Positions 1 through 64,000 of a stretch of DNA of 64,000 nucleotides are shown piece after piece (within the stretch, counting starts at the first letter, position 1; each line of letters starts with the position of its first letter). The notes beneath the pieces are model-generated. The model searched no databases. It was not told the DNA's origin and saw only the letters and a list, made by a program, of their open reading frames with translations. A program made the position numbers and the translations under genes. This DNA comes from Eutreptiella sp. 'Long Island Sound 2002' (lineage: Eukaryota; Protista; Euglenida): NCBI GenBank assembly GCA_964036045.1, contig OZ038378.1, forward strand, positions 179,056,001-179,120,000, in the 5' to 3' direction.

Positions 1-1646
1 ATTACGTCACACAAGGTACAGAAACCATCATCGATATATGCAGGAATGTCAATAAACACCAATAAACGCCGATAAACAACGGTTATCCCCCCGAAAAGGG
101 CGCTTTTCGAAAAATAAACGCAAAAACGCGTTTATTTGCCATTTGGCCAGTGGCCTGGCCAGTACTTAATTCACCCTTGCACCCAGCAAGACCCATAGAA
201 GGTAACAAACATCATACAGGACAAACACAACCATGGAGGGGATGTAATGTAGTGATTGTGGAAATGGCAAACAATGGTATGGTAGTGCATGAAATACCTG
301 GGACTGCCATGCAGTAAACCCAATGCATTATTACATGGTACTGAGCATATCTGGCACACGCTTCTGATCATAATTCACACCACGAGAATCATGATACAGG
401 ACAAACGGTGCTTCAGGAATACAATCACAGAGACTTGAGCAGGGTATGAGTACCTTGCCTGGCTCATACACCAACACAGGTGACACGCAGTAATCATGAA
501 AATGGTAAGTGCCAGGTATGCAAGGACACTGTGGAGCAAATGTAAAATCAAAACCTACCTCCACAATGAGTGCATCCAAGCCAATCTGGAAAAAACAAAT
601 GGAAACCGGGACACGGGGTTTCTTAGCTTTCCCCCCCTCTGTCTTTGCCTTCTCTGCAGGTGCAGATCCAGCAAGGCACAATCACATTCAGCACCCAACA
701 AGCTCAGACAAAAAATGAAATCATGAATCATATCCCAACCATTAATGATTGCATCATAGCTCATAGCCACACACAGCAGGACCCATAGCAGGCAACAAAC
801 ATCATACAGGACAAACACAACCATGGAGGGGATGTAATGTAGCGATTGTGGAACTGGCAAACAATGGTATGGTAGTGCATGAAATACCTGGGACTGCCAT
901 GCAGTAAACCCAATGCATTATTACATGGTACTGAGCATATCTGGCACACGCTTCTGATCATAATTCACACCACGAGAATCATGATACAGGACAAACGGTG
1001 CTTCAGGAATACAATCACAGAGACTTGAGCAGGGTATGAGTACCTTGCCTGGCTCATACACCAACACAGGTGACACGCAGTAATCATGAAAATGGTAAGT
1101 GCCAGGTATGCAAGGACACTGTGGAGCAAATGTAAAATCAAAACCTACCTCCACAATGTGTGCATCCAAGCCAATCTGGAAAAAACAAATGGAAACCAGG
1201 ACACAGGGTTTCTTAGCTTTTCCCCCCTCTGTCTTTGCCTTCTCTGCAGTTGCAGATCCAGCAAGGCATAATCACATTCAGCACCCAACAAGCTCAGACA
1301 AAAAATGAAATCATGAATCATATCCCAACCATTAATGATTGCATCATAGCTCATAGCCACACACAGCAGGACCCATAGCAGGTAACAAACATCATACAGG
1401 ACAAACACAACCATGGAGGGGATGTAATGTAGCGATTGTGGAACTGGCAAACAATGGTATGGCAGTGCATGAAATACCTGGGACTGCCATGCAGTAAACC
1501 CAATGCATTATTACATGGTACTGAGCATATCTGGCACACGCTTCTGATCATAATTCACACCACGAGAATCATGATACAGGACAAACGGTGCTTCAGGAAT
1601 ACAATCACAGAGACTTGAGCAGGGTATGAGTACCTTGCCTGGCTCA

Positions 1647-1653
1647 TACGGTA
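1647..1653. other. Probable transposon excision footprint TA-CGG-TA in a satellite unit
   Basis: Normal units read CTCATACACCAAC; this unit reads CTCATACGGTACACCAAC. It is the same TA that holds the 9949-10772 element in another unit. Confidence 0.75.
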
Positions 1654-4600
1654 CACCAACACAGGTGACACGCAGTAATCATGAAAATGGTAAGTGCCAG
1701 GTATGCAAGGACACTGTGGAGCAAATGTAAAAATCAAAACCTACCTCCACAATGAGCGCATCCAAGCCAATCTGGAAAAAACAAATGGAAACTGGAACAT
1801 GGGGTTTCTTAGCTTTTCCTCCCTCTGTCTTTGCCTTCTCTGCAGTCTCTGCAGTTCTTCCAGCAAGGTGCACAATCACATTCCCCAACAAGCTCAGACA
1901 AAAAATGAAATCATGAATCATATCCCAACCATTAATGATTGCATCATAGCTCATAGCCACACACAGCAGGACCCATAGCAGGCAACAAACATCATACAGG
2001 ACAAACACAACCATGGAGGGGATGTAATGTAGCGATTGTGGAAATGGCAAATAATGGTATGGTAGTGCATGAAATACCTGGGACTGCCATGCAGTAAACC
2101 CAACGCATTATTACATGGTACTGAGCATATCTGGCACACGCTTCTGATCATAATTCACACCACGAGAATCATGACACAGGACAAACGGTGCTTCAGGAAT
2201 ACAATCACAGAGACTTGAGCAGGGTATGAGTACCTTGCCTGGCTCATACACCACCACAGGTGACACGCAGTAATCATGAAAATGGTAAGTACCAGGTATG
2301 CAAGGACACTGTGGAGCAAATGTAAAAATCAAAACCTACCTCCACAATGAGCGCATCCAAGCCAATCTGGAAAAAACAAATGGAAACCAGGACATGGGGT
2401 TTCTTAGCTTTTCCTCCCTCTGTCTTTGCCTTCTCTGCAGTCTCTGCAGTTCTTCCAGTAAGGTGCACAATCACATTCCCCAACAAACTCAGACAAAAAA
2501 TGAAATCATGAATCATATCCCAACCATTAATGATTGCATCATAGCTCATAGCCACACACAGCAGGACCCATAGCAGGCAACAAACATCATACAGGACAAA
2601 CACAACCATGGAGGGGATGTAATGTAGCGATTGTGGAACTGGCAAACAATGGTATGGTAGTGCATGAAATACCTGGGACTGCCATGCAGTAAACCCAATG
2701 CATTATTACATGGTACTGAGCATATCTGGCACACGCTTCTGATCATAATTCACACCACGAGAATCATGATACAGGACAAACGGTGCTTCAGGAATACAAT
2801 CACAGAGACTTGAGCAGGGTATGAGTACCTTGCCTGGCTCATACACCAACACAGGTGACACGCAGTTATCATGAAAATGGTAAGTGCCAGGTATGCAAGG
2901 ACACTGTGGAGCAAATGTAAAATCAAAACCTACCTCCACAATTTGTGCATCCAAGCCAATCTGGAAAAAACAAATGGAAACCGGGACACGGGGTTTCTTA
3001 GCTTTTCCTCCCTCTGTCTTTGCCTTTTCTGCAGTCTCTGCAGTCTCTCCAGCAAGGGGCACAATCACATTCCCCAACAAACTCAGACAAAAAATGAAAT
3101 CATGAATCATATCCCAACCATTAATGATTGCATCATAGTTCATAGCCACACACAGCAGGACCCATAGCAGGCAACAAACATCATACAGGACAAACACAGC
3201 CATGGAGGGGATGTAATGTAGCGATTGTGGAAATGGCAAACAATGGTATGGTAGTGCATGAAATACCTGGGACTGCCATGCAGTAAACCCAACGCATTAT
3301 TACATGGTACTGAGCATATCTGGCACACGCTTCTGATCATAATTCACACCACGAGAATCATGATACAGGACAAACGGTGCTTCAGGAATACAATCACAGA
3401 GACTTGAGCAGGGTATGAGTACCTTGCCTGGCTCATACACCAACACAGGTGACACGCAGTAATCATGAAAATGGTAAGTGCCAGGTATGCAAGGACACTG
3501 TGGAGCAAATGTAAAAATCAAAACCTACCTCCACAATGAGTGCATCCAAGCCAATCTGGAAAAAACAAATGGAAACCGGAACATGGGGTTTCTTAGCTTT
3601 TCCTCCCTCTGTCTTTGCCTTCTCTGCAGTCTTTGCAGTTCTTCCAGCAAGGTGCACAATCACATTCCCCAACAAACTCAGACAAAAAATGAAATCATGA
3701 ATCATATCCCAACCATTAATGATTGCATCATAGTTCATAGCCACACACAGCAGGACCCATAGCAGGCAACAAACATCATACAGGACAAACACAACCATGG
3801 AGGGGATGTAATGTAGCGATTGTGGAAATGGCAAATAATGGTATGGTAGTGCATGAAATACCTGGGACTGCCATGCAGTAAACCCAATGCATTATTACAT
3901 GGTACTGAGCATATCTGGCACACGCTTCTGATCATAATTCACACCACGAGAATCATGATACAGGACAAACGGTGCTTCAGGAATACAATCACAGAGACTT
4001 GAGCAGGGTATGAGTACCTTGCCTGGCTCATACACCAACACAGGTGACACGCAGTTATCATGAAAATGGTAAGTGCCAGGTATGCAAGGACACTGTGGAG
4101 CAAATGTAAAATCAAAACCTACCTCCACAATTTGTGCATCCAAGCCAATCTGGAAAAAACAAATGGAAACCGGGACACGGGGTTTCTTAGCTTTTCCCCC
4201 CTCTGTCTTTGCCTTTTCTGCAGTCTCTGCAGTCTCTCCAGCAAGGTGCACAATCACATTCCCCAACAAGCTCAGACAAAAAATGAAATCATGAATCATA
4301 TCCCAACCATTAATGATTGCATCATAGTTCATAGCCACACACAGCAGGACCCATAGCAGGCAACAAACATCATACAGGACAAACACAACCATGGAGGGGA
4401 TGTAATGTAGTGATTGTGGAACTGGCAAACAATGGTATGGTAGTGCATGAAATACCTGGGACTGCCATGCAGTAAACCCAACGCATTATTACATGGTACT
4501 GAGCATATCTGGCACACGCTTCTGATCATAATTCACACCACGAGAATCATGATACAGGACAAACGGTGCTTCAGGAATACAATCACAGAGACTTGAGCAG

Positions 4601-7600
4601 GGTATGAGTACCTTGCCTGGCTCATACACAAACACAGGTGACACGCAGTAATCATGAAAATGGTAAGTGCCAGGTATGCAAGGACACTGTGGAGCAAATG
4701 TAAAATCAAAACCTACCTCCACAATGAGTGCATCCAAGCCAATCTGGAAAAAACAAATGGAAACCGGAACATGGGGTTTCTTAGCTTTTCCTCCCTCTGT
4801 CTTTGCCTTCTCTGCAGTCTCTCCAGCAAGGGGCACAATCACATTCCCCAACAAACTCAGACAAAAAATGAAATCATGAATCATATCCCAACCATTAATG
4901 ATTGCATCATAGCTCATAGCCACACACAGCAGGACCCATAGCAGGCAACAAACATCATACAGGACAAACACAGCCATGGAGGGGATGTAATGTAGCGATT
5001 GTGGAAATGGCAAATAATGGTATGGCAGTGCATGAAATACCTGGTACTGCCATGCAGTAAACCCAATGCATTATTACATGGTACTGAGCATATCTGGCAC
5101 ACGCTTCTGATCATAATTCACACCACGAGAATCATGATACAGGACAAACGGTGCTTCAGGAATACAATCACAGAGACTTGAGCAGGGTATGAGTACCTTG
5201 CCTGGCTCATACACAAACACAGGTGACACGCAGTTATCATGAAAATGGTAAGTGCCAGGTATGCAAGGACACTGTGGAGCAAATGTAAAATCAAAACCTA
5301 CCTCCACAATTTGTGCATCCAAGCCAATCTGGAAAAAACAAATGGAAACCGGAACATGGGGTTTCTTAGCTTTTCCTCCCTCTGTCTTTGCCTTTTCTGC
5401 AGTCTCTGCAGTCTCTCCAGCAAGGTGCACAATCACATTCCCCAACAAGCTCAGACAAAAAATGAAATCATGAATCATATCCCAACCATTAATGATTGCA
5501 TCATAGTTCATAGCCACACACAGCAGGACCCATAGCAGGCAACAAACATCATACAGGACAAACACAACCATGGGGGGGATGTAATGTAGCGATTGTGGAA
5601 ATGGCAAATAATGGTATGGCAGTGCATGAAATACCTGGGACTGCCATGCAGTAAACCCAATGCATTATTACATGGTACTGAGCATATCTGGCACACGCTT
5701 CTGATCATAATTCACACCACGAGAATCATGATACAGGACAAACGGTGCTTCAGGAATACAATCACAGAGACTTGAGCAGGGTATGAGTACCTTGCCTGGC
5801 TCATACACAAACACAGGTGACACGCAGTTATCATGAAAATGGTAAGTGCCAGGTATGCAAGGACACTGTGGAGCAAATGTAAAAATCAAAACCTACCTCC
5901 ACAATGAGTGCATCCAAGCCAATCTGGAAAAAACAAATGGAAACCGGGACACGGGGTTTCTTAGCTTTTCCTCCCTCTGTCTTTGCCTTTTCTGCAGTCT
6001 CTGCAGTCTCTCCAGCAAGGTGCACAATCACATTCCCCAACCAGCTCAGACAAAAAATGAAATCATGAATCATATCCCAACCATTAATGATTGCATCATA
6101 GTTCATAGCCACACACAGCAGGACCCATAGCAGGCAACAAACATCATACAGGACAAACACAACCATGGAGGGGATGTAGTGTAGCGATTGTGGAAATGGC
6201 AAACAATGGTATGGTAGTGCATGAAATACTTGGGACTGCCATGCAGTAAACCCAATGCATTATTACATGGTACTGAGCATATCTGGCACACGCTTCTGAT
6301 CATAATTCACACCACGAGAATCATGATACAGGACAAACGGTGCTTCAGGAATACAATCACAGAGACTTGAGCAGGGTATGAGTACCTTGCCTGGCTCATA
6401 CACCAACACAGGTGACACGCAGTAATCATGAAAATGGTAAGTGCCAGGTATGCAAGGACACTGTGGAGCAAATGTAAAATCAAAACCTACCTCCACAATG
6501 TGTGCATCCAAGCCAATCTGGAAAAAACAAATGGAAACCGGGACATGGGGTTTCTTAGCTTTTCCTCCCTCTGTCTTTGCCTTCTCTGCAGTCTCTGCAG
6601 TCTCTCCAGCAAGGTGCACAATCACATTCCCCAACAAACTCAGACAAAAAATGAAATCATGAATCATATCCCAACCATTGATGATTGCATCATAGCTCAT
6701 AGCCACACACAGCAGGACCCATAGCAGGTAACAAACATCATACAGGACAAACACAACCATGGAGGGGATGTAATGTAGTCATTGTGGAACTGGCAAACAA
6801 TGGTATGGTAGTGCATGAAATACCTGGGACTGCCATGCAGTAAACCCAATGCATTATTACATGGTACTGAGCATATCTGGCACACGCTTCTGATCATAAT
6901 TCACACCACGAGAATCATGATACAGGACAAACGGTGCTTCAGGAATACAATCACAGAGACTTGAGCAGGGTATGAGTACTTTGCCTGGCTCATACACCAA
7001 CACAGGTGACACACAGTAATCATGAAAATGGTAAGTGCCAGGTATGCAAGGACACTGTGGAGCAAATGTAAAAATCAAAACCTACCTCCACAATGAGTGC
7101 ATCCAAGCCAATCTGGAAAAAACAAATGGAAACCGGGACACGGGGTTTCTTAGCTTTTCCTCCCTCTGTCTTTGCCTTCTCTGGAGTTGCAGATCCAGCA
7201 AGGCACAATCACATTCAGCACCCAACAAGCTCAGACAAAAAATGAAATCATGAATCATATCCCAACCATTAATGATTGCATCATAGCTCATAGCCACACA
7301 CAGCAGGACCCATAGCAGGCAACAAACATCATACAGGACAAACACAACCATGGAGGGGATGTAATGTAGTGATTGCGGAACTGGCAAACAATGGTATGGT
7401 AGTGCATGAAATACCTGGGACTGCCATGCAGTAAACCCAATGCATTATTACATGGTACTGAGCATATCTGGCACACGCTTCTGATCATAATTCACACCAC
7501 GAGAATCATGATACAGGACAAACGGTGCTTCAGGAATACAATCACAGAGACTTGAGCAGGGTATGAGTACCTTGCCTGGCTCATACACAAACACAGGTGA

Positions 7601-8761
7601 CACGCAGTTATCATGAAAATGGTAAGTGCCAGGTATGCAAGGACACTGTGGAGCAGATGTAAAATCAAAACCTACCTCCACAATTTGTGCATCCAAGCCA
7701 ATCTGGAAAAAACAAATGGAAACTGGGACATGGGGTTTCTTAGCTTTTCCTCCCTCTGTCTTTGCCTTTTCTGCAGTCTCTGCAGTCTCTCCAGCAAGGT
7801 GCACAATCACATTCCCCAACAAGCTCAGACAAAAAATGAAATCATGAATCATATCCCAACCATTAATGATTGCATCATAGTTCATAGCCACACACAGCAG
7901 GACCCATAGCAGGCAACAAACATCATACAGGACAAACACAACCATGGAGGGGATGTAATGTAGTCATTGTGGAAATGGCAAACAATGGTATGGTAGTGCA
8001 TGAAATACCTGGGACTGCCATGCAGTAAACCCAACGCATTATTACATGGTACTGAGCATATCTGGCACACGCTTCTGATCATAATTCACACCACGAGAAT
8101 CATGATACAGGACAAACGGTGCTTCAGGAATACAATCACAGAGACTTGAGCAGGGTATGAGTACCTTGCCTGGCTCAGACACAAACACAGGTGACACGCA
8201 GTAATCATGAAAATGGTAAGTACCAGGTATGCAAGGACACTGTGGAGCAAATGTAAAATCAAAACCTACCTCCACAATGAGTGCATCCAAGCCAATCTGG
8301 AAAAAACAAATGGAAACCGGAACATGGGGTTTCTTAGCTTTTCCTCCCTCTGTCTTTGCCTTCTCCGCACTCTCTCCAGCAAGGGGCACAATCACATTCC
8401 CCAACAAGCTCAGACAAAAAATGAAATCATGAATCATATCCCAACCATTAATGATTGCATCATAGCTCATAGCCACACACAGCAGGACCCATAGCAGGCA
8501 ACAAACATCATACAGGACAAACACAACCATGGAGGGGATGTAATGTAGTCATTGTGGAACTGGCAAACAATGTATGGTAGTGCATGAAATACCTGGTACT
8601 GCCATGCAGTAAACCCAATGCATTATTACATGGTACTGAGCATATCTGGCACACGCTTCTGATCATAATTCACACCACGAGAATCATGATACAGGACAAA
8701 CGGTGCTTCAGGAATACAATCACAGAGACTTGAGCAGGGTATGAGTACCTTGCCTGGCTCA

Positions 8762-8768
8762 TACGGTA
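8762..8768. other. Probable transposon excision footprint TA-CGG-TA
   Basis: Same 5-bp addition at the same TA. The downstream unit shares the diagnostic CCACAGTTTGTGA(T/A)GCC variant with the unit that follows the intact element. Confidence 0.8.
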
Positions 8769-9948
8769 CACCAACACAGGTGACACGCAGTAATCATGAA
8801 AATGGTAAGTGCCAGGTATGCAAGGACACTGTGGAGCAAATGTAAAAATCAAAACCTACCTCCACAGTTTGTGATGCCAATCTGGAAAAAACAAATGGAA
8901 ACCGGGACACGGGGTTTCTTAGCTTTTCCTCCCTCTGTCTTTGCCTTCTCTGCAGTTGCAGATCCAGCAAGGCACAATCACATTCAGCACCCAACAAGCT
9001 CAGACAAAAAATGAAATCATGAATCATATCCCAACCATTAATGATTGCATCATAGCTCATAGCCACACACAGCAGGACCCATAGCAGGCAACAAACATCA
9101 TACAGGACAAACACAACCATGGAGGGGATGTAATGTAGTCATTGTGGAAATGGCAAACAATGGTATGGCAGTGCATGAAATACCTGGGACTGCCATGCAG
9201 TAAACCCAATGCATTATTACATGGTACTGAGCATATCTGGCACACGCTTCTGATCATAATTCACACCACGAGAATCATGATACAGGACAAACGGTGCTTC
9301 AGGAATACAATCACAGAGACTTGAGCAGGGTATGAGTACCTTGCCTGGCTCATACACCAACACAGGTGACACGCAGTTATCATGAAAATGGTAAGTGCCA
9401 GGTATGCAAGGACACTGTGGAGCAAATGTAAAATCAAAACCTACCTCCACAATGTGTGCATCCAAGCCAATCTGGAAAAAACAAATGGAAACTGGGACAT
9501 GGGGTTTCTTAGCTTTCCCCCCCTCTGTCTTTGCCTTTTCTGCAGTCTCTGCAGTCTCTCCAGCAAGGGGCACAATCACATTCCCCAACAAGCTCAGACA
9601 AAAAATGAAATCATGAATCATATCCCAACCACTAATGATTGCATCATAGCTCATAGCCACACACAGCAGGACCCATAGCAGGTAACAAACATCATACAGG
9701 ACAAACACAACCATGGAGGGGATGTAATGTAGTCATTGTGGAAATGGCAAACAATGGTATGGTAGTGCATGAAATACCTGGGACTGCCATGCAGTAAACC
9801 CAATGCATTATTACATGGTACTGAGCATATCTGGCACACGCTTCTGATCATAATTCACACCACGAGAATCATGATACAGGACAAACGGTGCTTCAGGAAT
9901 ACAATCACAGAGACTTGAGCAGGGTATGAGTACCTTGCCTGGCTCATA

Positions 9949-10772
9949 CCCCCCCCGCCCCTTGTCGTTCCCCACGCCAGGGAAGACGGTTCCCCACCAC
10001 CCCCTGGGGGACGGTCACCAAGTGACGGTACCCCACCCCCCCCCTGGGGGACCGCACTACCACTGCACACGCACATTTGCAGGCACAGAAATTGCAGCAT
10101 AAAACGAAAGAATTGAACATAAGATACGTTCAAAGGGCTGCCCATGTACGGAGACCTACTCCTTGACCAGCTCGGTGTAAAATTTCTTGGTGCTGCTCCG
10201 CTTCACCTTGAACTCTTGCACATGCTCTCCACTTTCCACTGGAATGCTTTGGGCAGCACTCTTGGGTGGTGGTTTTGCCTTCTTGGTAAGAGGCTTGGCA
10301 GGCGCAAGCAGATTTTTGGGAACCAGTTTCCCTTCAGGAATGTCCCTTGTAAAATACAACTTGTTCCCAAAACTGTGTCCCATACGCCATACACCACGGG
10401 CACTCTTCACCCACACAACCTCCGTGTCAGCATTCAGGCCACTATCATCATCCGTCACATTTGTCCGGTCCCAGGGGGAAACATGGTTGTGTTGTCAAGT
10501 TCCATTTCAGCGAAAGTAAGCAAAATGTCCCGCCATGAGTGCCATGAGGGATACAAGTGGCAGTGCCCCACAACGCAGTCACCCGGACAACAACACAATG
10601 AGCCGCAACGAAAAATTTTGAGTTGACCAAGTGACGGTCCCCCACCCCCCCCCTGGGGAACAACAAGGGGTGGGGAACGACAAAGGGGATCAATGGTCGG
10701 TGCTGATCGACTGAATGTCCCCGCCATAGACACTTTCAGCCACGACGGGAAGGACAAAGGGGGGGGGGGGGG
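9949..10772. mobile_element. Non-autonomous TIR DNA transposon (poly-C TIR family, copy E1) inserted in the satellite
   Basis: Interrupts a unit exactly: CTCA-TA[element]TA-CACCAAC (TA at 9947-9948 and 10773-10774). Left end C9GCCCCTTGTCGTTCCC; right end GGGAAGGACAAAG14. Direct repeat ACCAAGTGACGGT.CCCCACCCCCCCC at 10017 and 10626. Confidence 0.9.
10156..10600 (-). pseudogene. Frameshifted cargo ORF of E1 (unknown protein, Tudor/SH3-like N-terminal part)
   Basis: VVWVKSARGVWRMGHSFGNKLYFTRD...HVQEFKVKRSSTKKFYTELVKE aligns with ORFs in copies at 18284-18813 and 22678-22872. Upstream PGDCV / TCIPHGTHGGTFCLLSLKWNLTTQPCFPL aligns with the ORF at 54183-54668. Confidence 0.6.
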
Positions 10773-13700
10773 TACACCAACACAGGTGACACGCAGTAAT
10801 CATGAAAATGGTAAGTGCCAGGTATGCAAGGACACTGTGGAGCAAATGTAAAAATCAAAACCTACCTCCACAGTTTGTGAAGCCAATCTGGAAAAAACAA
10901 ATGGAAACCGGGACACGGGGTTTCTTAGCTTTTCCCCCCTCTGTCTTTGCCTTCTCTGCAGTTGCAGATCCAGCAAGGCACAATCACATTCAGCACCCAA
11001 CAAGCTCAGATGAAAATTGAAATCATGAATCATATCCCAACCATTAATGATTGCATCATAGTTCATAGCCACACACAGCAGGACCCATAGCAGGCAACAA
11101 ACATCATACAGGACAAACACAACCGTGGAGGGGATGTAATGTAGTGATTGTGGAAATGGCAAACAATGGTATGGCAGTGCATGAAATACCTGGGACTGCC
11201 ATGCAGTAAACCCAATGCATTATTACATGGTACTGAGCATATCTGGCACACGCTTCTGATCATAATTCACACCACGAGAATCATGATACAGGACAAACGG
11301 TGCTTCAGGAATACAATCACAGAGACTTGAGCAGGGTATGAGTACCTTGCCTGGCTCATACACAAACACAGGTGACACGCAGTTATCATGAAAATGGTAA
11401 GTGCCAGGTATGCAAGGACACTGTGGAGCAAATGTAAAATCAAAACCTACCTTCACAATGAGTGCATCCAAGCCAATCTGGAAAAAACAAATGGAAACCG
11501 GGACACGGGGTTTCTTAGCTTTCCCCCCCTCTGTCTTTGCCTTCTCTGCAGTTGCAGATCCAGCAAGGCACAATCACATTCAGCACCCAACAAGCTCAGA
11601 CAAAAAATGAAATCATGAATCATATCCCAACCATTAATGATTGCATCATAGTTCATAGCCACACACAGCAGGACCCATAGCAGGCAACAAACATCATACA
11701 GGACAAACACAACCATGGAGGGGATGTAATGTAGTCAGTGTGGAAATGGCAAACAATGGTATGGCAGTGCATGAAATACCTGGTACTGCCATGCAGTAAA
11801 CCCAATGCATTATTACATGGTACTGAGCATATCTGGCACACGCTTCTGATCATAATTCACACCACGAGAATCATGATACAGGACAAACGGTGCTTCAGGA
11901 ATACAATCACAGAGACTTGAGCAGGGTATGAGTACCTTGCCTGGCTCATACACCAACACAGGTGACACGCAGTAATCATGAAAATGGTAAGTGCCAGGTA
12001 TGCAAGGACACTGTGGAGCAAATGTAAAATCAAAACCTACCTCCACAATGTGTGCATCCAAGCCAATCTGGAAAAAACAAATGGAAACCGGGACACAGGG
12101 TTTCTTAGCTTTCCCCCCCTCTGTCTTTGCCTTCTCTGCAGGTGCAGATCCAGCAAGGCACAATCACATTCAGCACCCCACCAGCTCAGACAAAAAATGA
12201 AATCATGAATCATATCCCAACCATTAATGATTGCATCATAGCTCATAGCCACACACAGCAGGACCCATAGCAGGCAACAAACATCATACAGGACAAACAC
12301 AACCATGGAGGGGATGTAAGCAAACAATTGTATGGTAGTGCATGAAATACCTGGGACTGCCATGCAGTAAACCCAATGCATTATTACATGGTACTGAGCA
12401 TATCTGGCACACGCTTCTGATCATAATTCACACCACGAGAATCATGATACAGGACAAACGGTGCTTCAGGAATACAATCACAGAGACTTGAGCAGGGTAT
12501 GAGTACCTTGCCTGGCTCATACACAAACACAGGTGACACGCAGTTATCATGAAAATGGTAAGTGCTAGGTATGCAAGGACACTGTGGAGCAAATGTAAAA
12601 TCAAAACCTACCTCCACAATGTGTGCATCCAAGCCAATCTGGAAAAAACAAATGGAAACCGGGACACAGGGTTTCTTAGCTTTTCCCCCCTCTGTCTTTG
12701 CCTTCTCTGCAGTTGCAGATCCAGCAAGGCAGAATCACATTCAGCACCCAACAAGCTCAGACAAAAAATGAAATCATGAATCATATCCCAACCATTAATG
12801 ATTGCATCATAGCTCATAGCCACACACAGCAGGACCCATAGCAGGCAACAAACATCATACAGGACAAACACAACCATGGAGGGGATGTAATGTAGTCAGT
12901 GTGGAAATGGCAAACAATGGTATGGCAGTGCATGAAATACCTGGTACTGCCATGCAGTAAACCCAATGCATTATTACATGGTACTGAGCATATCTGGCAC
13001 ACGCTTCTGATCATAATTCACACCACGAGAATCATGATACAGGACAAACGGTGCTTCAGGAATACAATCACAGAGACTTGAGCAGGGTATGAGTACCTTG
13101 CCTGGCTCATACACCAACACAGGTGACACGCAGTAATCATGAAAATGGTAAGTGCCAGGTATGCAAGGACACTGTGGAGCAAATGTAAAATCAAAACCTA
13201 CCTTCACAATGAGTGCATCCAAGCCAGGCTGGAAAGAAAAATGGAACCTGGGACACGGGGTTTCTAGCTTTCTGCCTCTCTGTCTTTGCCTTCTCTGCAG
13301 GTGCAGATCCAGCAAGGCATAATTACATTCAGCACCCAACAAGCTCAGACAAAAAATGAAACCATGAATCATATCCCAACCATTAATGATTGCATCATAG
13401 CTCATAGCCACACACAGCAGGACCCATAGCAGGCAACAAACATCATACAGGACAAACACAACCATGGAGGGGATGTAAGCAAACAATTGTATGGTAGTGC
13501 ATGAAATACCTGGGACTGCCATGCAGTAAACCCAATGCATTATTACATGGTACTGAGCATATCTGGCACACGCTTCTGATCATAATTCACACCACGAGAA
13601 TCATGATACAGGACAAACGGTGCTTCAGGAATACAATCACAGAGACTTGAGCAGGGTATGAGTACCTTGCCTGGCTCATACACAAACACAGGTGACACGC

Positions 13701-14704
13701 AGTTATCATGAAAATGGTAAGTGCTAGGTATGCAAGGACACTGTGGAGCAAATGTAAAATCAAAACCTACCTCCACAATGTGTGCATCCAAGCCAATCTG
13801 GAAAAAACAAATGGAAACCGGGACACAGGGTTTCTTAGCTTTCCCCCCTCTGTCTTTGCCTTCTCTGCAGTTGCAGATCCAGCAAGGCAGAATCACATTC
13901 AGCACCCAACAAGCTCAGACAAAAAAATGAAATCATGAATCATATCCCAACCATTAATGATTGCATCATAGCTCATAGCCACACACAGCAGGACCCATAG
14001 CAGGCAACAAACATCATACAGGACAAACACAACCATGGAGGGGATGTAATGTAGTGATTGCGGAACAGGCAAACAATGGTATGGCAGTGCATGAAATACC
14101 TGGGACTGCCATGCAGCAAACCCAATGCATTATTACATGGTACTGAGCATATCTGGCACACGCTTCTGATCATAATTCACACCACGAGAATCATGATACA
14201 GGACAAACGGTGCTTCAGGAATACAATCACAGAGACTTGAGCAGGGTATGAGTACCTTGCCTGGCTCATACACCAACACAGGTGACACGCAGTAATCATA
14301 AAAATGGTAAGTGCCAGGTATGCAAGGACACTGTGGAGCAAATGTAAAATCAAAACCTACCTCCACAATGTGTGTACCTACAACCTCTCGCGAATCATGG
14401 TGTCGAAACCACACTCAAGACGGGAAATAGCATGCGCGGACGAAGAGCACATGAAAGACCAAAACCTTCAGGTAGCCAGAAATGCCACGCTCTCAAACCC
14501 TTCCTTCAGAGCCAAAAAAAAAAACTCTGAAAGCACCCATACTCAAAGCAGCGCTGTTACCCCTCTCTATCGTGGAGACAATAACAGTCATAGAGCAACA
14601 TTTCCTCTGTTAGCTCTGAATACCCTCATATCGCAGCCATACCCTCACATGACAGAGGAGTACTGTGGCTATGTAACCACTACCAGATTGAGGGCAAAGT
14701 GTTT

Positions 14705-15693
14705 GCACTGCGTGCGCACTGCGTGTGCACTGCGTGCGCACTGCGTGGGCACTGCGTGCGCACTGCGTGCACATTGCAGTGAAACCCACCCCATGCCACC
14801 TCTGTATGACACTGCAAAGCAACAAAGCCAACAGGACACACATTGAACCACTACCAACCCGGCACTTTGATGTACCTGTGAACATCTCATGTAGTGTTGT
14901 AGAGTACCACTATGCAGTTGCAACCACTGTAACCCTTGTAAGCGCCATCGTGATTACCTACTTCATACATCAAAGAATTGTCCGTGCATTCGCGAAGGAC
15001 CACGTTGATCCCAAATCGTAACATCCGCCGACTTTCCCGGCATAAGATCACATATCCATACTATATTCCCAAGGTTGTCCACGGCCACCGTTACCTTATA
15101 AACATGGCCTGTGTACTTGGGATTTAAGAGTACATCACATATACACATCATCCGAACAATTTGAGCGAGACATATAGGCACAGTTGTCCCAACTTGGAAT
15201 TTGCCGAAGAAAACAAAGGTATTGGAAGGTCCTCCTGGGACAACAAACCTTCCGCGCCATACTTCATGCAGAATCCCTCCGCTATAACACAATCAACACC
15301 AATGAGGTTGACATGTTTATGGAGTTGTGAATATACTTCCCAAGGCTCCTTGGAGCGCCCAACGGAGCACTGATCAATCCACCAAGCCACATCTTTGGGG
15401 TCAAGGTCAGCGTGTGGGAGTCCACATAATCCACCATCCATCTACAACGAGGAACATGCAAAAAAAGGGGGGGGGTGAAAATGGGTACAAATGGGTGAAA
15501 ATAGGTGATAATGAATGACAATGCAAATTTGTCTTATCCTGAATGCATAAGAAGCTTAAAAAATCCTACTATTGAACAACAAACCTCCGCAAAAGGGCCA
15601 AAACTAGGGTTCAGGTAGTTACCGACATACAAAACTTTGCACTGCGTGCGCACTGCGTGGGCACTGCGTGCGCACTGCGTGCATGGCATTCCC
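14705..15693 (-). mobile_element. PIF/Harbinger(ISL2EU)-like element H1 with 11-bp arrays near both ends
   Basis: Contains a DDE_Tnp_4-like remnant. GCACTGCGTGN arrays at 14705-14770 (6 units) and 15639-15682 (4 units). A ~210-bp end segment finishing ...CATGGCATTCCC is shared with ~52790-52950 and ~59256-59472. Confidence 0.65.
14890..15292 (-). pseudogene. Degraded PIF/Harbinger-family DDE transposase
   Basis: TVPI...LLNPKYTGHVYKVTVAVDNLGNIVWICDLMPGKSADVTIWD, followed after a frameshift by HDGAYKG. This matches the Y..K.H..K.Q...D..G.I....PG...D and D.gY.G motifs of DDE_Tnp_4. Confidence 0.75.
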
Positions 15694-15696
15694 GAG

Positions 15697-16420
15697 GTCT
15701 CCAAAGCAGAGACGAGTAACGTGGCTACGAAACCCTTGCCGCGTTGGGGTCTCCAAAGTGAAGAGGACCATGCTTTTGTGCTTTGGAGAACCCAGCACAA
15801 TCGCAGTTGCATAGCTTTGTTGACCCTCTCTGGCTTGGAGACCTCTCACAGGGATTATGCAGCCATGTTGCTCCTCCGCAATTTGGAGACCCGATACCAT
15901 AAGCCAGCTTACTGCTATGGCCTGGATGGGGGTAGTAAGCAGGTCACAAAGCGCCCCACACATGCACGTCCTGGTATGCATATGCAGCAATGTTCGGCAG
16001 TTCCATCTTTTGCGGCTGAAGCCTCACAGCTGTTATACTACAATCGTGCTCATGATCATTGCTATGCTACATTTCTGCTCTGTGTGCTTCTTTCTGGCTG
16101 TTGGACCGTGTTTTGTCTACCGGACCGTGTTTTGTCTACCGCAAAGCGGTATGCATGGTACAGTACAGTAAGGTGCACTCCTGATTCCTGAAAATCACCC
16201 TAGTATAGCCATGCATAGTGCTGATCCCCATTGATCAAGCTATACAAGTTTTCAAAATCAGAAGCGGAGGGTTGTTAGGAGTCAAAACTCATGGAAACCA
16301 AAGGAGTCACTAAGTCGCTCGGTTGGGGGGGGGGGGGGGGGGTTGCACAAAATACATCCCTCTCCAAAGCGGATCAGTGCAACGTGGCCTCATGACTACG
16401 ATTGTGTTGGGGTCTCCAAA
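15697..16420. repeat. Dispersed GGTCTCCAAAG / TTTGGAGA(C/A)CC motif cluster (probable subterminal repeats of a non-autonomous element)
   Basis: Motif occurs in direct orientation at ~15696, 15748, 16360 and 16411, and inverted at ~15782, 15836 and 15882. Confidence 0.4.
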
Positions 16421-18100
16421 GTGGAGAGGAGTGACGTGACTACGTAACCCCTGCGGGTTGCATAGCCTCATCAAGCATGCCCAAGACCCTCATCAAGCAA
16501 TGCTGAAATATCCTCCTTTGCAAATGCAACACTGAGAGCAACAAATGGAACAGGGAAATACCCCATTGGCAAAGCCACACAGTCCAACAACTTGAGTGTG
16601 TGAGGAGGGTCTCGCCCTGAACTTGCCATGACTTATGCACAAAGGCGTTGCCTAGAATCTGGGTACTTGCAACAGTCAGGGCACTCTGGAATGTTGCAGA
16701 TCAAACAACATGGTTGCTGCTGCAGTGTCTTGGCACAACCTTTGAACCATAGGAACAACCTTGATGGGAGGCAGAAATGCCAACAAGCTGCCAACGGGGG
16801 TGGGGTACCTGAATGCACTTTGCCCAACCAAACTTTTTTCGGCTGAAATATCATTGCTAGATGCCGTCTCCTCGCACTGGAATAAAGGCTTGGTTCTTGT
16901 ACCAATGAGGGCAAAAAAAAGGGCCATTCTACTAACTACTTGAGTTTTGGCGGTACAAGAAACTGGGTTGTACCCAAAATACTCCCTTGAATGCACTTTG
17001 TGCGAGATTCTTGTGGCCTTCGAGTGGGGGTTAACTCTACTTTTTCACCCCAAAGTAAAGGATTCTCAAAAGCAGAGTCCCTTGCCGGCAACCATTGTGC
17101 AATGGGCTGATACCCATGTTCCACCATATGCCTGTAGTATAATGATCCCTTGGCATTTGTACCCCTTCCCCCTGTTGTGAGAACAATGCCCTTGTCAGAA
17201 CCACACGAGGTGCAAGTTTTGGGACCATGGGCCCATCTTCTGGTTATCCATGATTTTAAGTTTCTTTTGTGACTTGGGGCTGCAATTGTTACTTTGGGGA
17301 TGCAGATTGCTATACAGCCACTTTTTGCCCCTCCCCTTCACTTATGTTGCCCCATTCTACTCCTTACTTCACCCTTGGAGCATGTTGGTGTCACTATTGG
17401 TGTCTTCCTAGGGTATGCATAAACAATGCCCTTGATTTTTCTGCCCCTTGTACTGATAGCACAGGGAAAATATAGCTCTTCAGGCCTAGCCACCAGTTAA
17501 TCTACAGCTACTTGGTCGGGCTAGGCAGCTAAATCTCCGTGCCACACACCGCGTCAGGTGCTCCCCGTCTACATCATCAAAAGCGATTGCACTCTCTTCA
17601 ACTGAAGGCATTTCACCAAGATACTATGACACAAGGTTAGTGCAACAACCATTCACTTTTGGTGGCGGCCACTACTCTTGATTTCCCATCACCCATGGTA
17701 GTAGGTTGATTGGCCACAACACATACTCAAGCATTTCTCGCATCACATCCTTGCTATCGCAAGCATGATAGTAACCAACTGCAAATGACCCCCAATGGGC
17801 CATTGCTCAAAGCAACCATGTGTGAGCCACCTGGTTGAGGTAAATATCCCAATACATTGGTTGCAATATTGTGGGCCACAGTCATATTGCACTAGCGAAT
17901 TGGCTTGTGCTTTGTTCGCTTCATCAAAACGGTGGTGTGGCTCTGCAATCAAGACCTTGTGAAGGCTTTCCAAAAAGGATTTTCTCCTAAAAAAAACTTG
18001 AGCGAAAACCATGGTGACTTAGCTCAGACTCTTGGTATCTGTCCTTGCGAGAACCCTTGTCAGAACAACATGAGGTATTGTTTCCGCAACTTTTGGAACA

Positions 18101-19059
18101 CCCCCCCCTTGTCCAAGCAACGGTAAATAACCAGGGATTGACAAAACCAATGCCTAGTGTTGCTTAGACAAGGGCGTTGCTTACGTGCCGGAACTTGCAT
18201 GGTACACGTATAGACCGGCCTGAGGGGGTTTGAAGCGGAGATGGTGGGACACAAGCAAAGGGCTGACATGTGCAACATAACACTCATGAGCAGGGATCAT
18301 TGGGAAGCAAAACCTGGCACAAACAGTTTGAAAACTTCGAACATTGCGGGTTCAAGGGCTCAGAAATGAAGCCCTTCTTGGTCCAGCTATAATGCATCGT
18401 GAACTGCTGGACGTGCTTCTTCTTCTTGCCCTGTGCCTCACCCTTTGCCGGAGGTTTGGGTGCAGGTTTTGGGGCTGGTTTTGGGGCTGGTTTTGGGGCT
18501 GGTTTTGGGACAGCAATATGCAAAGGGATGCAAGCATCATCCACCAAATCTCTGGTCCAATACAACTTTCCGTTGAAGACATGCCCCAAACCCCAAACGC
18601 CTGTATTGCCCACACAATATCCACAACCTTGTCTTTCTTGGCTCTCTTTTCGGGAGCCACCTCTGACTCCCCACCACCCTTCTTCCCATCCCACTCATAC
18701 TCAATTGCCAAATAATCTGCACCTTTGGGAGAGGGACCAATGACAATACCGCGACTTTCTGCACCGGTGGACTGCGTGTAGTGCAATGGCCAACCTGGCT
18801 TTATCCAAGACATGGTGTACTATTCTGAAAACCAAGAGGCAAAACACGCTACAAACGCCCTCTTGGCCAACAGAGCTACCTTGACACAAAATATGAACGT
18901 TGTGCATCTCAAAACCACGGTATCAGGAAGCAGACACGGCACACAGTACAATGAATTAAAAAACGCACCGCCAAAATCAACGGTGCAAAAATTGACGGAA
19001 CCAACGCCTAGTGTTGCTTGGACATAGGCGTTGCTTGGACAAGGGTGGGGGGGGGGGGG
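18101..19059. mobile_element. Poly-C TIR family copy E2
   Basis: Left C8TTGTCCAAGCAACG; right CGTTGCTTGGACAAGGGTG13. Direct repeat GCCTAGTGTTGCTT.GACA.. at 18152 and 19006. TA duplication not preserved. Confidence 0.75.
18284..18813 (-). pseudogene. Frameshifted cargo ORF of E2: Tudor-like domain + W.LGH.F.GKLY.TRD domain + (PKPA)n linker
   Basis: MSWIKPGWPLHYTQSTGAESRGIVIGPSPKGADYLAIEYEW..., then frameshift to VWGLGHVFNGKLYWTRD...PKPAPKPAPKPA...HVQQFTMHYSWTKKGFISEPL. Homologous to the E1, E3 and E4 ORFs. Confidence 0.6.
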
Positions 19060-21144
19060 AAGCTGCAGCTAAGGGGGAGGCATAGAAAGGCAGCACGGCG
19101 GCCTGGCCCTGTCCTGCCTCTACACTAACCACTGTATGCACAGCGTGCAGGACCTTAATCGGTTGTTTTGTTTCCGCAAATTTTGGAACCATGGAATTCG
19201 GCAATTACATCCCAGGCGCTATCCAAGATTTTTCCGCTTTTCAGGGCCTCAAGACGACAGGGGTTGTGTGGCCACTTTTACTCCTCTCCACAATGGTACC
19301 CCAAGACGGCAACGCCCAAAGAGTAAATGCCCAAGTTCAGGCATCTGTTAAGGATGTTACGGCAAAGGCTGAGGTAGTCTCGTTGCATACAGGTTGCAAT
19401 TTGTATTGAAGTACTTGCGACCGAATATCTACGCTTGTTGGGTATCACAAGCATTCAAACACTGGGCTTGTGGCATAAGTGTGGTCATTGGACATGTGTG
19501 GAGTGGATGCCCACAACACATGCTTTTCTGTAGCAATCCTTATCCGAATCCCTCAACATCATGCAAAACACATGGCAGCTGCCAATCTGCTCTGAGCACT
19601 GCAACTCACAATATTGTGTCCAGCAGATCAAAGCTGTTTATGTACAATATGTACACTGAAAAGTGTCAAAGTTGCAAAGACCCATTGCTCTCAAAAAACT
19701 ATCAATGGTGTTCATGCTCCCCCAGCACAACTGGCCTTGAAAAAGGCATCTAATGCTCAGTGCTGATCCACACATACAACAAAGCTTGCATTTGGAGGAT
19801 AACGAGCAACTGTTTACTGACGGTGTTGTCGGGGCGCTGGCGGAGTAGAATGGAATCTCGAAAGGCCCTGCAATACATGAAGATACTATGTTGACACTGA
19901 TTTGCTTGTGTTCAATTTGCGAGCAGGGAGGCACAATTTCTGCCTTGTTCACAGGGTTCCCAGCATCTGAGCATGCAGAGCACTGTAGCACTCAGGATCG
20001 ATCAGCAATGAGCCGTTCCCTTAGGGGATGGCTTGTGCGGCTCTTGCAAGTTTCATGGCAAATTCATGTCCCAACAATCATGGTTTAGAGTGTCTCCTGT
20101 GTGGTGCATTGCATAGGGGGTAAGGGGGGGGGTTATTTCCTTGGCCCCAAGATGTAATCCAACAGTGGATGGGGTTGCATACAGCGTCCATTTGTGCTCA
20201 GGGGACAGGTCTCTCATCAGTCAGGGAATTCTCTAGGAGACAGTCTGCATCATGCACAGACCACAGGCACGCGGTGCCAGTGCGTGCACCGCACCTTCCA
20301 ATCTACAGAAGGGCCAGGCAATAGTCCAAGGGGTCACCCAAACAGCATCTCATGGCGGCCAAGCATACCAGGGGATTTGTTGCATGTCAGGAAACCACAT
20401 CATCATTCCCCAAGGGAGATGACCAAATGCCCCGACACCATCGGGGGCAGGGAGTCAGGGCAGAGAACAGCTGCACGACGCCGGCACAGCACACACACTG
20501 CTGAGGCTGCTCCCGCTGTACTCTGGGCTTACGGTTTCATCAGACTACGTCAGCCATCCCACCCCAGGTGTTAGGGCTCCCTGTGGTAAGCAGCAACTTC
20601 GTGTCAGAAAGGCATTGTGGCACTGGGTGTTTTGCACATTCACAGCTGACATTTGATGGAGCTGGTTGTCAGAAATGTGTTGACAAACACAATGCAAAAC
20701 CCACAGCAGCTCCACATGCAAGCAAATCCTCACAAATATCCAAACAATCCTTTGTCATGGGGGCTTTTTTTTGCATGTGCACCAGTTTGAACTCAGTTCT
20801 GGGCCAGGGTCCCAATCTTCCAAACTTCCAAGGTGCTCGCAGACTGCGCTTTTGGGGCTCGTTTGCTGCTCCTCCTGAAAACCTTCCTTGTGGCTAATTG
20901 GTACAAAGCGCACAGGGCCTTTGGTTGCAATGAAATCAGTTTATGGCTGTCGGCAGTACCAGGCGGTTGGCAGTGGTTGCATGCACTGGAGACTTTCTTT
21001 CGGGATCTGTTCCAATAGGATGGTACATCACAGGACGTCAAAAACGCCATTGCAGTAAGGAAAATCCTTGGCCAGGCATTAGGAGCAAAACGTTTCTTAC
21101 GCAACCAGAGCTGACGTTGTTAGTGGTGGTGATGATGTTCGTGT

Positions 21145-21145
<1 letters not shown>

Positions 21146-21176
<31 letters not shown>

Positions 21177-21270
21177 TGTTTTTGTTGGTGTTGCTGTTGG
21201 TAATAAGAATGTTGGTGTATTGTTGTGGTTGTTGTTCTTATTGCTGTTGTTGCAGTTGTTGTTGCTCCTG
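21146..21270. repeat. (CTG)n/(TTG)n trinucleotide low-complexity tract
   Basis: TGTTGTTGCTGCTGCTG... visible directly; would be poly-Q on the minus strand. Confidence 0.85.
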
Positions 21271-22245
21271 CAAGAATCATCAATCCGCTCCATCCCAGTT
21301 CGTGCAACTTCCTTGCACTACAATGGCCTGGCAGCGAACAGTCTTGGTCTGGGCCTGGTCTCAGCTGTGCCTTGGTCTTGCAGCCTGCAGTCACACCACC
21401 TTTCGGACCCTTCACCGAGCTACCCCACCATTGTGCTACACAGCCAACAACCCCTTGAGCCACATGCTCAATCGCCCCACACCCAAATCAATGGCACCAA
21501 AAAAAAAATCAACCTCCTCCAGTGGTGCTTCCTTTATCCACTCGATTGGAAACCACTAATGGGCTTGACACCTACTCAGTTGCACGTCGGATCCCCCTGG
21601 GGCAGAACCCCACAGGACCTTACCACACGGAACCCCCCCCCCCCCCCCAACACTCCATACGACTTCGTCTGAACCTCCTGCCACCTTCCGGAAGTGATTA
21701 CCTTCCCGAAATTTCGGTATCAGCCCATGTGAGTCGCGGACCATACTCTTGCCTGCCCCTGGCCCCCACTGCAGCTTGCTGGTATGCCTCAGCAGGCATT
21801 GAGGCATGAATGTCTAAGATGCTGTGAGACACAGGAAACAGGGCCAGAAGCGAGCCCAGCGTGACCAAATGAACCTATAACTGAAGCGATGCACGAGACA
21901 TGGCATGGCCCGCTGCCCTTCTTGATGGTGCCACTGCAGCCACTGCAGTACACATCACCCTCCCAGTTTCTGCACAATCAATCCGAGTCAAAACCAGGAA
22001 TGTACATGTCCATTTCAGGGAAGTCTTCCAACTGCTCGGCGACGTCTAGTTCCACGAACGAAATGGGCTCCGGCACCTTGAAAGGAAAATCACCGAGCTC
22101 GACACAGATCTCCGTGCCGTTGCTGTCGAAGAACGTCGGGTTGGGAGAGGGCGTCTCAGACAGGTGCATGGCGCCGACGGAGGAGTCCTCAGAGGAGGAC
22201 CGGGACGGGCATCGGCCTGACAGACACCAGCACATGCGAGGTACA

Positions 22246-23010
22246 TCAGGCACACGCACTGAATCACATCAGCACACACACCAAGGCACAGCAGCACATG
22301 CACTGACGCACAGTGATACACACCAGCTCACGCACTGAGGCCCACAAGGCACACACACTCATACACATCAGCACACACACCGAAGCACACCAGCACACGC
22401 ACTGAGGTACCCTCCCCCCCCCTTGTCCTCCCGCCCCAACACAGGGAAGACGCCCCCACCCCCCACCCCCAGGGGACAGTTGCCAAGTGATGCCCCCTAC
22501 CACTACTGTCCACGCACACTATGGGACACAGAAATTGCAGCGGAAAACGAAATAAAAAGCATAAGAAATGTTGGTGTGCAGAGATTGTCAAGGTCAAAAT
22601 ACAAAAACAAATAAAAGCAGGTGTGCCAATGATATGAAAATCATGCATGCTTCGATGGGCTGCCAATGTGACGAACCTTACTCCTTGAGGGGCTCGGTGT
22701 AAAATTTCTGGGTCCTGCTCCAATCAGGGATAGGTGCCTTCTCATTTGGACCAAGGTTCTCCACCTGATCCCCCACAGTGACCTGCAACACCATTTTGGT
22801 GTTTACCAAGTTACGGGAAGGACAAGCGGGGGGGAAGGACACAGGGGGGCGAGGGGACATCAGCACACGCACTGAGGCACACTACCACATGCACTGAGGT
22901 ACACAAGCACACACACTGACACAACAGCACACACAGTGAAGCACACTGAGGCACACCAGCGCACGCACCGAAGCACACACCAACGCACGAAGTGCTGCAA
23001 ACCAGATAAA
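22246..23010. repeat. CA-rich degenerate minisatellite (CAGCACACGCACTGAGG-like units), interrupted by E3
   Basis: Repeated CACACGCACTGAGG / GCACACAC units on both sides of 22410-22856. Confidence 0.7.
22410..22856. mobile_element. Poly-C TIR family copy E3 (internal deletion derivative of the E1 type)
   Basis: Preceded by TA (22408-22409). Left ~150 bp aligns with the E1 left end (CAGGGAAGACG...CACAGAAATTGCAGC..AAAACGAAA). Carries CTCCTTGA..GCTCGGTGTAAAATTTCT as in E1. Right end GGGAAGGACAAGCG7...GGGG. Confidence 0.8.
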
Positions 23011-23623
23011 TCAGAGTGGCACACGATGGAGGGTACATCAGCAGCGAGCATGCCCTGCATGCAAGCACGGTCTGTGCTCACAAGCTTTGAGAACTTGGAA
23101 CCAACTTGAAATTGATCCTGGCTGATCATTGCTTCCCTGACTTGGGCTTTGCCCAGAGGGAACAACATGAGGGCGTGAGTGGGTGGGTGAGTGGAGGTGT
23201 TGATGCTGCTATGACCACAAGAACAGCAGAGGTATGGCATATGAAAATCAGTTGCGCAAAAGGTGGCCCATCGCATTTACAAATATCACGACACTTCGCA
23301 GCACAGGTGGGAGTGTATCCCTCCTCTGGAAGATGTCTTGAAAACATGAGCACCCCATCAAACACAGTTTGCCACTTGCGGCGCAAAAAAATCTTCTGAG
23401 GGTTGTTTCAGAATATAAAGACACCACAGTGCATGGCATGCAGGCATGTTGCCCACAGGGTCCAAGCTCAATGTTTAACTCATGGCCGTTCCTAATCCAC
23501 TCCATCTTTTGTGCAAACATGGGGTACACTCTGGGGCAGAATCTTGTGATGAGCAGAGGGAACTCTTACAGGCATGACCATGCTCCTCTTTCCAACCCAC
23601 AATGGTCTCACATCCGTGATACC

Positions 23624-24079
23624 TCACATTCTCGACCAAATAAGTACGGTCAGAAAACCAAGGTCAGACAGAGTTGCCTTGCTCCCACCATGCCCTGCAT
23701 GGACTGTGGGGGGCGGGGCGGGGGGATGAGGCATGGCAGCCATACTCTTTGTGCCATGTATTGGAGACAGCATCTGGTAATCAGCTGCAGAGTCACGTGC
23801 TGGAGTGGTCAGCTCTGTCTGCTCCATCCGCCGCTTTTTGGTACTGTTGGTCAGGCTCTCGATGCGCTTGCGCGGAGTGCATCGGGAGTTGGGTGTCCAC
23901 TGCAAGAAAGGCTTCATTGCCACGTTGCCCCCCTTCACTGGGGTGACGGCTTGATTGTGATTGGTGATGTCGCCAAGCACACGTCTTGGGGTAAGGGCAG
24001 GTGCATGATTTTTGGCACGCGGAGTGAATCGGGCAACGCTGTGCTGCGATCGCGGAGTTCTCGGAGCCACGTTCTCCAT
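23624..24079 (-). CDS. 151-aa disordered ORF with a destruction box (RRVLGDITN), multiple S/T-P sites and a basic NLS-like patch
   Basis: RxxLxDIxN consensus of APC/C substrates; 8 S/T-P sites, including TPRR, TPVK, TPRK and TPAR; TKKRR. No globular domain recognised. Confidence 0.45.
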   Translation of the reverse strand: MENVAPRTPRSQHSVARFTPRAKNHAPALTPRRVLGDITNHNQAVTPVKGGNVAMKPFLQWTPNSRCTPRKRIESLTNSTKKRRMEQTELTTPARDSAADYQMLSPIHGTKSMAAMPHPPAPPPTVHAGHGGSKATLSDLGFLTVLIWSRM

Positions 24080-24526
24080 TGTGTGAGTCTACACCAAAAT
24101 GAGGGACAGAGGACATGCCAGCATCCGAACTAGCTCTGGCAATTTGTATGGCTGCACAACGCTGGGGTGCCTTCTATTTTCGGCTGTATGCGGCATGCCG
24201 CTGTGAAGAGGTATGCATTGCTGGTAGTAGATATCTGTCACGTCACGTCACCTTCTGCACAGCTTTCAAACCCCCTTGCTGCTCAGCCACTAATCAATCC
24301 CACAGTGGCTGAGCAGCAACAACGTTTCTGCGGGAACAATGCCACATGCAAATGCCCAACCAATGCACCATGCTCTGAAAGGAGCGGACAGCTTGATAGC
24401 AATGCCCTGACCCAGAGAAGGATAAAATAGATGCAGACACAAAATGTGACTGTGACAAAGCAACTAAAGACAAACCACAGGCCAACGTACGCATGCACAA
24501 GCTTGGCCCACACACCCCGCAAAATT

Positions 24527-24712
24527 TTACAGCAAACAGCAACAAAAGCAATCCATTGCCAACGTGGCACAGAGCAACAGATCATCAACATATAACAATA
24601 ATGAAAGCTCCACCTTCAAAGATTTTATATCAAAAATCAAAAGGACCGATGCCACATCAAACAACAGTTGAGAACCAGTATCAACCTGTCTTATGCCCCC
24701 ACGAAGTTTCTC
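24527..24712 (-). pseudogene. Reverse-transcriptase fragment, Copia-like (YVDD)
   Basis: ...GIRQVDTGSQLLFDVASVLLIF...LSLLLYVDDLLLCAT resembles the RVT_2 core; the surrounding sequence is degraded. Confidence 0.4.
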
Positions 24713-25029
24713 TTGGGGCCCGTGGGCAGCCCCTATACCTCCTTGAGTTGATCCTAGGGTCAAGGGACACCCCTATAGCGGCTGCGCCATACCCCCGAAG
24801 TCCATATATGTACGCCCTTCAACCCCCACGAGCTCCGCAATAAGATCTCCGGCTGACAACATTCCTCCCCTGTTGCTCACCGGCGACGCACACCGTCCCA
24901 TCGTCGCAAGCGTTGCCCTCCATGCTGTTGTGGCCCTGCATAGAGCCACCCGGCTCACTCAGCTGCTACCCACGGCTCTCAGCCAACATCGGCGGTGTTA
25001 GCATGTTGACATGCACCCACTCACGTGTT

Positions 25030-25830
25030 CCCCCGGATTAACCCGAGGACAAACCCCGGTGACTGCCATAGCTAGATCGCCGGTAAAGACCCCGGTACCA
25101 TGGGAATACCCTACGCGGCCCCACCAGGTGAGCCAACGGACCGGCAACCCCAACCAACGCAGGGCCGCCGATCCCCCCCACGCCGCCACGCGTGCCACCT
25201 CGTGTGGGCGCTCGCTCGCGCAGCCACTGAGGGCGGCCGCATTACCATGTGGAGAAAGGCAGAACCTGGCGGGCAGAAGTGCGCTAGGGGGACTGCCGAT
25301 GTGGCCCCCTCAACGTCAAGCCACCGCAGCCAAACCGTGCCGTAGCGTCCCAGCTTGCCCGAACGAAGCGTGGGTCACATTTGACCGTGTAAAATCCCAG
25401 CCCCCGGCTCTGGGATCCCCCCCTCCGGATTGGGGCCACTTCGCCCCCCCGGAGGAGGCACGTGAACGATAATACGGCATGCCGTATACCGTCCACTGTG
25501 CTCTGCCAGACACGCCATCGCGAAGGCCCTGAGCTCCTCCAACCCGGCGTATGGCCGGACCACTGCCTGAGAAGTCGTCCACTTTGCGCACCTCCAAACC
25601 CGGCTACTGACGAATTCCGGCATACAACCCATCTCCTCCAACGCCCGCAAAGCGGATACTGCTCCCCGTAGGAAGCTTCTTGAATACCCCAACCCCCAAA
25701 ACTGAAATAGGTACTTGCATGCTTCCATCCCCAACTCCGCAACCGGTGTGCAACCGACCCAGAGGGCCAATTTTCTATAGTGGGTACAGCAAGTACCCAT
25801 GGAGCTGTTCGCCCATGAGGACGCTTGTAG
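25030..25830 (-). pseudogene. Tyrosine recombinase of DIRS/Ngaro/Crypton type, frameshifted
   Basis: N-terminal helical segment THYRKLALW...KYLFQFWGLGYSRSFLRGAVSAL; catalytic-R motif LSFTCLLRGGE (~25444-25480); H-x-x-R motif WHAWRR + GGSAALRWLG..WLTWWGR (~25110-25200). Confidence 0.8.
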
Positions 25831-25999
25831 GGCGTCCATTGAAGTGATCTCATCCTCCTTCCACAATCGCCTCCATGCTGCCCACACCAGTCGCCAGACC
25901 ACGTCGTCACCGCCCCGGAAGTCTGCCAGTTGTAACACCACCACGCCAGCACAGGACTCGTGCTCAGCGCGCCCGACGGGGTAGCGACCCCGTCTGTCC

Positions 26000-27000
26000 A
26001 ACCCGATGCACTCTGAAACCAGTGGTGCTGCACGCCCCTCCCTGCATGCTTGCACGCACGACACACTGTCGTGGGCGCACTCGTAACGTCCATCAGCTCC
26101 GCGCCTGGCTTTGCCATGTACGACCTGCGGTCTCCCTCAACCCAGAACTTGGCCTTCATGGCCACCAGTTTGCGCGCCACCACCTCCTCCTCAGCGGCCC
26201 CCATACACCTCTGTGAACGGGCTGGAAGCCCGGGGTCCTCGTCCGCCGCCTCTCGCTAGTCCGTTGGAAGCTTGGGGTCAAGCCCCCTCTTTCCGCGGTA
26301 TGTGGATAGGGACGTTACCGTAAACGTCCATACCACCAGGACGAAGGCCCTTAGCCGCTCGATCTCCTTGTCATTCATCGACTCCAGGCACCAGACCTCG
26401 TTGTCCGCTGCATCCGAGTCGCGGACAAGCGCCAACTCGTCCAACGTGACATCCGTGAATTTCTCCTTATCCCAAAACCGCGATACGTATTCGTAGGCCG
26501 GGACCTTCGGCGCCACAACAAGGTGGACAGTGCCACCAAGTTGGCATAAACCCATTGGGGCTTGGCATCCATATCACGCATTTGTAGCAACTCTGATTTG
26601 CACAATGAGGGTACCCCTACCATTCTTCTCTTCGCCGCGGCCTTGGACTTCGCACTCACCTCCGCCAGCTCCTTGCGCAGCCCCTCCATCGCCATGCGCT
26701 GGTCCTCCACCAGCTTCTTCAACTCCTGTAGCTCCGGCGTGGAATTCGGAGGCGGCGCCATGACGCAGAAAGCCCCTATCATTTCTGGCAGACCCACCTC
26801 ACTGTCCACTCGTACTGCAAACTTCTTCATAAACGTGTCCTCCCACTCCTTCCTCCTCTGCAACAACACCGACAACCGCCATTTCGACCGCCGATGTGGC
26901 CCGTGCGATTTGGATGAGGGGCACGGAATCGATAAACGAGGAGGAAATACTTCCCCTGGCAAAGGCTGCGAAATCTGCCACTGACAATTCTGCTGACTGG
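26000..27000 (-). pseudogene. Gag-like ORF1 upstream of the tyrosine recombinase (coiled coil + terminal C-x2-C..H..C knuckle), frameshifted
   Basis: ELQELKKLVEDQRMAMEGLRKELAEV coiled coil; further helical segments; CRACKHAGRGVQHHWF(SEC) directly before the YR frame. Confidence 0.5.
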
Positions 27001-27130
27001 TTCTATACTTGGTTAACATGGAGTTCGACTCTACGTGCGACCTACCTCTGGCCTGCAAGCTCAAATGCAAAAAATTGCACTGTCAGAAGACACACACACA
27101 TGCCCACCGCATGCACACACGGCGGAGCCC

Positions 27131-27295
27131 AAGGCCGTTACCGAAGACATGTTCGTCCTGACGCTGAGGTACCGCTAGAAGGACTTGGTCCGAGTGGGGG
27201 TGGTGTACGCCACCCCGAACAGGCTGGAGAGAGACATCCTGGACGGGCTCTAGGACGTAGTGCAGCGGCTCTTAGATCACATTCTGATCTATGGT
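27131..27295 (+). pseudogene. AP-endonuclease (LINE ORF2-type) fragment
   Basis: DMFVLTLRYR*KDLVRVGVVYATPNRLERDILDGL*DVVQRLLDHILIYG matches the vYaP...L...l....iiiG(DFN) segment; two stop codons. Confidence 0.4.
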
Positions 27296-29922
27296 TAACT
27301 CTGTTTGTGGTGTGCATGAGTGTGCATGCTCGGGCTCCGCCGTAAACTGGCCTCCTGTGTGGACCAGGAGGGCCTTACCTTCTGCCCCATTCGCTCCCGG
27401 TTTCCCGTAGGTCATGGTCCTCCCCCTCCACTCTGCCCTGCATAGGGGACCGGGTCTCTGTGAGAGCCGGCACGTCCACCTTGTGTCTGAGGGGAGTCGC
27501 TCGCACTTCCGTCTTCTTCCGCTGGTAGCCGCGTACATTCAACGTCGTGACACGCAGCGCGAAGAGGGTCGGGTTCTCGCTCCCGGGGTCCCCTCTCTGG
27601 TCGCTGTCGGTGCTCTAGCCCTCCTGTGAGGAGGCATCGTCTACGCTGCCATCGGACTCACTGTGATCGCTCGCAAATAGGCCCTCGTGTGAGCTGTCCC
27701 CATCCGCGGGGATTGGCATTTTGGCACACCGGGCTGCGTTCCCCCACCTGCGTCCTTCCCCTGCGGTCATGAACAGCAGGGTCCGCACCCTCGTCTCCAC
27801 TTGCCACCTCCACTTAACGCGGTTGCCGCTGGTACCCTCGCGGCCCGCAAGTGCCCGGCAAATGCCACCTCCGTTGCCCTCGGGAGGTGCACCTCATACC
27901 CGCTGTCGTGGAATACGTCCGACCCACCCAGCGGGAGCACACTCACCAAGCCTTCCACGTTGTCACCTTGCAGCTGGCCCGTGGCATGCCACAATTCGCG
28001 GACAACCACCGGCACCGCCGAGGGGCTGCCCATGTGTCTCTTCAGGGCGGCGCGTCTCCTTCAGGCCAGATCTGCCACCCTTTTCGGAGCTCCAAGGGCT
28101 GCAGGTCGATCGAGTACACCAGTGCTTGCTCCACGTCGTAGGGGAGCTTGTTGGTCCATCGCTACGCCGTTGTCCGGCCGCGCGCCAGGAGGCCCTTCGT
28201 CTGCTAGGCCATTAGCGTCAACCCGGGGTGCCACCCTAGCAGGATGTCGCCCAGCCGCGCTGGCACGTCATCATCCCAGCGCAGGGCCATGTGTACCTTG
28301 GACGGGAGCGCGGATAACTCTTTGAGCCACCCTGTGCTGAGCTTCTCTATGCGGTGGTCATCCATGCCATCGAGTCTACCCTCGTGTCGGCTTCACGCCC
28401 CAGCACCAGGGTCTCGGACTCTGTTCGCCTGATCGCCGGATTGCCGGAACACCGGATCTGCCGACTACACACGGCCCGCAGGCCGTGGCGGTGCTGCTAT
28501 TTGTGCTTAGTGGAACCCTCTTAGCTGGCTCCCCCGTAGCTGGCTCCCTGTTCTTCTCTCGTCCCCCCGCCTGACTCTCACTTTACAGGCGTGTGCTCGC
28601 CCCTCGACCTTGGGGCGGGCGCCTCTTCACCCCTTTCTCCTCGCACAGATGGCCCCCTCTCCCGACCCTTCATCGCATTATTCTGGAGGGCCATTCCGCG
28701 TGCACTCCAGCTACCACGCTGCTGCGCGGCTCCCATCGCATCTTTGTGTCACCGTCGTGTCTGGGACACATGCCCCCTCTGTTCCCCTTCGCGGCCCCGG
28801 CGGGCCACCTCTCTCAGTCTAACCTTTCCGTGTGACTCTAGCCTCCCCTTGTGGCTGCTTCCGGCCTTCTTCGGCGCAGTCACCGCTCACCCGGTGCCCT
28901 CTGGTCGCTTCCTTGGCCACTCACTGCCCCTCTCACATTCCTCCGCCCCCGTGCCGCGTCACCTCACGTTCCGCGTCGCCCTCGCCCACTGTCTGTCCTC
29001 GCCTCTGTCACTCTCAAGTCCCCGGCATGCACTACTCCATTGTCGTTTGCCGGCACCGGCGCGCTTCGTATCCCTAACGTTCGCTGTCCAAGTCTCGTGA
29101 CTCCCGGCAATGGCGGGGTCCACCACTGATTGGGGCCGCAGCTGCGCCTAGCCGGCCCGGTACCGGGCTACTGCCCTACATATTCCGGCCCTCAACAGGC
29201 TGCACCGAGCCATAGCGTTGTGGCGCCAACCGCACTACATATCTCTCACCTGGGACTCGCTCTATCGGGGGCCACGGGCTCCCCTGAGACTGGGCGGTTC
29301 GTCGCACACCTAGGCAAGGCCTCGGCGCCACCCACATTTGACACTTGGTTCCTGGCATATAGCGCCCACACTGGCTGGTCCCTTAGGGGCTGGGCCACAC
29401 CTGGTTGACCCCGGCCGGCGTTGCTGGGCGCAGGGGGTCGCCGCACTGCGAATCCTCACGTCCCTCACGCGTCTCGCTTACCATAGACTCGGGGTGCATT
29501 AGGCGTGCCCGTGGGCACTCCTGGTACCTCGGCGGTGCCCTCCTCGACGGACTCCGGGATGTCGGCTTCGGTGGTCCTTGCAACCGGAGCCCCGGCGGGA
29601 TCGGGCTCCACGTGGGCGGCAGCCCTCCATGTAGCGGCGGTGCCGGCCCTGGCCACCAGGCTTCCCCGCCAGTCAGCCACAGCCGGACCTAGGGCAGCGG
29701 CGGAAGCCCCCCTTGCCATTGCGGGGCAAGCGCGGGGGGCACTCTCGGGGGTTCATACGCTCTCTGCACGTCACCGTTGCCGGTCGCGGATGGGCGGTCT
29801 TGGCTGCCGCTTCTGCTCCGGCTGCGCCTCTTGTCGCGGCCCCTGGACCTCTTCGGATCATGACTCTTCAAGCGGCTGCGGCTGCGCTTCTTGCGGCGGT
29901 CTCTGCGTGGGTCGCTGTGCCT

Positions 29923-30758
29923 GTCCTGCTCGATGACGAGGAGCCGCTACAAGCAGAACTGCTGCTGGGGATCAGAGCGGCCCTTCAAGGCCTCGCTCGA
30001 GAAGTAGCAACAGGCACAGCCAAAGGCTTCCAAGACACCATGGACATCACCATCCCCAGATAGGTGAAGACCGAGGACATCAACAGGTACATGGAGCTGG
30101 CGTTCGGGGACACCTTCGAGCCACTGCCGGAGACAGCGGAAGGCAAGGTCCGCTTGATGTGTACGAGAAAGACGGCCGATGCAGTACACAAGGGGATGAT
30201 CATCAGGGGAGAAGAGATCAGGGCGCACGCGAAGAAGAAGCGAGACACGGACAGCAGCGATGAGGAGACGCCCAATGACGAAAGACAACAAGACGAGCGT
30301 AGGGACGACATCAGTGGCGGCAAGCGACGTGGCGCTGGAAGGAGTGACGGCAGAGACAGCAAGAGCGGCAAGGAAGGAGCCAAGAAGTGGTTCGTGGGCT
30401 GCTACAGGTGCGGAGGGGATGGCATGCCACGCGGTAGGCCCCATTGGCCAGAAGGAGAGATGCACCCGGTGTGGCAAGAAGGGACACATCGCCAAAGTGT
30501 GCGCAGAGGCGGCAGCGGCCAGGGCGGCCTTCCTCAAGAACTATGGCAAGCCGTGGGAGCTCGAGCACAACCTGCCAAACGACGAGGAAGAGCGGCGAGG
30601 CATAAACCCCATCCCCGTGAGAAGGGGGCCAGCAGACCGCGACCGTGACGGGGCGCGGCAAGGAGAAAGCACATTCCAAATGGACGAGATCCCAGGGCCG
30701 AGAACGCAGTGGGAGCCGGGGCCGGAGCAGTGACCGTGGCCGCCACAAGAGCAGAGAC
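29923..30758 (+). other. 836-bp inversion inside ORF1 copy B
   Basis: Re-inverting the segment restores EEWID-VLLDDEE (as in copy A) and ...RHKSRD-RHSDPRRDRRKKRSRSR. Breakpoints carry an inverted GTC/GAC microhomology. Confidence 0.85.
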
Positions 30759-32413
30759 GTCAATCCACTCCTCTCCTAGGTCGGCTGCCATGCGCAGCTC
30801 TGCGGGAGCTCCCGCCGTTTCCCTAATCTTCTGTCGCGCACGTTTGGGGGCTCCCGCACTGGCCTCCTCCTCCGCAGGCTCTCCTCCGCAATCTTGCCCT
30901 GCAGCCTCGCCTACGCGCGCGGCTTCCGCAGGGCCGCTCCGGGCTATCGCCCGCTGTCCGGCGCCCGTGCCGCGACTCACCCCGCCTGAGACGCCTGGGT
31001 CGCTGGGAAAAGCCTCCTTGCCGCTGCGGGGTCTAGGCTTTCCTCCTCCGGCGCCGCTTCTTCCTCGACGAGGCTCTCACGGCTCCATGCGATCGTTGGC
31101 TCCCCGAGGGACACCCGGTCTTTGCCTTGAAGGCGCGCTGTCGCCGCGTGGATGGCCACCACGATTATGGTCTTCTGTCCTTCCACGGTCATGCCCTTGG
31201 TGGGCGGATAGTGCCCCGTCCCATCGACGAGCGGCTTTGTGTCCTTCCATGTTGATGCCCGCAGCTTCTTCTTGAAGAGGCCGGCTTGTGGGGGCAGGGC
31301 GTTCGCCATGTGGCCTTTGACGCGTACTCCTAGAGCTCACCTCTCGCATCCTTGGCCGACTGGATGTGGGCCCTGTCCATGCCCAGCACCGTGCGTACTG
31401 CCGCTGCCTGCGCGTCGGAGAGGTTCCTCATCATGAGCGACACCCACGGGAGCTTGTCTTGCATAAGGAATGCCACCGGGACTTCTCTCGCTGGGGCTCC
31501 CGAGGTCACCGTCACGTCGGCGCACACAGAGCAGTCCTTCCACTTTGTGCCTGCTCCGTCCACGGCCCCTGCGGGTTCGGCGTCCTGCACCCCGTATCGA
31601 TGCGGATGCCGTTCGTCACGCTCACGTGCTTCCATCGTACTCCTTGGCCGCCACGCACGGCTCCCAGCATTATGTTACGGATGGGAGGCTGGGCCATGGT
31701 GTCACTGTGGTTCTGCACAAAGGAAATGTGGGGTTGAGCGCCGTCCGCATTATGCCTTCCCTTGCCCACTGTGAACGTCTCCGTCCGGGCAACCTCAATC
31801 GAACCGCTGCACTGGCATGCCCCCCTCTCTCGGACCTCTCTCACTCGCTCCCTACCCTCGTACCGATGACGATGGTCGCCTCTCGGGGCCCCGGCGCCGT
31901 CAGCCGCCGCACCTCCGCTTGCGCAACTCTATCACGGCCCCCTGGTCTTGCAGCCGGCCGCGTACCCCCCGGTGTGCAGCCGGCCACGGATCGACAAACG
32001 CATCGGTCCAGAGCACAGCCCTGTTGCAGTGCCTGGATGGGCACCAGGGCCTCTGCTGCTATACAACAGATTGCCCCTGCACGCTGGCTCCGTGTGTCTA
32101 CCCTCGTGTCGCAGTGCCGGCACAATGCCATGGCACCAAGGTCAGACACTCGGATCGCTGGATCGCCGGATCGCTTGACCTTTCTCTTGCGCTCTCCGTC
32201 ACTTCACGCCTGCGAGGCACAACAGCGGACGCCGGTCCCAGCGCCTTGCCCTGTCCTGTCCTTACTCTCCGTGGCGCTTGCACGCTGGGTGTTCGTGGTA
32301 CTGTCCTGAAGGCATCGCGGGATGAGGTTGGCTCCCTGTGCGCTGCCCTCGCCCTCGTCCTCTCGCGTTGGCAGTGCATACGGGATCCGTCCCGCTAGCT
32401 ACCATCCTGAGGG

Positions 32414-32421
32414 TTTTTATA
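32414..32421 (-). promoter_or_regulatory. TATA-like TATAAAAA at the 5' end of ORF1 copy B (also 35231-35238 in copy A)
   Basis: Minus strand GCACCAGTATAAAAACCCTCAGGAT is conserved in both copies; their homology ends 7 bp upstream of it. Confidence 0.35.
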
Positions 32422-32558
32422 CTGGTGCTAGGTAACCAGGATGAGGGGGGGGGGTGTGCCAATGTGGATGGGGGGGGGGTGCTAGCGGGGATGGCGGGGG
32501 GGTGCCGGGGCGGATGGGGGGGGGGGTGCCGGTAATGAATGGGGGGGGGATCCGGTGT

Positions 32559-32627
32559 GAGGAGGAGGAGGAGGAGGAGGAGGAGGAGGAGGAGGAGGAG
32601 GAGGAGGAGGAGGAGGAGGAGGAGGAG
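32559..32627. repeat. (GAG)23 microsatellite within a G-rich tract
   Basis: Perfect GAG repeat, seen directly. Confidence 0.95.
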
Positions 32628-33384
32628 CGCCCGCCGCGGTCGCATGGACGATGGGCCTGAGCGTCGTCCCCCGGGGGTCCCACGCAGATCCACCAGGGGA
32701 GTCCTCCGTCTTACCTCCGCAAGAGCAGGACGGATCTAGTCGCACACCTGAGGACGCTCCTCCCGGCAGGCCGTCCGGGTCCCAGCGCCGGTGTACGACA
32801 ATGCCACGGTCCGATCTGCCTCCAGGTCCTCGTCACCAACCGCCCGAAAGCCCTGGATCCACCCGAGTCAGCATCCTAGAGTCGACCAGACGTGAAGGCG
32901 CGGGTCTTCCTGGGGCATCACCCCCAACTTAGAACGTCGCCATACAAGGAGCGCGGTCTGGCTCGACTAAGTGCGGTACTGGAACGATTTGGCCGGGCGA
33001 GGCCGAGGACGTGATCACGCACGTGGACACGGCCACGGGGAGGGGTGACCTAAAGCCACCTGCACGTCCTTGTAGACTGTGCGGGGGCCCTGTGACGCCG
33101 CACTAAGGATGGCCAAGAAGGCGGAATGAAGTGCGGCACACCAAGAGGGGATCTCATCTCCACAGAGGCTGGCCTCCAGGCTCCGTCCTTCGCCACTGTA
33201 ATGGATGGCCCAAAGGCGGCGCCGATCCGGGAAATGGGGGGCAAGCCCGTGCTGGCTGAGCCCGTCCAGGATGAACACGTCGTGTACCCCCCACTCAATC
33301 TCTTCACGCGAGCGCGCCGGGATTGGGTTGTGCTTGAGGTGTACATAAAGGACTCGGTATGGGCTTCGCCTGCACACTCCCGCG

Positions 33385-35245
33385 GACCTTGCCCTCCGCT
33401 AAATCTGGCAGTGGCTTGAAGGTGTTCCCGAACGGGAGCTCAAGGTACCGGTTGATGTCCTCGGTCTTCACCTGCCTGGGGATAGTGATGTCCGGCGCGT
33501 CTTGGAAGCCCTTGGCCGCGCCTGCCGCTACCCCTCGGGCACGGCCTTGCAGGGCTGCTCTGATCGCCAACAGCAGGTCCACTGGTAGCGGTTCCTCGTC
33601 ATCGAGCAGCACGTCAATCCACTCCTCTCTTAGCTCAGCCGCCATGCGTAGCTCTGCGGGAGCTCGCTCCGTGTCCCGGATTTTCCGGCGCGCCCGTTCT
33701 CGGGCCTCCGCACCTGCCTCCGAGCTCTCCTCGGCGATCTTGCGTTGCAGCCTCACCTGCGTGCGTGGCTTCAGCGGGGCCGCTCCGGGCTGTCAGCCGC
33801 CGTCGGGCGCCCGAGCAGCGACTCTTCCTGCCTGGGAGGCCTGGGCCGCGGGGAAAAGCCTCCACGCTGTGTCCGGGTCCAGGCGTTCCTCCTCTGGCGC
33901 CGCTTCTTCCTCGACGAGGCTCTCCCTGCTCCACGCGATCGTTGGCTCCCCGAGGGACGCCCGGTCTCTACCTTGGAGGCGAGTTGTCGCCACGTGGATG
34001 GCCACCATAATCATGGTCTTCTGTCCTTCCACGGTCATGCCCTTAGTGGGCGGATAGTGCCCCGGCAACGAGCGGCTTTGTGTCCTCCCACATTGATGCC
34101 CGCAGCTTCTTCTTGAAGAGGCCGGTTTGTGGGGGCAGGGCGTTTGATTGACTTCCGGCCACCTCTGGGGGTCGGCCGTCACGTACGCCTGGAGCTCACC
34201 TCTCGCGTCCTTGGCCGACTGGATGTGGGCCCTCTCCATGCCTGGTACTGCGCGCACCGCCGCCGTTTGCGCTTCAGAGAGGTTCCCCATCGTGAGCGAC
34301 ACCCATAGGAGCTTGTCTTGCACCGGGACTTCTGTCGCTGGGGCTCCCGATGTCAGCTTCACAGCGTACACGGAGCAGTCCATCCACTTGGTGCCTGCCC
34401 CGTCCACGACCCCTGCGGGTTCGGCGTCCGGCGTCGTATACTCGTCATCGATGCGGATGACGTCCGTCACGCTCACGTGCTTCCATCGTACCCCTTGGGG
34501 GAGCGTCCCCACGTCCACTCTTTGGCCGTCACGCACGGCTCCGAGTATCATGTTGCGGATGGGGGGTTGTGCCATGGTGTCACTGCGGTTGTGCACAAAG
34601 GAACTGTGGGGTTGTGCTCGGTCTGCACTATGCCCTCCCTTGCCCACGGTGAGGCGCTCTGTCTGAGCAAACACTGTTGTACCGTCGCGGCCTCTTATCT
34701 TTGGCTCCTCTCTCTTGCTCTCTACACCCGTACTGATGACGATGGCCGCCCTGCCGTCGGCGCTACTCTGTCCTGGCACCTCGGTCCTGCCAATCCTGTT
34801 GTCGTCAGCCGCGCACCCCCCTGCGTGTAGCCGGCCATAGCTCAACACACTCAACGGTCCAGAGCACAGCCCTGCTACAGTGCCGGGACGTGCACCACGG
34901 CCTCTGCTGCTGTACGCCTGATCTCCACTGTTCTCCACTGTTCTCCACTGTGTGCTTTGTACGCTTGCTCCTTGAGTCTACCCTCGTGTCGCAGTGCCGG
35001 CACAATGCCATGGCACCAAGGTCTCAGACTCTGGTCGCCGGTCCGTCGGAGCGCTTGACAGCCACATCTGTGAGGCACAACAAAATGGGCGCCAATCCCT
35101 GGACCCGCCCAGTGTTGTCTGGTCTTCTCGCTCACGGGACAAGGCTGGCACCCAGTGTGCCACCCTCACCCTTGTCCTCTCGCGTTGGCAGTGCATACTG
35201 GATCCGTCTCGCTCGTTACAATCCTGAGGGTTTTTATACTGGTGC
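33385..35245 (-). mobile_element. LINE ORF1-like element copy A (3'-truncated before the zinc knuckles)
   Basis: ORFs 33793-34938 and 33304-33756 are homologous to copy B (QPPIRNMILGAVR, GAGTKW, SAKDARGEL, LRMAAELREEWIDVLLDDEE). Homology stops after GKVR. Confidence 0.6.
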
Positions 35246-38200
35246 CGGGGGGGGTAGTGCAGCCCCCCCCCCCCCCCCCGGGGGTCAACCTTCACTGGAC
35301 AGGTATCGGCTTGCATTGCGGTACTGTAAAGCTTGTCACTGCCATGACATTTATGTCATGCACAAAAGAAGGCTCCAAAAGGCCTCGGTACGAGAGCCTT
35401 GGGCACCCTTCAACGATAACACAAACTGACTTAGCATCCCCATGAAGCATGCTGTCTATGGCAGGAAGTACGCGTGAAGCACAAAAGACGAAAAGAGCCA
35501 TTGTAACAATGAATGCCCGTAGTTGTAATACTGGCATAGGGTGTGTGTTGCTTGCCTTGTGCAGCAATGGTGTGCATGTTGCTCTGTCATGCTGATGCTG
35601 TGCCGGGTTAGGGGGGAAATGTGCTCCATTCTTGATGTCCCAGCCCCCCAGCTCCAAGCAGGCTGCGGCATGCAAGAGGTTACGAAAATGACCACGCAGT
35701 GGAGAAATTTGCTCCCACTCCTTTGCACTTCTAATGAGTTGTCCCTAGCACCCCCAGCCAGGTCACACGTAGTCAGCAGCATCAGTACACGCATTACCTC
35801 TAGCTGGGCCCGGATGTGAACTCCACGCAAGGGAGGAGTACTGTGCAGCCTTGCAGAGCAAGTGAATTGGTAGGGAACAGGGTCAGCTCAAGCTGAGGGA
35901 TGACTTGGGTGGCGAGGGACCCCTGGTGGGGGAGGGGGGGGAGGGCTGAGTAAGTGTGCGGGTTGGTACTTCTGGGTACATGCACTGGCTTTTTAATGGA
36001 AAGTGTCTACAATTCTTGTCCCTGGACGGCAGGGAAAGAATTTTTGGTAGGTGAGAGTGGGGCAGTGGTCCCTTTCCTCACAGGTGCTGCTTCTGACGCT
36101 TGGCGTCCCCAATGGATGGGGAGTGGGGAGGGGGAATGAATAACAGGGTTGGAAGCACACAGCGGGCGAATTGACACTGCGCTTAATGAGGGACACCCCT
36201 CAGCTGATTGTGCATGTCCTGGCCAAGGCTCATCCAACTAATATTTCAGCTACGCGCAGGATACTCTGTCTTGAGGATGTGGACTGCCCTGTCATAGATC
36301 CCAGTTTCAATAAAGTGCGCAGAACACTCACTGCACTCACTGGGACTACCCGTAGGACTGGTTGGGTTTGGGGAACACAGCCTGTACACACCTGAACTTT
36401 GAACTGCGGAAAGCAATACCATAATTATAACTGGCACCAAGGTTTTGCACCATGGTGTGCAATATGATCAAGGAGCCAAGAGAGACAATGCCAAGCATGT
36501 GTACAACTCTGTGCTTTACGTAGTACTGCAGACATCATAATGGGGCAACACCAATACATCAGGCTCAGATTGTGCTCAATATTATTCGTTCGTCAGTCGG
36601 TGGTCAGATTGTGCAATCCAGCTGTGGTCGCAGTCAGTTGGCAATGATGGTTGGCGGTTCGCTGGCTTTGAGTAGACTCATCATTCCCAGAGCAACGGCT
36701 GCAATGTATCTCCAATGTGATGCTTTCAGAATTTGCACAGTACATCCACTTCATGGGGCAAAATTGTGCGCACACGAGGGGCTTGAGCAGCAAATCCGGC
36801 AAAGCATGAACGGAACCACCCAGTAGGCAAAATGGTCCATTCATCTTTTTTTCGGTTGCGGTTTTGGGTGTTGGGGGGGTGAGACCTAATTAGATTGATG
36901 AGATTGATTGAAAAACAGACAGACAGTGCTGCAAAATTGCAAACTTGAGGCAATGCACTCCACAGCCAGGCATAAGTGCATCTTTATTCTCTATGCCTGG
37001 CCTGGTTGAACCTCTTGACACACCTGTGTCTGAATAAGGAAGACAAAATTTCATGTCCGACAATGCAGTCGGACAGTCACTTACAGTCAGGCTATCAGAC
37101 AGACTACAGGATACAGGTGTTGAGGGGGGGGGGGGCGTTTGTAGCGAGTCATTTGCATATTTGGGCTACTGAATATCTTAAAATCTTGCACCAAAATATG
37201 CGCAATTAGGGTGGCTGGAATTGTACAGCCTGGGATTTCCGCTGCCTACCAAGGAACCCCTCCCCCCTGTCCCACATTTGGGAAAAATCTCTCTGTAGCT
37301 GCGTCCTCGCATGTCCCGATATCGCACATCTGTCTTCTGCACGTGCCAAAGGCCACGTCCAAGCGCACCATAAGTGCCGTGAGCGTTCAGCTTGCTTCAT
37401 GTACTCGGTTGTAGTCACTCCAATCCATACACTCGCATTTCACACCCGTCCTTCTTCCGGTGAGACAGACATATGCTGTACAACACAATATTACCAAAGC
37501 ATCACGTGTTGTTTCTGAACGGCAGCGACCAATCAATACGACCCGTCTGCCTGCATCATTTCTGAGTGTCCACCCACTGGCAGCTCTTCAATCAACACCT
37601 TGTTGACAATCTGCACATTGCGCGGCTTGGCAACTGGCTTTGTAGCCTCTCTGAAGACTGTAGAAAGCAGACGGGAAGGAGCAGGCAAAATCTGGGCGGA
37701 TACCAGGAGGGTGGAAGAAGATGTGTCTGTCCTCTTAAATATCAAATCCTCTTACAGCATTTTTAGCCGACTTTTTGCGCAAACCACTCACCATGTTTGC
37801 GCCACTTCAGCACACTGAATACTGTGTCACAAAGCCCAAATCTGTTCAACCATCTAATTGTTTTGGATTTTTGAACGACAATGCCATGTCATCGATTCCA
37901 AATTTGCACCATTGCAGCGGCTTTGATTCTGTATTACAGCCTGGACTCTGGAGATTTCACCTTGTAAGGCAAAACTCAACGCAAACTGGGTTTAATCATT
38001 ATTTTAGTTGCATTGATGGCATCAGCAGCACAAAGCAAAACTCAAATCCAAAATGCATAGAAGACACCACCACCTGCATTATTTTACTTTTCTGCCATCC
38101 GTGTTTGAATGAGCTCTCAAGATCCATATCTTTGGTATCCTCACCCTTCATATTGCACAACACATGTATTCCAGGCGTGTGATTGGATGGCTGATGCACT

Positions 38201-40869
38201 GCAGTAAAAGCACTCGGGTATTCCTTTCCAGGAGGCTGGCCCTCCATACCAGTTCAGATTGGGATGTTGGCGTTCAACAGGAAATGGAAAGCCTGCCACT
38301 GTTGGCACTGCGTCTGTGTATGCAAATTTTACTCCACCCCACTCGCCACTCACACCGTAGACGTTGCGTATCTTCCAGCCAACCGTCCGCAGGCTCGATA
38401 TCCTGTCAACTGCGATTCTATAACTGTAGCCGGTGGATACTTACGCAGCCTCAATGGCATAACCCCCAGGCTGGGGGAAGTGTTGTAAATGCATCTGCAT
38501 AGTCTGGCATGACTACCACAGCTGCCCTTTGAGGGGCAAATATGTCATAGGTATAGGGCAGGCCATCAAGGATACAGTGTAAATACTTGAGGTACGAAGC
38601 ACTTTGTTGTTGCACATCTATATTTGAACATTTATACTTCCAGTGTAAAGCAGTTTGTCGGAGGCAACCCTCTGCACTGTGGTCGACTGATGTTGAGCAA
38701 TGCAGTACATGTGGCCCTCACAGGGCTTGTAGGTAAACATGCTGGTGGGCCACAGCTGTCTTGCGTCAGCCCGTGTCTCGTGATGAGGGCCTGTGCGGAA
38801 GCATACCAGCTTGCCAATACAAGCTGTCAGGTGGTTTCGGTAGGAGGCACAAGGGCTTCACATGCCTCCTCATGCATGTTGCAGGTGCTTGTGCTGTTGC
38901 GGTACGTGGATATCTGCTGTATGGACTTCAGATTACCTCATGCCACATATGCAATGACAATGACAAAGGGAGCATGCAGCACAAAACAACCTCTACCATC
39001 CCCCATCGGAATCTTGACCTCTTCACCACTGCTTTCTAGCGTCTGTGACCGTTCTTGAAAGGCATTCAGCACCGCCGTGGACCAGAGGCCAAGCTCCTAT
39101 AAGACAAAGGAGGCATCACGGTGGGTGGTGACCACGATCTTGAGCGAGTAACTTGTTCAACCTTGCCTCGCAGGCTTGAACTGACTGTTTGCGCTCAAAC
39201 ATGAAGTCCCCAACCCACCCTTGGAACCCAGCCGATTTAATGCAACTGACTGTGAGTCCCCTGCAGGACCCTGCTTGACCGTGTATGGTCTGCATGCCTC
39301 AGCGTGTGTCACCTTGTGCACCCAGCATGATTGACAATTCAATGTGTGCTTCCTGCCTCCCCATGTATTGCAGCCATATTTCGGATATTGAGTGGTTGGG
39401 GAAGCCATCGTACTCCATCCCAGGCGTCCTTGAGCCTTAAGATTGGCCTCCAAATCCAAATCCAAATCCGGGGGGGACAGTGGGGGCCCTCCCTGGGGGG
39501 AGGGGGGGTTCTCAAGGGGTATGAAGGGGGAGGATCAGGCATCTCCGGACAGCTGGGTACGCAGCCCAAGTAGCCTGACTCACACACTGCCCCTAACCAA
39601 AAGGATAGGGTACCATCGGCTTGGGTATTTCCAGCAATGGGTGCCAGAAACCTCAGTGGGGAGGTGTCCTGAGGCGGTCATGGGGTGAGGCGCACAACAT
39701 GGGGTTCGTGATACACAAAAGAGTGAGGAAAGGCAATTTTGAAGGTGATGGAATTCAGAATTTTTGTTGCCCAGGGAATAGGGAAGCTTCCCCGCCTAAC
39801 GCCAGCATGCTTCAAGCCAGAGCCACCACATCTTTTGGTCACCAACAGTACCAATAGGCTGACAAAGGTGAAGGACCTGGCAGTCCCGGAATGGAAATGG
39901 GCTCTAATAGGGCCCTACGCTTGCGGATGATGAATGCAAAAAACAAAAAAAAAGAAGCAAAGACGGCAGAACGGGTGAGGGGGGCTGATAGTTGACACCG
40001 GAGGACAGGGATGTGTTTAAACTAGGCAAACCATGCACTACTCCTGAAATCCCCAATGTGATCTGCGCATTTTGAGTCTACACACATAGGGGGGATGAGC
40101 AGTTTTACCCCATACCTTATGCCTGGAAAAAATTCTTTGGCGCCTGTGGCGCCAACAGTTTCCCCCAAAATCTCAAATTGGAGAAAGACGGGTTCGAAAC
40201 TTTGGGGGGTCTGAAGGGGGGCATGCCTGGATTCGAACGGGCGCCCACCCTTGGTCAGGCTTTGTGAGGGAGGCTGTCCAGTGCCCTAGTGTTCCATGCC
40301 CACCTAATACACGAGCCCGGACAGTGATAGACGAGACAACATGGGAACAGGTGGCTGGCCATTTAATCGTACACAGGATACCTCCGCAAATGAGGACGAG
40401 GAGGCTGCCAGCATAAAGCAGTTGCAGTGCAGGGCATCCACAGCATCACAGCACACCACACCTCAGGGGACTGCTCAGCTGCCCAACTAATGTAGAATTG
40501 TATTTTACGTTGCACTAATTGCCAGAACTTTAGATCCTCACGCTTGCGTTTCTGCAGGTGCACAATGAAGCAGGCCTCTGTGCATGCAGACACACACATC
40601 AGCAGTGAAGGAGGGAGACATCCACACGCCTTTTTGAAACAGGCGTTGAGCAGGTGTCAGAAGATGTCAATTAACGACTCTTTCATCAAGATATGGTGTA
40701 TCTTACAAGATGAAGGTCGGCACAGACAGAGTCATTCTGCTGTGCTCCGACGCCACTTCACCATGGTCACTTCCCCCATGACCTCCACTACTTAGAAATT
40801 TTGACAGGGCACCCACCGCCACTACAATGATGAGTTCAAAAGGCCGTTGACGGCACAGCCACCAACACC

Positions 40870-42030
40870 TCTACCCCTGTGGTGCGTAATACTGCTGACT
40901 ATCGTGCGTTGCTTCCAACTGCACTGTGGTTCTGATGGCACTTTCGAAATCATGCCAATGCCTTCCCCAGCCCCAAACCCTGAAGCTGCTGAGGTAGTCT
41001 TTCAGCATTTGCTGAAAGTGTGGAGATCGCTTGGTGACAGCAGCTGAGATGACAGCACTCGTGAGGTCTGTGGGTGCCGTTGGCACATCTTCTTAAGGGC
41101 TCCTGTCGCGCACCACAGGCATGCCGCAGGCCTGGAATCATTCCCTAGACCAATAACAAGAACGAAGAACCACAATTCAACAGCATTTTTTTTTTTTTGG
41201 AGTGCTTGTCCACAAGGATGGTAACTAGGGGCGTGTGCACATTGATCTGTTGACACTCTCCTCTCCCCAAGGGAGAAACTGCCCCACACATCCGCACATC
41301 CCACATACATCCGTGCCATTGACTGAATTATTACAGCTGTGCGCCACAGGTGCATCGCAGGGCGCGCTGCATGTGCCGCAGGGCGGAAGCCTTTATTGTG
41401 TGTGCTTTGCGGTGCTTTATTGGGCTCTCTGAACATCTCTCTACTGGCTGACGAACAACCCCAGGGCTACTGTTTATACAAAAAACAGACATGTTGTCAT
41501 GTCATGTGACCGATGTGTAAACATGTGCACTGCAGGCATACTGTGTGTAATGCACATTCACTGAGACAGACTGCTCTGGCACACAACCCAGGCCTCACAT
41601 CCGCACCTTTCTGCCAACAACTGCACTTTCCAAATTCCTCACCCATTCCACGTGCTTCACACATGCTGCCAGCAAATCGTTAAGTCCTCGCAACAATTTT
41701 TGCCGCTCTGAAAGGATGGCATGCACATCTGCCATAATAGCAATGGCAAAGTCCTGCCCGTTGTCGTGATGCGCCCATTGGTACCTTATGTAGAGAGAAA
41801 TGAGAACAGTCATGTACATCTGAGTTTCCTGAACAATGATTTCCCTCACCAACAACTGAACTGGTGCTGTTGGCTGGGGCAAGAAAACAGGCAAGAGGGA
41901 AGAGCTGTCACAACTAGAAACACGAGATTCTCATCATCATTTAGCAAAGCACAGGTGACACAGGTGATCAGGCATTTGTTTGGCAACTCTGAGATGAACT
42001 CATTCAATCGATGGTGAAAGTGCGAGGTTG
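40870..42030 (-). pseudogene. Degraded MULE (Mutator-like) transposase
   Basis: In order, across frameshifts: TFTID; ALLNDDENLVFLVVTAL; EIIVQETQMYMTVLISL; AIMAD; AACVKHVEWVRNL (CxxH); YLSSFRVWGW...RTTVQLEATH (TxN..E..H-like). Confidence 0.5.
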
Positions 42031-43749
42031 AACGAGTCAGCAACCTTGGAAAGAAGGGGGGGGTTTGAGGAAAACGTAGGTCACATACGGAAAAAAGCAA
42101 TCACATATTTTTTTGTTGTAAGACCAAAAAAAGATAACAAAAAAAGTACTGTTTTCTATGTAAGTTGTATATGCTTTTCTGTAACTTGCGCATACTTTTT
42201 TTTCCACAAAAAAGAGAAATAGAACAAAAAGAACAACCCAACAACCACCATTGCTGCCAGAGGAGGTGAAGCATATAGCGCTCACAGACAGTTTGGGCAC
42301 CTCCAACATGGGTAAAGCAATGAAGCCATGGCATGAATGGTGACTTGAGTGTAAAGCAAAACAACACCACCATATTTGTACCCCTGAAGAGGTGGTTGCC
42401 CAATGATGATGTCGAGCTAGTTGTAGCTAGTAGCATGAACTCGAAATGCTCCACCATATTTGCACCTTTTTGTGGCAGTGTTTGTGGTCACTTGAGAGCA
42501 AACGGAGCAAATGATGGGTATGCTCACAGAAAGTGGTAGGCAGTGTATACACTCCACCAGATTTGCACCCTAGAAAAACTGAAAACAACGTGGAGTTGGA
42601 AATAATGTTAAAAAAGGTGCAACTACAAGTAGTTGCAGAATGTGGCAGATGAGCTCAGACTTGGTGTCACTAGACTTAGGTTGTGCACCAAAAGTAGAGT
42701 TCCGCACAAAGGGTCATAAAAGATCCTCTGTTGAGCTCTTTGGTGAGGTCATCAATGAATGCATGGTCATGTTCCAACTGACCCCTTGCACCTGAAGGAC
42801 AACCCATGAGAAGTTTGTGCCACACTTCATGAGTTTTACCTGTTGACAAGTATCTTCTACTCTGGAGGTTTGGATGCCAAATTCAAGGCTGCGTCAAGGC
42901 TTGGCTCTCGGGTGGCGCCCATGGCCGGCACAGCACTGTATGTATGTCACTGCCATAGTACATGCATATGGGTCACCGACTCCATTGTGACACAACTTGT
43001 CGGTAAGCCACACTGCGATCCCTGTCATGCAACCAAGTTCCCTCAACAACGGGTGTTGTGTCAGCCACACACGACCGTTGGGTGCGCGGCCATGATGCTG
43101 AGATGGCATAGCCACATTTTCTTTGGAAGCGCTGATTCTCTTCGCGCTAGCGGGGAGGGGGGCTCCTCTTCCCAAACCACTAATGCACTAGCCTTATTAG
43201 GTAGTGCAATGGCCTCATAGGCACCATTTGGTCTCCCGGTTTATCTGTGCCCAAAGATGCCAAAGACCCCAAGGTTTTGACCACCACCAGGTTTTCTCAA
43301 CTTGTGGGCGTTTGCGGCAGGGCTGCAACTTGCTTTCACGCCTTCCCCATTTCCTTTCGCTCTTCCTGGGACGTGTGCAACACCCCTTCCATGTGCCCTA
43401 TTCTAGCAACCGTCAGCTGTCAACCGTCAGAATGGGTCTGTCTATATCTATCCCAGGCCATTGCTTAGTGGTGCATCCCACATGTGGTGACACTTTGCTT
43501 TTTTGAAAAATTCATGGACACTGAAGCATGGTCCCTTAACACAGACCAAAGAAAGGCAGGGCTGCTAGCGCAGAAGCTAACATTGTGGTTCTGGTTTCGT
43601 GCACTGTGTTGCTTTCCTGGAAGTGATCCACAAATGCGATTGCTCCTGTCACGCACCCAAAACCTGGACCCTGACAACAAATTCCTTTGCAGGCACCACA
43701 AACAGTAGCACGCATCGTCTCTCACCTCTCTCCTTCCATTCCCCTTCCT

Positions 43750-45000
43750 TCATGCAAACCTGCTGTCCAAGACCCATGACCAGACATCTGCAAGCTGCTC
43801 ATAGGCCTGGAATCCAGAGGCAGTTGGGCAAGCACTTGTGACAGTCTCATCTGTCACATTGACAGGCCAACTGTTAGCAGAAGCCCGCAGGAGCTGCCCA
43901 GGGTGTGCACCAGCATGTGGAGATGATGTGGGAGTGAGACGTGGATGCAAAACTTTAGTAATGCTCATCACAAGGCCCAAGAAACCCGTGGTATCCACTG
44001 CCCAGTCGCCATGGTACACCCTCAGACTGTAGCAGTAGCTGTATACAACCTCTGTGCAATTGTTCACCATAAATGGGGACACTTTCGGGGCGAGGGTCGA
44101 GAGCAAGGGCACATCACGGGGCAGCTCTGGATAGTGCACACCGGATGTGCTCGGCGAGGTAAGATCCACAACCTGAAACATTCACAAGGTGTGCCGGATT
44201 GAGGGTGACGGCTCTGCTGGATCAGAGGGCACAGGTCTGTGCTCGGGCAGAGGGGAACATGAATTGCCATACCCAGCCCCCCCCAGTACAAACCTGGCAT
44301 ACCCCCGCTGTGTGTCACACAACTCACATAAAGATTGGAGAGGACCTTCAAAGCTTCACAGTCCTTGGTTTTGGTTGGACTGAAAATGAGGCCCACCAGG
44401 GTCCGGCAGGAGTGTAGCGCGAGAGTAGTCGTGCTCCAATTAGCTCCAATCCCAGGTCCGTCCCAGATGGCACAATACCCCATGCGCAATGTCATAGTCA
44501 AAGGAAGGCATTGCACTCTGGTAGCAAGGTCTACAGCCCATTAAGAGACCTTCATGGTCTACCCAACAGCATGTGAAATGTTACCTTTTAGGGAGGGGTT
44601 GGGTGGGGTGGGGGGTAGCAAATGGCCCCGAGGAGGGGAGGAAAGGTAGGAGGGGAGGGTAGCTAGAGCTCCATACACGATTGCAATCAACTTAGTTTAT
44701 TCGGTTATTCGGTTTTTCATGGTCTACACTCACAGCACGGTCACAGGCTCTTTCCGATTCTTTCGCAAACATGCTTGGTTGGTGCAGGTACATCATCCAG
44801 TGCTGCAAGCATATCTATAAAGTTAAGCAAGCGGAGTGCCTGTGGCGACATGGTCCACAATTGTGAGCAAGGCGCCGTCAGGTGCCGGCATAGATCAGAG
44901 CAATTGTCAGCAAGTATGGCTTACACCCACACTCTTGATTGGCCGTCTGTGTTTCCGCCTCCTGGGCTGAATCATGCCTGTACTATAGTCCAAACGCCAG
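43750..45000 (-). pseudogene. Possible highly decayed non-LTR RT remnant
   Basis: KHRRPI (yRPI-like) and LVGLIFSPTKT (GL..n..KT-like) occur in the right order; no YADD motif found. Confidence 0.25.
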
Positions 45001-46877
45001 CCCGGCAGCACATGCGCCCTCTCCCTTGCCCTGTCACCCACATCCATGCTGAACCGCAACTCCTCGTCACTGGGAACTCTACGGGAGCGGGCATGGGAGT
45101 TGGTACAGATACGCCTCGTGCCTTCGCACTTGGGGGTGGGGAGTAACCAGGGAGCGGATGGACTGGTGGAGCAGGGGCGCAAGATGCACCCGAACAATCG
45201 TTCTTTGCTGCCCAAGAGGCCGCGCTCAGAGCGGAGCTGCAGGTGCTCCCTGACCCGTCAGCCAACTTTGCCACAGAGAGCATCTGTTCCGATCCCACCT
45301 CCTCCCACTTGTGCACCTTCCTTGGCCGTTTTGGTAGCGGCAGGTCATTTTGGGGGTGCTTCTACCAAACATCCACACCTACTGTTCATTGGCCTTTGCC
45401 TCAATGTCTTTCAGGACCACCAGTGCATTTGAGTCCCCGCTGCCACTCTCTCCCTTGTGTGCTGTTCACTGACTGACAGTCATTGACTTTTGGCTTAGTG
45501 GGCTGTACCAACGTAGGCATGCAGTGCTTGCCTGAGCTGTTCGACCACACTGCGCAGGTTGTTTGCAGGACCTTCAGGTCGGGAGTTTACCCCAGATATA
45601 GTGTGCTGCACTGCGCAGGGCACACCTTTGGAAAGTCCACCATATACCATGGAGTCCATTGCATGCCAGACAGCTCATTAAGCACAGTACCAGAGGACAA
45701 GCTCTGCTTAAACTTCTCACGATAAACGGGTGGCAGCTCGTTGAGCACTTGAGTCACAGCAGCTGCTTGCGCTCCAGAGGTACTGTCAATCAACTCAAGC
45801 TGCGCAATTGCGTTCTCCAGAGCTGCTGTGTCCGCCTCCTCAATCAATTCCATCCTGTCCTGCTCCTGCATAGCAGGAACCATACAGATTGGATCAGCCG
45901 AAGGGGAAACAGCTCTGAATCTCCCAAACCAGACCATGCTGGTCCCCCAGAGTCGGTATTGCATGACCAGCTGTGCTGCAGATGGTCAAGCAAGCATTGT
46001 GGTTGAAGTTTGCAGTTTGTTGAGCATGCTGGATGCTGTCCTGCAGATGTGGGGTCATCTCACATGTGCACAGCAGGTGATGAAGGCCACGTGGCAGGTC
46101 AGGCTGGAGAAAGTGCAAGACCTGAACCCTTTTCTGTTTTCTTCTGTTTGCACTGCTCATTTAAGGAAAGATCGCAAAATGCCACAAATGCGCAACACCC
46201 CACAACCGCAAGGATGACAGCAGCAGAGGTAATATCAATGATGCATATCACTACATTTGTCATCATGTGTTATATATGCAGTGCAAGCAGAAGCCCCACC
46301 CAAACGTCCTTTGGAGCTGAGTGGAAATGCTTCCTTTCCAAAAATAAATATTCTCCCCCCACCCCCCCTTGAATAGTCCCCCTACGATGCCGGACGGCGT
46401 CCCCACCATCACTTCATTTGTGCAATGGCTGAATTCCTCTTGAATTTCAACGGAAGATTCACGGAAATGGCATTGCAGAAATGTTGCTTACTTCTGTGGT
46501 CTGCAAACTAGGACGGCGCAAACGTCTGGCACACACCTACCCTCCTGCACACTTCACCGACCCAGTGGTGTGCAGAAAAACCGAGCAAAAAACGCACCTT
46601 TTGCGGGACCGTAAGAAGATTGACATGCCCCTGCCAAAAAAAATGAGTCTCAGAACCACTCATTTTGTGTAAAATCAAGGAAAATTGGCTGGCAACGAAA
46701 AAGTCAAATTTCGAAAGATGCTTGGAACCCAAAAAATGCAATCAAAATGGGGAAAAGAGTACCGCACCGTGTGGGTAACTGCAGTGCCGTGCACCGCAGC
46801 CAATTCCCCTCCAGAAAAAGGGGGGAAACCGAAAAGTCTCAATCTCAAAAGTGTGTACCGCCTAAGGGGAACCAAGA

Positions 46878-48109
46878 GTGTCGTTGCGAAATTTCGCAAC
46901 AACACACAAGAATTGACGAATTACATACACAGGATATCATTGCCATGTTTGTTGACGGCCACCTTTGCAAGATCTTGCAGACCGACACACTATGTGTTTG
47001 CAAGATCTTGCAAACACATAGTATGTATGGATGCGAGATCTCGCAAAGACACGCACTGCGTTTTTGCGAGATCCCGCAAAGACACGAAGCGTGCCTCTGC
47101 GAGATCCTGCAAACACAATACACACAGATCTCGCAAAAGCATGCTTCGTGTCTTTGCGGGATCTCGCAAAGGTAGCATTGTTGTCCTTCCGAAATCTAGC
47201 ACTAGCAGGAGACCTGCTGTTGCAAATTCACAATGGCAGCAAATCGGGTACTCTTAATATGTTGCCTTCATGTGTACACACCCACCGAATCGCATGCAGT
47301 GCTTGTCCTTAGGTTTGCAATGTGTGAGGGTACCCCTCACTTGGATTACCGCCATACAATAGCTAATTGCAAACTGACTACCGTGGTCACAAATAAAGTA
47401 TTCCAATTTAATGCCCTAGACTACTTCCCTTGCCTACCATCTCATTTGCTCAGAATAGACACCGTTCACCGCCAATCTGAGAACTTTGAGCGCTGACTAT
47501 CATGCTGATAAGCACGCTATTTTGCATGAAGGCAACGACTCCGACAGCAATGGTTGTCAGAACCCCTACAAAAAGCAAGATGCATACCTTGCGTTTGAGG
47601 TGCATTTAAAAAAAGAACGCAGTGTGCTTGTCAGCATGATAGTCAGCAGCAGATGCCCTCAGGGTGGCGGTGGACGGTGTCTATTCGAGACAAGAAGAAG
47701 GGAGGTGCCAAGGAAAGCCATGTGGCAGATAAATTTTGAATACCAGATTTGTGACCATAGTGATGAGGTTGCAATTAGCTATTGCATCACGGTAATCCAA
47801 GTGAGGGACACCCTCACACATTGCAAACCTGAGGACAAGCAATGCATGCAACATGAAGGGTGTGTACAAATGAAGGTAACAGATTAACCTTATCCGATTT
47901 GCTGCCAATGTGATCACCACACTAGCAGGCCTCCTACTAGTAGATTTTGCAAAGGCAGCAATGCCACCTTTGCAAGATACTTTGTGAGATCTTGCAAGCA
48001 AATAGTGTGTGTGTGTTTAGGAGATGTCGCAAAGGTGGCTGTCAACAAACATGGCAATGATATACCATGTATGTACTTCGTGTGTCGTTGCGAAATTTTG
48101 CAACGACAC
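46878..48109. mobile_element. Foldback/long-TIR non-autonomous element with 28-32 bp palindromic ends and an internal palindrome array
   Basis: 46878-~47410 is the inverted copy of ~47730-48109. Both ends are GTGTCGTTGCGAAATTT(C/T)GCAAC(A/G)ACAC. TGC(G/A)AGATC(T/C)(C/T)GCA repeats ~33 bp apart at 46965-47170. Confidence 0.75.
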
Positions 48110-49758
48110 ACCCGAACCCTAAGCCATGCTTTGGAGCATGCCATGGCGAGATTTGGCAATGGCATGTTACACCACCATCTGAAAAAGGAAGCCCCCAAGC
48201 CAAAACTGAAAAAGGGGTTTTCGGGTAACAGGGGCCTATGTGCGGTGAAAACATGCCAGACGTTTCCGCCGTCCTAGGCAAAAGGAGGCAAAAAACATCT
48301 GCTTGGCACAGCGCTGTGCGAGGTCGCAGCCTCCAATGTTTCCGAAGTCTCGACACCCCCCCCCCCCCCCGAATGCGCAGACCAGGGATTGACCATTGTG
48401 TCTGAGTGTGTCCAAATAAGACAACAGCCGGCCAGTTCACTATTTCGGCTTGAGCGGGATTCAGTATCACATGCGTGAAATGGTGCTGGTGCTTCTGCTG
48501 CAGTGCCCTGCCTGAGAACTAGGACTACTGCGTGTCCAGGTAGACACATTCTTGACCCCAACCAAGGAAGGGCTGTGACATTGCAAGGAAATGCAGGGCC
48601 AGGTTCCGAGGCTATCCCTGGGGAAATTTTGCCATGGGCACTATAAGCCCATTGGACCTCAGTTCAAACAACAGGTGGAGGGGTGAAGATTTGCGGTCAA
48701 AGAGCTTTTTGGAATTTTGAAAAACTGGGGACTTTTGCGGTTCTCATGAACAATATGAAAAATACCTCATTTGCCAAACAAAAATAAGCTAGTTCCTGAA
48801 GTTTTGCAGTCCCAAAATAACAACAACCCAAAACAGAAAAACATGCAGAGGCAACTAGTGAAATGTCACTGAAGGTCAATCCAAAAAAAAAAAAATTGGA
48901 ACACTGCGAAATTGGCAATTTCCAAGAAATTTTCAACAATTTCAAAAAAATTCTTGAAATTTCAAAAAAACAAAAAAAAGCCATTTCCAAAGGAAAAAAT
49001 GCAAGAACTCTCTTGCCTTCGGGATGGCACCTCAAAGAGAGACGAGTGATGTCGAGGCTGTTGTGGAAACCGTTGTGGGAAAGTCATACACTGTAGGCCA
49101 AGCAAGTTTTGTCCACCTTGGTGAAAACAGGCCCAAAGCGGCGCTTTCGGGGGCCAATTAGCACCACTAGGAGAGCCTAGTTGGTGCTGCATAGCTCCCC
49201 ATGAGTTTATACGTACTCAGATTGTCACCAAATGATCACCCAACAACGGCCCAAGGGTCTCCAGAGGTCGTCAAAGGTCGAAAGTCACCCATAAATCGCG
49301 ACTTTTCAAACAATCCATGGTGGCATGAAAACGGCTCACTCCTCACATTGGGGCTTCAATTGGTCGGTAGGCTGAGCTGGATGTCCCCGCCATAGACACT
49401 TCCAGCCATTGTTCTTCAGCAAGTTCACAGCAGTGCGTCCGGGTTTTTGCTAGGCGACTGTCCCGGTGCTTCCGCCAGTGTTCGCTTGTCCCTACCTTCC
49501 ATATGTACACTGTCGTACCCAAGTTTGCGGGGCTTTGACTCTACAGGGTCAGTGGCGTGCATGGTGGTCAGGGTCAGTCCCTGGGATACCTGCTTGACGC
49601 TGGCCCCATTCGGCCGGTACTCCTGGGATCTTGGTTCGGGCTCACTGTGCCCTGGTGGTGCTGGTTAGCGCACATTCAACACACAGCCATTCAGGGGGGG
49701 GGGGGGGGTTGCTTGGGTGGGTTTGTTGCGCTGATGGTGCCCATGTGGGGCACTGGGT

Positions 49759-52392
49759 TTATGGAGTGGTGCAGTGAGAACACATGGTGCTGCAGGACAG
49801 TGTGGAGGCGTCGTCAGACATGCGTGACGCTGGCGATGTGTGCCTTGATGAGGTGTGGGAGGACGGCATGCTTTCGGTGTCTGCCTGGCTTGGTCCCTGC
49901 TCCCAGTCCATTTCAACCAGCTGCAGTTCTGCCAACAGATTTGCTGCTACACGTGGCGACATGGGTGATGGTGGTTGGGGGGTGTGAAATGTAGTTCTGC
50001 GTTCCAGCGCCTCCCACGGTGTGTGCATGCAGTGCACTGTGCTCGGTGTGGCCAATGAGGTGTGAGGGAGGCGGGCTCGGAGGTTGGAGAGTGGCGTGTA
50101 GGCGACGGTGTGTGGTGTGAATCTCTTCGGGTATTTGGGGTTCCTGGCCGGGGTGCAATCTTCAATGTCCTGTGACGGTGTCGGTCGGCGAGGGGTTCTG
50201 GGGGGGGGTGGGGGGGTGCTGTACTCTTCCGCTGTGTGCCGCAGTGGTGTGAGCTGCGACTCTGGGAGGGGGGGCTCGTCAAGCTCTGGGGCCTCTTCCT
50301 CCAGTAGGTCCGCTAAGGATTGTACATCATCATTGTCTGGTGGCTGTTGTTGCCCTGTTTGCGAGACGGAGACGTGTCCAAAAAGGAGGGGGGATTTTCG
50401 CCGACCGACATCCGCCAGATGATCCGCTCTGGTATTGCCTTTGATTCCTATGTGGGAGGGGATGTGCATCCAGTGGGTGGGGGAGTGTGCTGATTCAATT
50501 AGGTCCAGTACCTGGGTCCACAGGTCCACGTGGCTGACCGGGCCCGCGGATCCTGTCCACTTGTGCCTGCGCCACTTTTGGGCCTTGCCGTGGACACCGT
50601 CTACAACGAGTAAGGAGTCAGGGCAGATCAGGACAGGTTTGTCTGGTGACCGTGCTTGCAGCGCGCGCAGGGCTGCCCTCAGTTCCCCTCTGTTGTTGGT
50701 TTGGGGTTCACTCACTGGAATTGGTTCGGCTGTATCCCTGGAATCCCCAAAGGAGACGCCATACCCTCCCACTCGTCCTACTACCTCATGGTCCTCCGAT
50801 GATCCGTCGGGATATATGACTTCCCACCCTGCTTCGACATACCGCTGGATTATTTGTTCATAGTACTCACAGAGTTCTTGTTTGTGTGTTTCTTTTCTCC
50901 GTTTCTTGCGTGCCGGGGCTACCAGTGTGGGGGGGGGGAGGGAGGAGTTGTGTGCTGTGTGGACCCTCGGGTGCTGGATCGTGAGCGTGTTCGGATCACT
51001 CAGAGAATCGAGTGCCTGCAAGAACAACTGTGTTTCTGATTTGGGGAAGGAGGGGAAGGGGTGGTCCACCCAATCGCTGAGGTTGGCTCTCCACTGTTTC
51101 AGAAACTGTTGCCACGGGGGTTGGAAGGTTGGGTGATGAAATTTGCATCTGCTGCGGACCATCCAGTTTGCCCTGACCGCAGACCAGTAGAGCAGCCCTA
51201 GGGGGGATGAGACAGAGAGTGCAGGTTGATCCCATAAGATTGCTTCTGGGTCTGCTGTGGAGCCGTCCGCTAGCGCTGCAGGTCCCACACATTGTTGGGC
51301 AATGAAAAATGCAGGTTGCAGAAATTTACAGTGCAGGGTGGCATGCTTGATTGTTTCTTGAACCCCTGGGTGTAGTGGGCATGCAGTGCCATTTGGCTGC
51401 CAACTGGCCAGCCTGGTGCCCACCGTGAGTTTGTGCCAGAGCGCTAGTTGGATGAACTGGGTGTCTCTGGGAGGGAGACGCAACTTCGCCCATGCTTGCC
51501 AGGTTTCCGCCGTCTGTCTGGGCGGTTCAGGGGTCAAGGACATTAGGTAATGCAACATGTGCCGTTTGTTCCATTCTGACCAAAACATGGGGCTTGCTTC
51601 CTTTAATTTCGTGTGGGGCGCTGCTGCTTGGATTTCTGTTATGCACGCTTTGTAAACCGGCGCCCAAGTGGGGGGCAGGAGGGCAGAATACTCTGGGATT
51701 TCAAGTAGTTGTCCCAGGGTGGTGACACCTTTGCGTAGCAGGGAAGGGGAGTAGTAGGAGTTGGCTTTGGTGTCGCGGAATAATGCTGAGTGCCATGCAG
51801 GCAATTTGACATACTGATCCAGAGTCGGGACTGGTACTGGTGCATGTTTGCGCAGGAGGGAAAATGCCTTGCACGAGGTGCCCAGAAAGGGATAAGTCTT
51901 CCACGGTATCGGCCCCAGCTGGAGCCAGGGCAGGTGTTGGAGGTTAAGTGAGATCCCCATTTGGCTGGTCCACTGTAAAAAATGGTTTCTAGACAGCTCC
52001 GGGACACTCAGAATTTCAGAGATTGCTTGAAAGAAAGGGGTGGCATGCTGCCACAGCAGATATATATGCGGTTGGGGCAGAAGTGCTCCCCCTTTGTTTC
52101 GGGGCAGCTGTAGTATGGGCAATGTGAGTCCCCAGCTGCTGATGTTGAGTGCCTGTTTGTAGATGCTGCTCAGCTGGGCAATAACTGAGGTGGTGGGGAA
52201 GTATGCGCGCGCCGGGTAGATCAATAGAGGGAGCACCCACTCTTGGAGCAGGGCTACCCTCTCGTCCAGCGTGAGGGGTAGGGCCTTCATAAACTGTGCT
52301 CGTTTGAGTGCGCGTGCAAGCAGGGGGGCGTAGGCTTCCTCCGGTGTGACATGCCCAATCAAATTGCCCAGGTATTTGGTTTTTTGCTTCAC
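49759..52392 (-). CDS. 5'-truncated non-LTR (L1/Tx1-like) ORF2: RT C-terminus/thumb, zf-RVT/CCHC and RNase H
   Basis: Open for 877 codons. Begins at the KYLG motif; CPLHPGVQETIKHATLHC zinc finger; RNase H motifs YPDGS, QTNNRGEL, CPDS and HIPSHIGIKGNTRADHLA (~50400-50830); TP/SP-rich tail. Confidence 0.9.
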   Translation of the reverse strand: MKQKTKYLGNLIGHVTPEEAYAPLLARALKRAQFMKALPLTLDERVALLQEWVLPLLIYPARAYFPTTSVIAQLSSIYKQALNISSWGLTLPILQLPRNKGGALLPQPHIYLLWQHATPFFQAISEILSVPELSRNHFLQWTSQMGISLNLQHLPWLQLGPIPWKTYPFLGTSCKAFSLLRKHAPVPVPTLDQYVKLPAWHSALFRDTKANSYYSPSLLRKGVTTLGQLLEIPEYSALLPPTWAPVYKACITEIQAAAPHTKLKEASPMFWSEWNKRHMLHYLMSLTPEPPRQTAETWQAWAKLRLPPRDTQFIQLALWHKLTVGTRLASWQPNGTACPLHPGVQETIKHATLHCKFLQPAFFIAQQCVGPAALADGSTADPEAILWDQPALSVSSPLGLLYWSAVRANWMVRSRCKFHHPTFQPPWQQFLKQWRANLSDWVDHPFPSFPKSETQLFLQALDSLSDPNTLTIQHPRVHTAHNSSLPPPTLVAPARKKRRKETHKQELCEYYEQIIQRYVEAGWEVIYPDGSSEDHEVVGRVGGYGVSFGDSRDTAEPIPVSEPQTNNRGELRAALRALQARSPDKPVLICPDSLLVVDGVHGKAQKWRRHKWTGSAGPVSHVDLWTQVLDLIESAHSPTHWMHIPSHIGIKGNTRADHLADVGRRKSPLLFGHVSVSQTGQQQPPDNDDVQSLADLLEEEAPELDEPPLPESQLTPLRHTAEEYSTPPPPPRTPRRPTPSQDIEDCTPARNPKYPKRFTPHTVAYTPLSNLRARLPHTSLATPSTVHCMHTPWEALERRTTFHTPQPPSPMSPRVAANLLAELQLVEMDWEQGPSQADTESMPSSHTSSRHTSPASRMSDDASTLSCSTMCSHCTTP

Positions 52393-52479
52393 AGGGATCC
52401 CATGCGTCTGTAGCTGTGCAATGGAGTCTCACATTGGGGGGGGGGGGGTCTTCGAAACCTTGACATAGGCCAAGCTGGT

Positions 52480-52950
52480 GCACTGCGTGCGCACTGTGAG
52501 CGCACTGCGTGGGCACTGCGTGCACAATGAAACCTAGCAAGGGAGGAAGGGAGGAAACCCCCATGCATTTATGCATGCGTCACAAGGGTCTTCATATACT
52601 TGGTGATTGGTGGCCATGGCCAAGTGCAATCTGCTGGAATCCGCTTTGGAGTGTGTAACAACCCACCTGCCGATTTGTTGCATTGTGAATGTACACAACA
52701 TCCGGTGATTCCCCATCATCATAATCCAACATCCACCTGACCAAAGAACGTGCAACAAAACCGGGGAAAAATGGGCTAAAATGGCTGAAAATGGGTGAAC
52801 ATGGGTGGCAATTCAAATGTGCCACATCCTCAATGCACAAGAAGCGTAAAAAATTCTGGTATGGAACAAGCAACTAGTGAAAAAAGGCCAAAACTAGGGC
52901 TCAAGTAGTTGCCGACATACAAAAAATTGCGGTGCGTGCACGGCGTTCCC
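52480..52950 (-). mobile_element. Harbinger-like non-autonomous copy H2
   Basis: 11-bp array at 52480-52523; end segment ...AAAAGGCCAAAACTAGGG...CCGACATACAAAA...CGTTCCC homologous to H1. Confidence 0.6.
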
Positions 52951-53477
52951 AAAGGGCCCAGGATCCAGAACATTGCCGGGCAGGCACAGGGGGCCTAGGG
53001 GTCCAAATAGTGCAGTTCATTTGGGGATAATTTTTTCTCCCAAAATATTGATTTTGCAACGGGTTACAAGTCGGATTTCACGCATGGGGGTGTGGTTTGC
53101 GAACAACCATGGAAAAGGGGGGGGGGATATGGCACCCACATCTGCGCTTGATGTAACAACGTCTGTTCGAGGTGATTTCCAAAATGGCAAGCAGGTGTTG
53201 CTACAACAATCGTGTCTTCTTACATTGCTCCATAACAGCATTCTCGAATGCTAGAGCTGTAAAGAATTTCGTGTGTGGTGTAAATCAGGCCACAATGTGG
53301 AAACTTGGAATATAGTGTCGTCATTTATGAGTGGATCATTGCAGTGGGGCAGGTTGGTTGTACCTTACCCTGTGGTGCACACCAACAACAAGTGCTGTAT
53401 CAACTCTGCCACCTGCCCCCAATCCCACTCATGCCACTGTCGCTATTCCACCTAGCACATATTGCAAACACTGCACA

Positions 53478-53723
53478 TCAGACCTCTTTGTCCTCTTGCT
53501 GGTGCCTGTTTCTCTCCAACAGGGCCACGGTCTGCTGCCGAACCTCCCTTGGCACAAAATCATCCTTCATGCACTGGATTGCATTGTGGTGGTAAAATGC
53601 ATTGGTGCACAATGTGTTGTGATTCTGGTAGCACGCCAAGCAGCAGTAAGCAGTGCTGCATCGAGGACATTTGTAGCGAGCAAGTTGTTTGCCACAAACT
53701 GAGCACTGCTGCTCAGATACCAT
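53478..53723 (-). CDS. zf-HIT protein N-terminal exon, ZNHIT2-like
   Basis: MVSEQQCSVCGKQLARYKCPRCSTAYCCLACYQNHNTLCTNAFY...VRQQTVALLER: HIT zinc finger followed by the C..FY helix typical of ZNHIT2. Possible GT donor just before the stop. Downstream exons not identified. Confidence 0.75.
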   Translation of the reverse strand: MVSEQQCSVCGKQLARYKCPRCSTAYCCLACYQNHNTLCTNAFYHHNAIQCMKDDFVPREVRQQTVALLERNRHQQEDKEV

Positions 53724-54127
53724 GCGCTGTGTAAACCAGTGGCAAGATTGACGGAGGAAGTATACCATATCCCACATTCAATGGGTCATGATTCAGGTAG
53801 TTTGACCAAAAAGTCAACTGAGCTCAGCATAGAAAGACAAACAAGCACAGACGAAGAAAAGTGCAGGAAAGAATACAAATGTCTTTACAACATTTCCATT
53901 TGGATGTTAATATCTCGCAAAAAAGGGAATGTTGGAAAACCAAACACGCTAGTTACCTACCCCCTGTGTGACATTCCGTCTGGTTGTTGCTCCTTTACGG
54001 GGCCCTGGACGGTCACCCGTTCTTCCCTTCGCATGTTGCGTCGGGTCGCTACTTTCTGTCGGCCGCTGCGGCCAGTGCTCTTGCTGGTGTCGTTTCCGCG
54101 TTCGCGGAGCCCAGTAGTTGGCGCCTG

Positions 54128-54909
54128 CCCCCCCCCCCCCCCCCGGTACAAGCTACGCCAAAGAACGGAATTATTACGGTCCCTACGCCCACCGTAGCTT
54201 GGACAAAGGCGTAGCGTGCGCACAACACATACTACTACTGGCACACACGTGCATGTGCGCATGCGCATGGTATGAGTGCACCTTGCCCTCCGCCCACATT
54301 TCCAATGGCATGCAAACACAAGAAAGCCTCGGGAACATGAAAATTTCAGGTTCACACCCATGTTGGCACAAGCAATGAAGGATGCGAAGCCTACAAATGT
54401 TCGGCTTGGAAACCCTTCTTGCGATCATACACCATGCGGAACAATTGCACATGCTCACCACTTGAAGATGTCTGAACTCGATTCTTGGGAGGGGGGCACA
54501 AGGGTGTGTGACCATCTGCCCACCCTTCATGTACTCCAACACCGCAAATTGGTCCCTCTTCTCCGATGGTCCCTTCATTGTACCATCCACACGGTCACCG
54601 GTGGAACATGTGAAAATAACTGGACGCCCAGGTTCAAAAAGAGAAGATTGCCTGGTGAGCTGATGCAAGAAAGGGGAATATAAAGCACAAATATTCCCAA
54701 ATTCAGATCCATGTGGGTTGAAGTGGGCAAAGACTCACAAATGTGTCCATGGCTCCATGTAATTGGCAAACGTGACGACAAACCCATGTCTTATGTGGCC
54801 GCACTACATCTTGTACGCAATTAAAATTACGGACACAATTATTACGGTCCCTACGTCTACTGTAGCTTGGACAAGGGCATAGCTTTTACAAAAGGGTGGG
54901 GGGCGGGGG
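54128..54909. mobile_element. Poly-C TIR family copy E4 with Tudor-like cargo (minus strand, ~54450-54640)
   Basis: Left C17GGTACAAGCTAC; right GTAGCTTGGACAAGGG...GGGGG followed by TA. Direct repeat AATTATTACGGTCCCTACG...GTAGCTTGGACAA at 54169 and 54837. ORF FEPGRPVIFTCSTGDRVDGTMKGPSEKRDQFAVLEY aligns with E2. Confidence 0.7.
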
Positions 54910-56902
54910 TACAACTACTCCAAGTGCACAGACAGATACCCACAGAGCTTACTCACTTGGATTGGCCCACAGATGTTGCCCCTGTGTGTCGTGCACGCAC
55001 TTGTCCTGTGTTGGGTTTTGCCTGTACACAGGATTGGCTGCACTTTGTATGCACTTAGGGTCGAATGTTCCCGGCACAATACACACGTCACACCCACTAT
55101 GATCGAATGCCTTCCGGGCATGGCAGAGCGTCTGCACTACTACATGAAGGAATCACACATGTTATGCCAGCATGACGCATGGGCCTCTGGTCAACTCAGC
55201 CTGTGAGTGCACATGTGCTGTACATGAATGGACCTTCGGCTTTGCGGGGTTCTCCCGAGTACACTCAATGACACCTTGAGCGTCAGGGACTCAAAAAAAA
55301 AAAGAAGAAATTCACTGAGGGATGATTTTTTTGGTGATGAGGCTGTTGTCATGTTTGGACTTTGGGCTTGCCATGTGTGAGTATCAGGATTATGCATGTA
55401 AAGTTCCATTGCAGCTGAATGCAGTGACATCAAGTCCTGTGTGAGGGCAAAGTCCAACATGGGATAAGTGCATTTTTTTTTGTTCCGACACTGGTGAGTT
55501 CGGCCATCAAGGCAGACAATGTACTTACGCAGCAATGGCCTAGAGGTATGTACAGTAAAGTCAGCTTAACCAATGGGTGGGATGCGGGTAAGGCAGTTCT
55601 CCACAGAGGGAGAGCCCAATGGGGGCTCAGGACCTGTATGTACTGTACACTCCATGCAGGTGGTGGGGCCTACCACGACCACAGAGGGTCAACACCTAGA
55701 AAACTATGGAGTTGTGACTAGATCAAAAAAAACTAAGATCAAAGAGCGACTAACAGTCAGGAACTACAGGGAGCCCCTAGTGCAGAATCGAAAAACTCAT
55801 ACACTGGGGTGGAAAGTGGTTGTAGGGGTGTATCCCTCAATGCAGAGCCGATACACTGGGGCGGTATCAGAAGTGGATCTCCCGAATAGGGGACCCAGTG
55901 AGTTGAGTGAAGGGGAGGTCAACGCCGTCTCTGTCGGGTGACCCCGTAAGCTGGACAGCAGCCGGACTAGGTAGGTGCAAGCACCGCTGTTTACAGACAC
56001 GGACATTGGGGGACAGCGGGCGCCGACGCTTCAACTGTAGAACGCGCAGGGCCGCCAACTCGCTCTCCAGATACTGGCCCTTCTCTCGCCAGGCTACCTC
56101 CTGCCAGTGTTCAGTGACTGTGACAACCAACAACCAACATGGGATAAGTGCATGTGGGACGCGCAGGGGACATCATATGTGGGGCTTGTGTGCATGTGGA
56201 TAAGTCCTGTGGCTTTGTCATACTTTGGTGGCGTGGCGGCGCATCGTGGGTGTAGCGTGAGTGCACGTGCATGTGTGTGTCATTCACGTGTCCCGGGGAG
56301 CCGGTGAACTGAGAGTCGTGAGGGTGAGCATAGTGGCCGCGGTTAGGTCAAGGAACTTACTGGTGGGCGGCCTGTGTGTGGCCAAGTCACAGAACGGTCA
56401 CGTGTCATCCTAATCATCCGAGGTGATGCACAAGCACAGTGGTGACACGGTGAGTTGAGTTGAGTTGAGTCGCCCCTGCAGTCCAGTGTGCAAAGGCGTC
56501 ATGGGAGGCCCGGCAGGGAGGAGTAACAACTGCGGCCCTGGTATAGCAGGTCCGACCGGCACTTGTCCATGGAGGCACATCTGCTCTCGTTGTAGCCTTC
56601 TTCCAGCCCAAGTTCCTACAGGGGGCCCTTATACCGTGGATGCCCATGGATGGCCCGGAGCTCCCGGAGGAGCTCGTCCGTCGACGGGACGGACGGGGGC
56701 TGGGTGGGGCGGTAAGGGTGGACGCATTCGGCTGCACAGGCGGACCGTCTGGTCTCCTTTCCTGGTGTCAGGCGTGTAACTGCCCAATGATACGGGTCCC
56801 CAAAGTAGTGAGCCGCTCCGGTCACCAGCGGGGTGTGATCACATGTGTGATCACATAATCAAGATCCAATGCAGTACGACCGGCCGCAATTTGACCCTTT
56901 AG

Positions 56903-57622
56903 ATGTCTGACCACGGCCGAGTCCTCCCCACAGTGCTGGTCCAAGGGTCGTTGCAGCTGCTCTACGAAGTCCGACGGTATGCGGTGAGAGATGGAGTCTG
57001 GCTACCTCAGCCCGTGCGGCATGCGAGCAACATGGAACCACATGCTAAAGCGGTTGCAAAACCGGTTGCCGAGCCATCCACCAGGCCGATGGCACCTGAG
57101 CGACAAACCCCATCAGCATAGCGCCAACCACCCTCGGAGGAGCGGGACCTGTCGCCTCTCTCGGAGACGGAATCCTCCCGTTTAAGCAGCGAGGGTGAAT
57201 CTGGATCTGGTGGCCGGCGGGCCTCAAACGCCGGGACATCATCCACATCCCGATCACGGTATGTGACACCACGGCCACCAAAAAGGGCCCGCACCAACCA
57301 ACACGCGGCTCGCCCACCAGACCTAGTAGCGACAACGCCGCAGATGATGCCGTTTATGGTTCCATTTGCAGTCGCACAATGGCTCCAGCACGCGGCCATG
57401 CAGGGTCTGCCAGGATACGGCAACAAGTATAACCAACGGCGCAACAACCAGAGGAGCTACAAGAAGCTCATCAAACGGATTCGGAAGGACCTGAGAATCC
57501 CCGAGTACCATGAACAAACGGTGGGACCACGACGACACGCCGAGCATGTTCGACGACCCTATGACCCCACGCCGCCCAAGGAGCATCACCCTGAGGCATA
57601 CGGCATGCGAGAACCGGATTAG
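56903..57622 (+). pseudogene. Unknown ~239-codon frame with one internal stop (probably TE-derived)
   Basis: ORFs 56903-57121 and 57263-57622 are in the same frame and separated by a single TAG; GC-rich; no family recognised. Confidence 0.25.
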
Positions 57623-58756
57623 CATGGGATAGAAATGCCCTCTCCATACCAGCATTGTGTGTTCCAGCGCCCAGGCAGTCAAAGGCCTAGGGTCCGCGCG
57701 CACGTGCAACCGGTCCAGCTGGCACAAGGTCCCAACCGCCTATATGCGGCGCATGTAGGCCCCGTGCGCAATGACAGTTGTCACCAAGGCCCACAATTAG
57801 AGGGGGTGCCCCGGGGAAGTGAGCACACCGCACATGGGTCACGACCACCTCCATCAGCATGGGCTCCAGCGGACACTTGTTTCGTTCACCGTTCGACGGA
57901 ATCGCGCATCAGGTACATGGAGCTTCTCCCATACCAACCCTCACCTCCTCTCTCATCACGGAACCCGGTGGCACATGGTGACCCCCGAGGGGTTAGTGAC
58001 AAGATGGATGATGACGTGCAATGCGCCAGGCGCACTATTAGCATCATGCTGGCTGAAGTGGGACGCGGGCACGTCGTTCGCGCCAAAGTACGTCAGCCGG
58101 ACTATACGCGGCCGCCTCTCTCGCCGCCCCCACCCTACACGAATACGGGATGGGACCAGATGAGTTGGCCCCGCCCGACAGGGCACGTTAGACGCCGCTC
58201 CGATGACGGATGATAGGAGCGTATACAGGAGCGTTGATGGGAAGGAGTCACGGCGAGAGCATTCAGGCCTTGAGGACCGTTGCCACCGGGTCCACAATGC
58301 TTGGACCGCAGCAGTGACTTCCCCACCAAAGTATCAATGAATGTGGCTCGTACACGTGGTGATCTCGTCACTGAGCCAAGCACCCTGCACATACTGGTCT
58401 GAGACCGGCCCCATGCAAAACTTGTGTCTTGTGCCCTCACTAGGATTTGCTATGGACCAGCACAGCCGGCATACCACCATGATGCATGCCCCCCATCGCT
58501 GCGCACCCTCTCTACAGGCTACCCGCATGTTTGCAACGGAACCGTGGAACGGCCTTTACTGCGCCTGCAGGTGAAACCCGGGTGGTGGGCTGCACCTAAC
58601 CCTGTTTAATGCCTTCAAACCCCTGCCAACTAATGCAGACATCTCTAGTCCTTGCGTCCCTGCCGTGGTTGTCCATGCAAATTCTATACACATGGACGCA
58701 CGCCCCAAGCCCACAGGTGGCGATTGGAATTGCCTCCGTTGTAAGGCCGAGTATTT

Positions 58757-59472
58757 GCACTGCGTGTGCACTGCGTGGGCAATGCGTGCATGCTACGCAC
58801 GCAAAGGCCGGGATACTGACCCAAAAATACCTATCATCTGACTGGTTGCATAGCGAAGCAGCAAAGCCCACATGAGAACGACGAAACTGCCTTCAACTTG
58901 GTACTCCACTGTCCCTATGAACAAACCACTCAGCCTTGTAAAGTCCGCTTGCTTCGAGTGTTTCGGTGCCCGTGGCTTCGCTCTTGGAAGCGGATGAGGC
59001 GTCCCTTGACTCGGAGCGCGGGGAATGCGTTGTCCGTGGTCTCTTGGGTGATGGGGACCGCGAATAGGGTGAAGGGGAGGGCGGTGGTGATTCTGAGCGT
59101 GGACGCGACACACTTGTTGATGGCGAGCTAGATCAGTGATGTGGTGGGGATGAAGGCCGTACCACAAACTCCTCAAGGTCCGCGGGCTATGTATGGCTAC
59201 ATCACCCCTACCTTCTCGGGGTCCCAATAGTGGGGAGAGTTCAATATGGGGGATGGAAAATGGGTAAAAACGGTTGACATTGGGCAATAAAGGGTGACAA
59301 TTCAAATGTGCCACATCCCAAATGCATAGGAAGCTAAAAAAACCCCAGTATGGAACCAAAAACTTGTCAAAAGGGGCCAAACGTAGGGTCTGAGTATTGG
59401 CCGACATTCAAAACTTCGCACTGCGTGCGCACTGCGTGTGCACTGCGTGCGCACTGCGTGCATGGCATTCCC
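58757..59472 (-). mobile_element. Harbinger-like non-autonomous copy H3
   Basis: 11-bp arrays at 58757-58789 and 59418-59461; ends CATGGCATTCCC followed by TAA; end segment homologous to H1 and H2. Confidence 0.65.
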
Positions 59473-61520
59473 TAAGTACAACTACGGCCGACGAAGACGG
59501 TGTCTCCACTGTGACCATCCGAAGCACCACAACTGGCGATGGTCTTTCTGTGGCCGACGGAACCGATCTGACTGAGACCGATGCTACTGGTGTTGAACTC
59601 CAGCTCCAGTGTCTGTGGTGCCGCCTGTGCCGGAGAAACCCTCGCTGCCAACACTGCAAGAGCAGGACACCGGCAGGGCACAGCCAAAACAGCCGTGTGA
59701 GCCGCCTGCGGGATCCTAGACGTGCAGCTGTGGAAATGTGAACTATCCATCCCGAGGTGTCTGCAACTAGAGAGGATGTAATCTAAGCCGACCCGCGGCC
59801 AACCCCACTGTCGTCGTTGATCAAGCAGGGAGGATTGTCCGCGATGCCACCCATGCCCCCACCATTGCATCTCACGCGTGCGACACCGTGACCACCTCTG
59901 CGGGACGCACAACGCCCTCACGGGCCCAGCCTGCCCCTGTGGGAGGGGTCCATCCCGGTGCCGCTGGCGCTAGCCGAGTTGGCTCCTTTCCTCTTCGGCG
60001 GCTGTACCGTTGGGCTCCCATGTCCGATGGCATCAGCAAGTTCATCCGCAAAGGACCTCAAGAACTCAAGGCTCTGCGGCTTGGGCACCGCCGGCCGTAT
60101 CTCGACCATCATGCTGGTCAATCCTCCTTGACGACCCTGTATTGGGGCCGACTCATGTTGCACAGCCATGAAAAACGTGGGTGGGTTGAGGAGACACATA
60201 GTCATAGGTGCAGACTGCGTGGTGGGAGCAGCTCTGGCTGGGAGCCTGGGCCGATCGGAGGAGGTCCCTGGGGACCTCTCTCTCTCTCTCTTCCCATGCA
60301 GGCAGGAGTTCTCACTCACGTAGGCGAGGAATTAGATTCCCGCCGCACTGCGTCCTGTAAAAGACATCCGGTGTGTTACCTTACATGGGGGCACCCAGTA
60401 GCGTGCATTCAAGGCCTAGTACTCTGGGGTGTCATAGCCATCGCGTGGCCATTTAGCCCCGACCCTTCTCCCCTAACGCATGCACAGCTGTTGCATCGGG
60501 CACGACAAACAGTAAGGACGACTGCATTCATCCCAATGTTCGGACAATAAGGTTGTCGCACGTTAATTGATGCACGTCATGGCACGGTGGCGGTGAGTAC
60601 GGAGTTCTTTGACCACCCGTTGTGATGTGTGCTGCCATACCTTATCCTTGTCCTGCTAGGCCCTGTCGTGGTCCGCACTGCGCGCCTTCATGGCTTTTCG
60701 GACTCCTACCTTCCACCGCTGCAAACACTCTTGCTTCACGGTGTGGGAGTAATAGCGTAATACTGCTTTACTACTTCGAGTGATAGATCAGTAAAGGAGC
60801 TCCGTGGCTTGTAGCCACTTTGTCATCTGCCGTGCCCGATGTACGTCCAGGTGACACAGGTCATCATCTGGTGTCCCTAGAGGCGAAGTGCGGAAAGATG
60901 TGCCCGCATGGCAACCTGCAATTGAGGGTGGAGGCCTAGGAGGCCACACCAAACGAGCAACAAACCACCAATAGACACCAAACGGGCACCCACGAAGGAA
61001 AGGAGGGGGTTGTAGCTCACTGGCAGTTTCAAGTCATTTTGACCAGACACACACCCCTTCAAACCGGCTCACCATAAACAATAGGTCTACCTGGGGTGCC
61101 CCCCCCATGTGCTCCCAGTTGCAAAAGAACGGCTATAAGGCAAGAGAACGGCTATAAGGTGCACGAGATCACGATCGCATGGTCGCCCAAAGGCGCCCAA
61201 ACAAAGATTCGCTCCTGTTTGGCAACGGACATTGCATCCAAGTTGCTGGACGCCGCACGGGAGACCTGGAGAGTACCCTGCAAAGGGGACCTTTACAAGG
61301 GCAAGGAGTCCGCCTGGAGCTACTCGGGGTGGGCCGCCGTTAACCCACTGCGTAACGATGACCCGTGTCCCCGGCCCTAATAGGGGTAGAACAGCTGGGC
61401 CACTTGCAGAAGGGCCAGGTGCCAGTACACAATCCACACACCTTTGTTTTTTGAGTTCGTGACGCTCAAGGTGTCATTGGATGTACTCGGGAGAACCCCG
61501 GAAAGCTGAAGGTCCATTTA

Positions 61521-61922
61521 CCCCCCCGCCCCCCCCGTGTCCAGCAAACAATTGGGCCCGAAATTAATACAGTCCGAACGGGAGTGTTCGTTGGACACGC
61601 CGTTCGGTGCGCGCGACAATATTGTGAAACGGCGGTAACACGTCCCTCGGCACAAGATACCCAGCCCATTCAGTCATGGTGGCCAATAGAGGTCCTGTAG
61701 TTGAGGGACACCGTTCCCTCACAACTTGCTTTACAAATTTGCCCACCAATACTACAAGATACATCACAACAGCCCCTCATTTCCGCAATCCTTTAACCTG
61801 AAACCTCCGTTCTGAAATCTGGGACCTAAGTCAGTACCCAATTAATTAGGTCCCAAATTAATACAGTCCGAACGGAAGTGTTCGTTGGACACGGTGTTCG
61901 TTGGACACGGGGGGGGGGGGGG
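61521..61922. mobile_element. Poly-C TIR family copy E5 (402-bp MITE-like)
   Basis: TA on both sides (61519-61520 and 61923-61924). TIR C-run+GTGTCCA.C.AACA. Direct repeat AAATTAATACAGTCCGAACGG.AGTGTTCGTTGGACACG at 61561 and 61855. Confidence 0.85.
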
Positions 61923-62519
61923 TACAGCACAGGTGCACTCAGAAACTGAGTTGGGCAGAGATCCATGCATCATGCTGGCATAACATGTGTGATTCCTTCA
62001 ATCCACACACCTTTTCACCATTTTCAACCGGACTCTTGTCCCCCACTTGTGTTTTTTTTTAATTTGTCCCGTGATTTTTTGAAACTGCAACACTTGTCCA
62101 CCCCCCCCCCCCTACCGGGTGAAATTTCGCCTACCGCGGGAGCCCTTTTTCGTGCCCCCCCCCCCCCCCCCCATCCCCCCGTGCCCCCCTCTGGTGGCCA
62201 CTTCCTGCACGCCTGCCGGCCCCGATTTGCTCCCCTTTGGCGCCATTGCCATACGTCCCGGCGATCAGCGGGGGTTCCGCCTCGAAGCTCTGTCCTTCAT
62301 TTTTTTGGTTCTTCCGCCACTCCAATGTACGGCCCCATGTGGGGAGTGGAATCGTGCTTGTGCCACGGTCCATGATAGTCTGACTTGCCGGTGTCACCAA
62401 TTGAGGGGGGGGTGGGGCTCGCAAGGGTATTTCAAGGCAAACCGTGTTACCCCCACTGATGCAAAGAAACACAACACGGGCGAAGCTACTTGGGTGATGC
62501 AACCACCACAGCCTCGAGC

Positions 62520-62690
62520 CTTGAGAGTTGAGCACTCTCATAATCCACTGGAGTGACCCAACAAGGGTGTATATACCGCATGTGGCAACACTGCGACCCA
62601 TTGGTGAAGGCCCTAAAACAGTGGCCAACACATGTGCACCAAGCGTGCGTGAGTGGTACCATACACAGTCACCGGAAGAAAACATCGTGG
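62520..62690 (-). pseudogene. Tudor/SH3-like fragment related to the E-family cargo N-terminus
   Basis: FSSGDCVWYHSRTLGAHVLATVLGPSP, then frameshift to GSQCCHMRYIH...VDYESAQLSR; lies between C-runs (~62100-62170) and G-runs (~62878-62908). Confidence 0.4.
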
Positions 62691-64000
62691 GTCTGACAAA
62701 GGGACACGACACCTTGTGCACCGCCTCAGAAGAGAGAATATTACAGAATACACACAGGTGACTGATTTGAAGTGATGGGAAAGCAACACAAGAACTTGTG
62801 TGTGTGACACATGGGGAACACAACCCAATGCAAAGAAAATCACCTTGCAAAACAGTGAAGTGACGGTCTCCCTCTCAGGGGGGGGGGTTGCATTGGGGGG
62901 GGGGGGGGTGCGTACCAAGAACGTCTCAGCATCTAAATGCCCAAGCCCTGCAGCTCCCATGAAGGCCTCCCCCGTCTGGTTTCCTATTCCTTATTCCACC
63001 AGCAACTCCTGCTCGTGCATCAGCCATTCCCCCCCCCCCGCGCCGCTCCTTGCTTGTGCAACGTCTCAAAGGGTCCGAGGCACCACATACGGAACTTGAG
63101 AAGACGTCTGTCATTGGCCGCTGCCCGGTCCAGCACCACCTTCACACCATCCTGGTCCATGCATTCCGAAATCTCGTCTTGTGGGTGTTAATGAGCACCG
63201 GAGGGGGGGGGGGGGGGCAAAAACAGAAATGTGTCTAGGACAAGAATGCAAAACATATGTTTTTGGCAAAACGTTGGTTTTGACCCTTCCCACCCACCGC
63301 CCAGCCACCCCCCAAAATGGGGTACCTGGGTAGGGTGCCCTGCCCACAAAGCAACACATCAAAGGCATATGACAGGCGAATCTTAAGCGCAAAAGTCTAC
63401 ATTAAACGGTAATTTTGTTTGGGCTCACTACACAAAGATCACAACGATTTTCTCCTTGGATGGCAACATATGCTGAGCTGCTGAGGTTTTCCGGCATCCA
63501 CCTCATGAGCAAAGACTCTTTTTTTTGTGTTCGACTTTCGATGTGTGCGATGTCAACCAGTCGACCAGACGGCTGAAAGTGCCATGAAATTACTCAGGTA
63601 ACATGCTGGAGTCAAGTGCCTCTGAGATTTGACAATGCCAAGCCTCCACAGGGTGAGTGTCTTGGTGAGGTCTGTGCATCTCACATCCACTCAATGGAGT
63701 ACACCATCTAGTACAGCTATCGCTGTCACGCCGGAAGGGCATCAAATACAAGAAAATCGTGGATGCGTGCACCGTTATCCAGTGGCCCACAGTGATCCAC
63801 TTCATGAGCAAAGACTCATGGAGCATTGACATCTGGTCGTCTACCAGCCGCCTCAGGAGTAGAAACACAGGTTTAGCCACATACACTGAGAAAGCAAGTC
63901 CAGATGATACACTACGCCTGTCATTTGCACAGTGGTGCCAAAACGAGTCTGCCAAGCCACATAGACAGCAGATACACTGGGTACAAGAAATAGAAAATAC

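What the first reader, a model, noticed from the sequence alone, without database searches (positions are those of the whole stretch)
9949..61922. Family of TA-targeting, poly(C)-capped TIR elements carrying a shared unassigned Tudor-like cargo gene and no transposase
Seen: at least five elements (9949-10772, 18101-19059, 22410-22856, 54128-54909, 61521-61922) share one architecture. Each has a C-run + (T/G)TGTCC-type TIR, and TA is on both sides of E1 and E5 and on one side of E3 and E4. Four have a 30-50 bp repeat near both ends in the SAME orientation; in E2, E4 and E5 it carries the TIR core inverted. Their DNA is diverged, yet four encode pieces of one protein: PG(x)P/V...STG...GPS...lEY (Tudor/SH3-like), VW..GH.F..KLY.TRD, a PK-rich linker and HVQ.F...TKKFYTEP. 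Established: TA duplications typify IS630-Tc1-mariner; CCC termini with 2-bp duplications and subterminal repeats occur in the CMC/EnSpm group. Inference: this is a possibly undescribed lineage whose non-autonomous copies keep an accessory, possibly chromatin-reading, protein under selection.
Basis: partly seen in the sequence, partly recalled or inferred. Interest (0 to 1): 0.75.

Follow-up and report, generated by a model that had tools for sequence, protein, structure and literature searches.

The report
Cut-down copies of pogo-type transposon
The five poly-C-ended elements are real jumping DNA, but their shared "cargo gene" is only what is left of the two ends of their own cut-and-paste enzyme gene; full 2.5-3 kb copies that encode the enzyme lie elsewhere in this euglenid alga's genome.

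Summary
E1-E5 are TIR elements capped by C/G homopolymers. They insert at TA and carry same-orientation subterminal repeats. E1 sits in a 594-bp satellite: 20 of 23 uninterrupted units read ggctcaTAcac at the site, and E1 has TA on both sides.

The interpretation (no transposase, accessory cargo, CMC/EnSpm link) does not hold. The same genome has 2.5-3.1 kb elements with the same ends and TA duplications. One (L071) has an intact 680-codon gene. Its product has five parts:
- an N-terminal Tudor/SH3-like barrel
- a helix-turn-helix region
- a DDE_1 (pogo-type) core, D307/D439/D475, so DD35D
- an acidic linker
- the conserved tail VVW.K.ARG.WG..H.F..KLYFTRD ... HVQ.F

E4 is that element minus 1,780 internal bp. 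E1, E2 and E3 keep matching end pieces. Longer E1- and E2-lineage copies keep parts of the catalytic core.

So the window holds non-autonomous deletion derivatives of a euglenid pogo-like (IS630-Tc1-mariner) clade. Codon-position counts give no clear sign of selection on the truncated frames.

Three features remain unusual: the obligatory poly-C caps, the Tudor-like N-domain and the unassigned C-terminal module. I found none of them in two pogo surveys.

This scan reached the same conclusion before on other DNA of this genome (s1-210143, s1-197901).

The parts
9949..10772 (-). E1: 824-bp non-autonomous element inserted in the 594-bp satellite. TA duplications lie at 9947-9948 and 10773-10774. 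Its outer 84 bp (10689-10772) carry an E3-like terminus outside the usual end.
   Evidence: Empty-site comparison with the other satellite units. Alignment to L064-L069, L073 and L074, which start at E1 position 85.
10159..10458 (-). E1 remnant of the transposase C-terminal tail (VVWVKSARGVWRMGHSFGNKLYFTRD ... HVQEFKVK..TKKFYTELVKE)
   Evidence: tblastn gives 88-90% identity to aa 334-447 of L064 and 325-424 of L065, and 47% to L071 aa 583-680. There are at least 6,981 first-look candidates genome-wide.
10458..10686 (-). E1 leader and first codons (..MFPPGTG) of the transposase gene, frameshifted against the tail
   Evidence: tblastn to L065 aa 36-110, 81-83% identity. ORF frames.
18101..19059 (-). 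E2: 959-bp non-autonomous element of the TTGTCCAAGCAACG subfamily. Its flanks are CA and AA.
   Evidence: at least 1,891 first-look candidates; 332 exact end matches.
18679..18813 (-). E2 remnant of the N-terminal Tudor/SH3-like domain (MSWIKPGWPLHYTQSTGAESRGIVIGPSPKGADYLAIEYEWDGK)
   Evidence: it aligns with the N-domains of L071, L065 and L070.
18352..18633 (-). E2 remnant of the C-terminal module and PK-rich linker, in another frame (1-bp frameshift near 18600-18620)
   Evidence: 38-58% identity to L070 aa 603-693.
22410..22856 (-). E3: 447-bp element with TA at 22408-22409 only. It keeps only the last ~28 codons of the tail (22639-22722).
   Evidence: (57% identity to L064 aa 420-447).
54128..54909 (-). 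E4: 782-bp deletion derivative of an L071-type autonomous element. The deletion junction is at 54473/54474. TA is on the right side only.
   Evidence: blastn: E4 8-346 matches L071 element 1-332 and E4 347-775 matches 2113-2541, at 83-84% identity.
54474..54659 (-). E4 remnant of the N-terminal Tudor/SH3-like domain (aa 1-62 of the L071 protein, 85% identity)
54394..54495 (-). E4 remnant of the last 34 codons (GEHVQLFRMVYDRKKGFQAEHL), out of frame with the N-terminal piece
   Evidence: 76% identity to L071 aa 649-682.
61521..61922 (.). E5: 402-bp MITE with no coding remnant. TA duplications lie at 61519-61520 and 61923-61924.
   Evidence: I19; no protein match.
55145..55302 (-). Inverted paralogue of E5's flanks without the element (an empty-site-like copy)
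   Evidence: (I3, I4; 89-91% identity).
1647..1653 (+). TACGGTA at the satellite position where E1 is inserted in another unit: a possible excision footprint (TA + C..GG + TA). A second copy lies at 8762-8768.
   Evidence: 2 of the 23 uninterrupted units carry it, and 20 have a single TA.

Best explanation
E1-E5 are non-autonomous copies of a euglenid clade of pogo-like (IS630-Tc1-mariner group) cut-and-paste transposons. E1-E4 are internal-deletion derivatives and E5 is a MITE with no coding remnant.

The autonomous elements are 2.5-3.1 kb long. They end in C/G homopolymer caps followed by a 13-14 bp lineage-specific core, and that core is repeated subterminally. They duplicate TA on insertion. 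They carry one gene for a ~680-aa transposase with five parts:
- an N-terminal Tudor/SH3-like barrel
- a helix-turn-helix DNA-binding region
- a DDE_1-type RNase H-fold core with a DD35D triad
- an acidic Ser/Asp linker
- a conserved C-terminal module

Internal deletions remove the catalytic middle. They leave the ends that the transposase recognises plus the first and last exonic stretches. Those stretches are the 'shared cargo protein'.

Shown: the anatomy, the TA duplication, the homology and the deletion relationship.

Inferred: the short copies are mobilised in trans by full-length relatives, the subterminal repeats are transposase-binding sites, and the deletions arise by abortive gap repair. 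That last step is the usual route for DNA transposons (established knowledge, recalled).
For: - TA duplication: E1 has TA on both sides and 20 of 23 uninterrupted satellite units have a single TA at the site. L068, L069, L070 and L071 have TA on both sides.
- Full-length relatives: the L071 element (TA|C9-TTGTCTAAGCTACG ... G11|TA, 2,541 bp) has one uninterrupted 680-codon frame. L070 is 2,694 bp, L072 about 3.15 kb and L074 2.28 kb.
- E4 aligns to both ends of the L071 element and lacks exactly 1,780 bp in between.
- The pieces in E1-E4 map to aa 1-62 and aa ~583-682 of these proteins.
- Graded deletion series in the E1 lineage: L074, L064/L073, L065, L066, then E1-type. Longer E2-family copies keep the third-D region.
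- Superfamily: Pfam DDE_1 over 157-159 of 177 profile positions in two proteins (E about 1e-3, just below cutoff) and above cutoff in relative P0040. Profile hit P0121 scores 102 bits for DDE_1 and aligns to L071 with E 9e-12, matching NGDET/NMDET, DGAPAH/DSFSAH and ACDK/PVDN.
- The AlphaFold core has pLDDT above 90. The eight best Foldseek matches are Mos1 and Sleeping Beauty transposase chains, and SETMAR/Metnase follows (prob 1.0).
- About 775 first-look candidates for the catalytic part, against at least 6,981 for the tail. That is the usual excess of non-autonomous copies.
Against: - DDE_1 scores for the two full-length proteins lie below Pfam's cutoff (18-19 against 22 bits). HTH_Tnp_Tc5 is weak (E 0.05 to 0.001).
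- No fully intact autonomous copy was retrieved for the E1, E2, E3 or E5 lineages: L074 is broken, L064 is 5'-truncated and L073 carries an internal deletion.
- Transposition, trans-mobilisation and catalysis are untested.
- The E1-type frame is in phase in other copies (L067, L068) and very abundant, so a function for that small protein is not excluded.
Confidence: 0.9

Rival explanations
1. One reading: an undescribed TIR lineage without a transposase, whose non-autonomous copies carry an accessory, possibly chromatin-reading, protein kept under selection.
For: The window holds no transposase core. The protein motifs are conserved between subfamilies whose DNA has diverged. The N-terminal piece has a Tudor-like predicted fold.
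Against: - The pieces are collinear with the two ends of a 680-aa DDE transposase encoded by elements with the same termini.
- E4's junction is out of frame and E2 is frameshifted.
- E2-family copies diverge by 5.9, 5.0 and 6.5% at codon positions 1, 2 and 3, which fits neutral decay.
Confidence: 0.03
2. Some truncated frames, above all the in-phase E1-type MFPP..TDDDSD..VVWVKSARG.. tail protein, are expressed and act on transposition. They could titrate a partner of the C-terminal module, as the truncated KP protein represses P elements.
For: - At least 6,981 first-look candidates exist for the E1 tail. 140 of the 150 best have no stop.
- In 9 E1-lineage copies, codon positions 1 and 2 differ from the consensus by 2.1 and 2.0%. 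Position 3 differs by 3.1% and the non-coding parts by 3.5-4.8%.
- Gene callers predicted many such small proteins in public assemblies.
Against: - The copies were chosen by protein similarity, which biases towards intact frames.
- The difference between position 3 and positions 1-2 is small (28/893 against 37/1783).
- The window's own E1 is frameshifted.
- Other lineages (E2, E4) show no such pattern.
- There are no expression data for these frames.
Confidence: 0.1
3. The elements belong to the CMC (CACTA/Mirage/Chapaev, EnSpm) group, as suggested by CCC termini, 2-bp duplications and subterminal repeats.
For: C-rich termini and subterminal repeats are present.
Against: The duplication is specifically TA. 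The transposase matches DDE_1, Mos1 and Sleeping Beauty, and no CMC-type family appears in the Pfam or fold searches.
Confidence: 0.01

Closest known systems
pogo superfamily of IS630-Tc1-mariner transposons (Fot/Fot-like and Passer families, DD35D; Gao et al. 2020, PMC7386202)
   Same: TA target duplication, TIRs, and a single transposase gene. The core is DDE_1-type with a D..D..35..D spacing. There is an N-terminal helix-turn-helix region with a weak HTH_Tnp_Tc5 signal, an acidic C-terminal region, and abundant MITE-like deletion derivatives.
   Different: - The termini are C/G homopolymers of about 7-22 nt in every lineage seen.
- An extra N-terminal Tudor/SH3-like barrel and a conserved C-terminal module (VVW.K.ARG.WG..H.F..KLYFTRD ... 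HVQ.F) are present.
- Pfam scores are at or below cutoff.
- Euglenids are not mentioned in either of the two pogo surveys searched.
- Placement among the named pogo families was not tested by phylogeny.
Mos1 mariner and Sleeping Beauty transposases (solved structures 3HOT, 5CR4)
   Same: They are the best structural matches to the predicted catalytic core (Foldseek prob 1.0, target-normalised TM 0.53-0.57 for the catalytic domains). They also use TA targets. The 3-nt footprint model fits TACGGTA.
   Different: Only 12-14% sequence identity. Those are DD34D or DD34E enzymes with paired-like DNA-binding domains. They have no Tudor-like domain or C-terminal module.
Internally deleted non-autonomous DNA transposons (for example Ds versus Ac, KP versus P)
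   Same: Both ends are retained and the middle of the transposase gene is lost. Short copies outnumber full ones.
   Different: No repressor or other activity of the truncated frames has been shown here.
Tudor / royal-family and SH3-like barrels (TDRD3, PHF1/PHF19/MTF2, SGF29; retroviral integrase C-terminal domain)
   Same: The predicted five-strand barrel of the N-domain superposes on them (rmsd 2.6-3.0 A over 54-59 columns; Z up to 7.8).
   Different: No sequence-family match was found. The Z scores are in the range that a common small-barrel arrangement gives. An aromatic cage and ligand binding were not tested.

Membership tests
IS630-Tc1-mariner group / pogo superfamily | TA target-site duplication | tested here: met
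   E1 has TA on both sides and 20 of 23 uninterrupted satellite units have a single TA. E5, L068, L069, L070 and L071 have TA on both sides. 22 of 63 E2-family ends are flanked by TA.
IS630-Tc1-mariner group / pogo superfamily | Transposase core homologous to DDE_1 (RNase H fold) | tested here: met
   DDE_1 scores 18.2 and 19.3 bits over profile positions 17-175 and 19-175 (below the 22-bit cutoff). P0040 scores 25.1 bits and P0121 102 bits. BLASTP of L071 against P0121 gives E 9e-12. The top Foldseek matches are Mos1 and Sleeping Beauty.
IS630-Tc1-mariner group / pogo superfamily | DDxD catalytic triad (pogo: third residue D, spacing about 29-36) | tested here: met
   D439 and D475 are invariant in 8 sequences. 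D307 (NGDET), D439 and D475 align with the NMDET, LDSFSAH and PVD motifs of P0121. 35 residues separate D2 and D3. Catalysis itself was not tested.
IS630-Tc1-mariner group / pogo superfamily | N-terminal HTH DNA-binding domain (CENP-B_N/HTH_psq, HTH_Tnp_Tc5) | tested here: inconclusive
   HTH_Tnp_Tc5 gives E 0.05 in L070 and 0.001-0.002 in P0121 and P0105, all below cutoff. The helical region aa 180-230 is modelled with pLDDT above 90. BLASTP of this region against P0121 gives E 5e-11.
IS630-Tc1-mariner group / pogo superfamily | Short excision footprint made of the TA duplication plus terminal nucleotides | tested here: inconclusive
   TACGGTA replaces TA in 2 satellite units at E1's own target position. 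This fits TA + C(C/G)G + TA, but it could be one unrelated 5-bp insertion that was later copied.
Non-autonomous internal-deletion derivative | Same termini as an autonomous element, collinear with it apart from one internal gap, and no intact transposase | tested here: met
   E4 against the L071 element: 1-332 and 2113-2541 are retained at 83-84% identity. The window has no catalytic-core match.
CMC / EnSpm (CACTA, Mirage, Chapaev) | CMC-type transposase | tested here: not met
   No CMC family appears in the Pfam scans of 3 full-length and 88 related proteins. The fold matches are Tc1/mariner enzymes.
Tudor / royal family | Five-stranded SH3-like barrel | tested here: met
   The N-domain model has pLDDT 84.6. 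Matches to TDRD3, PHF1, PHF19 and SGF29 give target-normalised TM 0.65-0.71. MTF2 and PHF19 give Z 7.8. This is a predicted structure only.
Tudor / royal family | Sequence membership in a Tudor family, and an aromatic cage that binds methylated Lys or Arg | tested here: not met
   No Pfam match at E up to 10. Atlas feature scores are 0.78-0.88, so leads only. Cage geometry and binding cannot be tested with these tools.
   No WW hit in Pfam at E up to 10, in the PDB profile search or in the Atlas. The W..GxxLYFTRD..W.P spacing is WW-like by eye only. The region is modelled at pLDDT 40-55.

The most novel reading that the evidence does not exclude
The clade is an undescribed pogo family in which three added features work together. 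The N-terminal Tudor-like barrel and/or the conserved C-terminal module would tether the transposase to a chromatin mark or host factor and so steer TA integration. The C/G homopolymer caps would be a required cis-element at the cleavage sites. In addition, the very abundant in-phase E1-type tail protein could modulate this tethering.
Probability: 0.2. Interest if true: 0.55.

Novelty: new variant of a known kind. Interest (0 to 1): 0.3.

Why it matters
For the finding as written, it shows that an apparently new "cargo-carrying, transposase-less" lineage is the ordinary outcome of internal deletion in a Tc1/mariner-group transposon.

The remaining interest is that a very abundant protist pogo clade departs from the usual pattern in three ways:
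- Its ends are homopolymers.
- Its enzyme starts with a Tudor/SH3-like barrel.
- Its enzyme ends in a conserved module of unknown fold.

Reader domains fused to integrases are known to steer LTR retrotransposons. A comparable fusion in a TA-targeting DNA transposase would give a simple system for studying chromatin-guided cut-and-paste integration. It would also help annotate a 2.3-Gb genome that holds thousands of these copies.

Tried and rejected
- Pfam on the window's small frames alone gave nothing.
- Pairing exact E2 ends genome-wide gave one 7.3-kb candidate. It turned out to be a short element beside a nested LINE.
- A majority consensus of 11 short E2-family copies gave no intact frame.
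- A word-based protein search found only two unnamed ENA proteins.
- The PDB profile search with the whole protein hit only low-complexity Ser/Asp runs.
- The WW-domain lead for the C-terminal module was not supported.
- A generic C-run/G-run TIR pairing script recovered only E3 and E5, because the caps of the others are interrupted.
- 48356 (C15) and 49694 (G15) share only GAATG and were not accepted as an element.
- P0105, a Euglena gracilis transcript, matches this genome at only 37-58% identity among the candidates scored. It therefore gives neither the species nor expression of these particular lineages.
As a result:
  - No phylogeny against named pogo families was made.
  - No unbiased dN/dS was computed.
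  - No genome-wide census was made.
Full report
**Setting.** The window is G000:C1:179056001-179120000 of a 2.28-Gb euglenid genome (earlier notes call it a Euglena-like alga). I do not name the species. The one named public relative, a Euglena gracilis transcript (P0105), matches this genome at only 37-58% identity among the candidates scored.

E1 gives the cleanest test because it lies in a ~594-bp satellite that fills window 1-14,400.
- Of the 23 uninterrupted units, 20 read ggctcaTAcac at the insertion point. One reads GA and two read TACGGTA.
- The E1 unit reads ggctcaTA[C8GC4...G14]TAcac.
- So the C and G runs belong to the mobile DNA, and TA is duplicated.

E5 also has TA on both sides. 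An inverted paralogue of its flanks (55145-55302) lacks the element and has one TA.

E3 and E4 have TA on one side. E2 has CA and AA.

Across 63 ends of the E2 family in other loci, TA is the immediate flank 22 times. The next commonest flanks are AA, CA and TG, each one change from TA.

The subterminal repeats are in the same orientation at both ends. In E2, E4 and E5 they contain the TIR core inverted.

The 18-nt E2 end occurs 332 times in the genome, against 0 for its reversed control.

**What the "cargo" is.** The small frames have no Pfam match, but they are very abundant.
- The E1 tail has at least 6,981 first-look candidates.
- The E2 N-terminal piece has at least 1,696.

Some hits lay in much longer open frames. 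Fetching them showed frames of 344-447 aa (L064-L066). In these, a stretch reading LYTLDGAPPH ... QGCDKAHINKAFG lies between the "N-terminal piece" and the "C-terminal piece".

Searching the genome with that middle stretch found about 775 candidates, some in frames of up to 694 aa. Two of them are complete elements.
- **L071:3124-5664** reads TA|C9-TTGTCTAAGCTACG ... CGTAGCTTAGACAA-G11|TA. It is 2,541 bp long and has one uninterrupted 680-codon frame from its ATG.
- **L070:2399-5092** reads TA|C13-GTGCCCAAGAACC ... G14|TA. It is 2,694 bp long and has a 694-aa frame. One in-frame stop lies upstream of it, inside the N-domain.
- **L072** (about 3.15 kb) and **L074** (2.28 kb, E1 lineage, broken) are further near-full copies.

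The L071 protein begins with the same sequence as E4's N-terminal piece and ends with the same GEHVQLFRMVY.RKKGFQAEHL. At the DNA level:
- E4 8-346 aligns to L071 element 1-332.
- E4 347-775 aligns to L071 element 2113-2541.
- Both alignments are at 83-84% identity.

So E4 is that element minus 1,780 internal bp.

tblastn of the full proteins against the window hits only aa 1-62 and aa ~583-682 equivalents, in E1-E4. It hits nothing of the core.

The E1 lineage shows a graded deletion series: L074, then L064/L073, L065, L066, and the 0.74-kb E1-type. Longer E2-family copies (L003, L005, L006) still hold the region around the third catalytic residue.

**Which transposase.** Four lines of evidence point to pogo-type DDE_1.
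- Pfam DDE_1 matches both full-length proteins over 157-159 of 177 profile positions. The scores are just under the cutoff (18.2 and 19.3 bits, E about 1e-3).
- A profile of six family members found 1,426 proteins in the 1.84-billion library. The 150 best listed are mostly short fragments. Among the members scanned, P0040 passes the DDE_1 cutoff and P0121 scores 102 bits.
- BLASTP of L071 against P0121 gives E 9e-12 for the core and 5e-11 for the helix-turn-helix region. It aligns NGDET/NMDET, DGAPAH/DSFSAH and ACDK/PVDN. That gives the triad D307, D439, D475 with 35 residues between the last two. D439 and D475 are invariant in the family alignment.
- The AlphaFold model has pLDDT above 90 for aa 340-550 and 180-230. 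Its eight best Foldseek matches are Mos1 and Sleeping Beauty transposase chains. SETMAR/Metnase follows at ranks 11-17.

Gao et al. (PMC7386202) characterise pogo by DDxD. They report DD35D in the Fot/Fot-like and Passer families, and HTH_Tnp_Tc5-type DNA-binding motifs.

With the TA duplication, I file the clade under pogo-like ITm transposons. Placement among the named pogo families was not tested. No CMC/EnSpm signal appeared anywhere.

**The added parts.**

*N-domain.* The N-domain (aa ~8-62) is conserved across four lineages at G30, Y43, H52 and A55. Modelled alone, it reaches pLDDT 84.6.
- It superposes on Tudor domains of TDRD3, PHF1, PHF19/MTF2 and SGF29, and on the SH3-like C-terminal domain of RSV integrase. 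The target-normalised TM for the Tudor domains is 0.65-0.71, with rmsd 2.6-3.0 A.
- The best Z is 7.8, with KOW and PWWP barrels close behind. The tool notes that such Z values can reflect only a common small-barrel arrangement.
Family membership and ligand are open.

*C-terminal module.* The module VVW.K.ARG.WG..H.F..KLYFTRD......P, a PK-rich spacer and G(E/Q)H.Q.F is conserved in all lineages.
- It has no Pfam, PDB or Atlas assignment.
- It is modelled at low confidence.

*C/G caps.* The caps are present in every lineage seen. These lineages are only 35-50% identical in protein, and the caps vary from about 7 to 22 nt. That suggests a conserved feature whose length drifts by slippage. Its role is unknown.

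**Selection on the truncated frames.** The evidence is mixed and does not show selection.
- E4's junction is out of frame, and E2 and the window's E1 are frameshifted.
- Eleven DNA-selected E2-family copies differ from their consensus by 5.9, 5.0 and 6.5% at codon positions 1, 2 and 3. This fits neutral decay, though the sample is small.
- Nine E1-lineage copies differ by 2.1, 2.0 and 3.1% at the three positions. Non-coding DNA differs by 3.5-4.8%. These copies were picked by protein similarity and include longer, possibly autonomous-lineage copies, so the slight deficit is not evidence.
- The E1-type deletion is in phase in other copies (L067, L068). I therefore keep a KP-like regulator as a 10% rival.

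**Possible footprint.** Two satellite units read TACGGTA where the others read TA, at the position E1 occupies in its own unit. For Tc1-family elements the canonical footprint is the duplicated TA around three terminal nucleotides. In Sleeping Beauty it is TAC(A/T)GTA (recalled knowledge). For CCC...GGG ends this predicts TA-C(C/G)G-TA, which is what is seen. It may be a single event copied by satellite turnover, so I call it suggestive.

**Known or new.**
- Neither of the two broad pogo surveys mentions euglenids. Neither mentions chromodomains, and one has no Tudor-domain mention either. The Gao survey was not checked for these domain terms.
- Full-text searches for Euglena transposons, and for Tudor with pogo transposase, found nothing relevant.
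- Within this scan, two earlier follow-ups on other DNA of the same genome reached the same conclusion (s1-210143, s1-197901). I reached it independently before reading them.
- Other notes report pogo-like enzymes of this genome fused to chromo, SAM or WW domains. I did not test these.

**Verdict.** The main interpretation is replaced by an ordinary mechanism. What remains is a new variant of a known kind, of modest interest.

Noticed in passing
window 1-14400: About 25 units of a ~594-bp satellite in two sequence variants (about 70% alike over part of the unit). It has a strong A-over-T strand bias (AT skew about 0.2). E1 is inserted in one unit.
   Followed up: partly
window 10689-10772: E1's outer right end is composite. 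The usual E1-family terminus (..TTTGTCGTTCCCC) lies about 84 bp inside. The real transposed end is an E3-like terminus (C14-TTTGTCCTTCCCGTCG on the other strand). This suggests use of a related lineage's end.
   Followed up: partly
window 49759-52392 (-): An 877-aa open frame with zf-RVT and RNase H domains: a LINE fragment. A G15 run (C15 on the coding strand) lies about 50 nt beyond its stop at 49694-49708, and a C15 run lies at 48356. Whether the LINE ends in a homopolymer tail was not examined.
   Followed up: no
window 16325-16342, 21633-21648, 35263-35279, 52436-52448, 62101-62112, 62155-62172, 62878-62908, 63203-63217: Many further C or G runs of 12-18 nt have no paired TIR in the window. 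62090-62114 reads TTGTCCA-C12-TA, with the core on the 'wrong' side of the run. Some may be solo or rearranged ends of the same superfamily.
   Followed up: no
window 46878-48109: A ~1.2-kb region bounded by 30-nt inverted repeats (GTGTCGTTGCGAAATTTCGCAAC..., 93%) and full of internal palindromes built on GCGAGATCTCGCAAA. It is probably a different TIR element family.
   Followed up: no
window 55145-55302 and 61443-62000: An inverted duplication of about 155 bp (89-91%). One copy holds E5 and the other does not.
   Followed up: partly
L061:1451-6927 (-): A LINE with endonuclease, reverse transcriptase and RNase H frames (271, 893 and 646 aa) lies between a short E2-type element and a solo E2-type right end. 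This mimicked a 7.3-kb 'long element'.
   Followed up: yes
P0083 (1,976 aa, ENA): A predicted protein with nine separate matches to the helix-turn-helix part (profile positions 34-103) of the family profile. It could be a gene call across tandem elements or a host protein built from repeated transposase DNA-binding domains.
   Followed up: no
L070:2399-2723: The otherwise long-framed L070 copy has one in-frame stop inside its N-terminal Tudor-like domain (..SDGSLV*ATVLGPGAQ..).
   Followed up: partly
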